From Stegostoma tigrinum (lineage: Eukaryota): a DNA stretch of 64,000 nucleotides. This document shows, piece after piece, positions 1 through 64,000 of the stretch (the stretch's first letter is position 1; every line of letters begins with the position of its first letter). Made by a program: the position numbers and the translations under genes. The DNA is taken from contig NC_081357.1 in NCBI RefSeq assembly GCF_030684315.1, positions 14,014,255-14,078,254 of the forward strand, read 5' to 3'. The notes beneath the pieces are model-generated. The model was not told where the DNA came from, ran no database searches, and saw only the letters and a program-made list of their open reading frames with translations.

Positions 1-327
1 AAGAGTGATGTCCCCAGAGGGGATGCACACAATAGCCAAAAACCCTGGCATTAATTATGGATGTCAACACGTGTCCAAGCTTGCTGCTAATTTCACTACT
101 GGGTTTAAACTGGCTCCCATCTTCCACTCACCCCAAATTCACACACTGTTCTGCATTAAAGTTCATAAATGCTGACTGGTCAGTAGAGTATTTTAATCCC
201 TATGATTCATTACTTTATGATGATGCAAGAAAATTGACATGGCATGGTCATTTAGCTTGCCAATGGAACTCATCGGATCCTTGCATGGAACACAGGTTAA
301 ATATAAAACAAAGTACTACTCTTATTT

Positions 328-541
328 GTATCACTGATAATGGGAACTGCAAGATGCTGGAGAATCCAAGATAACAAAGTGTGGGGCTGGATGAACACAG
401 CAGGCCAAGCAGCATCTCAGGAGCACAAAAGCTGACGTTTCAGGCCGAGACCCTTCATCAGAGAGGTCCGAAACATCAGCTTTTGTGCTCCTGAGATGCT
501 GCTTGCCCTGCTGTGTTCATCCAGCTTCACACTTTATTATC
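328..541 (-). mobile_element. Penelope-derived foldback mini-element with hammerhead core
   Basis: Inverted arms (~368-442 vs ~468-542). Minus-strand CTGATGA-AGG..CCT-GAAA-CGTC at 432-461. TSD-like tactactcttattt (314-327) / tactgctctcattt (542-555). Confidence 0.85.
432..461 (-). ncRNA. Minimal type I hammerhead ribozyme motif
   Basis: CUGAUGA AGG GUCUCGG CCU GAAA CGUC AG: all core nucleotides present. Confidence 0.75.
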
Positions 542-1419
542 TACTGCTCTCATTTATTCATGGCCAGCAATAATAATAATCTTTAATAGCAGAGGTAAAC
601 AAATCTTGCATATTACATAGATTTTATCAGCTGTCCCTACACCTCGCATGGAACATTCATTCAAGTCTCACAGACGACAGGCAATGTCCATCCCCTCCAC
701 CACACACAAAGGGTCCTCTGCAGGAGGCACTGCATTAATTCACCAAGTTATTCAACAGCACCCATCTCCTAGCAACCTCTGTTATGAAGGAAAGACAAAG
801 ACAAAGACACATTATTGACTTCCCTCGTGGTGATATTCATCGCCATTGCTCTGTCAATGTCAGGGAATTCCTTACGAATCCATTGTGGGAGCAATGTCAG
901 CACCAGATCCATTGTGGTTCATGAAAAAGGCCCAGGGAATCTCATTAGGGAAACGCAAGAGAAAAGTGCCACCTTGCGAAGAACACTTCCCGAGAACAAA
1001 TTATATAATGTCGGGCAACCGCGTGCACTCATTGTGTGACTGAGTTTTCATTAGAACTTCTGTTTTAGATTATTTCCCTCAATCAATAATGTTACTCCTG
1101 TCCAAAAATTGCAGAATGGCACAGCAGAAGAGAAAGCAACTTGGCCCATTGTGTCCCTGTTAGCCAAACAGCCGTCCAACCAATCCCACCACTCGGATTT
1201 TCCCAACACTCCTGAAAAGTTCTCCCATTTTCCCTTTGAAATATTTGTTTCATGGCCCTCCAGATCGCTTTAAAATGTTATTGTGGAATCTAATTCCACT
1301 GGTCTTACAGACAGTTTATTTGCATTTATCAAGGGCTTTTTTTGACCTCAGGATGATGCAAAACCCATCTCAGACAACCTTCAAAGTGTTCAGATTTTAT
1401 TCTTTCACAGCATGACAGC

Positions 1420-1704
1420 ACTGCTGACCAAATCAGCATTTATGGTCCATTCCTAAGTGCATTTAAGTTTCAACCACATTGCTGTGGGTCTGGAGTCACA
1501 TGAAGGTCAAACCAAATATGGATGTCAGTTTCTTTCCCCGAAGGACATTAGAAAACCAGGTAGGTTTTTCAGCTATAATCGTAATCATCATTAGGCTCTT
1601 AATTCTAGATTTTTTATTGAATTCAAATTCCACCATTTGCCATGGCAGGATTTAACCCCAGGTCCACAGAACATTTGTTCGATCTCTGTATCAACAGTCT
1701 AGCA
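1420..1704 (-). mobile_element. tRNA-derived SINE (family sharing its 3' tail with the non-CR1 LINE), degenerate
   Basis: caaccacattgctgtgggtctggagtcacatg block shared with 51539-51570 and, inverted, with ~24870-24900. Confidence 0.7.
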
Positions 1705-2450
1705 ATAGAAACATAGCAACATTGATGATAGGAGCAGGAGGAGGCCATTCGGCCTTTTGAGCCTGCTCTGCCATTCTTCACAATCATGGCTGGTCGTCCA
1801 TCTGAGTAGCCTAAAGCTGCTTTCTCCCCATAACCTTTGATCCTATTTACCCCAAGTGCTATATCTAGTTGCCTTTTGAACGCATTCAATGTTTTGGCAT
1901 CGACTAATTCCTGTGGTAATGAATTCCACTGGTTTACCACTCTCTGGGTGAAGAAATGTCTCCACATCTCTTTCCTAAATGGTCTACCTTGAATCCTGAT
2001 GCTGTGACCCCTGGTTCAGGACACACCCACCATCGGGAACATCCTCCCTGCATCAACCCTGCCCAGGCCTGTTAGAATTTTATAAGTGTCTATGAGATCC
2101 CCCCTTATTTGTCTGAACTCTAGCGAAAACAATCCCAACCTAGTCAATCCCTCCTCATACATCAGACCCACCATCCCTGGAATCAGACTGGTAAACCTTA
2201 GCTGCATTCCCTCAAGAGCAAGAGAATACTTCCTCAGAAAAGGATACTAAAATTGCACACAATATTCCAGACTTGATCTCACCAAGGCCCTGTGTAACTG
2301 CAACAACACATCTCTGCTCCTGTACTCGAAACCTCTCGCAATGAAGGCCAACATACCAATTGCCTTCTTTACTGTTTGCTGTATCTATATACTTACCTTT
2401 AGCGACTGGTGCACAAGGACACCCAGGTCCCGCTGTACACTCCCCTCTCC

Positions 2451-2890
2451 TACACTGGACAAACAGGCAGAAAGCGAGCCACCAGGATACATGAACATCA
2501 ACCAGCCACAAAACGACATGACCCAATATCACTCGTATCCTTGCATACAGATGAGGAAGGACACCACTTTGATTGGGACAACACATCCATCCTAGGACAA
2601 GCCAAACAGAGACACACACGAGAATTCCTAGAAGCATGGCATTCCAACCGGAACTCCATCAACAAACACATTGATTTGGAGCCAATCTACCATCCCCTGA
2701 GAAAAAGAACTGGAAATGACATCACCAATGCAGGAAATGATATCACCAACCCAAGGAAACCTAAACAGATAAATAGAAAGCGGGACATAACACCAGCGCT
2801 TCGTCGGAGGCTCACTGATGATGTTACCTAGAATGGTGACGAAACGTCTGAAAACGAACCTTCCAGCTCAGTGAGCAAACTCACATCCAG
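2451..2890 (+). mobile_element. 5'-truncated Penelope-like element (Poseidon-like GIY-YIG end plus pLTR)
   Basis: YTGQTGRK..RIHEH..LVSLHTDEEGHHFDWDNTSIL..REFLEAWH..SINK is a GIY-YIG C-terminus. Perfect 12-bp TSD actcccctctcc at 2439-2450 and 2891-2902. Confidence 0.92.
2812..2851 (+). ncRNA. Minimal type I hammerhead ribozyme
   Basis: TCA-CTGATGA-T-GTTACC(tagaat)GGTGAC-GAAA-CGTC-TGA. Helix I TCA/TGA, 6-bp helix II, palindromic ACGT helix III, GUC triplet. Confidence 0.85.
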
Positions 2891-3344
2891 ACTCCCCTCT
2901 CCCAATTTGAGGCCATTGTTGTCTGGATTTGTTGAAATGGGCTAAGACAGAGACCACATGCAGCTGTTTCCTCTTTGTACCTCATCCTGCCTAGTGTTGT
3001 GGAAAAGCCAGCGGAAGCCAGTCATATGACTCAGGGTATAAACCACTGCTGGAACTCAAGTCTCTAACCACAGAGCCAGGAGACACGGATCATCTGTTCA
3101 CAGGAGCTGCTACAAGGCTTTGACACCAGCAAATGGACTCACCCATGACAGTTAACAAACTATCATATATTCATGGACTCGCACATTTGAAATTTGTGCA
3201 ATGACACCAGCACAACTGGTCATTTTGAGCTTATCCCTGGAGTAACTGTGTTCCCCTCTGTGGTGATTATTTAGTAATCTATTAGCCATTTGTCCATCAA
3301 TTCAGTGGGGGATTCCATCATCAGTGTAGGGGAGATCGAACAAG

Positions 3345-4436
3345 GATTCCCCAGCACCAATGTCGACAGGGCCCTCAGCTGAGTCTGACACATCATCCGC
3401 ACTTCCACCCTCACCCCATCTCTTCCCTCCCGCAACAGCGACAGAGTTCCCTTTGTCCTTACCCACCATCCCACCGGCATCCACATCCAGAAGATCATGA
3501 GTCGCCATTTCTGCCACTTCCAATGAGATGCCACCATCAAACACATATTCCCATCCCCTCTCTTGTCTGCCTTCTGTAGGGACCGTTCCCTCCGAGACAC
3601 CCTGGTCCACTCTTCCTTCACACCCAACACCCTCCCACAGCCCCACAGCACCACAGCGAAGGTGCAACAGCTGCCCATTTACCTCCTCCCTCCCCAGTAT
3701 CCAAGAGCCCAAATATACCTTCCAAGTGAATCAGCACTTTACCTGCACTTCCCAGAATCTAGTCTACTGCATTCGCTGCTCACAATGTGGTCTCCTCTAC
3801 ATTGGGAAAATGAAGCGTAGACTGGGTGACCGCTTCGTAGAACATGTATATTCTGCTCGCAAAAAAGACCCTGAGCTACCTGTTGCCTGCCACTTTAAGA
3901 CACCTCCCTACTCCCTGGCCAACATCTCTGTCTCTGCCTTGCTGCATTTCCAGCGAAGCCCAACGCAAGCTGGAAGAACAACACCTCAGTTTCTGCTTGG
4001 GGGCCTTGCAGCCCTCTGGACTCAATATCGAGTTCAATAATTTTGGGGCCTTGTCTCTCACTTGTCCTCACCCCCTACCCCACACTCCAGACCTTGTTAC
4101 CGCATAGCCTGCCACTACACACCCCTGTTGTTAGTCACCAGCAGTCCCCATTAACAGCTATTCACCCTCCCAGCCAGATCATTGTCAACTCCTTTGTCTA
4201 TCCAACTGCTCTTGTCTCTCTTCAGGCTCTATCCTATCGTTTACCCCCTACATGATCACCCTCCATAAGTTCTGCATATGAACTGATGTTTTCCCAGCCA
4301 CCATCAGTTCTGAGGAAGGGTCATCAGACCCGAAACGTTAAGTCTGATTTTTTCTTCATAGATGCTGCCAGACCTGCTGAGCTTTTCCAACAACTTCTCT
4401 TTTTGTTCCTGATTTACAGCATCTGCAGTTCTTTCA
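3345..4436 (+). mobile_element. Penelope-like element 3' part (Neptune-like Cys-rich GIY-YIG plus pLTR), frameshifted
   Basis: FTCTSQNLVYCIRCSQCGLLYIGKMKRRLGDRFVEH and, in another frame, AFCRDRSLRDTLVHS and QRKLEEQHLSFCLGALQPSGLNIEF. A hammerhead follows in the 3' repeat. Confidence 0.92.
4306..4343 (+). ncRNA. Minimal hammerhead ribozyme (GUU triplet variant)
   Basis: agtt-CTGAGGA-A-GGGTC(atca)GACCC-GAAA-CGTT-aa: perfect 5-bp helix II. Confidence 0.8.
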
Positions 4437-5060
4437 CTTTTGATATATTTCAAAGTCAGGACGGTGAGTGGCTTAGAAGAGAAACTGCAGTTGGTTGTAT
4501 TCCCATGTATCTGCTACCCTTGTCCTTCTGGACTGAAGTGCTTGTGGCTTTACAAGGTGCTATCTAAGAATTTTTGGTGAATTGTATCCCGTGAACTAAT
4601 GAAAAACAGCTTTTCTTTAGCTCTTCAGATGCCCAGCTCCACAGGATAATGCTAGAAGTAACATTGCCCCACTCTGTTTGAGAATCTGAAATAGGACAAG
4701 AAGCTAGGTCATTACCCTTTCGTCTATAGCAACTGATTTTTGAATTAACCCCAAAACAACAGGATTCCCCTGTGAGGTGAAAATTGGATTGTACTATTGG
4801 TATCAAGGTCATTATGTGTAACAGAATACAATGCAGACCTGTTTTCCAATTTGCGAGGGACTAGTAATCCTAGTAAATGAACCCACCGGATAACTATAGA
4901 GAAAAGTTAGTGTTAAATAGGTCCAGTCAGTTTCTGGTTTTGAGACAGAAGGAAGCAAATTTCAACCTGAAACATGCTATACCATATCTTACATGGATGC
5001 TTGCGATTCTGAGCTTTCATGCCAAAGTGGAAAACGGGCCATCTTTCATATCATTGACAT

Positions 5061-5365
5061 CAGTGGTTAGCATTGCTGCCTCAAAGCGCCAGGGACCCAG
5101 GTTCAATTCCACCCTCAAGCTACTGCCTGTGTGGAGTCTGCGCGTCCTTCCCATGTCTGCGTGGGTTTCCTCTGGGTGCTCCGGTTTCCTCCCACAGTCC
5201 AAGGATACGCAGGCTAGGTGAGTTGGCCATATTAAATTACACACAGTGTTCAGGGATGTGTAGATTAAGTGGGTTATGGGGGGATGGGTCTGGATGGGAT
5301 GCTCTGAGGGTTGGTGTGGCCTTGTTAGGCCAAAGGGCTTGTTTCCACCCTGTGGGGATTCTTTG
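5061..5365 (+). mobile_element. HE1-like V-SINE
   Basis: tRNA-like head (cagtggttagc...ggttcaattccc), V-domain gtctgcgtgggtttcctctgggtgctccggtttcctcccacagtccaa, CR1-like tail. Confidence 0.9.
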
Positions 5366-6679
5366 CAATCTTTGAAGACATCCTTCTCCTGATATTCTAA
5401 AAATGTCAGAATGCCAGCTGGACCAGAACTCTTGCTTTTTCACAACTTGTCAAAAACAACGCTGAACTGAGAGACTATTGTCCATCCAATCAGCTATTAA
5501 AGTGGAAGTTGTGCCATCAAGATAAACACTGTCACAATTTAAATTCCTGATGTGTGTGCTATAATGTCCCTGGCTACGTTTCATAGGAAAGTTGTCTCTC
5601 TAATCTTTTCTCCCATTAAATTATTGAGATTCATGGGACGACCCTCATCCCTCCCTGTCCATACCCCTAGCTGCATCATCCTCAAAAATAACTCACCACA
5701 CGCAAAAAATCATTTGAGAATACTCCAGGCAGAATAAGAGATGAATTTTCTTACAGCCTTTACTCCCAAACTTCTTCCTAACATTTTTCAATCTTATCCA
5801 TAGTCGAAAGGAATTCCATTGTTCATTGTGACTCTTTCATGAACGGTCGTGGTGATTTCTAGTCCTTGCTGCATTTCTCATGGCAACAGTCTGACCAATC
5901 AGAGCCAACCTGCCAGGAGTGATTATTTTTCACTAAAATGGACAGTGAGCGTTCATGCTGCACTTCTATGTCAGCCAATCAGCACCCTCTTCGCGTGTTG
6001 TATAAGTTGGTGTTCCCTTTCCAAGGGAGGCTTCTTGACTCTCGGTCCTGGTGGATACAAGATGCAAAGTTGTGACTTTGTGTCTATTTTTGGAAATGCT
6101 TAAATTCATTAACCCCTCCCAATGTCATTGCCAGTCCGCTATCTTAGCCGAGCTGTTCGGGTTACCATAAGCTTGTTGTATCACTTTGAGTTTCCTGCTG
6201 CAAACAAATTTCTCATCCCCACCCTGTCCACTTCCCAACACCAGTTTTCCAAAAGTCCCAGCAAAGAAGAGGTTGTTGAGCCAACACTATCATCGCTGAG
6301 CAGACCCCAGTGGAATGATTACAACACTATAGTGTAATTAGGCACACATCAAGGCAGTCTTCCAAACTAGACGCCCAAATGTCTTCACAAACAAGTCTTC
6401 CAATCCAATCAAAACACACAGGCACACACAGACACAGATATCAACGAAAGTCTCCACCCTAGCAGAGAATGCTGTTTGCCATCAATACTTTCTGCAAGTT
6501 TATCATGGCCAGGGGGAGGGAAAATTACAACTTGTCACAACAGTGAAATGGGTGGTTGATTGCAACACTTTGCAACCACAAGAGTCACATTACAGGAACA
6601 CTTAGCCAATGTCAACAATTTTTCAATTTAAAGACTAACATTTAAAGCTATGTTATCAGAAACCATACGCTTCTACCTT

Positions 6680-7235
6680 GTCAGCTTAGTTCTGTGGCTC
6701 ACACTCTGAACTCTGACTTACAAGGCTGTGAATTCAAGTACAGTTTGATGATGAGCTCATAAACAATCGGCTGATGCTCCAGTGTTTGTTCGGCGAGAGC
6801 TCAGTTGGTTTTCAGTGCAAAGTGACAACAGCATGAGTTCAATTCCTGCACTGACTGAGGTCATCCCCATGAAGGTCCTGTTTTCTCAATCTCTCCCCTT
6901 GTCTGAGGTGCAGTGACCATCAGCTTTATACTTCACCTGTTGTCTCTCTCCAATGAGAGAGTGGGGCAATGGTGACTTTACCTTTTCTGAGCGAGCATTA
7001 AGCTGTTGGAGGGTTTGTTACTCAGATGAGGTGTGAACCCAAGGTTCCATCTGGCCCTCTTAGATGAACATAAAATATAACAGTACTCTATTTCGAAGAA
7101 AAGTAAGTGTGTTATCTCCAGCATCTCGGCCAATATTTATCTGTTAATTAACATTATGGAAACTAATGATCTACTCAGTGTCTCGCCACAGCTTATAGTA
7201 GCTGCTGTCCACAGATTAGCTGCATTCTTTCTACA
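6680..7235 (+). mobile_element. Deu-domain-type SINE (SacSINE1-like), old, with nested SINE
   Basis: Diverged head plus tactctatttcgaagaaaag...ggccaatatttatc core. Interrupted at ~6790-6986. Confidence 0.65.
6790..6986 (+). mobile_element. Short tRNA-derived SINE nested in the Deu-type SINE
   Basis: A-box-like agctcagttgg, B-box-like gagttcaattcc, 3' end gactttacctttt. Confidence 0.6.
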
Positions 7236-7265
7236 TTAGTGCAGGGTCTGTAGCTCAAGTCTCTG

Positions 7266-7345
7266 TCAAACCTGACCTGCTGTATTCCTCCAGCTCCACA
7301 CTGTATTGGCTGTGACTCCAGCATCTGCAGCCCTTGCCATCTCTG
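7266..7345 (+). mobile_element. PLE pLTR 3' tail fragment
   Basis: cctgacctgctgtattcctccagctccacactg...ctccagcatctgcag matches the mini-element family. Weak 11/14 TSD at 7252-7265 / 7346-7359. Confidence 0.7.
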
Positions 7346-8014
7346 AGCTTGAGACTCTGGTGCCGTGATAGATCCTCCATTCAAAAGTACATAAGGTATC
7401 AGACATGCTTCGGTTAGGAGAACCCTTGCCTCCTGAGGCTGAAAGTAATTGTTTCTGCAGCTCCAAGCAGAAAGGCTTGAATTAATTCACACTACATTGT
7501 TACAATCCTTTGTCTGATCCAACCTTGTCAGTTCACAGTTTTCCAATTATGGGCTTGGACATGCCTCTCATGTTCAATAAAGCCTGTGAGCACCATTGCC
7601 TATCAGAGTTTCAAATTGTACACGAACAAGTGAGGAGGTTTAACAATACACTCGAGAAATACACTAAAATGTGGACTAAGATTAAAGCTAAATGAAAAAA
7701 AAATTAGCAGGATCGCTGCCCCCTCTATTAACGGAAAATGGTTAGTGACTTGATTGGGTTTCCAGTCATTAATTTGAGAAATATTCCAGCCTCAGGAATT
7801 TATTTACAACTTTTGTTTTGGGGACTTCAGATGAAGTTTCATCTAAAACCTCAGAGCTAGAGTGGATAAAAATATCAACTGTTAACTGGAAGATGATACA
7901 TTTGCTCGTGTGTCAAACAACTCAATGCCATTCTGCGGCTGTGTTTTTCCAATTGAGCTTCAACCATCCCACATAGACTGCAAAACAGCTAAACTGCAAG
8001 CTAAAGCAACTTTG

Positions 8015-8345
8015 ACAACAATAACAATTTGCATGCATTTAGCACTTTTAAGGTGGTAATGTGTCCTAAGGTGTTTCACTGAAGAATCATCACATGTAAT
8101 TTGACGCGAAACTGTATAGGGATATTAGGAGTGGCAACAAAATTCTTGATCAGTTAGGTTTTAAGGAATGTCTTAAAGAAGAAGAGACAAGTTGGAGGAA
8201 TGGAGTCGGAGATTTACGATGAAAATACCAGAAAATTGACAGCGGAAGGCGCACTTGCCCATCGAGGAATAATTTAAAATCATGAACGTGCAAGTCAGCA
8301 GCAGCAAAGGAGTACAAAGTTATCAGATCTCACAACGGAAAGCTC
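8015..8345 (-). mobile_element. L2-like LINE 3' end, old
   Basis: aacaatttgcatgcatttagcacttttaa...taggttttaaggaatgtcttaaagaagaagaga resembles the reverse complement of an L2 3' terminus. Confidence 0.55.
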
Positions 8346-8814
8346 TTGGAAGGATTTGAAAGCAATTTTAATAATTCTGCTATAAGGCTGACTGAATAAA
8401 AAGAGGCCACTCTGCTCATCACACTTCATTTTACAAAGGTTTGCTATCCCTTTGCACCTGTTACATTCACCTCACTTGTGTTGCCTTGGAGAAAACTCCC
8501 TGTTGGTTGACGCAAGCACTCCAATTATCGGTAGTTTCAACTATTCCAATGTCTACAACTGTCTGAGAAAAACACAGTTTGTTTTGTCTGGCATGAGAGT
8601 GCCCTGAGTCACTGGCATTTTGGAGCTTTTAATAGGAGAGTTTTTGTATTAACATATTTTGTCTCAAGGATTTTGTATTCCTCACAAAAAATAACATGAA
8701 ACCGGCATCTGGGCTGGGACTGTAACATTTCTTCAAACATGTAGCTTTGAAAAATCACAACTGAGCCAGAAAACTATGAGCTCGAGCTCTCCCGCTGAGC
8801 ATATTTTTTGGCTG

Positions 8815-9155
8815 GCATGACAGTATTTTACTGAGAGAATGCTCACCTTTTGGATAAGACTGCATAAAGCCGTAGCCCTAATACTCTCCCAAGTCAATGT
8901 TAAAGATCCTTTAGTATTCTCTCAAGGGCAGGGGTGCGCACCTTTTTTTTGCTAGCATTTATCTTCTACACAATGTGCAAAGCACATATCTTATAAATTT
9001 GTTCATTTCAGTTCCTGGGAGCTAACATTACTACAAATTAGATGCTGGTGCAAATTAGATGCAATGGATTCCAAAAATGCTACATTGTTTGCAGAAGACA
9101 TTGAGGCATTCTGAACTCCTGAGGTACACCATATAAATATATACAAATCTCTCTT
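8815..9155 (+). mobile_element. Deu-type SINE remnant
   Basis: Degenerate similarity to 6990-7235 and 44605-45040, ending in an L2-like tail (catataaatatatacaaatctctcttt). Confidence 0.5.
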
Positions 9156-9530
9156 TCCTTATCATAAACGACTTCCTGACAGGCACTCAAGTTTTCACCA
9201 AACCATGGGGTTATGCACGTTATTCTAAAATGAGCCAGAAGGAGCCAGATGCATGAATCCCACTCCCACCTCCCACGGATCCCATTTTTCCCTGGAAGGT
9301 GAAGAGGTAGGATTGAGAGACCTGAACTCAGCAGGGTCTTGTGAACTCAGTTCAAAGACACCTCATTTTAGCTGTGGCAAAGCCCATTTCTCACAGTGCA
9401 AGCCCTATGATTTTTTATCAGTCGGCAAAAATACTAATAGAAGTAGATAAGGTTTGCAGAATTATGCACCTGTCAAGTTATTTAAATTCCTGTCATGTAA
9501 ATATTGAAAAGAAAACAATATGCCAAGGCA

Positions 9531-9632
9531 AGGAGATAACAAGGTGTAGAGTTGGATGGACACAGCAGGCCAGGCAGCATCAGAGGAGCAGGAAAGCTGA
9601 TGTTTCGGGTCCAGACCCTTCTTCAGAAAATG
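9531..9632 (-). mobile_element. PLE pLTR fragment with decayed hammerhead
   Basis: Minus strand CTGAAGA AGGG TCTGGA CCC GAAA CATC AG followed by the family tail. Confidence 0.8.
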
Positions 9633-9923
9633 AACTGCTAAGGCTCTGAGCGAAAGAGTATTAGACACTCCAGCTTCAATAGTTGTTCAACAACACGGCC
9701 TGAGACATCTCATTATAGCATTATTACTGCCTGTCTGCTATCATTGTCACAGTGACGACATTGTTAATTTATAGTTTTACCGACAGCTGCCAAAGGTTAT
9801 TAAGGGATTAGGTCTCTTTGAGGTGGGATAATGAATAGAAATTCATGTTCTCATAAATGATTAAGTACATGACGGGATGTTTTAAATGGGCTTTTATCAG
9901 CAAAAATGTTTGATAAATAGTGA

Positions 9924-10622
9924 AGAGAGAATGGGAACTGCAGACGCTGGAGAATCCGAGATAACAAAGTGTGGGGCTGGATCAACACAGCAGGCCAAGC
10001 AGCATCTTAGGAGCACAAAAGCTGACATTTCGGGCCGAGACCCTTCGTCAGAAATGGGGTAGGGGGAGAGGATTCTGAAATAAATAGGGAGAGAGGGAGA
10101 GGCAGATCAAAGGTGGATAGAGGAGAAGATAGGTGGAGAGGAGAGAGACAAGTTAAAGAGGCGGGGATGGAGCCTGTAGAGGTTAGCACAGGTGGGGAGG
10201 TAGGGAGTGGATAGGTCAGCCCGGGGAGCACGGACAGGTCAAGGTGCCTCCCTTGTCCGCAGGTTTGATGGTGAGGTTGGGATTGGAGCGGAGGGCTGCA
10301 CGTTCTGCGGGGGAGAGGTTGGAGTGGGTGAGAGGGTGGAGAGGTTGAGGCTGTTGATGTCTCGTCGGCAGTTGGCGATGAAGAGATTGAGGGAGGGTAG
10401 GATGCCTAGGTGTGGTGTTCAGGAGGACGACTTGTGTTGGAGGTGGGTGAAGGGGTCAGCGGAGGGAGAGTGTGGCTCCCGATTAGAGAAGTACTCACCC
10501 ACTTCAACCCTCTCCCCATCCACCTTCTCTGATGAAGGGTCTAGGCCCAAAACATCAGCTTTTGTGCTCCTAAGATGCTGCTTTCCCTGCTGTGTTCATC
10601 CAGCTGCACACTTTGTTATCTC
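9924..10622 (-). mobile_element. Internally deleted PLE: 3' pLTR, ORF fragment and inverted partial pLTR
   Basis: Perfect 13-bp TSD tgataaatagtga (9911-9923 / 10623-10635). Minus strand ~10246-10325 encodes NLSPAERAALRSNPNLTIKPADKGG (PLE DKG motif). Hammerhead-like cores at 10022-10051 (-) and 10529-10558 (+). Confidence 0.9.
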
Positions 10623-10761
10623 TGATAAATAGTGAGGTCTGTAATAGACATGTAGATTGTTTTTTATATTTGGTCTCGACATGGGTCCGATGTCTGCCTT
10701 TGGTGGACAGTGGGTGAATTGACAAGGATGGAAGGTGGGTCATTCAACGGTGAGTTCTCGA

Positions 10762-12545
10762 GTTGGAGAGTCATACAGCCCAGAAACAGACCCTTCGGTC
10801 CAATTCATGTGCACTGACTGGACATCCTAAGCTGACTTAATTCTATTTGCCAGCATTTGGCCTAAATCCCTCTAAACCCATACTATTCATATAACCATCC
10901 AGATGCCTTTTAAATGTTGCAATTGTACAACCCAATACCACTTCCTCTGGCAGCGCATTCCATTCACACACCAGTCTCTGTGAGAAAACGTTACCCCTCA
11001 CGTCCTTTTTAATTTTTTCCCCTCTCACTTTAAACCTCTGCCCTCTAGTTTCAGATTCCCCCAGCTTAGGAAAAAGACCTTGGATATTCACCCTATCCAT
11101 GCCCCTCGTGATTTTACAAACCTCTCTAAGAGCATCCCTCAGCCTCGAGGTTCCAGGGAAACATATCCCAGCCTATTCAGCCTCTTGCTGTAGCTCAAAC
11201 CCTTCAACCTAGCAACAGCCTTGTTTAGGAGACAGTAGGAGCTGCAGATGCTGGATAATCTGAGATAACAAGGTGTAGAGCTGGATGAACACAGTAGGTG
11301 AAGCAGCATCAGAGGAGCAGGAAAACCTGACGTTTTAGGCCTCGACCCGAAATGTCAGCCTTCCTGCTCCTCTGATGCTACTTGGCCTGCTGTGTTCATC
11401 CAGCTCCACACCTTGTTTTCTAACAACCTTGTTAATCTTTTCTGCTCCATCTTAAGTTTAACAATGTCTTTCCTATAGAAGGATGAGCAGGATTGTATGC
11501 AGTATTCCAAAAGTGGCCTCCCCAATATCCTGTAGAGCCACAATATAACCTCGCAACTCCTACACTCAATGCACTGACCAATGAAAACAAGCTTTCCAAA
11601 TGCTTTCTTCACCATCCTGTCTACTTGTGACTCCACTTTCATGGAACTCTGCACCCGCAGCCTTAGGTCTGTTTGTTCAGCAAAACTGCTCAGGACCTTA
11701 CCATTAAATGTATAAGCTCTGTGCTGGTTTGCCTTACCAAAATGCAGCACCTCACATTAATTGAAATTAAACTCCATCTGCCAGTCCGCAGCCCATTGGG
11801 CCATCTGACCAAGATCTCATTGTACTTTGAGATAACCTTTGTTACTGCCCAATACACCACCTAATTTAGTGTATATGCAAACATACTGGCCATACCTCCG
11901 ATATTTACATCATTTATATAAATGAAAAGGAGCAGTGGACCCTGCACCAATCCTTGTGGCACACAGAACTCTAGTCCAAAAAACAACTGCCTTCGACCAC
12001 CCTCTGTCTCCCACTTTCAAACCAATCTTGTGTCCAATTGGCTAGCCATCCCTGGATCCCAAGTGATCTAACCTTGCTAACCAGTCTACTGCGCGGAACA
12101 TTGTCAAACACTTCGCTGAAGTCTGTAAAAACAAAGCCTTCCACTCTGCCTTCATCAATCTTCTGTGTCACCTCTTCAAAAAAGTCAATCAAATTAGTGA
12201 GACATGATTACCCATGTACAAAGCCATGTTAACTGTCCCTAATCCACCTTTACCTTTCCAAATTCATGTAAATCTGTCACTCAGAATGCCCTCCAACAAC
12301 CTACCCACCACTACTCATAAAGCTCCATAGCTTTTCCTTACAGCCTTTCTTAACTCATGATAGATTAGCCAACCACCAGTCTTCCGACTCCTCACCTGTG
12401 ACTGTCAATGATACAAATATCTCAGCAAACGGCCCAGCAAATTCTTCCCTAGCTTCCCACGAAGATCTGGGATACACCCGATCAGGACCTGGGGATTTGT
12501 CCATCTTTACGTGTTTTAAGACTTCCAGCACCTCCTTTTCCGTAA
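10762..12545 (-). mobile_element. CR1 LINE (RT to 3' end), decayed, with PLE insertion
   Basis: Minus ORFs MDKSPGPDRVYPR, DFSEVFDNVPRSRL, LHFGKAN..LLEYCIQ and FSQRLVCEWNALP. Confidence 0.9.
11226..11421 (-). mobile_element. PLE foldback mini-element inserted in CR1
   Basis: Inverted arms meeting inside the hammerhead region (~11340). TSD aacagccttgtt (11214-11225) / aacaaccttgtt (11422-11433). Confidence 0.85.
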
Positions 12546-12667
12546 GTTGGTATCTATTGGTCATTCCTTGATGCCTTGAGAAGGTGATGGTGGTGTTTCA
12601 TTTTGGCCAAACTAATTGGCTTGCTACACTACCTCTGAAGATAGCTAGTTGACATGGGTATCAGGTC

Positions 12668-12715
12668 AAATCAGAGTTAATGTTTCAAGTCCAGTGACCC
12701 TTCATCAGAACTGGA
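12668..12715 (-). mobile_element. Isolated pLTR/hammerhead relic (same type as 4306-4343)
   Basis: Minus strand CAGTT CTGATGA AGGGTC ACTG GACTT GAAA CATT AACTCTG. Confidence 0.65.
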
Positions 12716-12879
12716 ACAGCTAAACAGTTGTTCGAACAAGCAACAACTGAAGTTTGAGCCGTGGACAATTTGGAACAGTTCTCCACGACAGAAACCTTTT
12801 GCCCTGTGAGCAACTGGGTGATTAGATTTCAGGCGACTAAACAGGTGACTGAAGGGAAGAAGTGTTCAGTTCCTTTCTT

Positions 12880-14230
12880 TATTCCATTGTGGGATGTGGG
12901 TGTCTTTGGGTGGCCAACATTTGTTGCCTGCCCCTAACTACCCTTGAGAAGGTTATGGTGAGCTGTCTTCTTGAGCTGCTACAGTTCATTTGGTGTCAGT
13001 AAACCCAGACCGCCTTAACGAGGGAATTCCAGGATTTTGATCCAGCAAAACTGAAGGACTGGAAATATATTTCCATGTGGCTTGGAGCGGAGCTTGAAGA
13101 TGATGGCATTCGCAAGTATCTGCCACCCTTCTCCTTCTGGTTAGAAATGGTCATGGGTTTGGAAGGTGCCGTCTAAAGATCTTCGCAGAAGTTCTGCGGT
13201 GTATCCTGTCGGGTAGACCTGATGGAGCAGTAACTGCGCAGGTTAGATTGTCCTGCTCTTTGTATATGGGACATACCTAGATAATTTTCCATATTGTCGG
13301 GTAGATACCAGCGTTGTAATTGTACTGGAACAGCTTGGCCACAGAAGTGGCAAGTTCTGCAGGACAAGCCTTCAGTACTATTGCCGGAATGTTGTCAGTG
13401 TGCAGTGTCCAGTGCCTCCAACCGTTTCTTGATATCATGCAGAGTGAATCGAATGGGCTGAAGACTGGTATCTGTAATGCTGGGGACCACAGAAGGAGGC
13501 CGAGATGGATTATCTACTTGGCACTTCTGGCTGAAGATTGCTGCGAATGCTTCAGCCTTATCTTTTGCACTGATATGCCGGGTTCCTCCAGCGTTGAAGT
13601 TGGGGATATTTGTGGACCATCCTCCTCTGGTGAGTTGTTGAATTGTCCACCACCATTCATGACTGGATGTAGCAGGGCTGCAGAGTTTAGATCTGATCAA
13701 CTGGTCATGGGATCACTTATCTCTGTCCATGACTTGTTGCTTATGCTGCAAGTAGTCCTGTTAAATAGCTTTACCAGATGGCCACCTCATCTTCAAGTAT
13801 GCCTGGCACTGCTTCTGGACACATTCCTTCACTCTGCACTGAATCAGGGATGACCCCCCGGCTCACTGGTAATGCTTGAGTGGGGGATATGCCAGAACAT
13901 GAGTTTGCAGATTGTGCTGGAGTACAATTCTGCTGTTGTTGATGGACCACACTGCCTCATGGCAACCCAGTCTGAAGTCGCTAGGTCTATTTGAAGCATG
14001 TCCCATTTAGCAGGTGGCACACAGCATGATGGAGGTTATTCTCAATGTGAAGGCAAGACACCCTCCCCACAAGAACTGTGTGGTGGTCACTCTCACCAAT
14101 ACTGTCACGGGCAGATGCATCTGCAGCTGGCAGATTGGTAAGGATGAGGTCAAGTATGTTTTTCCCTCTTGTTGGCTCCCTTACCATTTGCCGCAGACTC
14201 AGTCGAGCAGCAATGACCTTGAAGGACATT
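12880..14230 (-). mobile_element. APE-type non-LTR LINE (non-CR1 family, clade unresolved), rearranged fragments
   Basis: Minus ORFs QMVREPTRGKNILDLILTN..SDHHTVLV (endonuclease C-terminus) and WWWTIQQLT..KDKAEAFAAIFSQKC. 3' end gtgggatgtggg...cccttgagaagg shared with 28755 and 29308. Confidence 0.8.
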
Positions 14231-14409
14231 GAAATCCTCCATTTTGCACCCTTGCCACCCTCATTGCTTCCTCTAAACACAGAGGAGTACAGATTGATCA
14301 GCTGAGAGAGGGTGGTATGTGCTAAGCAACAGTGAAAAGCTTCAACCATTGCCACATCCTGGTGCTATTTTAAATAGTTTAAGAATAAAAAGATATGACT
14401 GAAAGAGAG

Positions 14410-14995
14410 GAGAGTATAGTTGGGGAGGTAGGGAGGGGATAGGTCAGTCCAGGCAAGATGGACAGGTCAAGGAGGTGGGATGAGGTTAGTAGGTAGGAAA
14501 TGGAGGTGCGGCTTGAGGTGGGACGAGGGGATAGGTGAGAGGAAGAACAGGTTAGGGAGGCGGGGACAAGCTGGGCTGGTTTAGGGATGCAGTGGGGACG
14601 CATCCCAAAACCAGTCCAGCTTGTCCCCGCCTCCCTCACCTGTTCTTCCTCTCACCTATCCCCTCATCCCACCTCAAGCCGCACTTCCACTTCTTACTTA
14701 CTAACCTCATCCCGCCTCCTTGACCTGTCCGTCCTCCCTGGACTGATCTATCCCCTCCCTACCTCCCCACCTATACTCTCCTCTCCACCTATCTTCTTTT
14801 CTCTCCATCTTCGGTCCGCCTTCCCCTCTCTCCCTATTTATTTCAGAACCCTCTCCCCATCCCCCTCGCTGATGAAGGGTCTAGGCCCAAAACATCAGCT
14901 TTTGTGCTCCTAAGATGCTGCTTGGCCTGCTGTGTTCATCCAGCTCCACACTTTGTTATCTCGGATTCTCCAGCATCTGCAGTTCCCATTATCCC
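14410..14995 (+). mobile_element. PLE pLTR with 5' inversion
   Basis: About 185-bp inverted arms centred at ~14595, decayed hammerhead at 14869-14898, full family tail. TSD tgactgaaagagag (14396-14409) / tgaccgaaagagag (14996-15009). Confidence 0.88.
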
Positions 14996-16464
14996 TGACC
15001 GAAAGAGAGTCTGTTTTCATTCTGCCACCTCTGCCACGAGATCTGAGCCAGTTCACCAACAACACCTCTGTTATCAGCCCTCCTCCACCCCTACATTGCT
15101 GCCTGTGCCCAAGCCACTAATGTAGGAGCCGCCATTCTCCAGGCACCATATTTTCACTGCTGAGCCCACCTCACCGCTGCTGCCAGGTCCCATGCTAGAC
15201 CCACGCTCGCCCCTCAACCAGCAACGCTTGGCTCCGCTGCTGCTGCCAACACATCAGTGACCAGGAGACCCTGGCTCCAGGTCTACCACAAGCTGGAGTT
15301 ACCCTCCATTACCAGGAGTATCCTCTCAGGACCTATCACAACTGGGATCTGGAAAATTGATAAATTGGGGGCCATTTGCATGCTATTTAAAATCACTAAC
15401 TTCTCGACTCTGGGAATAGCTGGAGTCAGTTTCCAACAAGCTACTCCATTGAGGTTTGACACTAAGTAAGGGTCTCAAGTCACCATTCCCAAAGAACAAT
15501 AGTAAACCATTTGGATTGAAACTCAGACATGCTCACTGTAAAGTTGTTCTTGAAGGTACCAACATTTACTTCCAGATGGTTTAAATTATATTCTGTTCTC
15601 AATCCTAGATGCCTGTTGCTGGGATTCCTTTTTTTTCCCAGAAAGTGAATTTGTATTGCAATAGTTACCATCCTATTCAATTAGTCCACTTGTCAGTAGA
15701 TGCCAGTGTTATAACTGAACCAGAACAGCCTCCCTTGGGAAGCAGCAAGGCCTGGAACACAAGTCTTCAGTACTATTGCCACAAAGTTGTCTTGATGTAT
15801 TTTGAGCTTCGCATCTGAAACCAGGTTTATGTTCTAATCTCATTTGTGTGGGTCATGCAGAGAAAACCACTAACATCAGTGGAATTAAGCCTGTTATACA
15901 CTGCAACAGTGTTATATCTAGTGTTGTAGATAAAGACTACAACATAAGTAAAACATGCACACAATAGATTGTTTTCAAGAGCTTCTGAAAAACAATAAGC
16001 TAATTTTTAAACAAAAATTGCTCGAGTGAACGGGTGACGTGGGAACGGTCAGAGTTATTTTCAGTTTGCCCCAGAAGTTTCCTAAATGAAGCAGGAAGTT
16101 TTATTGCTCCCGGCTCATGTTGGAGGCTCCTACTGTCTAATATTTCCATGAAACTCCTCTTACGGCCCTGGGGTATCAAAGGCACAATGTCCCAGTGCCC
16201 GAGGAGCTGGGAAAACTAGTTGGTGGGTGAACTTACTAGGACGAGAAGGAGGGCAGAATTTTCCCATGCTGACTAATGGCAGGGAAGGGCAGATGCATTT
16301 TGAAGTGCCGAGGGAGCTCTCGTGTTTCCATTACCGGCAGGAGCCTAGCAGCCGGGATGCGGAATTAGCTGCTGCATCTGGTTTCCCACTGGTGCGAAGT
16401 GCTGTAGACTGCGATGTTAACACCCTGGGAACAGGCAGATGTTTTGCATGAATAGCAACAATGA

Positions 16465-17690
16465 TAAGATACAGGAGCAGAAGTAGGCCACTCAGCCCAT
16501 CAAGTCTGCTCTGTCATTCAACGAGATCATGTCAGATCTGATAAACCTCAACTCCATTTTCCTGCCTTTTCCCCATAACCCTTGATTTTGAGGTTATTCC
16601 CTTTGGTCCTTAACTTGCTTGCATGGGGAAAAAATGTTTCCATAACTATCATGTCAAGCAAGCCCTCTTGGAAATTGTATGTTTCAAGTAGGTCACCTCT
16701 CATTCTTCTAAACTTCAATGAGTACAACTCCAACCTACTGGGCAGGGTGAGATTGCTCTCTTTGTAATAAGAAAGACATAGTGTGAACCTGAGTGAGGTG
16801 CATAAGATTATGAGGGGCACAGACACTCAGCCCGAAATGTAAATCTAGAATACAGATGCTGCCAAACCTGCTGAGCTTTTCTAACTCTGTTTCTATCTCT
16901 GATTTACAGCATCTGTATTTCTTTTGGTTTTTGTTTTGAATAGAAAGCAGCTGTTCCACTTAGTTGAAAGGTAAATAATAAGGGGGAATAAATTAAAGGG
17001 TACGAGGTTTGGTGTGGGTCTGAAGAAAGACATTTTACATCCAGAGTGTGGCAGGGGTCTGGAATGCACTGTCTGGGAGGGTAGTAGAGGCAGGAAACCT
17101 CACAAAAATGAAAAAAAATTACATTGATGAGTTTTTGAAAAGTCATAACGTTCAAGAAAATGGGCCAAGTGCTGGAAAGTGGGTCGAGTGTAGATAGGTC
17201 AGCATAAGCGTGATGGGCTGAAAAGCAGTTTGTGTGCTATATGACTCCTTGGCCACATTCAACCTCTCTTCCAAAGACATTCCATCTCTATTCAGGATTT
17301 TCTCTGGACTGTTTACAATACCAGTACATCCTTCCTTTGCTAAGGGTGTCAAAGCTATCCAGCATATTTCAGCTATAGTCTGAATCATTCCTTATATAGT
17401 TTACATTACTTCCCTATTTTTATACTTCACACCCTCGAAATAAAGGCTAACATTTGCCTTCCCTGTTACCCACTTGATGTTAACTTTATGTACTCAATTG
17501 TGTGGACTCCAAACCACTCTGTGCTGTGGCTTTCTGTAGACTTTCTCCATTTAAAAAAAATTGAGTTCCTTTCTGCTTCCTAGCGAAGTGGCATAGCTGT
17601 CATTTCCCCACTTTATATTCTATCTGCCACCCACTCAAACTGTCCATATCTCTCTGCAGTCCCTTTGTGTCATCCTCACCACTTGTCTTT
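16465..17690. mobile_element. Cluster of old CR1 fragments (- 16465-16800, + 16960-17250, - 17250-17690) with a PLE tail at ~16830-16940
   Basis: LYSLKFRRMRGDLLETY on minus. CR1 3' UTR-like sequence on plus. acagatgctgccaaacctgctgagctttt...gatttacagcatctg matches 4360-4425. Confidence 0.7.
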
Positions 17691-18545
17691 TTTGTGGTCC
17701 CCAGAACATTACCTGGGTCTCTGTGAGTTGAGTGATAATACAATTAGGCCCCATTGCCTTCACCCTGTTCACTGAAACCTGTTACTATTCAGTAAGAAAC
17801 AAAACCCACATTTTATGAGGCTTAATTCACTTAATGAACACGATAACAAGCAATAATCCCAATTTCTAGGCTCCTCACTGCCCACGGGTGAGAATGTCAT
17901 CTCAATGCCCTGAAGGCTTGTTGAAAATCTGATTTATTGCTCTCGAGGTCGAGAAAAGTGATTTCTTATGTAATTCTCCCAGATGACGTGCCATGGTTTC
18001 ATAGGATCCTGCCCCAAATTTAAAATCCAAGTAACAGTGTACTCTTCATAAAATCCCATTAAGTTCACATGACCCTTATCTCAATGTTAATTGCAAGTCT
18101 CAAAAGAGCCTCCGAGCAGTAATTCAATTATTAAGAAACCAACTTGTTTGAATTAGGAAGCCGCAGTGGAATCTTCTAAAATGGTATCATTGACACATGT
18201 TCACAATCATTTTCATGTCACTGCAGTGAATTATCACAGTAGGAGTTACTGACCATAAAATAAAAACAGAATTAGAACCATTATAAACTCCAGCTGGACA
18301 TATTGGATCTATTAGCGAGGGCAGATGAACTGTGAAACTTGTTGCTCTTAATATTGGTTCTGTTTTGAAAACTTACACTTTAAAATGCCACCAATATTTA
18401 CCACCTCACCAGCTTTGGTCATGCAGCACACCACAGAAGGATATTCAGAGATAGAAATTGCAGACGTTCTTGCGCATTTCCAGTGTTTGAAACAGACACA
18501 ATGAGGCCTGTTGATGCATTGGAGAGACCAAGAGAGATGCACATT

Positions 18546-18645
18546 AGATTTCTGAAGAAGGGTCTTGACCCGAAACATCAGTTTCCATGCTCCTCTGATG
18601 CTGTTTGGCCTATTGTGTTCATCTGGCTCTGTACCTTGTTATATC
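18546..18645 (+). mobile_element. 100-bp PLE pLTR insertion starting at the hammerhead
   Basis: CTGAAGA AGGG TCTTGA CCC GAAA CATC AG. Perfect 13-bp TSD agagatgcacatt (18533-18545 / 18646-18658). Confidence 0.85.
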
Positions 18646-19126
18646 AGAGATGCACATTGTACCATTAATATGATTGTATTGCTCGATAAGCATCAGAATG
18701 AGCCACTTCCAGCAGCTGTGGCTGTCATTAAGTATGAAAATAAGGACCCAGCAGTGGGATTTGGTCCCTTGAGTTAACCTGGCGTTTGTGTACACCTAAA
18801 ACAACATTTCTCTAACCTGCCCAAGCAATCATGTTATGAAATTCCTCAATAGCCTTAAATTTTCTTTCAATTTAATGGGATTCACGTCCTCCTTGGAGGT
18901 AAATCACTCTTTTGCCAGAGCTGGGTATTGTTGTTTGTTTTACTAACAGTTTTCCAAATTTGTAGATTGAGTTGGTGGAGCATAAGAAGGTGAGAATTGG
19001 ATTACTGAACCACGGATTCGAGTGTGTTTACTCTCTGTCGAAGCACAGAACAGTAGCAGCTGCCACGTTGAGAAAGCAGCAAGGATCTGCAAAGAATTCA
19101 AGGCAAGAGCATAGGGAGCATTACAG

Positions 19127-19445
19127 GGGGAGGCAGTGGCCTATTGGCAATGTCAATGATCCACTAATTCAGACCCCTAAAGCCAATATTGTGGGGATGT
19201 AGGTTCAAGCCCCACCATGGTGAATGATGAAATGCAAATTCAATGGAAAAATCTGGAATTAAAAGCTAGCTCAATGGCACCATGAAATGCTGTCAAGTCC
19301 TACAATGTGGAAATAGGTCACCTTGCCCAGTCTGGTCTAACGCGACACTGGACTGACACCAACATGATGGACTCTTAACTACCCCCTGCAATTGCCCAGA
19401 GGGGTAATAAATGATGGACTTGCCAGTAACAGCCATGTCTCTTAC
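19127..19445 (+). mobile_element. tRNA-derived SINE (same family as 24652-24985)
   Basis: gggaggcagtggccta...ggttcaagccccacc head; tail gggtaataaatgatggacttgccag. Confidence 0.7.
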
Positions 19446-20004
19446 CAATAATGCAAAAGACTGAGGGAATTTAACATCAGAGCTTCAAACCTGAAGCATT
19501 TGAAGAAGTTGAGTTTTAACAGTGAGGCAATAGCTTTCTTAATGTGTTCGTTTGTACAACATTAACATTGCTGGCTAAGCCAACAATCATTATCTTTTAC
19601 AGTAATAAATAGCCTTCTTGTATTGCTGCAGTCCACGTGATGTAAAGTACACAGACAATGCTGTTAGGAACAGAATTCCAGGGCTTTTATCCAGTGTAGG
19701 AATATATTTTCAAACCAGATTAGCTTGTGAGTTGGATGCAAAATTGCAGAAGCCCCAATGTGTCTATTGCTCTCGTGGGAAAAGTCATGTGTTTCGAAGA
19801 TGCCGTTGCAGAAACCTCGTTAATTTACTGCTTTTCAGCTTGGTGTGTGGTGCACAGATCTGAAACCTGCCACAAGTCAAGTATTCTGCTTCAGTTTGGA
19901 TGGAGGTTTTTTGTGTAGGATCCATCCAGCTAAGTGAGGAGTACCCCAGCTCATACCTGATTTGTACCTTGCAGATGGTGTGAAGTCTTTGGGGAGTGAG
20001 GAGT

Positions 20005-21345
20005 TATGGACTCATACAGCCATAGAGTGAGACTCTCCAGTCCAACAGTCCCATGCTGACCATGTTCCCAAACTAAACAAGTTTCTCCTGCCAGTGTTTG
20101 GCCCATATCTCTCCTGTTCATTTACCTATCTAAATGTCTTTTAAATATTGTAACTATACCTGCATCCACCAACCCGGTAGTTCATTCCACACATGAATCC
20201 TTTTAAATCTTTCTCCTCTCACCTTAAAAATACCCCCTCTGGTTTTGAACTACCCCCACCCCAGAAAAAGGCACCTGCCATTCACCCCATCTATACTCCT
20301 CTTGATTTTATGCATCTCTATAAGGTCACTCCTCAACCTTCTATGTTCCAGTGAAAAATGTCCTGGTCAATCCATCCCATTTTTATAACTCAAACCCTCC
20401 ATTCCTGGCAACATCCTAGTTAACTCAGCCACATTATGGGCATTTAAACAGTCCTTGGATAAGCATATCGATAATGATGGAATAGTGTAGGGGGATGGGC
20501 TTAGATTAGTTCACAGGTTGGCGCAACATCGAGGGCCGAAGGGCCTGTTCCACGCTGTATTGTTCTATATTCTATGATGTATGTTCTAAGTCTTTTCTGT
20601 ACCCTCTTCAACATCCCTCTTATGAAAGGGTGACCAGAACTGCACACAGTACTCCAGAAGAGGCCTCACCAACGTCCTGTGCAACCTCAACATAACATCT
20701 GAACCCTGATACTCAAAGGCCTGAGGAATGAAGGCAAGCATGTTAAACACCTTCTCAACAACGCTGTCTACCTCTGATGCAAGTTTAAAGAATTATGTAC
20801 CTGAACCTCCAGGTCTCTCTGTTCTACAATAATACCCACGCCCCTCCCATTAATTATATACCACCTGCCCTTCTTTGTTTTACCAGAAAGCAATACTTCA
20901 TTTTAATCCAAATTAAATTCCATCTGTCATCCCTCAGCCTATTGATCTGACTGATCAAGCTCTCTTTGTAATTTTAGATAACCTTCTTCACTACCCACTC
21001 TCCCAATTTTGGCGTCATCTGCAACTTACTAACCAAGCCTCCTAACTTCTCACTCAAATCATTTATATAAATGACAAACAAAAGTGGACCCTGCACTGAT
21101 CCCTATAGAACACCACTGCTCACAGGCCTCCAGTCCAAAACACAACCTTCCACCACCACCCTCTGTCTTTTACCATCAAGCCAATTTTTTTTTACAGTTA
21201 GAAAGCTTAACCTCAATCCCATGTGATCAAACTTTACTGATTAGTCTGCCATTCAGAACCTTGCCAAAGGTTTTACTAAAGTTCATACAAACAATGTCTA
21301 CCGTTCTGCCCTCATCAATCTTTTTAGTTACTTCTTCAGGGTCAC
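20005..21345 (-). mobile_element. CR1 LINE 3' region, with a nested plus-strand CR1 3' tip at ~20423-20589
   Basis: Reverse-complement CR1 RT/3' UTR sequence. The nested piece ends gagggccgaagggcctgttccacgctgtattgttctatattctatg. Confidence 0.85.
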
Positions 21346-21388
21346 CCATCACTTAGATACCTAGTTTATAAACTGTTCTCACAGTTAC

Positions 21389-21690
21389 CATAGAATCCTT
21401 ACACTGTGGAAACAGGCCCTTCAGTCCAACAAGTCCACACTGACTCCCAGAGCATCCCACCCTGGCCCATCCCCCTATAACCCACCTAATCTACGCATCC
21501 CTCAACACGTTTTTGTCAATTTTTCATGACCAATCCACCTAGCCTGCACATTTTCGCCTGTGGGAGGAAACCCACGCAGACACAGCGCAAATGTGCAAAC
21601 TCCACACAGACAGTCACCCCAAGGGTGAAATTGAACCTGGGTCCCAGATGCTGTGAGGCAGCCGTGCTAAGCACTGAGCCACCGTGCCCC
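21389..21690 (-). mobile_element. HE1-like V-SINE
   Basis: Reverse complement of the 5061-5365 family (gtgggaggaaacccacgcagacac...gctaagcactgagccaccgtgcc). Confidence 0.9.
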
Positions 21691-21914
21691 CCCCTGTTAT
21701 ATATGTGCTTGGTTCAGCTGAGTTTCTGGTCAATAGATTCAAGGTAGAGGATTTCATGATTGTAATGTGCAAATAAGGTAATCATCTCTTTTTCAAGATG
21801 GTCATTGCCTGGGACCCCTGTGGTGTCAGTGTAACCTGTCATTTACCAGTTCAAGTCTGAATGTTATTCATGTCTGATTTAGACAAGAACTATTTCTTCA
21901 TCTGAGAAATCTTT

Positions 21915-22385
21915 GTCTAAAAACTTAAACAAGGAGTTAAGAGATTTTAAAAGGGACAATGATGAATCATTAGTAAGTAGGATTAAGAGGAATCCCAAGA
22001 TATTTTGTACTCATGTTAGGTCCAGTCAACAACAAAGGAGGGAATTTAGGCACTGGGACTAGCGGAAGTGGGTGAGGCCGTTAATAAACAGTCCACATCA
22101 GTATTCACTAAGGAGAAAGACAAGGATGATGTTAAAATTAGGGAAGGGTATGTTGATATTCCAAGGCATGTTGATATTAAGAAGAAGAAGGTGTTGGGTG
22201 CCTTGGGAAAAAAAAACTTTATGTAGAAAAGTCCCCAGGGCCTAGTGGAATCTATCCCAGGATACTGCAGGAGGCAAGGGAGGAGATTCCTGGAGAGGGC
22301 AATGAAGATCCATGATTCTTCTTTAGCCACAGGTGAGGTCCAAGAAGATAGGAGAATAGTCAGTCTTGTTCCTTATTTTAAAAGA
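21915..22385 (+). mobile_element. CR1 ORF2 internal fragment, decayed
   Basis: aggattaagaggaatcccaag...aagtccccaggg...gaggcaagggaggagatt, homologous to 33470-33900. Confidence 0.75.
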
Positions 22386-22629
22386 CTGGAAAATGTCTTT
22401 TATTTGGTCGGAAGTCAGTGAATCATTGCTAAGAGAAAACAGGACTGAATCAATCCTTTCGCTGTTAATGTTAAGATTATATATACTCTAGATGTGGGAT
22501 TTATTTTCCTTTCGTGAAATAAACTTATGTTCTTTTGTTAAAAGTGCACTGACAGCCTCAGCGAATACGTTTAGTGGCTTACCACTGTGGAAAAATCGAA
22601 TTGCAAAATAGAACCTAATGTTTTTCAAA

Positions 22630-23500
22630 GATAATGATGAAGGATACTGTAGGTTGCAGAGAGACATAGATAAGCTGCAGAGCTGGGCTGAGAGGTGGCA
22701 AATGGAGTTTAATGCAGACAAGTGTGCGGTGATGCACTTTGGTAGGAGTAACCAGAAGGCAAAGTACAGGGCTAATGGTAAGATTCTTAGTAGTGTAGAT
22801 GAGCAAAGAGATCTCGGTGTCCATGTACACAGATCCTTGAAAGTTGCCACTCAAGTTGACAGGGCTGTTAAGAAGGCATACAGTGTTTTAGCTTTTATTA
22901 ATAGAGGGATCGAGTTCCGGAACCAAGAGGTTATGGTGAAGCTGTACAAAACTCTGGTGCGGCCGCACTTGGAGTATTGTGTACAGTTCTGGTCACCGCA
23001 TTATAAGAAGGATGTGGAAACTTTGGAAAGGGTGCAGAGGAGATTTACTTGGATGTTGCCTGGTATGGAGGGAAGGTCTTACGAGGAAAGGCTGAGGGAC
23101 TTGAGGCTGTTTTCATTAGAGCGAAGAAGGTTGAGAGGTGACTTAATTGAAACATATAAAATAATCAGAGGGTTAGACAGGGTGGATAGGGAGAGCCTTT
23201 TTCCTAGGATGGTGACGGCAAGCACGAGGAGCCATAGCTTTAAACTGAGGGGTGAAAGATATAGGACAGATGTCAGAGGTAGTTTCTTTACTCAGAGAGT
23301 AGTAAGGGAATGGAACGCTTTGCCTGCAACGGTAGTAGATTCGCCAACTTTAGGTACATTTAAGTCGTCATTGGATAAGCATATGGACGTACATGGAATA
23401 GTGTAGGTTAGATGGGCTTGAGATCTGTATGACAGGTCGGCACAACATCGAGGGCCAAAGGGCCTGTACTGTGCTGTAATGTTCTATGTTCTATGTTCTA
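22630..23500 (+). mobile_element. Young CR1 (HER1-like) 5'-truncated copy with open ORF2 C-terminus
   Basis: ORF 22618..23406: LQRDIDKLQSWAERWQMEFNADKC...LVRPHLEYCVQFWSPH...FFTQRVVREWNALP. (GTTCTAT)3 tail. Confidence 0.95.
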
Positions 23501-23640
23501 TAGTAGGAACTGCAGATGCTGGAGAATCTGAGATAACAAGGTGCAGAGCTGGATGAACGCAGCAGGCCAGGCAGCATCAGAGGAGCAGGAGAGCTGACGT
23601 TTTGGTCCTAGACCCTTCTTAGCTCTACACTGTGTTATCA
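23501..23640 (-). mobile_element. PLE pLTR mini-element
   Basis: Family tail on minus with decayed hammerhead and a short inverted end. TSD ctaatgtttttcaa at 22615-22628 / 23641-23654. Confidence 0.85.
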
Positions 23641-24651
23641 CTAATGTTTTTCAAGACAAGTTTCAGTGTGAAATCAGACTTGTTCGGTATTACATAGCAA
23701 GGCTTTGCCTTGAAGCAACCGATGGCTGGAGAGTTACAGAGAGTTAGGATGGTCGGTGGATTGTATTAGTGCAGCCCACAATGAGTTTTGAAATTTACTA
23801 CCGACTGCTGGAATCAATTCTTGACACGCAACAGAGGCTTCTTTGAAGCTGCTGGGAGTGATACAGGCAGATCCCAGTGAGAAGGAAAGGGAGAAGTTAT
23901 ATCATAAAGAGCTAGTCTCTCCACAATAAATAAGAAGCAAGGAGTGAATATTTAACCAGAGTAAACCTCGTGAACTACGTGCATTCCCTTGGGACCCTGT
24001 GGTGGCACTGAAGCAATCCAGGTTAGTGCGTCACCTATCAAACGCATTAAAAAACATTGCATTTATTATATAGCACAGAGAACACTTATCTAAATGCCAT
24101 GGAGCTGATACAAGGATAATAGATAAACCAAGCTGTTCAATATCACATTGCAAACACTCAAACAGAAGATACTGTTAGATGTAAGATTAGTAGGTATTTA
24201 GATTTGTCTTATCTTAGAATCCAATGATTTCCTTTTGGTAACATTTCAACATGTACCTTTGGATCTTTCATTATATTTGTCTTAGATTCACAAGTGCTAC
24301 GCTCTAAACCCTGAAAGTTATTCTTTCATTATCACCTTTCCAGAGCAAAACCTTTACTGGAAATTGCAGCTCCTTAGCAGCTCACCATGTGATCATTCTT
24401 CATGTGGTGTATGAAATGGAGAAATTCTGTCAGACCCTCAATTGACACTTCTTCACGAGCCAGAACAACACAAAAACAAAATTGCATGAACCAGTCATTC
24501 AACTTTTGTCTATTTTATGGGATGCAGTCAAAGTAAAAGAGCTGTCATGTTTGCTCCAGAACAGTCACAATTTCTCAAAAAGTAGTTCATTATGGTTTGA
24601 GGCTCTTCTGTGATATTGTGGACACACAATGTGGACCACATTGCTGTGCAA

Positions 24652-24985
24652 GGGAGGTGGTGGCCTTATGGTATTATCTCTGGCCTAGTAACCTAGAGGC
24701 CTCAGTAGTGGACCTGGGTCAAATTTTGCAGCAGATGGTGAAGTTTGGATTCAATTCTTTAAAAAAAATGTCTAGTATAAGAGTCCATGTGGCCATTTTT
24801 GGAAAAACTCATATGGTTCACTGATGTTCTTCAGGAAAAGAAACTGCCATCCTTACCTGGCCTGACCTACATGTGACTCCAGACCCAGAGCAATGTGGTT
24901 GACTCTTAACTGCCCTCTGGGCAACTAGGGATGGGATATAAATGCTGACCCAGCCAGTGGTGCCTACATCCCATGGAAAACAAAT
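24652..24985 (+). mobile_element. tRNA-derived SINE with LINE-derived tail
   Basis: tRNA-like head; body catgtgactccagacccagagcaatgtggttgactcttaactgccc; tail gggcaactagggatggg..aaatgctgacccagccag..acatccca. Confidence 0.8.
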
Positions 24986-25314
24986 GTATTGGGCCTTTGG
25001 ATGGACTATGCGACACTATATAACACGTATTGGTGAGGGAGTTAATGAGCTGTCAGTGAGTGCTCACAGGAAGTACGGCGGGTTGGCAGACTAATGCCAG
25101 TCATTATGTAACACTAAATTGATGCCAGCAGTGCAGGTTTGGTGCTCAGTAATCCAGCTATTGCCCTTTAACAATGCTTGGCCAGACATGCAGTCTGCGA
25201 CATGAAAGACCATTATTATTTAAAGGCATTATTGATTACTTGTGGATTAGATATCTATTTATCACTAATAGCTTTTGTAGTGGTCATGAATAAGTTTAGA
25301 ATTGAAGGCAATAT

Positions 25315-25715
25315 TCAAAAATTGGCCTAACAATGTCCTGTACAGCCACAACATGACCTGCTAACCCCTGTACTCAATGCACTGTCCAATGAAGGCAAGT
25401 ATGCCGAAAGCCATCTTCAGCCCGCTGTCTACCTGCAACTTCACTTTCAAGGAACTGTGAACCTCTACTCCAAGGTCTCTTTGCTTAACAACACTCCTCA
25501 GGACCTTACCATTAAGTGTTTAAGCCCTGCCCTGGTTTACCTTACAAAAATGTGACAGCTCACATTTATCTAAATTAAACTCCATCTGCATTGCCCATCT
25601 GATCAATGTCCTGTTGTACTCTGAGGTAACCTTCTTCACTGTCCTCTAAAATCATCACTACACCTCCAGTTTTGGGGTCATCTACTAACATATGCCTCCT
25701 ATGTTCACAGCCATA
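25315..25715 (-). mobile_element. CR1 internal fragment
   Basis: Similar to 11500-11900 (tactcaatgcactg..aatgaaggcaag..aaattaaactccatctgc). Confidence 0.8.
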
Positions 25716-26875
25716 TTGAGTAGTATCAGAGGCTGGTAATGGAGCAGGTGGGACTTTGCATTTAAAGATGAATTAGTTGACCTTCCACTACATGCATAAG
25801 GTTATCTTCTGCACTGCATGCATGTACATTGGGGATTGAATCCGTAGGTGATTGCTATAAATGTCTGATTTTACAGCACTTTCTGAGTTTTTCTGAAAGG
25901 CTTCCTGGCCCCAAGTTTTCTCCACTCCCTCGTCTACAACTCTTCCACCTGGGCCTGCAGTGCAACAGTAGAGAATTTTTCAAGTGCACTCACTTCCATG
26001 TCATGCCAACAGTTAGCCTTTTCTAAGTCAGGGTGACTTGTGCAGGAATGTCAATCTCAGAGGCTAATGACGATACACCTCACTTTGTAAGGGGTGCAGG
26101 CTGGTTTTATGTAGCGCAGGGCAGCTTTAACTTGTGTCAGCCTGTCACAATTTTGTAAACCTTCCGCCCCCGTGACACCCCCATCTGCTCTGGGAGCTTT
26201 TTCAGCAACATGGCTAGCATGGTCTGCATGCCTCAATTTTGTCAATAAACAGTCAGGACAAAGCTGTCTCACAACCTAATCATGTCGAATGGTTGCAGGT
26301 AGCAAGACCAGTTTTCTGGGCCTGTCTGATGAAGCCCCCTCTGTACATACACACTAACTACAAATATCTGCCTCTGAATTTGCCTTTCAGTGAAATGCCT
26401 TCAACAGCCACCACTCTGACTGTAGCCTTGACAGATCCCATTTACAGGTCATGATTCCCAATTCCTTTGACCTGCTCTGCACTTATCAGAGGCATTTATG
26501 TCCCATAAAAATTGAAAGAGTTGGCAAATAATATGGTGTGATTTTGATGGACCCATCAATTGGCACTAAATTTTGTGATTAAAAGTGATGATAACAGTTA
26601 TCTGGAATAATTATCATGATTGATCGAGATTGCCCTGTTTTGTATTACGGCTATTGTCTCTCACATTCCTGACAACAATCCTGTTGACAAGATATTCACG
26701 TTACCATGGGTGAAAAGGTGCTTGTACCTTATAAACTACAGGCTCACTGCAAGTACAACAAGAATAACAACATTGCTGACTCACATTGCACCTTCTTCAT
26801 AAACAGGCGCAAGAGAATAAAAGAAAAGCAAGGGTGGCTGAAAAACCTTTCTTAAATACTTCAGAGATAGTAAGA

Positions 26876-26977
26876 ACATTTCTGAACAAGGGTCCTGGCT
26901 CGAAACGTCAGCTTTCCTGCTCCTCCGATGCTGCCTGGCCTGCTGTGTTTGTCCAGCTCCACACCTTGTTACCTCAG
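26876..26977 (+). mobile_element. PLE pLTR fragment with mutated hammerhead
   Basis: CTGAACA AGGG TCCTGG CTC GAAA CGTC AG plus family tail. Confidence 0.8.
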
Positions 26978-27885
26978 TTCTGGCCAAGGCACTTTGGGAA
27001 AGATGTGACGACTTTGAGAGACAACATAGCAGAAATTTATGAGAATGGAATGAGGGCATTAGTTTTAAAGGCTAGATGGGAGAGGCTGGGGCTGTTTCTC
27101 CTAAAGACGAGAAGGTTGAGAGGAGTCATGATAGAATAGTAGAGTATAGATGTTGGGAGGTAATGTTACAATTGTACAGGACATTGGTTAGGCCACATTT
27201 GTAATATTACATTCAATTCTGGTCACCCTGCGATAGGAAGGATATTGTGAAACTTGAAAGAATTCAGAAAAGATTTATGAGGGTTTGAGCTGTAGGAGAG
27301 GCTGAATAGGCTGAGGTATTTTTTTTCCCTGGAGAGTTGGAGGCTTAGGGGCGACCTTATAGAAGTTCACAAAATCATGAGGGATATGGATAGGGTAAAT
27401 AGTGTCCCAGGGTAGGGGAGACCAAAACTAAAGAGCATAGGTTTAAGTTGACATGGGGAAAGATTTAAAAGGGACTTAAGGGGAATTTTTTTCACACATT
27501 GAGGGTGCATGTATGGGATGAACTGCCAGAGGAAGTGATGGAAGCTGGTACAATTACAATATTTAAAAGGCATCTGGATAGGTATATGAATGGGAAAGGT
27601 GCAGAGGGATATGGCAAATGGGACTAGATTAATTTAGGGTATCTGGTCAGCATGGATGAGTTGAATGTTGTGTATCTGTATGACTATATAACTCTATGAA
27701 AGAGCGATGGAGGCAGAATCAATCATTCCCTGCTTTCAACAGGGAATTGGATAAGTTACCTGAGGAGGAAACGTTTGCCTGTCCATGGGAAAGGAGCGAC
27801 GAGCGAAGTCTCTTTTGCGGAGAGCTGGTAAGGGTTTGACAGCCTGAATGGTCTCCATCTAGATTGTAGCTATTCAATGATTCCA
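26978..27885 (+). mobile_element. Nested CR1 3' fragments
   Basis: QFWPRHFGKDV..ERLGLFLLKTRRLRG, then a second copy at ~27140-27697 ending tatgactatataactctatga. Confidence 0.8.
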
Positions 27886-28389
27886 CTGAGACAACACTCA
27901 GATGTGGCACACTGACCACACTTTTTGGAGATTTGCAAACATTTGCTCAATTTGCCAACATTTGCTCAATATGCCATTTCTTTTGCTGACAGAACAGTTT
28001 GACGCCATCTGGAGAAGCTTAACTGACTGGACATCAGAATAGTGCTGTATTACCAAAGTTGGCGACAGGTTTAATTAAAACACAAGTCAAATCCAACCCA
28101 GACAAATATTACCTGGGCAGCCTTCTCTCAATGAAAGATGGGAAACTGAATAGAACAAGACAGGCCTAATATTAACCTGCTTAGCTTTTCTGGCAATAAT
28201 CTCTTTGCTTATATATTTTATTCATGTTTATGAATTCCTTTTTATGAGAAATGACTGCTCACAAGAGCAAGTTAGACCATCGGATGAAATGAAGAGGTCA
28301 TATTTCACTGCCTGATATGTTTAATCCTTTTTTCTTTTCACACAGGCATAGCGTTGAGATTATTGCAGACCTAGTTCCAAGATATTTTG

Positions 28390-28627
28390 TCATAGAATCC
28401 CTGCAGTGGGAAGCAGGCCATTTGACCCATCGAGCCCACACCATCCCTCCAAAGAACTTTTCACCCAGGCCCACCCCTGCAACCCTGTTTTTCCCATGGC
28501 TAATCCACCCAGCCTGCGTATCCGTGGACACTGTAGGCAACACAGACAGCTGCCTGAGGCTGGACCCAAACCCAGGTCCCTGGCACTGTGAGGCAGCAGT
28601 GCTAACCACTGAGCCACTGTACCATGG
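28390..28627 (-). mobile_element. HE1-like SINE with internal deletion of the V domain
   Basis: catagaatccctgcagtgggaagcaggccatt tail and gaggcagcagtgctaaccactgagccac head on the reverse strand. Confidence 0.85.
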
Positions 28628-28754
28628 TGGTTTTGCCCTGCGTCTTTGGGTGGATTTCTTTTTGTTGTGAGCGTGCACATTGGCACTTGAGGAGACCTCC
28701 CTAATCTAGAACTCTATGTTTATGGAGTGACCTCTAGATCTTTAAGCCATTTTT

Positions 28755-30005
28755 AAAACTCACTTCTGGGATGTGGGCATTATTGGCTAGGGCAGCATTT
28801 ATTACCTGTCCCTAGCTGCCCTTGAGAAGGTGATGGTTGAGCTGCCTTCTTGAACTAGTGCAGTCCACATGCTCTAAGTTGACCCACAACACAGTTAGGG
28901 AAGGAATTTTAGTATTTTCACCCACAACAATGCAGGAACAGCAATATATTTCCAAGTCAGGATGATGACTGGCTTGGAGTGAACTTTCTGGTGATGGTAT
29001 TCACATATATCTGCTGGCCTTGTTCTTCACAATGGAAATGGTCACAGGTTTGAAAATTGCTGTCTAACGAGCCTTGGTGAATTTCTGCAGTTCATCTTCT
29101 GGACAGTACATGCTGCTGATACTGACATCAGTGGTGGATGGAGTGGATTTTTGTAAATGCAGTGCCATTAAGCAGGGTGCCTTGTCCTGGATGATGTCAA
29201 GCTTGTGCCTTGTAAATGGATCGCAAGCTTTGAGGACCCCAAAGATGAATCACTCGCTGTGTTATTCCTAGCCTTTGACCTGCTTTATCGGCACTATTTA
29301 TATTTTTCTTATTCATTTCGTGGGATGTGGGCGTCGTTGGCTGGTTAGCATTGCTTGCCCATCCCTAGTTGCCCTTGTGAAGGTGGTGGTGAGCTGCCTT
29401 CATGAATCTCTGCATTCCTCCTGCTGTGGGTTGATCCACAATGCTATTAAGGAGGGAATTCCAGGATTCCAGCAACAGTGAAGGTGCAGCGATATATTTC
29501 CAAGTCAGGATGGTGAGTGACTTGGAGAGGAATTTGGAGGTGATGGTCTTTCCATGTATCTGCTGCTCTTTCTAGATGGAAGTGGTTGTAGGTTCGGAAG
29601 ATGCTGTCTGGTGTTGGTGAATTTCTGCAGTGCATCTTGTAGACAGTACACACTGCTGCTACTGAGCGTCAGTGGTGAAGGGAGTGAATGCTTGTTGGTT
29701 TAGTGCCAATCAAGTGGGCTGCTTTGTCCTGGATGGTGTCAAGCTTCTTGAGTATGGTTGGGGCTGCGCTCATCCAGGCAAGTGGGGAGTATTCCATCAC
29801 ACTCCTGACTTGTGCCTTGTAGTCGGTGGACAGGCTTTGAGGAGTCAGGAGGTGAGTTACCGCCACGGTATTCCCAGCTTTCAGGTTCTGGTCGATGGTA
29901 ATCCCCATAATGTTGATCATGGAGGATTCAGTGTTGGTAACACCATTGGATGTCAAAAGATGGTGGTTAGGTTTTCTATTATTGGAAATAGTCAATGTCT
30001 GTAAT
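28755..30005 (-). mobile_element. Two 3' ends of a non-CR1 APE-type LINE (28755-29290, 29308-30005)
   Basis: Minus ORF YKAQVRSVMEYSPLAWMSAAPTILKKLDTIQDKAAHLIG..SLHH (post-RT region). Duplicated 3' terminus gggatgtgggc..gcccttg.gaaggtg. Confidence 0.85.
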
Positions 30006-30159
30006 TTATCTCAGACAACAAACTGCACAAGAGTATGAAGTATTAACTGAGTCAATATTGACTCTTTGGGAGCCTAACCACGGGCAGTTAATACAAACAA
30101 AGGCTAGTTGCCCTTCCTAACTAGCACCGATGCTGCAGCCAACCAATATCCACTTGATA

Positions 30160-30250
30160 TAATACAGTGTAGAGCTGGGTGAACACAGCAGGCCAGGCAG
30201 CATCAGAGAGGCAGGAAGGTTGACGTTTTGGGTCGAGACTCTGCTTCTTC
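30160..30250 (-). mobile_element. PLE pLTR fragment
   Basis: gtgtagagctgggtgaacacagcaggccaggcagcatcagag...tgacgttttgggtcgagac. Confidence 0.75.
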
Positions 30251-31799
30251 ATCACAACCCACTGCCAGAACCCATCACTTGCAGGCCATAAACACAAAAT
30301 CTTTTCAAGGAAGCAATTAGCAGAACACTGTTTAAATTTACCATTTGCATATAATATCCTTTAGCTAAAAGCTTCATCTGAAACATGAGAATAGTAATGA
30401 CTTTTTCTTTTAACAAACTCCAGTGCCTGATCTTGCAGTAATATAAATGGAAAAAAAGTAATATTGTTCAAAATTATAAAGTGCACCATTTTTTGTCATG
30501 TCAAGTGTTCATACTACATTAGTGATAACTCTGATCTGCCTAACACATGTCATGTCTAGAGACAATGTTTGAGCTGTACAACTCTTAGATTTAGGATTGT
30601 TGATTACAGATCTGCCACTGTTGGAGATGGTGAAAGAAGCACTTAAACGCATTGGATTAAAAAAATGATGAAAGCACCCCGACAGAAGATTTATTTTTCT
30701 GTTCTACAGTACATCAGACTATTTGCAAAGCAAGGCTGTGTACAAAACATGTACCAGCCAAGAGCCTATATGTGTTATAATTTAAATATCATGACTTGTG
30801 TGTTAGAAAATATTGCAAAGGATCCCAAATGAAAACAGCAGTTTTGTTCCAGGCTGCATATTAGCTTGGATCAGCTGTTAAGCCTGAGTGAGTCAAAAGG
30901 CTGAAAGCTCAATCCCTTAGACTTTGAGCACAAATTCTGACCTAACATGTAATGAAATGCTGCATTGTACACAGATGGATCTCAACAATATTCAAAGCAG
31001 TTCATCCTGGTGACCAGTATTTATTGCTCAACCAACTTCTCGAAAACAGATTAAGTAGTCATTACCTACATCGTGATAACACAATGTTGGCTGCACTTAG
31101 AGATTTGAAATAGTTATAAATTGTATTAAATATAAGTCTATTAAAGGAAAATCATTTATTATACATTTTGAATGGAATACTGCTTTTGAAATCTGGACTT
31201 CAGTCGTTCAAGAAAGCAACTCACCACTGCCTTCTCAAGGGCAACTAAAAATGGGTAATAAATGCGAGCCCTGCCAGTGAGGCACATGTCTTTTGAGTGA
31301 ATTAAAAAATGTCATACAGACAAATGCTGTATAAGCTAATGTTCCAGAAAGGTTTAATGCTGCAGCTTGCAATAAGCTCCAACCAATCTGATGATGCCAT
31401 AGGTACTTTGGTGGGGAGAGGCAAAAATATTTATGAATCTTGTAGACAGAGGCTTATACACTAAGTCCCTTATAGGCATGGGAACAATTTCTACCTTACT
31501 GATGTAACATATACCTGGCTGCTATCATGCAGTAAACTAAACAAACACTTCTGGCAGTACAGATTTGATGGGCTGAAGTGTACTTTATGATTCCTTCATT
31601 CGATAGCTTTGCTACCGTACGTTACTGTTATCAGTAAAGACTCAACAGTACCTTTAATTCAAGAGAAGGTCAAAGGTCAAGCAGTCACAGCCAGCGGTCA
31701 TGCTAGATGCTTTCCTCCAATATTTATCCTGGACATCTACCTAATTGCAGAAACCTACAGAAGGCTGGAGGCAATCAGTGGAGGAGTTTATGATCAGAT

Positions 31800-33000
31800 C
31801 ATGAGTGGGCCATTAGCTGGATAATCCGTATATTAGTTCTATCAACCCATCTTTCTGATCAGTAATTCTCCACCCTTTTTGAAAAAAAACTTGCAAAACA
31901 CAGAGGATTGGTAACTCATAGAAAGAGACAGGGATGTGGTTAGGGGTGGTGGGGAGTAATGTGAAATTTTCAGGATGACAATCTTTAAATAGTGGACAAG
32001 CCCAAGGAACAGTGACAGAACCATAATTATTTACAATATATTAATGACTTGGAGAAGGGAAGCGAATGTAATATAGCCAAGTTTTGTGGATGCCACCAAA
32101 ATAGGTATAAAGGTAAGCAGTGAGGATGCTTCAAAAAGCCTGCAGAAGGATATAGCCAGGTTTAATGAGTGGGCAAAATCTTGACAGATGAACAATCATT
32201 TGGGGAAATGTGAGATTATGCATTTTGGCAGGAAAAATAGAGGAGATTAATATTATTTAAGTGGAGAAAGGCTGTAGCAGAAAGTTACAGAACAGCAGGA
32301 TTTGGGAGTCCGTGTGTCGGACCCACAAAAAAACTTACATCCAAATTCAGCAGGTAATAGGGAAGATAAATGAAATGTTGGCCTTTATTTCAAAAGGAAA
32401 TATATACAACATATAAAAGTAGGGAGGTTTCACTGAAACAAAGCAAGGCACTAGTCAGAATACTGTTACCAGTTTTAGGCCCTTTATCTCAGGAAACACA
32501 TAGTGGCATTGGAGGCAGTCCAGAGAATGCTCACTAGCCTGATCCCAGATATGGAGAGACTGTCCAATGAAAAGACTGTCTCATGAGGAGAGATTGAGCA
32601 AGTTCAGCCTGTACTCATTGGAATTTCGAAGAATGAGAGATTAACTCATTTAAACATAGATGTTTTGGACATTGGCAATGTAGATGCAGAGACGTTGTTT
32701 CTCCTTGTAGGAAGAGTCTAGGACCAGAGGACATTATCTCAGAATAAGGGATTTCATACAGAGATGAGAAGGAATTTCTTCTCTCAGAAGGTAGTGATTC
32801 TGAGAATTTCTTTATAGAAGAGGACTATTAAGGCAAGGTTGTTAAGTATGCTCAAGATTTTTAATCAGGAGGGGAATGAAGGGTTATACGGTAAAATGTA
32901 GGGAATGTGGAGTTGAGGGTTACCAGATTAGCCGTGATCTCAAGGAATCATGAGGCTGAATGATTTACTTCAGCTCCCACATCCAAAGACATTATGGTCA
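31800..33000 (+). mobile_element. Old CR1 RT-to-3' fragment
   Basis: tatagccaagttttgtggatgccaccaaaatagg (KFADDTK-like), gcattttggcagg, tactcattggaatttcgaagaatgagag, and a CR1 3' UTR. Confidence 0.8.
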
Positions 33001-33169
33001 ATCTCAGTTTTGAAACTTACAAATGATCTCATCCCAACAGTCTTAATTTGGCAAGAAAGGGAAATAAAAAAGTTTTGAAGTTGCAAAACTTACTCAATAT
33101 ATGAAATAAGGTTGTTCAAATTTGATCTGTCATCCTACATTGTCAATAATCTTCTGGCATCATTCTATG

Positions 33170-36100
33170 AATAATTTTACTGTAAGATAAAGAGGGGGAA
33201 CCGTCAGATTCTACCATAATAATGGAGAATCCATCAACCAGCGTAAATGAGGAACTACAAAATATTAATGAGTAAATATATCATATAGGGAAATTAATAG
33301 CCTTAAAGTGGATAAACATTCTGGAGATGATGACCTACATCCCAAGTTGTTGATAAAGGCCGCTGCAGAGATAGTGGATGCATTGGTGGTCATCTTTTTG
33401 AATCTTATAGACTCTGCAAGAGAGAGCTCAGAAGAGCCAGGAGGAGACATGAGAAGTTGTTGGTGGATAGGATCAGGGTAAAGTCTAAGGCTTTCTATAG
33501 GTATTTAAGGAATAAAAGAATGACAAAAGTAAGATTAGGCCCAGTCAAGGATAGTAGTGGTAAGATGTGTGTGGAGTCAGATGAGATAGGGGAAGAGCTA
33601 AATGGATATTTTTCAACAGTATTCACTCTAGAAAACGACAATGTTGTTGAGGAGAATACTGAGATACAGGCTACTACACTAGGTGGGATTGAGGTTCACA
33701 AGGAAGAGGTATTAGAAATCCTACAGAGGGTGAAGATAGATAAGTCCCCTGGGCCGGATGGGATTTATCCTGGGATAATCTGGGAAGCCAGGGAGGAGAT
33801 TGCCGAGCCTTTGGCATTGATCTTTAACTCGTCATTGTCTACAGGAATAGTGCCAGATGAATGGAGGATAGCAAATGTGGTTCCCCTGTTCAAGAAGGGG
33901 AGTAGAGACAACCCTGGTAATTATAGACCAGTGAGCCTTACTTCAGTTGTTGGTAAAGTTTTGGAAAAGGTGATAAAGGATAGGATTTATAATCATCTAG
34001 AAAAGAATAAATTGATTAGGGATAGTCAGCACGGTTTTGTGAAGGGAAGGTTGTGCCTCATATACCTTATTGAGTTCTTTGAGAAGTTGACCAAACATGT
34101 AGATGAGAGTAAACTGGTTGATGTGGTGTATATGGATTTCAGCAAGGCGTTTGATAAGGTTCCCCACAATAGGCTATTGTACAAAATGCAGAGGAATGGA
34201 ATTGTGGGAGACATAGCAGTTTGGATCGGAAATTGGCTTGCTGAAAGAAGACAGAGGGTGGTAGTTGATGGGAAATGTTCATCCTGGAGACCAGTTACTA
34301 GTGGTGTACTGCAAGGGTCGGTGTTGGGTCCACTGCTGTTTGTCATTTTTATAAATGACCTGGATGAGGGCGTAGAAGGATGAGTTAGTAAATTTGCAGA
34401 CGACACTAAGGTCGGTGGAGTAGTGGATAGTGACGAAGGATGCTGTAGGTTGCAGAAAGACATAGATAAGCTGCAGAGCTGGGCTGAGAGGTGGCAAATG
34501 GAGTTTAATGCAGACAAGTGTGAGGTGATGCACTTTGGTAGGAGTAGCCGGAAGGCAAAGCACTGGGCTAATGGTAAGATTCTTAGTAGTGTAGATGAGC
34601 AGAGAGATCTCGGTGTCCATGTAAACAGATCCTTGAAAGTTGCCACCCAGGTTGGCAGGGCTGTTAAGAAGGCATACAGTGTTTTAGCTTTTATTAATAG
34701 AGGGATCGAGTTCCGGAACCAAGAGGTTATGCTGCAGCTGTACAAAACTCTGGTGCAGCCGCACTTGGAGTATTGTGTACAGTTCTGGTCACCGCATTGT
34801 AAGAAGGATGTGGAAGCTTTGGAAAGGGTGCAGAGGAGATTTTCTAGGATGTTGCCTGGTATGGAGGGAAGGTCTTACAAGGAAAGGCTGAGGGACTTGA
34901 GGCTGTTTTCATTAGAGAGAGGAAGGTTGAGAGGTGACTTAATTGAAACATATAAAATAATCAGAGGGTTAGATAGGGTGGATAGGGAGAGTCTTTTTCC
35001 TCGGATGGTGACGGCGAGCATGAGGGACCGTAGCTTTAAATTGAGGGGTGAAAGATATAGGACAGATGTCAGAGGTGGTTTCTTTACTCAGAGTTGTAAG
35101 GGAATGGAACGCTTTGCCTGCAACTGTGGTAGATTTGCCAACTTTAGGTACATTTAAGTCGTCATTGGATAAGCAAATGGATGTACATGGAATAGTGTAC
35201 GTTAGATGGGCTTGAGATCGGTATGACAGGTCGGCACAACATCGAGGGCCAAAGGGCCTGTACTGTGCTGTAATGCTCTTTGTTCTATGCAGTGGCCCTG
35301 AAGGATTTAAATGTGGCCGAGTAACTCCATTATTGAAGAAAGGAGGGAGAGACAAAATGAGGAATTACAGACCTGTTAGCCCACCATTAGTCAAAGAAAA
35401 AGGATCACATAATAGAACACTGTGAAAACAATGGTGGGATATGAGCACAGTCAATATGGATTTATGAAAGCAAAATCATGTTGGCCAGGCCTGTTGGGAG
35501 TTGTTTGAAGATGTAATTAGTTGGAAAGAGAAAGGGAAAAACTTGTGGATGTGGCACAATTAGAATTTCACAAGGCTTTGGATAAGGTTCCACTCAAAGT
35601 TGGTAATCAAAACTAGAGCAAATGGAAATAGAAAGGGTGGAGGATATATTGGCATTGACTGAGAACCGGTTAATAGTTGGAAAAGAGAAGACTAGGACTA
35701 CATGGCTCACTTTTCTGCTGGTGGGCTGCGACACTGCAAGGATCAGACCTTGGGCCCACTTAATCACAAACAAGATCAATGATTCAAAATGTGGGATTAG
35801 ATTGAAAATTTCCGAGTTTGTAGACAACAAAGTGTGAGTTGCAAAGAGGATGCAAAGCTGCTTGAAAGGGGTTTAGAGATGCTAAGCGTACAGAAAATTA
35901 ATAGATGGAATGTAATGTGGAGAAAAGCGAAGTTACCTATTTCATTGGAAATACAGAGTATTCCTGAAATGTTTGTCATGTGTTTAACTTCAAAGTGACT
36001 TGGGTTCCCCTTATAAAAGTGGCTATAAATCACTGAAAGTTAATATAAAATTACATAGCAAACATTTAAGGTGGCAAATGGCATGTTGGCCTTTATTACA

Positions 36101-36790
36101 AAAAGATTTGAAGAGAGAAGCAAGATGCTTTACTGCAATACGGCCTCAGCAAGACTGCGCTGGGAATATTGTGCTTACTTTTGGTCTCCTTAACCAAGGA
36201 CATACATACTTGCCATAAAGGGAGTGCACAAAGATTGACCAGGAACTTGCTATTAAGAAAGACAAAACAAAGCGCCTCTTTATTTTCTGGTGTTTAGAAG
36301 AATGAGAGACAATTTATTTTCAAATGCACAATTTATTAGAGTTCAACAGGACACATAGGAAATTTTCCATCTGGAGCATTCAGGACCAGTACAGAGGATT
36401 AGAACAAGAGGTGGGTCATTCAGGACCAAGGTGAAGAGGTACTTCTTCATTCAGAGAGTGGGATCAAGCTTTGGAGTTCTCTGTCCCAGAGGACTGGGAA
36501 GGATCAGTCATAGAGTTATGCAGCATGGAAACAGACCCTTCAGTCCAACTCCTCTGTGCTGGGCACCCAGTCTGACCTAGTCCCATTTACCAGCATTTGA
36601 TCCATATCCCTGTAGACCCTTCCTATTCATATACCCATCCAGATACATTTTAAACATTGTAATTGTAGTCACCTCCACCACTTCCTCTGACAGCTTATTC
36701 CATACATGCACCACCTTCTGCATGAAAGAGTCATTGAGTGTGTTCAAGGCTGAGAACAACAAATTTCTACATTTGAAACGTTAAGATACA
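33170..36790 (+). mobile_element. Old CR1 copy split by a young CR1 (33420-35288) and a minus-strand CR1 tip (36508-36728)
   Basis: atagactctgca...|...gtggccctgaaggatttaaatgtggccgagtaactccattattgaagaaaggaggg continues the same ORF2 region across the insert. Confidence 0.75.
33420..35288 (+). mobile_element. Young 5'-truncated CR1 with nearly intact RT (nonsense codon at 34381-34383, frameshift near 35093)
   Basis: [58 protein letters not shown], then the same C-terminus as 22630-23500. Confidence 0.96.
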
Positions 36791-36849
36791 CTGAGTGCAG
36801 GAAAGAGTGTCTTCCCCCTACCCCCTCACCAAAATATCGGTTTTGCTTG

Positions 36850-37520
36850 CCCAGGGCAGATTTTATTGCCCATCCCATTTTATTGACAAGGTGGTGGTGA
36901 TGAGGTGATGAGTTACCTTCTTAAACCACTGCTGTCTATGTGGTGTCACAATGCTGTTAGGAAGTTCCACTAGGATTTTGACCCCACAGTCATAACACCA
37001 CCATACTCCCAAGTCTGGATGGCATGTGTCTTACAAAGGAAGTTGCATCTCCTGCCCTGTCCTTTGGTTAGTAGTGCTCACGGGTTTAGAAGGTGCTGCC
37101 AAAAGCTTCTTAGAGAACTTTGGCAGTGCATCTTGTAGATGTTACACACTATTACTCCTATACATCAGTGATTGTGGTAATGAATCAAGTGTGTGCTGCT
37201 TTGTCCTGAATGGTGCCAAGCTCGAGTTTTGTTGGATCTACACATCCAAGCAAAAAGGGGAATCTCAGAAAGGACTGTGGTTAAATGTTATCTTGTTTGA
37301 GATGGTCATTACTTGGCTTACTCACCATACATCAGCCCGAGCTGATATATTGTCCAGGTCTTAATGCGTTTGGACGTTCTACACTGAGAAGTTGCAAATG
37401 GTGCTCAACATTGGGAAATCATCAGTGAACATCTCCACTTCTGACCTTTTGATGGGGACAGGTCTTTGGTGAAGCAGCTATGGATCCTTCAGCCCAAAAT
37501 ACCAGGCTGAGGAACTCTGT
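36850..37520 (-). mobile_element. Degenerate non-CR1 LINE 3' remnant
   Basis: tttattgcccatccc..aaggtggtggtga..gcagtgcatcttgtagatg matches 29308-29650. Confidence 0.65.
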
Positions 37521-37798
37521 TGAAATTAAAGATCAGTCATGATCTCACTGAATGGCAGAGCAGGCTTGGCAGGCCGAACTACAGTATGTCATGACATTAA
37601 GAGGAGCAGAGAAAGCCCGAGAAATAATGAATACAAAGATATCAATGCCTGGGCCAATCTATAGAACTGATCATGGAAAGAAAGGATATAAGATGCAGAC
37701 ATCATACATTACAGTTTTACAGGTATCGGATAGGAGAACTTACATTGATTTCATAAAAAACACACCCAAGGCATTTCATATTGTATATATCAAAAACA

Positions 37799-37804
37799 TT
37801 TATT
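37799..37804 (-). promoter_or_regulatory. Candidate polyadenylation signal AATAAA for KCNK5
   Basis: Plus-strand tttatt at 37799-37804 near the edge of the repeat-free region, with T/G-rich sequence downstream on the minus strand. Confidence 0.45.
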
Positions 37805-38095
37805 TACATTCTGAAATGAATACAGAAATAAATTAGGTCCACAATTAACAGAGAACCAGAAAAAGGACTGACTTAATACAAGACATTTCAAGGAATAAAT
37901 ACAACAAACAGGCTTCTGGAGTTCAGTTTTTTTTCAATATACGGAGTGTGATAGGAACAGATTGTACCTACTCCTTAACTGTAAGAAGTCTAAACCTTCC
38001 TATGCAGCCAGCCTTGTAAAGTCAGTTGACACTGACCCCCTTCAGAAAAAAAAAATGTATGTTACAGAATTTTTCCTTGTGTATGTGTGAGACTG

Positions 38096-38166
38096 AGGGT
38101 GGTGGTGGCAGGGGGGGGGGGGGCGCAGGGTGGCCTGGGGGTGGGCGGGGGGGGGGGGGGGGGGGG
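38096..38166 (+). repeat. G-rich tract (G-quadruplex potential on + DNA; C-rich in KCNK5 mRNA)
   Basis: Multiple long G runs. Confidence 0.85.
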
Positions 38167-40357
38167 AAAGAGTGGTTAATGGGGAAGACATTAAAAACTG
38201 TTCTCAGCTCGTCAAATCATACACTTTTACAGCTTATAAACCACTATCACTTCACTTCAACTTGAGGTTTCTGCACCCTTCCTCACAAATGCTTCCTTAA
38301 AGTAAAGTGACTGGCATATCCAAGCTAACTATCATATGACTGGACTTACGGCAACAAGACAACCATTGCATTCTGTTTTTAAGCTCCATAACCTACGTCA
38401 CTATCTTGGTTTTTATGATAAGGTCACCTAGTCTCTGGCCTGTAACAAACTTCCTACAGTTCAGCTTCCAGCATTCAATACAGTCAAGTTTTGGTTATGT
38501 TAAGTGATGCCTAAAGACTCCACTGATCACACATTTTAAACTGGGGGAGGAGAAGGAGTTAGCGTGCAACATCTCCATAAAGGAGACATTTAGCCAAGGA
38601 CAGGCTGGCTATGCGATGTCTGTGTGTCTCTACAATGCATTTGTATAAACAAGTGCGTTCCCACCTGACACACGAGATGAAAGGGCAAGAACATCCTGGT
38701 ATTTGGAAATGGTTATGAAACCGTTACCACACAGCAGAGACACACATGCAACATCTTTCACTGGAGTCATCAAAAATTGTCAAACGGGGTGCATGTTTTA
38801 TAGAGTAACTAGTCGATTTCCATTCATTTGAAACTGACTTGTCTGGAGACAAGTAAAACTTTTTAAAAACATCTACAATCCTTCAATTCACAATGAGGCT
38901 TTAAAAACACACCAATGCCTCACCATATAGTTCCTCAACAATAGCATACAGCAAATTATAAGTGAGAACTTTTGATGGTCTTCCCGGTAGTTAATAAGGC
39001 AATTCTGGAGAAACGATATTTCTAAAAATAACTTCAAGCCATCCGTAATAAAAACAGGAGTGGTATAAAGCAGGAACGTTAAATTTTTGCACCCAATTTT
39101 CCTATCCTCACCTCAATCGAGGAGAGGTACCCAATGCCTCACAAATCTCGTGGTTTTGGTACCGACAAGATACTGGGTCATTTTTGGTACGTAATCCTAC
39201 CAACACAAAACACAAACAGCAGCCTGGAATTAGTGGGGCACAGTATCTTCTTTCTTCAGTCTATCTGAATTCACATTTTTTTAAAAATGGAAAATGCCCA
39301 ATTGAGCAGAGTTCCAGCAGTAGCTCCGTTCTGTAACTGTTGTGAGCCTTTTCAAAAAGATAAATCTCCAGGCACAAATGAAAATCAATGATCGTGCACC
39401 TATAGTGATTGCACTTTTTGGCATGCTCGTGGCCTGACCAATGTACCGTAGCCACGCTCTGGGCCTGAATTCATCTCTCATTTCTCTTCCTCCAAAACGT
39501 CACCGGTCACTGAAATTAGTGCCTGTTTGGTAACAAATGTAAACAATTAAGTGCCAACAAAAAAAGTATTCCAGTTTCTACTGAAAAAGTTTACTGTGCA
39601 TGACTGAAGAGCTGGCGTGCAACGTTGTAGAGAAACAGAGGCATACAATGGCTCAGTTGTGCCACTATTTACAAGTTAAAGCACATTGGAGGGAAGTGGC
39701 TGGGGAATAAAAGAACAGGACTCTCATTCTAGTGAGTTCATAGGTTATTTCCGATGATCGCCAACAGGTGACGTCACCTCAGCTTGAAAGGTTTACGGAA
39801 AACACCTCTTTGGCTTATTTAGCGGATGTTGATTTCCCATTCATTTTCTTTCGGATTTGCATCAGACAACCCAAGATAGACAAAAGCTCAATTTCTGGAG
39901 TACTGTTGGGTAAATTCATAAAGGCAGAAATACATATAAAACAGACACATGTGTCAGTCATAAGGTGCAGATCAAAATCAAGAATATGGGGCTCTAAAAG
40001 TGTGACTTTAATGGGATTCAATAAATGCTGAACTCTCAGGCTGTAGCAAAATCTGTATTAGAAATGGCTTTATATTTAGAGGTGGGTGCGGGCTGGGGAG
40101 AGAGAACAAAAATATCCCAACAAATCACTGAAACAAGTCATTCGAAGCCCAATTGAACTTGAATCTCTCAAATCAAAAAATTTGGACTTGCTGAACTGTA
40201 CTTCATTGAATTAAGGTCAGAAGGATAACTGTGCCAACACCACCTTGAAACTAAAAACATCTGCCTTGTTTAATATCTACATTTCTTGGCTCAAAATTAA
40301 AATATTAACAATATTTTTTAAACCGGTCATTGAAAGAAAAATACTCACAGTGTATAT

Positions 40358-40382
40358 GAGAGACGCGAGAGAGAGACAGGAG

Positions 40383-40420
<38 letters not shown>
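40358..40420 (+). repeat. (GA)n microsatellite
   Basis: Direct reading. Confidence 0.9.
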
Positions 40421-40744
40421 AATTGAATATCATTACATTTGAAAACGATTTAGTTTTGGTCACAGTTTCATCAGTCAACATTTCTGCAAGAAATTCTGAT
40501 ATCTGACTCTCCCCATTTAGAAGAGGAATGCGTCCTTTCCAGCTAAGGCCGCTTTTCTTAAAAATTTTAAAAAGGGATTGTGCTTGCGCCTTGGAGGTGT
40601 TTTGACCGTATCGTCAAATGTCATTAGCAGCTCCTCCAAACCAACAGGATACTGTCTGTCCCCTTTTGCTCATGTCCTAGTGCTGAATGAACGAAGTGGA
40701 AATATAGAAGAAAGTTTGGAGAAGTGGATCCCAAATTCCTTTGG

Positions 40745-41586
40745 TTATATGACCACTTCAACATTGCGCACTTTGTTGTATCCATTCATCAGCTGTTCGT
40801 AGTCGGGCGGATGTCCCAGTTTGCATGCCTGGAAGCCTGAACTGTTTGTGTCTGGTGTCTGCACCAAAACATCAGACTCTCCCTCGTCCACAAAGTTCTC
40901 ATCCAGTGATAATTCCACCTTCTCGTCATCACTGAGAAGGTTCTGTTCATCTATGAATCTGATGTTGACATTCTCAAAGAACAACGGTGGGTGGGAGCGA
41001 GTGTCCCACAGTGAACGGTCCTCTCGGGTGATTTTATCCAGTTGGTTCTCCTGCAGAGTGTAATCTGGCTGCGAGTTTGGATCTTTGCCTTCATTTAGTG
41101 GTGCTGTCATCTCAGTGTCTTCAATAGCTGGTAAGCTGGCTGGCTCATAACAGAATCTTTTCAGGGCCACTGTTTGCCTCAACTGAACTGTTCCGAACAT
41201 ACCACTGCCATCGTCCTTAGTAGTGGGTTTGGCTGGGACCTCAACACCCAATAGCTTAGTGCTGCTACTCTTCAAAGTCTTTGAGCCAATCTGCTTGATG
41301 AGATCATTGTAGCTTTCTTGCTTTTTAGAAAGAAAGCGGAAGATGTTTACCTCCGTGGATTCTGAAATTTTGGAGTCTGACATTTTAGGGTTCAGAGGCT
41401 GGCTTTTTGACACGGTTACTACAGATTCCCTCATTCGTTTTCGCCGTTTCTTAATGGCTTTGTGTGCCTGGACAAACATGCTAACTTTCCAATTGAAGAA
41501 AAGGGAAATCCAAGCCAAACCCAAGTAGATCCAAAGCTCAACAAAGTATCTGTAAAGGATGTGGTAGTTGGCATTTGGGTCCACAC
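40745..41586 (-). CDS. KCNK5: KCNK5 terminal coding exon 5 (M4 and cytoplasmic C-tail)
   Basis: (G)VDPNANYHILYRYFVELWIYLGLAWISLFFNWKVSMFVQAHKAIKKRRKR...FLSKKQESYNDLIKQIG...DYEQLMNGYNKV...stop. AG acceptor at 41588-41587. Overlaps ORF 40745..41584. Confidence 0.97.
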
Positions 41587-42439
41587 CTATGGAACGAGAA
41601 TATAATTAAAAGGTCATTTTGTAGCTACTAAACTGAAACACAAGAATAAACGTTGCAAATGAGACAAACTGAAGAAGATTATTTATGCAATTCTAATGAC
41701 GCAAGTTGTTTTATTTGAGTTGTGCCAGTATCAAATTACGTTGCTCTTCACATCTTTCTGGTACCCAAAACTGGAGGGTCACACAGCTCTTGGCAAATAA
41801 AAAGGTTGAACAGCCTCGAAGGCTCCATCAATATCTCTGGTTAGGAACACCCTGATAATTACTCTCCTCCACCTCTTCTCTGCAACTAGAGGTCTCAGAA
41901 TCAGGAAGTAGGTGAAGAAGGGAATGAGGAAGTGGACAGAGGTTTTCAAGAAGTCACACCACTATTTCACGCAACTGAACGTGTCTCAGGAAGACCACGG
42001 GCGGAAATTGTTTCACTCGGCTCCTATTGGCTAGGAGAAAGCAAAACCCAAGTTGAAACTGGACGAGTAGAGTGGATTTCCTCTCGACAGCCATTCTGAC
42101 CTTCTCACTCAGTAACCCTAACCCAGTGCCGAATCGAGACTCCCATGCCCCCTCCAACCTCACCTATGCGACAGGATGTATCGCGTGCCTGTCATTAGTG
42201 AAGCAGTGAAAAACCTGAGGTGACCAATTTCAGGAATTGGGTCTGGTGTCCTCTTTGCCTCATCTTTCTTGCCTCTGTAGGGATGACCTGTACCTAGCTA
42301 CGTAAAGTGACCTGTATTTGACCACACAAAGTGGTCCACGCCTGCGTACAAGATGACAGACAGAAGCTGAGCAAAATTAAGCAGCCTGCTCACACTGTGA
42401 AATATAATGGTACCTTCGAACAGAACCACTAGAAGGCTA

Positions 42440-42495
42440 GTAAAACGTAGAAACGTAGAACAGTAAAGCACAGTACAGGCCCTTCGGCCCACCAT
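42440..42495 (-). mobile_element. CR1 extreme 3' tip in KCNK5 intron 4
   Basis: aaacgtagaaacgtagaacagtaaagcacagtacaggcccttcggcccac. Confidence 0.7.
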
Positions 42496-44107
42496 CCATA
42501 TGTCCCCATCCGAGGCAGTCTGTTAAAAGGATGCCTTAGGACAGATAAATGACCAGCTCCAGCTTTATTAATGAAAGAACGATTGTCCCAGTAAATGAAC
42601 TAACATTAGGCATTAGAATAAGTCCTTAAGCAGCTGCAAGGATAACAGCTGAAGTTATTTCGCAGTAAATAGTTGCCTCTTTGAAGTTACCCACAATATT
42701 AAACAATTTCTGTCAAAAATGCTCTAGTCATAGAAGTTGGTTTCAATACATAACACGAATATAATACAAGCCTTAAAAAACATTTAAGCCTAGGTGTAAA
42801 GGTTAGCTAGCCTTAGGCTTAGTTACAACCAACTGATATTTTGCTTTTACATTATGTAATTGGGGTAGTGGGAAAATAGAAGGAGTGACTGAATTTGATG
42901 AAAGGCAATACCAAATACAATGGGTAATAGAATTCGAGCTGTCCTTACAGATAAATAAGCCTGAGAAAGACCCAAAGGAGTAACAGCCATTAAATTTTTG
43001 CAATGCAAATGAATAAACTGAATGGAAAGATCCCAAGGACCAGAGATTATAATGTCTAGCTAACACAATAAGATCTTGGGAGCCTGGGGCTGTCCATTGA
43101 GGTGCCTATTATTGATTAGGTGCCTCACGGAATTGGGTGTTTGGATTAAGGGAGAAGGACAGTGAATATATTGTGGTACAATAATCAAACACAAAATGCA
43201 TAAAAGTGCTGTACTTCTTTGTGAAAGCAGAGCATGTGTCATTGATCTATCCTCCGAAGGAAGATTCAGGGAAGATCCTTTGGCTCTCTCCCTACATAAA
43301 CTGGTTTTGACTTGAATAAACACCTCCCACTTGCCTGATTCCTGCCTGCTTCCTGCGTCTTTGTCCCTGTCGGGAAAAACTCTCCTACAACTCTTTACCT
43401 TGGGGCTTCTATTGATCGTCACAGAGAAAAATTGCTGTGTCTCCACCCCACCTCACTGTGCAGCTGAAGCCACATGCTGGTTAGTGGGTGGGAGAGTAAG
43501 GAGTTGGTTAGTTTGTACAGCTAGCATACATCCCTTTCTTGAGGGCTGCTGAGGCAATGTAGGACAGAATACCATTTTGCCTTTTTTACAGTTCCAAACA
43601 TGTGTACATTGAGCGTGTGGCCAATTAAATTGATATTGTCAACAGCAGTTCATCCTGACAATTCCTCTACAAAACAAAGGTAACTCATCAGAGTCAAGTA
43701 CGACAGCATCTTTGTTTCAATAGGACTGGAGTACACTGATACTGCCTACAGTAAATAGTTTATCCTTTGTTGCTCTGTCTCGTTTGCAGGGTTCTTATCT
43801 GGAATATCAGTGTGTTTGGAGCAGGGAATCTTTGAAGTCTCTCGCACTCTGGTAGCGTACTGCTGCTGAAGTTCACAGTTAATTGAACTAATTGGCATCG
43901 CAGTCTGCTTTAAACACGTGCAGCTTATGGGTTGCGGTGACAGAGGGGGACCCTTGCAACATGCAATGCAAAGCAGACATCTACGACCAAAATGTCTTCG
44001 TACTCCAGTATCATCCCCATTTCAAACATCACATTTACATGATGCAAAAGCAGACCTCATGCCCATCAATCCAACAGGAGACAAACTATTCAGCACTGCA
44101 TCCTTAC

Positions 44108-44276
44108 CTGCCACGAAATCTCCAAACCCAATGGTGGATATTGTGATGAAAGAGTAGTACAAGCCTTCAATGTATGACCAGCCTTCAGTCACCATAAAGA
44201 CAAAGGGTGGCATTACCAGATGCACCAGGACACCCCATACAATGAAAATAGCTGTGCAGGTTATCTGGGCCTTCCG
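44108..44276 (-). CDS. KCNK5: KCNK5 coding exon 4 (M3, pore P2 with GFG filter)
   Basis: RKAQITCTAIFIVWGVLVHLVMPPFVFMVTEGWSYIEGLYYSFITISTIGFGDFVA-G. 169 bp, TAG acceptor at 44279-44277, GTAAG donor. Confidence 0.97.
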
Positions 44277-44604
44277 CTATTAAAGGAAAGAATGGAACAC
44301 ATTAGGGCAAGAACAGAGACAGCACAGAATACACAAAAAGCAGCAGCCGTTACCTTCAGGATGCTTCAACATGGTTACATTCCTTATAAACACATCCCGT
44401 CCTTTTAATTTCCAATTTCAACTAATGGCTTCATGCCAAAAAAGCCAATAGTATGCCATTTACTACACACAAAATCCAATATATAGCAGTTCCACAGAGT
44501 ATCTTAAAATTAAAACCTCATTTAACCTCTGCGTTTAGTTTAATTATTATTTAATCCTTGTTTATAATTCCTATTTGATGGTGCTAAGTAGAGTAGCCTT
44601 TTTA

Positions 44605-45040
44605 GTTACGGCTCAGTTTATAGCACATTTGTCTTAAGTCAGGAGATTGTGGGGTTCCTCTTCAGAGACATGAGGACATCATGTAGTCTGAGTCTCCGGT
44701 GTAGTTCTGAGGGACACAACACCGTCTGCAGTGCTGACTTCCTGATGAGATCAGAAGCCAAGGACTGCCCACAGTCCAACATGGATATAAAAGGAACATA
44801 CAGCCTGGAGAATGGCAGGGAAGCTCCACCTCATAATCTTGACCAACCATTTATCCATCAACTAGCATCATTAAAACAGAGGATCTGATTACAACCTCAA
44901 TTGCAGTCTGTGGGATCTTGCTACGTGCATCATTGGTAGCACATTAAAACAGACCACACTCAAATTAATTCGCTGGCTGCAAAGCAGATCGAGAAACCTT
45001 CTGGGCCACTGAGGACGCTACGGCAACGCAAGCATTTCTT
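44605..45040 (+). mobile_element. Deu-type SINE, old, in intron 3
   Basis: ggctcagtttatagcac..agtcaggagattgtggggttc head; tail gaggacgctacggcaacgcaagcatttctt. Confidence 0.6.
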
Positions 45041-45229
45041 CCCAGTCAAATTCTGTTCACACAAACAGAACACTGAAGAAGATCAAAAGGATAGTGATGA
45101 AGAGAGAGGAAACCTAGCAGTATTTTGGAAAAATGGAAGCAGCTCTTTTCACAGGTCTGTGTGGCTCAGTATCATGCAGTAAGGCTTTTTTAAAAATCTC
45201 AGTCCCTTCAAGAATGCACTGTACACACC

Positions 45230-45432
45230 AATTAAAAGCAAAATACTACGCATTTTGGAGATCCGAAACAAACACAAAACGCTGGAGGACTTCAGCAAGG
45301 TCTGGTAGCATCTGGTGGAGAGAGTTTACTCAAGTTCTGAAGAGTCCTGTCAGAATTGAAACGTTAACTCTGTTTCATTCTCCACAGATGCTGCCAGACC
45401 TGCGAAGTTTCGCCAGCATTTTGTGCGTGTTT
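45230..45432. mobile_element. Old PLE-derived foldback element in intron 3
   Basis: Arms cacaaaacgctgg..ggtctggtagcatctg vs cagatgctgccagacc..ccagcattttgtg. Degenerate hammerhead agttCTGAAGA..GAAACGTTaact at 45333-45369. Confidence 0.75.
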
Positions 45433-45634
45433 GGCTCTGGCATATACATCGAGCTGACTCAGAACCTTCGCATTACTCCTGTGGAAAGCAGCTTGGAGTT
45501 TCAAGAGTCCAGAACAACGCTCCGCCTGGTTTAAAAGGTGCAATGTTTGCGACAAGCAGAGAAAAAAGGGTCCTCTTGAAATAAAAGAGAGAGAGAGCGG
45601 GGGAGGGGAGAGGAAGTGAAGCAAATATTCTTAC

Positions 45635-45801
45635 TGGACTCATGCCTTTCCTGGTCAAGGCTTCGCCCAACTTCTTAGCTCGTCCTCCAAAAAACTTCCC
45701 CAACGCACTGATCCAGGAGAGGCAGAGCGGTGTACCAAACAGCCCATAGAAGATGCAGAATAGCCGGCCCTGTGAAGTCTTGGGTGCAATGTTTCCATAA
45801 C
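45635..45801 (-). CDS. KCNK5: KCNK5 coding exon 3 (GYG filter 1, M2)
   Basis: (G)YGNIAPKTSQGRLFCIFYGLFGTPLCLSWISALGKFFGGRAKKLGEALTRKGMSP. 167 bp, AG/GT flanks, phase joins exon 2 to complete TIGYG. Confidence 0.97.
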
Positions 45802-45924
45802 CTGTGACCACATGCGAAGGAAGCAGAGGAGAGAAATTTTATATATATCACACACACTTTAAAAATAAAGACAAAGTGGGGTCACGTCCAAAGAGCCTGA
45901 CCATGCATCGGTGACGTGCCTTAC

Positions 45925-46036
45925 CGATCGTGGTGATGACTGTCGCAGCAAAAATAACCGCATTCGGCCAGTTCCAGTTGTTGAAGGTCCTGTTGCCGGT
46001 GATGGTGACACCTTGTCCTGCAGCCTCTTCAACAGT
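45925..46036 (-). CDS. KCNK5: KCNK5/TASK-2 coding exon 2 (cap end, pore helix P1)
   Basis: Minus strand reads TVEEAAGQGVTITGNRTFNNWNWPNAVIFAATVITTI-G, matching TASK-2. 112 bp, AG acceptor at 46038-46037, GTAAG donor from 45924. Confidence 0.97.
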
Positions 46037-47307
46037 CTGTAAAACACAAGGTGGGGGTGAGGGGAAATTTATTAAAACCAGCTTAACTTTACAGCGCCCT
46101 CAAAGATTCAGAAGCAATACAAACACAAGCCTCTTCTTCAAAAGAGGATACAGGCACCCCCACTGCCACCCCCCTCACCTTCCCTGCTGGGACAATGCAA
46201 GGAATTATTTTTACATTACAGTACACTCAAGGCACTTCACTGTCTTGAGATGTTTCATTAGATTTACCTCTCATTTATACGTCATTATGTCACATTAAGT
46301 AAAAACAAAACACACCAAGGAGGATGAATGGAAACATATAACGCAGTTGTAAGGGTTCGACCAATTGTGTAGGTTGACCTCAGTCAAGGCACTGTGGCGG
46401 CACAATAATTGATCTCAATGTAGAGGAGGGGGAAGGAAAATTTACCACACAGCCTTGTTTTTGGTATATACAGCAACACAGGTAAGAGAAATAGGCTGCA
46501 CTCCCACAGCCATGGATTATTAGCAGTCAACCTAAGGAAGAACAGGCGTAAATCATGCGTGTGGATTTAGGACCGGGCCAAGCAAGGACCCAAGGAGTAT
46601 CACACAGTTAATCATCTCTGCCCCATGACTATGTGCCAGAGGTTGCGTGGCAACTATAGCACAGCAAAGGAGACCAGATCTTCATGACAGGGAGGAATAA
46701 AGTGAGAAAAGACTAGAGGGAAAAGCAAAATCAACAAGAGTTTGAAAATGGAAAAATGTAGGAAATAGGACCAAGTTACAGTAATGTTGAAAACGTCATC
46801 TTGATCAACATTGATTAAAACTACAGGTCATAAGCTGCATTCATACACAATAAACTTAGGCCTCGCCTGACGAAAAGGCACCGAAGTGGAATGGGGCAGT
46901 AAATCAAAGCTTAAGGTCAACAACAGGAGAAGGGGCCAGGACTCAAACACCATATTCTGTCTTGATTATAATTATTGGGATGGGGGTAAAAGGGACAGAC
47001 AGGAAATTCAAAAATACAACGCTTAACTACAAATCAAATTTTATTCAACCAAGTACAGAAATGACTACTGTGCCTGAACACAGAACTCACTCTGAAATGG
47101 CTGAAGCTCCATACAGCGTGGAGAGTTGGTGGCATCAAATTTCAATTTGCACACACAACAAGCAGATAGATGGATGTAACAACAAGGAGGAAATTACTAG
47201 TGCACTGCAGCATCCCATAAATCTCCAAACTGTTCAACGCCATTTGCTGCTCTTCAGATACTGAAGCAGTCCATGATCAAACGCAACAATATCTGGACAA
47301 TACCCAG

Positions 47308-47487
47308 TGTGGAGCTGGAGGAACACAGCAGGCCAGGCAGCATCAGAGGTGCAGGGAATCTGATGTTTCGGGTCAGGGTCCTTCTTCAGAAGCTTTCCTG
47401 CTCCTCTGATGCTGCCTGGCCTGCTGTGTTCCTCCAGCTCTCCACACTGTGTTATCTGTGACTTCAGCATCGGCAGTTCTTACTATC
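47308..47487. mobile_element. PLE foldback mini-element in intron 1, inserted in a LINE fragment
   Basis: Inverted arms. Decayed minus-strand hammerhead at 47360-47389. TSD tctggacaatacccag (47292-47307) / tctggataatatccag (47488-47503). Confidence 0.85.
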
Positions 47488-48291
47488 TCTGGATAATATC
47501 CAGGCTTGGTTTGGCAAGTGGCAGGTGACATTCATGCCAAATAAATGCCAGGCAATCACCATCTCCAATTTGCCTCTGAACCTGGGCCTCCCAGTGCAGG
47601 GGTAAAATCCACTTGCTGTAGAGGTGTGTAACAACATCTCCAAACAGGTTGTTTTGAAAAATAAGGCTAAATAAAAATTTATTCTGTACGATTTCTGTGG
47701 CTCTTGAGGGATAGGGAGACCCCGGAGGCCCAGGTTCAAGCCCTACCAGAGGTGCATATTACACCTCCAAAAAGGTTGATTAGAAATTACCCAGTCATAC
47801 CTTTCATGTCCTCATAACAAAAACATTACCTCAAAATAGGCAGAAGAAGAGAAAAACAAGCAGAGGCACACCAATGCAGACTCAGCAGCATGCAAGACAA
47901 GTTTGTTTTTGTTTTTGAACTGGAAAAGTCACCAAGACTTCATATTAGAAATCATTATCATCCGAATCAGTGGCAGTGCCAGTGGTACATTCCAAAGAGC
48001 AAGAAAGATAATTAAATCTTGACAGTTGACATCAGAGATTTAGTTGAATACGTTAGTGAGCAAAGCTCAGAAAAAAACAGGAGGCTGCCTTGTATGTCTG
48101 TGCAACTTGTAAACATTAATTTGGAATAGCACTTTGCTGCTAATTCAGCAGATGATCATTACAAAGTCAGCAAAACAATTTTGAAACTTGGCTCTTTGGG
48201 TGAACGTTCAGCCGGTTTGCACAGTTGGCTGGCTCTGTCAGCTTTCCAACTGATCTCCCGTCGGTCTCCAGAAACCATAAAACAACGTACG

Positions 48292-48440
48292 CTTAAGACT
48301 GAGATAGATAGGTTCTTGATCATCAAGGGTTATAGGGAGAAAGCAGGAGAATGGGGTTGAGGAATTCATCAGCCGTGATCAGATGGTGGAGCACACTCGA
48401 TGGGCCGAATGGCCTAATTTCTGCTCCTTTGTCTTATGGT
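48292..48440 (+). mobile_element. CR1 3' tip
   Basis: gagatagataggttcttgat..aagggttatagggagaaagcagg..gatgggccgaatggcctaatttctgctcc. Confidence 0.8.
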
Positions 48441-48519
48441 ATGTTTTGAACACAGCGAAAGGACAACAGCATATTCAAAAACAGTGGTCTGCTACCTATT
48501 TGAAACACTGATCCAGTGC

Positions 48520-48592
48520 ACTCCCCCAACCACACCTCCGCCCGCACCCCCCCCACACCTCCGCCCGCACCCCCACACCCCCCCCACCCCAG
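48520..48592 (+). repeat. C-rich tandem duplication
   Basis: cacacctccgcccgcaccccc at 48531-48551 and 48554-48574. Confidence 0.8.
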
Positions 48593-49340
48593 CCACTAGC
48601 ACTCTACTCCCAACTCAAAATGTCACCCCTGAATGCCAGGGTTGTGAAACTCACTCACTGCTTGGCCTATTGCAGTCAATTAAGAAAAATATTAAAATTT
48701 GGTCAGTGGCGGCTATCACCAAATGATGAATAGCCCACAAGGTGTAGGGGGCGGACTGGGTCTGCCTACAGGCCTCTAGGCCATTAGCTTGTAAACATCA
48801 TACAGGTCTCAAGTACAGTATATGACAATGGCAGTAATCCGTCTTCCTGGATCTCTCCCTGGGGCGGTGGTGCCCAGCCTTTTCACTGTCAAGGCACGCT
48901 GCAATGAGACAAGCAATTCCGACAACCCACCCAGTTCATTCATACTGCACGTGGGATATCAGATGTCTACACAAGAACAGCTCTCGGGGCTTGTGCAGTC
49001 AATAGAGGTGCCTGATGTCAGCTGTTACTGCTGTCAATAGCAGGCGCTGAGGCTCCAGAGGAGATCAGAAGCACAGACATAGGCTCAACACTCAGCACTG
49101 CTTTCCAAAAGCTTCATGGCACATGTCACGCCTAGTCACAGCAAGTTGCCAGGAGTGAACCACTGAATTAAGGAAGGAATCACTCAAAGGTATTTCCCAC
49201 CACCACCCCCCCCCCCCCCCCCACCACTTACTTTCACTTCCCCACTCCTCACGCCAAAAACTCCACCCACAAGCCAGCCCCCGCAGAAACTTAACCAGCA
49301 GTCAAACCAAAGATCTGCCGCTGAAACAAGATGGCAAAAA

Positions 49341-49629
49341 GGTGGCCCAATGGTTAGCACTGCTGCCTCGCAGCACCACGGACCTGGGTTCGATTCCAGC
49401 CTCGGGAGACTGCCTGTGCAGAGTTTGTATGTTCTCCCAGCGTCTGCATGGGTTTCCAACTTTTGGCCATGCTAAATTGCCCATAGTGACCAGGGACGTG
49501 TAGACTAGGTGAGTTAGCCATAGGACATGTGGGGTAAAGGGGCTGGTTTTAGGTGGGATGTTCTTCAGAGGGTTGGTGCAGACTCGCTATGCCAAATGCC
49601 TTGCCTCCACACTGTACGGATTTTATGAC
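49341..49629 (+). mobile_element. HE1-like V-SINE (internally deleted)
   Basis: ggtggcccaatggttagcactgctgcctc..gggttcgattcc..gtctgcatgggtttcc..ccacactgtacggattttatga. Confidence 0.88.
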
Positions 49630-50094
49630 ATAACTGGGGTAAGGCTCTGATTTGCTACATTATTACTGATTACTCCAATAACCCAGATGGTGGACAAACA
49701 TAGAGCAACAGGGGGCCTAACCAGTTAACACTTTCCATACACTCCAGTTATCTCTTCCCAAACAACCATACACAATGCTGTTAGTCCCCTTCTATTAAGT
49801 ATTGCGCACACTGGCCTGCAAACACCATATTTTCACTCTGGTATGATTGCAAAGTATTTACGAGTTGGTACAGTGCAAACCACTTTGAAAAGGTGTTTAT
49901 TTTGGAAGTGTTAGAAGAATAGTCTACTGATTACTTGACTTTGGCAAAAGAATTTGAATGCAGCCAATGCTTACTGCACACCTCAAGCCTTCTGGAGATG
50001 TAAAGTGTACTGAAACATGTTGGCCAAGGATGTTTTACAAGCTCACCCAAAGGCTAATTAAATGTAAATTTATTCAAATAAAAGACATGGCACT

Positions 50095-50351
50095 CAGAGA
50101 TAATAGGAACTGCAGATGCTGGAGAATCCAAGATAACAAAGTGTGAAGCTGGATGAACACAGCAGGCCAAGCAGTATCTGATGAAGGGTCTAGGCCCGAA
50201 ACGTCAGCTTTTGTGCTCCTGAGATGCTGCTTGGCCTGCTGTGTTCATCCAGCCTCACATTTTATTATCTCAGGAGCACCGTCGGCTTTTGTGCTCCTGA
50301 GATGCTGCTTGGCCTGCTGTGCTCATCCAGCTTCACACTTTGTTATCTTAC
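50095..50351. mobile_element. PLE mini-element: one inverted and two tandem pLTR segments
   Basis: Perfect 15-bp TSD aaaagacatggcact (50080-50094 / 50352-50366). Intact hammerhead core at 50178-50207 (+). Confidence 0.92.
50178..50207 (+). ncRNA. Minimal hammerhead ribozyme core
   Basis: CUGAUGA A GGG(ucuagg)CCC GAAA CGUC AG. The 5' strand of helix I is largely lost at the inversion junction. Confidence 0.7.
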
Positions 50352-51457
50352 AAAAGACATGGCACTGTTGTCTATAAAGCACTAAAAAAAAGACAGAGAC
50401 AAAGAGAGGTAGTGAGGTCAGGAATGGTGTTCCTGCTAAGCTGAATGGATATGTGGCGTCCAAATGCACTAAACTGTGTCTAACAAGTTAAAAGAAATCC
50501 ACAGGCCTAATCTTACTTAAAGACAGAAAAGCTAAATTTTAAAAGAGAACATTGGCCATGAGTTTCATTATCGTCCAATGTTTGAAGACACACCCTGTAA
50601 AATTAGCTTTTGGAGGAGTTACACACAATCTTATCAACAGAAGCAATTAGTGGAAATAAAGTGTACAAGATCCTTCACTAGAAAATGAAAGAAAACATTT
50701 TCTTCCAGGGCTATCACAATCACAAGATCCACAGAGCTCAGCAAAATAGTTGATGATAACATTTTCCAATACAGCTGAACAGTAAGCTCAAAAGTATCTG
50801 TTAAAGTGGTTGCAAGACAGAAAAAATGCACCCAGGACATTGATTGCTACAACAGAAAGAAAGAATAGTTGCCATCCTAGGAGGGCCAATTTAAAAATAG
50901 GTCTGAAAGATCACTTCCGCCAATCCAACTTTGTGACTATAGTTAGTTACACTGCATTTTGCAAAAATATAGCGGTATGGCTTGGGTTTAAAAAAACTAC
51001 AGAACAAGAATGCGTGACTGACAAATACGACACACGCATTGTTGTTAATTAACCCCGCTTATAAACATAAAAGTGTACAGAAGGTTCTTCCTTTCCTGTC
51101 CATCTGTGGGTCTGTTTATCTACATGATAGCAGCTCGTACACACCATTTTGACTGGGAGAGTCAGCACGAGAAAGGTTTACAGTTGCAAGCAAGTGGTGT
51201 GGCACAAGACATGGCTCAAATGGAAATTGTTACTTTAAGGAAAATAACAAAGAAAGGGGGCTAGATCCGATACAGTAACTGAATGGCCATGGCTTTCAAA
51301 ACGATTTGGTGCATTTAGAAATGCACCTATCTTAAAAAATATTGACCACATCCACACAAGCAGGCTTGATAGTAGCTACCCTTTAGAAAATGATGGCCAC
51401 TGGATATCTTAAGTGACCCACAGCCCATTAAGGACATTTGATGTGTTTTTATTATAT

Positions 51458-51792
51458 TTAATCATGGGACATCTAAGCATCACTGGCTAGGCCAGCATTT
51501 ATTTCCCATCCCTGACTGCCTAGAGGGCAGTTAAGTGCCAACCACATTGCTGTGGGTCTGGAGTCACATGTAGGCCAGTCCAGATAAGGATGGCAGTTTC
51601 CTTCCCTAAAGGGTATTAGTGAGCCAGATGGGGATCTTTTTTCTGACAATTAGCAACTGTTTGGTAGTCATGATGAGATTGTTAATGCCAGATTTTTGTT
51701 GAATTCAAAGTTCACTATCTGCCACGGCAGGATTCGGAACATTACCTGGGTCTCTGAATAACCATGTGATATTATCTCTAGATCACTGCCTC
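51458..51792 (-). mobile_element. tRNA-derived SINE with LINE-derived tail
   Basis: Reverse complement of the 24652-24985 family. Confidence 0.85.
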
Positions 51793-51799
51793 CTGTTAA

Positions 51800-52085
51800 C
51801 AAGGTTGAAATGTGACAAGCCAATCTTCTGCTATTTAGGGGAACTAGTTCAGCAATAATGACAGTGACCGGTTGATTTATTTGTCCCTTGTTGATCAAGG
51901 GACAGCGTAGATCTATCTGCTCTTCAAAGCAGTACCACTGCATCTTTAGCACCCTCTTAAATGGATGGATGTGGCCTTGGATCCCTAAGTTATCTGGAAG
52001 AGCAGCACTGTGCAACGTCAACCTTGAATTCTGTGTTCGAGTCAGAGGCGCAAGTACTGATATCTGAGCCAAAAGTCACACTCAA
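51800..52085 (-). mobile_element. Deu-type SINE remnant
   Basis: ctgctcttcaaagcagtacc..gagcagcactg..tctgagccaaaag on the reverse strand. Confidence 0.5.
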
Positions 52086-54909
52086 AAAGGTGCTGATGAA
52101 CCAGCTTATTTCAGTAGTGGGGCTTGGAGTGGTGGAAGAATTTTATCATGTCACTTGGCACAGGAATTCTGCCCACTTGGTTCCAAGGAAGAAAGCCCCA
52201 ATGGGATTAAGAGCTTGTTAAATATTCTGTAGCCGTGATCATAATGGCACTTAGCTGGTTAAACTCAAATTGTTCTCGCACACACACCTGAAGCTCCTTG
52301 AACTTGGGCATTTGGTTAATGTTTATCCAACATCACAGGGCTTGGACCACATCCCTGTGGGAGACTGAGTGCAACAGCAGACAGATAGAAACTCTTTAGG
52401 TGACACTGAAAACCAAGGCCCTATCTCAGATAGGCACTGAAGATCCTGAGGCAATGCTGAAGAAGAACAGTACAGCAGCTCCCCACCAAGTGTTCTGACC
52501 AACTCTCGAGTCAATTTTTTTTATATAAAAGAGGTTATACAGCGATCAGTGTTATTTTTTGGAATTTGGTGCGCGTAGACTGAATGTCAATTTGCCCTAC
52601 AGAGAAGGAGGCTACATTCCAAAGAACTTCAAAATATCCTGACATTTTGAAATGCACCACATAATGGAGAATGAAAGGAAGTTGTGTTCAAAACATTAAA
52701 CCAATGGTGTTTTTCATTTGTAGACCAGTGTGCTACCACTAAGTCTATTTTTACTGAAGGAAAAAAATAGTAGATATGTGTCAGCAAAAAGGAGCAGAGG
52801 TCAAAGATTACTCATATTCTTATTCTTGGGAAGAGAGGGAAATATAAATAGTGGCACGTGATATTTTTCATAATCCATATGAACAAAGAGATACTCTGGA
52901 CTATAATTAGATTCAAATTATATGCTGTGAAGGCATTATATTGATTTGTAGAACTTTGCGGTGGTGAGTGAATGCAACATTTCATGCAACAACAGAAGTA
53001 AGTCCATTTGCTTACAGACAAACTTATCTTGAGGCATGTGATACAGATATACGAATAACCCTGTCAACCAAAGGCAGTGTTCCTCCAAGAAAATAGAGAA
53101 GCACAGGTCTGCTAAGTGCCACAGGAACGAGATTGCAGGGAGAGGAAGATGAAAGTTCCCTTTTTAATGAAAAACACAGGAAAGGAGCAAGTGCAACTAT
53201 ATATCAAATCTATTTCCACCCAAAAGCAGCTTGTAAAGGGTGATAAAACTTTCTGAAAGGGCACAGGTTCCCTACTTCCCATTCTAGATCAACAGGCACA
53301 GGCAGGTTGTCATGAAAATAATTAGAGAAACAGAAAATATAGAAACTCCCAGTATTTAAGAGAGTTGACAGCTGATTGTGATCAAGGGGGACCTGACAGC
53401 CTGTGCAAGGATACATATTGACTGTTCATTGAAGGACATATGGGTCTAGTCATTTTCTCTGTAAGAACAAGTCACATTGTATTTCTGCCCTATGAATCAG
53501 CAATATTATCATTTAGCAGCATCTGTAGCAAAATAAATACAGCTTAATGCAGTAAAACATTGATGAGAAACAGATATCCAAAAATACTCAACAGCTGGAA
53601 AACTCCTACGCGATCAGATGTACTTTCAATAAAAAGCCAATTACATAGTTACACACATTCAAAAACATAGTGGACGTGCAAACATTTTTCAAACTACTGA
53701 ATTTTTCAAATTGTTACATTCTCAAAAAAAAAGCACTCTCACTCATTGGGAAACAGATTCTCCAAGCAGATACACTTCCTGTAAAGGATACACATATTCT
53801 CCTCCACATCTGTCTCTCTCAAATGAAACCTTCAGGCATCCGAGCTCTGTCCAAGATTCTGAATTGTCAACTTCTCCCTTTGACCAACACAGAAATATTC
53901 CAAGAATTTGGTTTTGGGTTTTTCTTTAATAGATTCCTAACACAATGTTTGGTGAAGAAAACTTGTATTTATATCATTCCAGACGACCTCGTCTGCCTTG
54001 CTATCTTTGGGCAGTTATTACTGATGGTAAAAGCACAAGTTTTGGTAGGGATTACAACTCGATTTACATGTGTTACATGTAACAAATATGTTATTTCAAC
54101 ATAATGGCAGAACAGTCATTTCTGTATAGCTCGAGTCTATTACCAATCGGGTCCTGGTGCACAGCAACATGACACTCCTTAAGGAGACTGTTTAACATCA
54201 CTTGGGTGCTATGCTAGATAACAGTGTGATCAGAGCAGCACAATTCAAGCTATTTTCCACACCCTTCCAAATACAGCATTCCCTTCCTTTCTACATTAGC
54301 CCACTCTTGTCCATCCTCAATCTCCCTCAAATTTTGAGCTCTGGTCCCCAGCTCAACATTAAAACGAAGCTAAATGAACTAAAAAAAAAGGAACTGAAGC
54401 CAAGACAGGCAGGAAAGAAGCACAGTCCTGACAAAATGCAACTTTTTAACGTTAAAGGCTGGATCATCATTAGCTGAGTGATAACAAGAATCCTGCTTTT
54501 AGTACAAGATTCAAGATGTTCCCTGGTGTTCTGGGGATTGTATTTCACAATTTCATTGCCTTCTGAGAAAAATTACTAATCAGTGGCCTTGGTTATAATC
54601 TAAATTTAGATTAGTAAAAGTGAAAAACAGTTACCATTTTTGTACCATCAAAAACAATTTAATTGTTTCTCTATTCCCTCCCTCTCTCCAACCCAATGTG
54701 TCTTTGGCACTCGTATACAACAGAAAAATATTGTGGTCCATAGAATATACATATCACAGCTGAGAATATCCTGAAACATGTTATTGAAAATTCTAGATGT
54801 TAAAAAAAAGGCCATTTTAAAATCATTGACCTAGCATGATCCTTCAGTCTCACCATTACGCTCGGAAATCATTTCTCACCATCACACCAAAACAATAGGA
54901 TTTCTATGT

Positions 54910-55024
54910 AACAGAGATAAGAAAAAGTGTGGAGATCTTAGCACATGCTTGGCCAGCTGTGTTCATCCAGCTTCACACTGTGTTATCTCGGATTCTCCAG
55001 CATCTGCAGTTCCCATTATCTCTG
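54910..55024 (+). mobile_element. PLE pLTR tail with short inverted 5' end
   Basis: Perfect 15-bp TSD ataggatttctatgt (54895-54909 / 55025-55039). Family tail gttatctcggattctccagcatctgcagttcccattatc. Confidence 0.88.
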
Positions 55025-56104
55025 ATAGGATTTCTATGTCACCTGCTGAAGATAATATGATGCATTTTCTGCTTGATAGTTTGAGATTGCATCTATTTGT
55101 CTTACTCGTGTCATTCTCTAACTTTAGTCAGACCTCTCAGACTGCGTGACATATCCCATGGATAATCTGTACTCCAGCTACATTTTCTCATCTGAACTCC
55201 ATATATCCCTTGATGCCCTTGCCCAGCAACATAAAATCTATTAACCCAAATCTTGCACACTTCAAATGATTCACCCAGGGTTCAGTTTTGTTTTGTCGTA
55301 AGTACATGTATGTGGAGGAGTTTGGAGAACAAAACAAAACACCACATTCTCACCTTTCTGAAGAGCGGTTTCCCAATTTCATTCACTAGATTTTAGTTTT
55401 AAGACTAAGATTGTATTTCTCTCATTTTCAATTCCCTCCATCCAAACAAACACACACAATCTGTTAATATCAATCCTATCAAGTCCTTCTCAAACTTTAA
55501 ATCTTGCCTCAGATCCCCTCAGTTTTCAAAACGTGAAAGAGTAAAAGCCAATTTTTTTTTTAATCTCCGAGGTGACGCCATTTGTCAAAACAGACAGGCT
55601 TAACTTCCTCTCAACTAAGATCTCAGTGCCAAGAATGAACCTTGCGACTCTTATATAGTCTACTTTCAACACTTCCAATGTCTCCGGGGCTTCCAGAGCC
55701 CAAAGCTGAAGCACTGAATGAGGTGCGGTCTGAATCCAAATACCTCTGCAATAACAGTGACGGAATAAAACATTTTGAAGTTTAAACACTGAACACAGAG
55801 TCAGCTCGAGAGTGTAATTAAAGAGCAAGGAGATCTCCAGCCTACTTCCGGGAGAACACACCCAGTCTTTTTGTTGCAATTAGTAGGACTTCTTTTGGAC
55901 TTCTCCCTCCCTGCCAGTTTTATCCCCCATACAAGATATTAACTCTATAATATTGTTTTGTCATGGTCCTGCACTTCATAGCCAATCATCTGCTCTTTAT
56001 TTTGTACCCAACCTGGGTTCACATAGCCATTGGGAACAGTGAATGGAAGAATAACTTTATCCACCTTGGCTGTGTATACCCACACAGACACATTATAATA
56101 CATA

Positions 56105-56435
56105 TCTGAGGGACAGCCATGTTGTGAGAGGCACCGTGTTTCAAGAAATCATTAAACCAAGGCCATATCTCCCCTTTCAGTTTCACGTTAATGGATCTAC
56201 CTTAAAAATTAGGAACAGGGAATGTTGCCACAGTGCCTTGTCAATATTATCCCTCAGCTAGAAACCCTGGTCTGATTATAACCAAATTTGTTTGTGAAAT
56301 TAAATATTTCACAATATTTAATACAATGCTATACAAGTTAGCTTCTGCAATCCCTACATTTCAACAGTTACGACACATTAGAAGTAATTTCACAAATTCT
56401 GCAGTTATGAAAGGTGCTCTATAAATGCAAGATTT
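56105..56435 (+). mobile_element. Deu-type SINE 3' part
   Basis: caatattatccctcag..cctacatttcaacag..tatgaaaggtgctctataaatgcaag. Confidence 0.65.
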
Positions 56436-57765
56436 AAAAAAAAATTGAGAAGTGGATGCACATTTGCCAAAAAATTGCAAACATTTTAAACCAAGTGCAA
56501 CTTAAGAAAATATTAGAGTAAATAATCAAATGCTTGGATAAGGACAAGGTTACAAGAAGCACGTGATAGGAGGAGAAGCACAGAGAGGCAGAGCGCACTC
56601 GGGACCAAATTCCTGAACTTTATTCAGGACCATGATGAACATAAATTAGTTCACTTAAAACGCTGCAAGTCTTTAAAATTTCAACCACAAACCCCAACCA
56701 CGTAGTTTGGATATGTTCAGCAAAGATGAGGATGAGCTGAAGTTTACTAAGATCCCAATTAGGAGACCAGTCCCAGAACATATTGGAATAATTGAGTTTG
56801 GAGGTAAAGACAGACTGCAAAATTAGGCAGCGTTTGCTAATATTGCAGCATTTCTGTTGAAAAGGCCTACTTTTTAATACAAATATTACATTTTCCAACA
56901 TTTCCTGGCTTGTATATTACGGATATATTCTTTGCTCTGGTTAATTGTAGCAAATATTTTTAATGTGTCTTATTAAAACAAAAACACAGGAGTTCCCATG
57001 CGTTTGGACTGGGAATCCAATAGCAATATTGCATACATTTGACACAAGTCATCTATCCCAGGCCCTGAGACTCTACCCGTACCAAAAGGTTAACAGATAA
57101 AACTACAGAAAAGACTTGAGCAGAATCCCACCAACAAACAACTTTTTTTAAAATGATCATTACAGTTTTCAAGAAAATATTTTCTTCAGAGCTTGACTAG
57201 TCAAAATTTATTTATTGTCACAAGTTTTTTTTTTACAAAATACAGTGAGAGTATAGTGTCACCACTCTTCAGCACCAGCTCAAAACACAAAATAAAACAA
57301 AACATAGAATATAAAGGCAGAAGAATAAAAGTGCTCAACTTTACAGTCCTTCCACCTGAAGTGAAAAAAGGTCATGTTCTCGATGTTTTACTTGTGACTG
57401 GCAATCTGGTCCAGCGGGTTCCCCAAGGTAACCACAGGGGAACGCAGCCTTTTGCAAAAATACAAAACACCAACCAGATCCCCACATTAACATAAACTAT
57501 TTTTCAAGGAATTAGTTACTAGTGTAACCAGAATTTTGCTTTGATGTACTTACCATGATTTACTGAGCTTCTTTTAGATCCAAAATCATTAATAGAGTTT
57601 CACAGCAAAACTACATTTCAGGTATCATTACTTTTCAAAGCACTGGTTGGATGGAAAGCATTGGAACGTTTTCTCATTAGTCTATCCCACCATGCCAGTA
57701 GTGGGCTGACTCATCACCCCCATCACAGTGCTGTAGGTAAAAAAAAAATCAGAATGCGTGTTCCT

Positions 57766-58085
57766 GAGGGTTAGATAGGGTGGATAGGGAGAGCCTTTTT
57801 CCTAGGATGGTGACAGCAAGCACGAGGGGGCATAGCTTTAAATTGAGGGGTGAAAGATATAGGACAGATGTCAGAGGTAGTTTCTTTACTCAGAGTAGTT
57901 AGGGAATGGAACGCTTTGCCTGCAACGGTAGTAGATTCGCCAACTTTAGGTACATTTAAGTCGTCATTGGACAAGCATATGGATGTACATAGAATAGTGT
58001 AGGTTAGATGGGCTTGAGATCGGTATGACAGGTCGGCGCAACAGAGGGCCGAAGGGCCTGTACTGTGCTGTAATGTTCTATGTTC
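57766..58085 (+). mobile_element. Young CR1 3' end
   Basis: Nearly identical to ~23168-23487. Confidence 0.95.
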
Positions 58086-59320
58086 CCTATCTCAGTGAAC
58101 AAATCAGATTGTTTTTTGACCCATTCCACACCTGGAAGGGACCAGGGGAGCCCAGAGGAATTAAGCTAATTAAAATGAGAACATGGAATGAAGGTTGCCT
58201 TTCGTCCTACATTTTAAAACAAACCATTTACAACAGATCTTACAAATGGATACCACCCCAAAAACTGGTTAATCTGCTCAATTAGGGAATGTGCTTGCAG
58301 AACATTCCATTATTTTCCAAGAGGCGACTCCCTACTAAAGGCAACAGTCTCCAAACAAGGTAATCAAACTAAATCTATTTCATCTGTTCATCCCAGGCTT
58401 CATAACCTAGGAATCTATAGACATTACAACTGCCGAATAAGCTTCCAGTAACACCAAAGGTAGAACAGAAGACATTTACCCAATAACCAGTGCACATGAT
58501 AAAATGACAATAAACACCTCTTCAGGTTGTTGCTGACCCCTCCTATAAAACGAGGCACCAACTTCCAACTAACTAGAAAGATGCCATGACAGTACTTAGC
58601 TTGGCAATAATTTCAAAACACTTTTATCTCTGGCATGTACTCCTTGGTAAGTGTCATATTTAATTCCTGTCATACGTTTGATGCCAGATTCTTGGGAAGT
58701 AGCAACCTCTGAGCCATCAGGAGCACTGCCGCAGGAGATCTGTCAGTGAGTAATTAATAACCGCAATGGGCCTGTCGGAGCTTTAATACAGTTGGAGATT
58801 ATGAACAGTATTCTCAGGGAAGTGGTTGCCAATCCCATTTGACTCGAACTGAACAAATATCGATTTGAAAGCATTCAAGAATACAGACTCCTCAGAGATC
58901 CAGTTAAATTTATTACATACCACAACAGTTCAACAACTGCAACCAAACTGGTTGAATCAGGAAAGATTACATCAGCCATTAAGGCAGGATAACTATAGGA
59001 TGTTGCCAAATGTGTAAAAAGTGACTAATCCAAGTAAAATAACACAGTGGATTCTTCATGTCATCGTCTCCTTTGATCTTCTGATCTAATGCAGAAGATT
59101 TACCTCACATAAGATATGGGGGAGGGGGGCTAGGCTTCATTGCAAACCATTTTACTCAAATTCACACTTTCATTCCTTCTGTCTCTCAATCTTCATGGCC
59201 TCAAGTTACATACTTGACAGGAGCCAAATCCGATCTCGTGTGATTGTTGACTGACAGAGAAACTCAACAATGCACAACCGAGAGTGAGAATATGATCCTG
59301 TGCAAGCAGGCATACACATC

Positions 59321-59344
59321 GCTCTCTCTCTCTCTCTCTCTCTC
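59321..59344 (+). repeat. (CT)n microsatellite
   Basis: Direct reading. Confidence 0.85.
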
Positions 59345-62300
59345 GACAGGAGGGATAGTGACCAGATGAGCATGACCAACAGGACTGTCAGATGACAAAC
59401 ACTTGATTGAATAGAAGATGCGCTGCTAATAAGAACTGAAGACTGTTGCAATGCAATAATACACAGCACTATTCAGGCCGTTCAATCCTATGTCAGTGTA
59501 AAATCAAGAAATCTTTTCTCAGTGAGGCTTCTTCCTCAGATCTTTCATGTAGCCTTTTTTGTTTATTTAAGGGTTAAGACTCCATGGCACAAGTCAAACA
59601 AAACATTGAAGAGGATTCTAAGGTATTAATAATCCATTCAGTCATCAAGTCCACAGCAAAAACAAACAAATCCCTGTGCTAATTTCAATACTTTGAGATT
59701 CTTCATAAGTGACTTTGGAGGTAACGTCCGTAAACACATTCAAACATAATGCTGGGAAGCTGATAAGCGAGAATTATAATTTCTGATCTTCCTGAAACCT
59801 TACAACGAAAAGTTGAAACATCTGGACAATAATCATCAAGAGAAGCCCGCAATAAACTCACGGCTAAACACATTTATTATTGACCGGGGACTCAATGTGC
59901 CGAACAGCCATCTCCTGTGCCACTGCGTCCATGCTAACTCTTTGCTGGAACCATTTGAAACTTTTCACTGCCAGCACCAACACCACTGCTCAACCCCCCA
60001 GTGCTCCCAGGCTTCATAGTGCAAAATCCTCTGCTGCTAAATTTGTGCAGGACTACTTCCTTCCAAAACAAAATCTCAGTCTCAGCCTCAACCACTCCCT
60101 GCAGTAAAGCATTCTATATCTCAATAATTACTTAAAGGCATTAAATTGCAGCTTTTCTACTTGATAAACATGGAGTCCCTGCATCGGGGAAGAATCTTTA
60201 CAACATTACATTAGCCAATAAAATGTCTGAATGTTAAATCAGAATTGCACAATCATTGCAAAATAATTGTTTTGTAATATTCAATTTCTGATTGAACTGC
60301 ACCTGGAACCTCCATATCTAATTCCCGCTATGAGCGTCCATTAATGCCTTGGGAAATTTCACTAATGCTGAAAAACATATTAATGCAGTTTACTGTTGGT
60401 AGTGCCACATTTTTTGTTCCCCACCAATTGCTCAAAGTTATGACAGGACCACCACTACAATTTCTACCCCATAGTCTTCTTTTTGGTATTTTGTTTCGTG
60501 CTGTTCCTCTGATTAGTTTCTCAAAAGTGAAACAATAGGAAATTGAAACATTTAATATTATCCATATGCAGAGACTTTTATAATATAATATGAAAACAGC
60601 ATGCCATATCAGAGTCAGAATCAGAAAACAAAACGAAAACAGAACGTGGTGGCTGCATATAATTGATTCAAGTCAGTCAGTGATTTGGGTGTATCCAGCA
60701 GGCTGTAAATAGAAGCTGAATTGCATTTTCCCCCCTACAAGACCTCCATTATAGCTCATCTTTCTGTGGCAGTTCCACAAGTCTACTTAAAGTAGGGGTA
60801 AGACTCCATGAAGTGATAAAAGCAAAAGTGCTTTCCTGCTTTTCATTGGTCTTGGGCTGAGTCACATTCACTTTTCACTAGAAGCCAAGCGAGAGCAGAA
60901 CAGTAACTCAAGATACTTAATCAGTAATTGGCTCTTAACTCCAAATCAGTGGCAAAGACCAAGACCATACATTTGCCTGCGTTCAGGCAAACCCTTAACT
61001 GTGCTAACGTTATTTTCTCAGAAACAGATTATGCAATACGTCACTGGTGTAATGACGCTTCTCCTTCATTTACAGTCAGCCTGGAATTTTACAATGAGGG
61101 AGTGCAGGTTTCTGCCAGATTCCAACAGAATGAGCAAAAACTGAAGACAGAGTTGGTGGATGAAAGTCTTTTCACTGGGCTGGATACCCTCTGAACTCTA
61201 GCGCAATATTTCAAGACTGAATCAGACTCCTTTCCAGAAGGGGCTGTGCATATAGTAGCGAAGCTTATTCCATACATTTCCTCTTAAAAGGCACATGCAC
61301 TGGATAAAAATTGAACTGTATGGAATGTTTGAGTCAGAGTTTGCCAAATGTCGCAATACGATGCCTGAAACAGTCCAAACATGAAAGAACATGAAGATTC
61401 AGACTGACTCAATTCCAATCTTAGTTACTTCCAACAACTCTCTTCATAACGGCAAGAATTTAAGAAGGATTTTTTTTCTTAAGAAAAGCAAAATGTTCTT
61501 GGGAAAGAGGAGTCGTCTTTTACATGGTAGTACAATGCCTCAAGTGCTGCAATACTTCCATAGAAGGAAGGGCTGTTTCTAGAGAAAATGGAAGATTCCA
61601 GAGCATCCAGATTCTGAGCGCAGACATCCCACGGTGAAGGTCAGACAGCCCCTTGGTTGATAAGGCCAAGAATTAATCAGTGACACTATTTGACCTTGGC
61701 AAGGAACTAAAGGAACGCAACATTTGTGATAAATGACTGAAATATATTTTCTTTTGAAACAGTAATGAGGCAAAAGGCCATATTGGCTTGGAATAGGGAT
61801 CATTTAGGGAACCACAAGAAAATTGTCCAAGAATGTATGAACCACATCTTTATTTTCTTTTAAATACAGCAGGTTTCAAAGACTGAAGAGACCTTAGCAG
61901 GACATCCTCATAATGAGGATGAGGGCAACAACGCAGGGTTAGAAGGGAACTGCGATTTGTTGGATGGGACAGCAGCTGTGATTTGACGATACAGGAAACA
62001 AAAGGGTCAGGACATTAGGAGACTCAAAGAAGCTTTTCTTGGATGCAAAGTGAAAGATTGCTAGGCAAACGTCCTCAGGGAAAATTTCTCACCAGTAGGG
62101 TCTTGGTCCCAAATTGTCAGCCTGTAAGAAGTGCAGAGAAAGGAATTCTTTTCTCCATGTTATTGGTCAGAGGCCAGGTGGGGGAAAAGAGTTTGGTATG
62201 TGCCAAGGTGGACTCCACCCCTAATGTGGCCCTTCAGTGTATACGTCCCCATCAGCATCGGCATGTTTTACTAGGCACACTTCACAGCAGCCAGAACACA

Positions 62301-62569
62301 GCTGGATCAATTTTCCGATGCCAAGTTTGCAAACAGAATAATTCTGAAGGCTAAGTCCCAAATGTTGTGGATAACTGCTTCCTGGTCCTCAACGCGATAA
62401 CGCTGATGCACTGTTGCTGTGAACTTTCCAAGTTAGTATGCTAATTTTGGCCTGTCAGGACAAGTAAAGCTGCCACTTGCCCAACAGTACTCCAATATAA
62501 TTTCTCCCAAGTCCTTCTGAGCTCACAACAATCACAGTCATCCTGCACATTCTGTTTTGCCACTTAGGG

Positions 62570-63535
62570 TCAGAGAGTCATAGGTTACACAGCACAGTCC
62601 AATTATCCATGCCAACCAGATGTCCTAAACTGTCTATTTCCATTTGGCAGCATTTGGCCAATATACCGCTGAACCTTTCTAATTTATGTACCCATCCAGG
62701 TGCCTTTTAAATATTGTAATTGTACCCATCTCCTCCAGCAGCTCATTCTACATACGCACCAGCCTTCGTGTGGAAAAAGTTGTCCCTCAAGTCCATTTAA
62801 AGTCTTTCCTCTCTCACCTTAAACCTATTCCCTTTAATTTGGACTCCTCTACCCTGGGATAAAGATCTTGGCTATTCACCCTAGTGTCTCTCTAAAGTCA
62901 CCCCTCAGCAATACTTAATGCATTGACCAACGAAGGCAAGTATATCAAACGCCTTCTTCACTACCCTGTCTACCTGTGGCTCCACTTCCAAGGAACTATA
63001 CATCTGCATCCCAAGGTCTCTTTGTTCTGCAACACTCCCCAGGGACCTACCATTAACTGTGTAAGTCCTATTCTGATTTACCTTCAAGTCCTAGCCTGAT
63101 TTACCTTACCAAAAAGTGCAACACCTTACATTTATCCAAATTAAACTCCATCTGCCACTCCTTGGCCCATTGACCTGTCTGATCAAGGCCCCATTGTTCT
63201 ACAAGAAAACCTTCTTCGCTGTCCACTACAACCCCAATTTTGGGGTCATTTGCAAGCTTACTGACCACACCTCCTATATTCACATCATCACATATATAAA
63301 CGATGTAAAGGAATGGACCCAGCACCAATCCCTCTGGCGCACTACTGGTCACAGACCATCAGTCGAAAAAAAACCCTCCACCAACAACCTGTCTCCTACC
63401 TTCAAGCCAATCTTGTATCTAATTGTCTAGCTCCCCCTGGAGTCAATGTGATATAACATCGCTAGCCACCCAACAATGCGGAACCTTGCTGATATCCTTG
63501 CTGAAGTCCATATAGGTGTCTACTGTTCTGCCTTC
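62570..63535 (-). mobile_element. CR1 RT-to-3' fragment with internal deletion
   Basis: Minus ORFs GLVLGPFLYIVYI..SKLANDPKIG..WAKEWQMEFNLDKCKVLHF and EQRDLG..QVDRVVKKAF. Confidence 0.88.
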
Positions 63536-64000
63536 TTGGGTTTATAGCTACACCAAGCAGAAAATGTTGTTTTGTAGCCTAGCAATCGGAATAGTCAGTG
63601 GAAAAGAGAAGACGCCAAAAGTGGCTTGTTAGTAGCCAATAGGTTAGCCATGAAAATATGGGAATTCCAGTCTTCTCCTGGATCTGCATCAATAAGAAAA
63701 TAAGTCTAAGTACTTTGTCCACTGTTCCCGGTCCAATTGCTTCTCCTGAAAGCTAATGGCTAGGCCACTGTAGAGCTGGACAAAACCTAAGAGATCATGA
63801 TTGACAGATGCTCTGCCCATTTTACCACTAATTTTGCAGAGGAGTCTTCAAAAGGACACATGACCTGGCTTGCACAGTTAGGTTGAGCCATTGGTGCTTT
63901 CAATCAGCTACCCTGAGGGATAACTAAACAGAGCCAGGACCAAAATGGTTGAATTCCTGAACTAATCCATGAAACTTGCATCCAAAGTTTACTATACTGT

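What the first reader, a model, noticed from the sequence alone, without database searches (positions are those of the whole stretch)
314..55039. Population of short hammerhead-bearing Penelope-derived elements with their own TSDs (retrozyme-like)
Seen in sequence: about 15 elements of 50-700 bp share a pLTR-type terminus, and most retain the motif CTGANGA-A-stem II-GAAA-CGTH, intact or decayed (328, 7266, 9531, 9924, 11226, 12668, 14410, 16830, 18546, 23501, 26876, 30160, 45230, 47308, 50095, 54910). Nine have clear 12-16 bp flanking duplications, five of them perfect (9911/10623, 18533/18646, 22615/23641, 50080/50352, 54895/55025), so each is an independent insertion event. Established: PLE pseudo-LTRs carry minimal type I hammerheads, and non-autonomous ribozyme retroelements (retrozymes) exist in animals. 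Inference: these are either extreme 5'-truncation products of an autonomous PLE or a self-propagating non-coding family. At roughly one per 4 kb here they would be a very large genomic reservoir of ribozyme motifs.
Basis: partly seen in the sequence, partly recalled or inferred. Interest (0 to 1): 0.72.

Follow-up and report, generated by a model that had tools for sequence, protein, structure and literature searches.

The report
Run-off stubs of Penelope retrotransposons
These small repeats are stub insertions of a very common Penelope-type jumping gene rather than a self-copying ribozyme family, and the places where they stop likely record where that gene's RNA starts and possibly where its built-in ribozyme cuts, which gives a direct way to test how these poorly understood elements insert.

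Summary
The 16 elements and nine TSDs are real. 'Most retain the hammerhead' is overstated: 10 of 16 span the core, 3 keep it intact. They are ends (pLTR plus tail) of protein-coding Neptune/Nematis-type Penelope-like elements; an intact parent exists (L094). They are not retrozymes: 98 junction types in 99 two-armed copies, no short-only clade, no arrays in the window. Nor are they random truncations. In 1.48 Mb sampled (320 elements, about 690,000 genome-wide), 5' ends pile up just upstream of the ribozyme (15.6 per nt against 0.22 beyond), often behind an untemplated G (2,478 G against 814 A genome-wide), as a copied cap would give. Mirror-armed copies pair one core end with one tail end (100 of 106), and both arms are short or both long (98 of 100). 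A second peak lies at the predicted cut site (3,567 against 600 and 502), with a hairpin-stall rival. Best reading: both nicked target strands are primed on one template and run off its 5' end. The scan found the wall, the arm rule and the cut-site hint before on other DNA of this genome; the cap-G and arm-concordance tests are mine. No RNA evidence.

The parts
314..555 (.). Two-armed A1 stub: minus arm -32..+106 (328-466, tail end, core intact), plus arm -13..+65 (464-542, core end); TSD 314-327/542-555 with 2 mismatches. Numbers count from hammerhead C17 = 0
2403..2892 (+).
3449..4447 (+).
7273..7346 (+). Old A2 stub +27..+102, no hammerhead
9533..9629 (-). A2 stub -30..+66, starts at the wall, core decayed
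9911..10635 (.). Two-armed element, perfect 13-bp TSD (9911-9923/10623-10635). Minus arm: tail end to -320, joined to a piece of the RT-coding region (10246-10493). Plus arm -47..+65. Both cores decayed. The internal junction is absent from the 20 best RT-piece matches
11214..11433 (.). Two-armed A2 stub (-19..+99 / -18..+65), lacks the first box; 12-bp TSD with 1 mismatch
12668..12713 (-). Family B stub -34..+11, starts at the wall, core decayed
14396..15009 (.). A1 element: minus arm -296..-113 (no pLTR end), plus arm -290..+103; 14-bp TSD with 1 mismatch; core decayed
16830..16938 (+). Family B stub, lacks the first box
18533..18658 (+). A2 stub -31..+69 with a G just 5' of the wall; perfect 13-bp TSD; core decayed
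22615..23654 (.). Perfect 14-bp TSD around a two-armed A2 stub (23500-23640; -24..+96 and about +48..+66) with a CR1-like LINE piece (about 22634-23500) inside its tail end
26877..26981 (+). A2 stub -32..+73, starts at the wall, core decayed (G8 changed)
30155..30247 (-). A2 stub -25..+67, lacks the first box
45230..45435 (.). Old two-armed B-like stub; plus arm core at 45337 keeps both boxes but stem II is decayed; inside the TASK-2-like gene
47292..47503 (.). Two-armed A2 stub: minus arm from the wall (-29..+55), plus arm starting at the predicted cut site (+1..+101); 16-bp TSD with 2 mismatches
50080..50366 (.). A1 stub with template switches: minus +12..+102, plus -28..+65 (core intact at 50178), short inverted piece, plus -3..+66; perfect 15-bp TSD
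54895..55039 (.). Two-armed A1 stub wholly downstream of the hammerhead (plus arm from +23); perfect 15-bp TSD

Best explanation
These are stub insertions of the terminal repeat (pLTR plus tail) of protein-coding Penelope-like retrotransposons, likely made when both nicked target strands prime reverse transcription on one template and run off its 5' end. Shown: the parent element, TSDs of about 15 bp, two fixed 3' ends (+65 and +102 from hammerhead C17), one of each in mirror-armed copies, a sharp 5' wall at -29 to -33, and a second peak at +1. Inferred steps: (1) the endonuclease makes staggered nicks about 15 bp apart; (2) one strand is primed at the core site and the other at the tail site, both inside the RNA; (3) on uncut RNA that starts just before the hammerhead both cDNAs run off after 95-135 nt and often copy the cap as an extra G (about 0.75); (4) on RNA cut by the hammerhead they run off at +1 (about 0.5); (5) long and more-than-unit copies come from a circular or tandem template (shown as a pattern; covalent circle about 0.35); (6) the two cDNAs join head to head through short homology. 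The stubs are likely dead ends.
For: Parent: L094 is a 3,680-nt unit with a 1,105-codon open frame, a Cys linker and a GIY-YIG-like end, and a 13-bp TSD; the window's 9911 element carries a piece of its RT region. 3' ends are bimodal in A1, A2 and B. Core+tail pairing in 100 of 106 mirror-armed copies against about 50% expected (p=2e-23; arms ending below +85 counted as core). TSD in 79 of 107 two-armed elements against 20 of 300 control places. 5' ends per nt among 419 arms: 15.6 at -33..-26, 1.57 at -40..-34, 0.22 at -130..-41. The wall is a real boundary: it abuts the opposite arm or the TSD. It matches the 5' end of stem I in each family and an initiator-like word in A2 and B (sequence; initiator consensus recalled). 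Untemplated base at the wall, not explained by an opposite arm: G 16, A 4, C 4, T 4 of 28. Genome-wide, G before -29 2,478 against A 814; control at -25, G 36 and A 64 of the first 100 of 3,037 rows (counted by eye). One template: both arms long 18, both short 80, mixed 2 of 100 (p=1e-17); arms agree at 615 of 691 diagnostic sites against 0.52 shuffled; L106 has the same private junction and base change in both arms. Cut site: starts at +1 3,567, at 0 600, at +2 502; of the first 50 of 2,085 mirror junctions, 27 centre on the palindrome at +1, 2 on the one at -4 and 7 on the one at -12 (by eye). Long copies: the pLTR upstream of the ORF start reaches from +72 to beyond -1360 in 30 loci, past the wall, so a linear RNA starting at the wall cannot be their only template. 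In vitro, an anole PLE cuts and extends both strands, starts at two internal sites and uses uncut RNA (PMC11167929, parts 1-2 of 4 read).
Against: No RNA evidence of any kind. The G excess is weak in family B (G 51, A 49 of the first 100 of 865 rows), wall positions were picked after seeing the data, and part of the A1 excess can come from the opposite arm (5 palindromic pairs in the first 100 rows). The +1 peak is not clear in the 426 sampled arms (5 at +1). 64 of the first 100 genome-wide +1 rows are the perfect palindrome, which two arms ending at +3 would also give; the MFE fold pairs the first box with the bases at the cut site, a hairpin at which RT could stall; starts at +3 were not counted. 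Stem I is only 2 bp in A1 and A2, and PMC11167929 found no RNA reads ending at the cut site in anole. PMC11167929 also saw no difference in start site between strands, which does not by itself predict the core+tail rule. Arm agreement could partly reflect later gene conversion. Pfam gives only a sub-threshold GIY-YIG hit (E=0.053) and no RT hit for the parent. 170 of 298 elements are single-armed and only 45 of those show a TSD.
Confidence: 0.75

Rival explanations
1. The short copies are a self-propagating non-coding family (retrozyme- or SINE-like): solo pLTRs carry an internal promoter, are transcribed from the wall and are re-inserted by the PLE protein in trans.
For: A fixed 5' end is also what such an element would show. 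The short fraction is higher in A2 and B than in A1 (long arms 61 of 160, 23 of 153, 10 of 113). The fly Penelope promoter is internal to the pLTR (PMC2377424, passages). Mini-tandem units with a hammerhead in each repeat exist elsewhere in this genome (L106, L189).
Against: 98 junction types in 99 two-armed elements; the one case of shared junction and TSD (L059/L184) is a segmental duplication. Nearest neighbours do not share the short/long label more than shuffles (A1 0.495 vs 0.495; A2 0.456 vs 0.585), and every common subfamily holds both. The L189 junction occurs only at its own locus among 40 scored matches. In the anole PLE the RNA needed for activity extends past the start sites (PMC11167929), a part the stubs would not carry (inferred by analogy).
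Confidence: 0.08
2. One cDNA is made and then folds back or self-primes at a palindrome to give the mirror arm; truncation points reflect RT stalls at RNA hairpins, not RNA ends.
For: Self-priming was proposed for head-to-head repeats with palindromic junctions (PMC3846280, passages). Many junctions are palindromic. A stable hairpin closes at +2. Fold-back also explains arm agreement.
Against: The wall lies 5' of the whole hairpin, after RT has passed it. Arms usually end at different 5' positions with gaps or short overlaps, and either arm may be the longer. When the tail arm is templated beyond the core arm's 3' end, or arms differ by up to 2.5 kb, a plain fold-back cannot supply the sequence. 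It does not explain the extra G.
Confidence: 0.12
3. Ordinary random 5' truncation, with the wall an alignment artefact or the result of later recombination between pLTRs.
For: PLE copies are known to be heavily 5'-truncated (PMC8557442, passages). The sequence upstream of the wall is pyrimidine-rich and differs between subfamilies.
Against: Wall arms abut the opposite arm or an intact TSD; a 70-fold drop in 5' ends past the wall; the same wall in three families; the upstream pLTR of full-length copies has no fixed start, so recombination would not give one.
Confidence: 0.05

Closest known systems
Insertions of endonuclease-bearing Penelope-like elements with inverted pLTR and 30-40 bp tail (PMC8557442 passages and Fig. 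2 legend; PMC3846280 passages)
   Same: Partial tandems, an inverted 5'-truncated copy, a tail often at one end only, TSDs, heavy 5' truncation; CX2-5CxxC linker as in Neptune and Nematis.
   Different: Here most insertions (222 of 320) consist only of the terminal 135 nt or less, with a fixed 5' wall, a near-strict core+tail rule and concordant arm lengths; the passages I read do not report these.
Minimal hammerheads of metazoan PLEs (Cervera and de la Pena 2014, PMC4209133, parts 1-2 of 4 read)
   Same: Core boxes, extra base before stem II, G10.1-C11.1, palindromic 15.2-16.2, no helix III; mostly single dispersed motifs from truncated PLEs, some pairs on opposite strands 100-700 bp apart; circular template proposed there.
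   Different: Stem I is 2 bp (A1, A2) or 4 bp (B); numbers are far higher (about 140,000 strict motifs by extrapolation from 65 in 1.48 Mb, against 4,000-9,000 reported for coelacanth and frog); genomic ends hint at cutting at the predicted site.
PAc (Poseidon of Anolis) in vitro mechanism (Frangieh et al. 2024, PMC11167929, parts 1-2 of 4 read)
   Same: Both strands nicked and extended, two internal start sites that define the tail, uncut RNA as main substrate, protein-assisted hammerhead.
   Different: Other clade; here the start sites lie before the ORF; that paper saw no strand difference in start site and no RNA ends at the cut site, and did not describe run-off insertions.
Metazoan non-LTR retrozymes (PMC7229834 passages; bioRxiv 10.64898/2026.07.22.740005 parts 1-3 of 5)
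   Same: Non-coding, type I hammerhead, related to PLE pLTRs, TSDs longer than 4 bp.
   Different: Retrozymes are tandem repeats of 150-450 bp with a hammerhead in each unit, forming families and circular RNAs; the window's elements are single or mirror-armed, with unique junctions.

Membership tests
EN+ Penelope-like element insertion | Parent with one ORF: RT then C-terminal GIY-YIG | tested here: met
   L094 1,105-codon open frame. GIY-YIG Pfam hit is weak (E=0.053, under cut-off). RT rests on motifs read directly (DKG named in PMC8557442; catalytic DD motif recalled); no Pfam or PDB RT hit.
EN+ Penelope-like element insertion | Partial tandem forming pLTRs | tested here: met
   In 30 loci holding the ORF start (25 after removing repeats of one locus or duplication), most carry an upstream pLTR piece of variable length.
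EN+ Penelope-like element insertion | Inverted 5'-truncated copy and 30-40 bp tail at one end | tested here: met
   111 mirror-armed elements; ends at +65 and +102.
EN+ Penelope-like element insertion | Target site duplication | tested here: met
   79 of 107 two-armed, median 15 bp; control 20 of 300.
Neptune or Nematis clade | CX2-5CxxC linker between RT and EN | tested here: met
   Seen in the L094 translation and in window 3501-4040; definition from PMC8557442.
Neptune or Nematis clade | Placement in an RT tree | not tested
   No reference PLE proteins at hand; Neptune versus Nematis left open.
Minimal PLE hammerhead | Core boxes, extra base before stem II, G10.1-C11.1, palindromic 15.2-16.2 | tested here: met
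   65 strict motifs in 1.48 Mb, 0 in shuffles; 3 of the 16 listed elements intact.
Minimal PLE hammerhead | Self-cleavage as dimer or with protein | not testable with these tools
   Only the indirect +1 peak; MFE fold is an alternative hairpin.
Non-LTR retrozyme | Tandem repeats of 150-450 bp with a hammerhead in each unit | tested here: not met
   No such array in the window; the only related row is a 78-bp, 1.9-copy repeat at 50202 without the core. Met elsewhere at L106.
Non-LTR retrozyme | Canonical type I hammerhead (6-bp helix I, helix III, loop contacts) | tested here: not met
   Stem I 2 bp in 46 of 57 strict motifs with a sound stem II; no helix III; no Rfam hit.
Non-LTR retrozyme | Own family: recurring unit and junction | tested here: not met
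   98 junction types in 99; no short-only clade; 0 of 11 window junctions recur.
Non-LTR retrozyme | Expressed as circular RNA | not testable with these tools
   No RNA holder with raw reads listed.

The most novel reading that the evidence does not exclude
The genome is a fossil record of the PLE replication cycle in three template states: capped uncut RNA that begins with the hammerhead (strong-stop-like stubs carrying a copied cap), RNA cut by the hammerhead in vivo (stubs starting at +1), and RNA circularised after cutting (long and more-than-unit copies, and occasional mini-circles that become retrozyme arrays). Both target strands are primed on the same RNA at two fixed sites. The hammerhead would then be the switch from dead-end stubs to productive copying.
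Probability: 0.3. Interest if true: 0.8.

Novelty: new variant of a known kind. Interest (0 to 1): 0.5.

Why it matters
How Penelope-like elements insert, how their pLTRs and inverted ends arise, and what their hammerhead is for are open questions (PMC11167929, PMC2377424, PMC4209133). Hundreds of thousands of stubs here give base-exact predictions: RNA start at -29 to -33, cutting at +1, one core and one tail start per insertion, one template for both strands. Each can be tested with the existing in vitro system and with 5'-end RNA mapping.

Tried and rejected
Rfam scan: no hammerhead family matched; the miRNA hits are the long inverted repeats. Pfam and PDB: no RT match for the parent ORF. 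RNA: no RNA holder listed; three guessed-RNA runs were contigs only and cannot show starts or ends; no conclusion drawn. Recurring junctions: L059/L184 is a segmental duplication, the -96 cluster is one array (L106), the -61 start in L192-L195 is one duplicated locus; L184 and the L106 repeats were dropped from the counts, but not and the density in 67. Splice acceptor as cause of the wall: rejected because the upstream sequence varies freely and A1 has no AG there. Back-splicing as source of the mini-tandems: no acceptor at the junctions (by eye). The energy of a forced hammerhead fold could not be computed. Literature: 'Penelope-like + twin priming + inverted + reverse transcription' gave 2 papers, not on PLE mechanism by their listings; 'Penelope + hammerhead + shark' gave 4 listings, none read; 'Penelope-like + cap structure + non-templated G' gave 0; one search gave 2 listings. 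These searches cover only the held library, so they do not show that the wall or cap-G is unpublished. Supplements were not read; those of PMC11167929 (Fig. S1-S2, genomic ends) may bear on the ends. 12 of 80 requested stretches did not exist; the sample comes from large contigs only.


Full report
Positions inside elements count from hammerhead C17 = 0, so the predicted cut lies between 0 and +1 and C3 is at -27 (A1, A2) or -29 (B).

1. Observation. All 16 listed places hold the same kind of terminal sequence. The five perfect TSDs are as stated and four imperfect ones make nine. The motif claim is too strong: 10 of 16 span the core, 3 keep it intact, 6 lack the first box or the whole motif. 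Two further intact cores, at 2815 and 4310, were missed. Rfam has no matching hammerhead model, but a strict minimal descriptor finds 65 motifs in 1.48 Mb and none in shuffles.

2. Origin. The 9911 element carries a piece of an RT-coding region. Searching with it and reading 20 of the matches gave L094, a 3,680-nt unit with an open frame of 1,105 codons, a Cys linker, a GIY-YIG-like end and a 13-bp TSD. Pfam support is weak (GIY-YIG E=0.053; no RT hit); the assignment rests on motifs and architecture as described in PMC8557442 (passages). The linker points to Neptune or Nematis; no tree was built. A2 and B have their own long copies. Earlier scan notes call the genome a shark's; I did not check this.

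3. Genome sample. 148 random 10-kb stretches hold 320 pLTR-bearing elements, one per 4.6 kb, about 690,000 genome-wide by extrapolation; 222 consist only of sequence downstream of -40. Of 247 arms spanning the core, 79 keep it intact.

4. Not a retrozyme family. Among 99 mirror-armed elements there are 98 junction types. None of 11 window junctions recurs in 223 loci, and the 9911 internal junction is absent from the 20 best relatives. Short and long copies share subfamilies, and nearest neighbours share the label no more than shuffles. There is no array in the window. The defining features from PMC7229834 (passages) and bioRxiv 10.64898/2026.07.22.740005 (parts 1-3 of 5) are therefore not met. 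Retrozyme-like arrays do occur elsewhere (L106, L189); the L189 junction is private to its locus.

5. Not random truncation. 3' ends fall at about +65 or +102 in all three families, the known optional tail. In 100 of 106 mirror-armed copies one arm has each end. TSDs flank 79 of 107 such elements, median 15 bp. 5' ends pile up at -33..-26 (15.6 per nt) and fall to 0.22 per nt beyond -40. These ends abut the opposite arm or the TSD. In each family the wall coincides with the 5' strand of stem I. Both arms are short or both long in 98 of 100, they agree at 615 of 691 diagnostic sites, and in L106 both arms carry one private junction and base change. One template serves both arms.

6. Is the wall the RNA's start? 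A copied cap would leave an extra G (known for other RTs; recalled). At wall positions the untemplated base is G in 16 of 28 (A 4). Genome-wide, G before -29 occurs 2,478 times and A 814 times, while at a control position A leads 64 to 36 in the first 100 rows. Family B is weak (51 to 49), and opposite-arm sequence confounds both test and control. The fly Penelope promoter is internal to the pLTR (PMC2377424, passages), which fits. I put this at 0.75.

7. Does the ribozyme cut? Starts at +1 number 3,567 against 600 at 0 and 502 at +2. Of the first 50 mirror junctions listed, 27 centre on the 4-nt palindrome at +1, against 2 and 7 on equal-length palindromes at -4 and -12. But the perfect palindrome (64 of the first 100 rows) could also come from two arms ending at +3, and the MFE fold has a hairpin closing at +2 that sequesters the first box. 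The non-palindromic remainder (36 of 100, roughly 1,300) is about twice its neighbours. Stem I is 2 bp. I put cutting in vivo at 0.5. The window's 47308 element has one arm at the wall and one at +1.

8. Long copies. In 30 loci holding the ORF start, the upstream pLTR piece begins anywhere from +72 to beyond -1360. A linear RNA that starts at the wall cannot template these; a tandem transcript, a circle or end-to-end jumping can. PMC4209133 proposed the circle. My data do not separate these.

9. Mechanism. The endonuclease makes staggered nicks; each 3' end is primed inside the RNA, one at the core site and one at the tail site; on RNA that starts at the wall, or has been cut at +1, both cDNAs run off and join head to head, giving the stubs; on circular or tandem RNA they run on. 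PMC11167929 (parts 1-2 of 4) shows both-strand extension and two internal starts in vitro for another clade. Single-armed stubs (170 of 298) would be events where the second arm is very short or lost; this is inferred. Self-priming on one cDNA (PMC3846280, passages) is the main rival.

10. Novelty and verdict. The element class, dispersed minimal hammerheads, inverted arms and tail are in print. The fixed-start stub class, the strict pairing rule and the cut-site peak are not in the passages I read, and three targeted searches found nothing on them, within a limited library. This scan has noted the same wall, pairing rule and cut-site hint in other windows of this genome; a word search for the cap-G idea found no note. 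Observation partly confirmed; interpretation partly supported; new variant of a known kind; interest 0.5.

Noticed in passing
window 40745-45838 (minus strand) and beyond: Exons of a two-pore potassium channel; the last exon matches TASK2 (E=2e-28; Ion_trans_2 at 45476-45838). The 45230 stub lies between these exons; those at 47308-54910 probably lie in upstream introns.
   Followed up: partly
window 22615-23654: A CR1-like LINE piece with a short repeated tail sits inside the tail end of a PLE stub, so the 14-bp TSD spans both.
   Followed up: partly
window 33334-35157 (minus strand): About 1.8 kb of a CR1-like LINE ORF2 broken by one stop; family name recalled.
   Followed up: no
L106:4969-6196: Retrozyme-like array: a 301-nt unit (-96..about +223) three times in one arm and again in the mirror arm, same private junction and base change in both arms, perfect 15-bp TSD. 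Recurrence elsewhere not tested.
   Followed up: partly
L189:1104-2069: 1.5 copies of a 643-nt unit (-170..+473); the junction was found only at this locus.
   Followed up: yes
L190:1339-2039; L037:8989-9410: Tandems that restart at the wall: L190 joins +577 through six A and one G to -29, as if RT ran off a capped end and jumped to an oligo-A 3' end; L037 joins about +183 to -32.
   Followed up: partly
L094:4002-7681 (minus strand): Unit-length A1 element with an open 1,105-codon frame and 13-bp TSD; 40 scored matches to its 5' region are 99% identical, so A1 was active recently.
   Followed up: partly
L106:2902-3369: A two-armed A1 stub sits at the junction of a two-armed B stub; PLE stubs may be preferred targets.
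   Followed up: no
random sample, 1.48 Mb: These three PLE families cover about 9% of the sampled bases; the GIY-YIG search had 171,610 first-look candidates.
   Followed up: no
window 14405-14785: Near-perfect 380-bp inverted repeat from the two arms; it draws spurious miRNA-family hits.
   Followed up: yes
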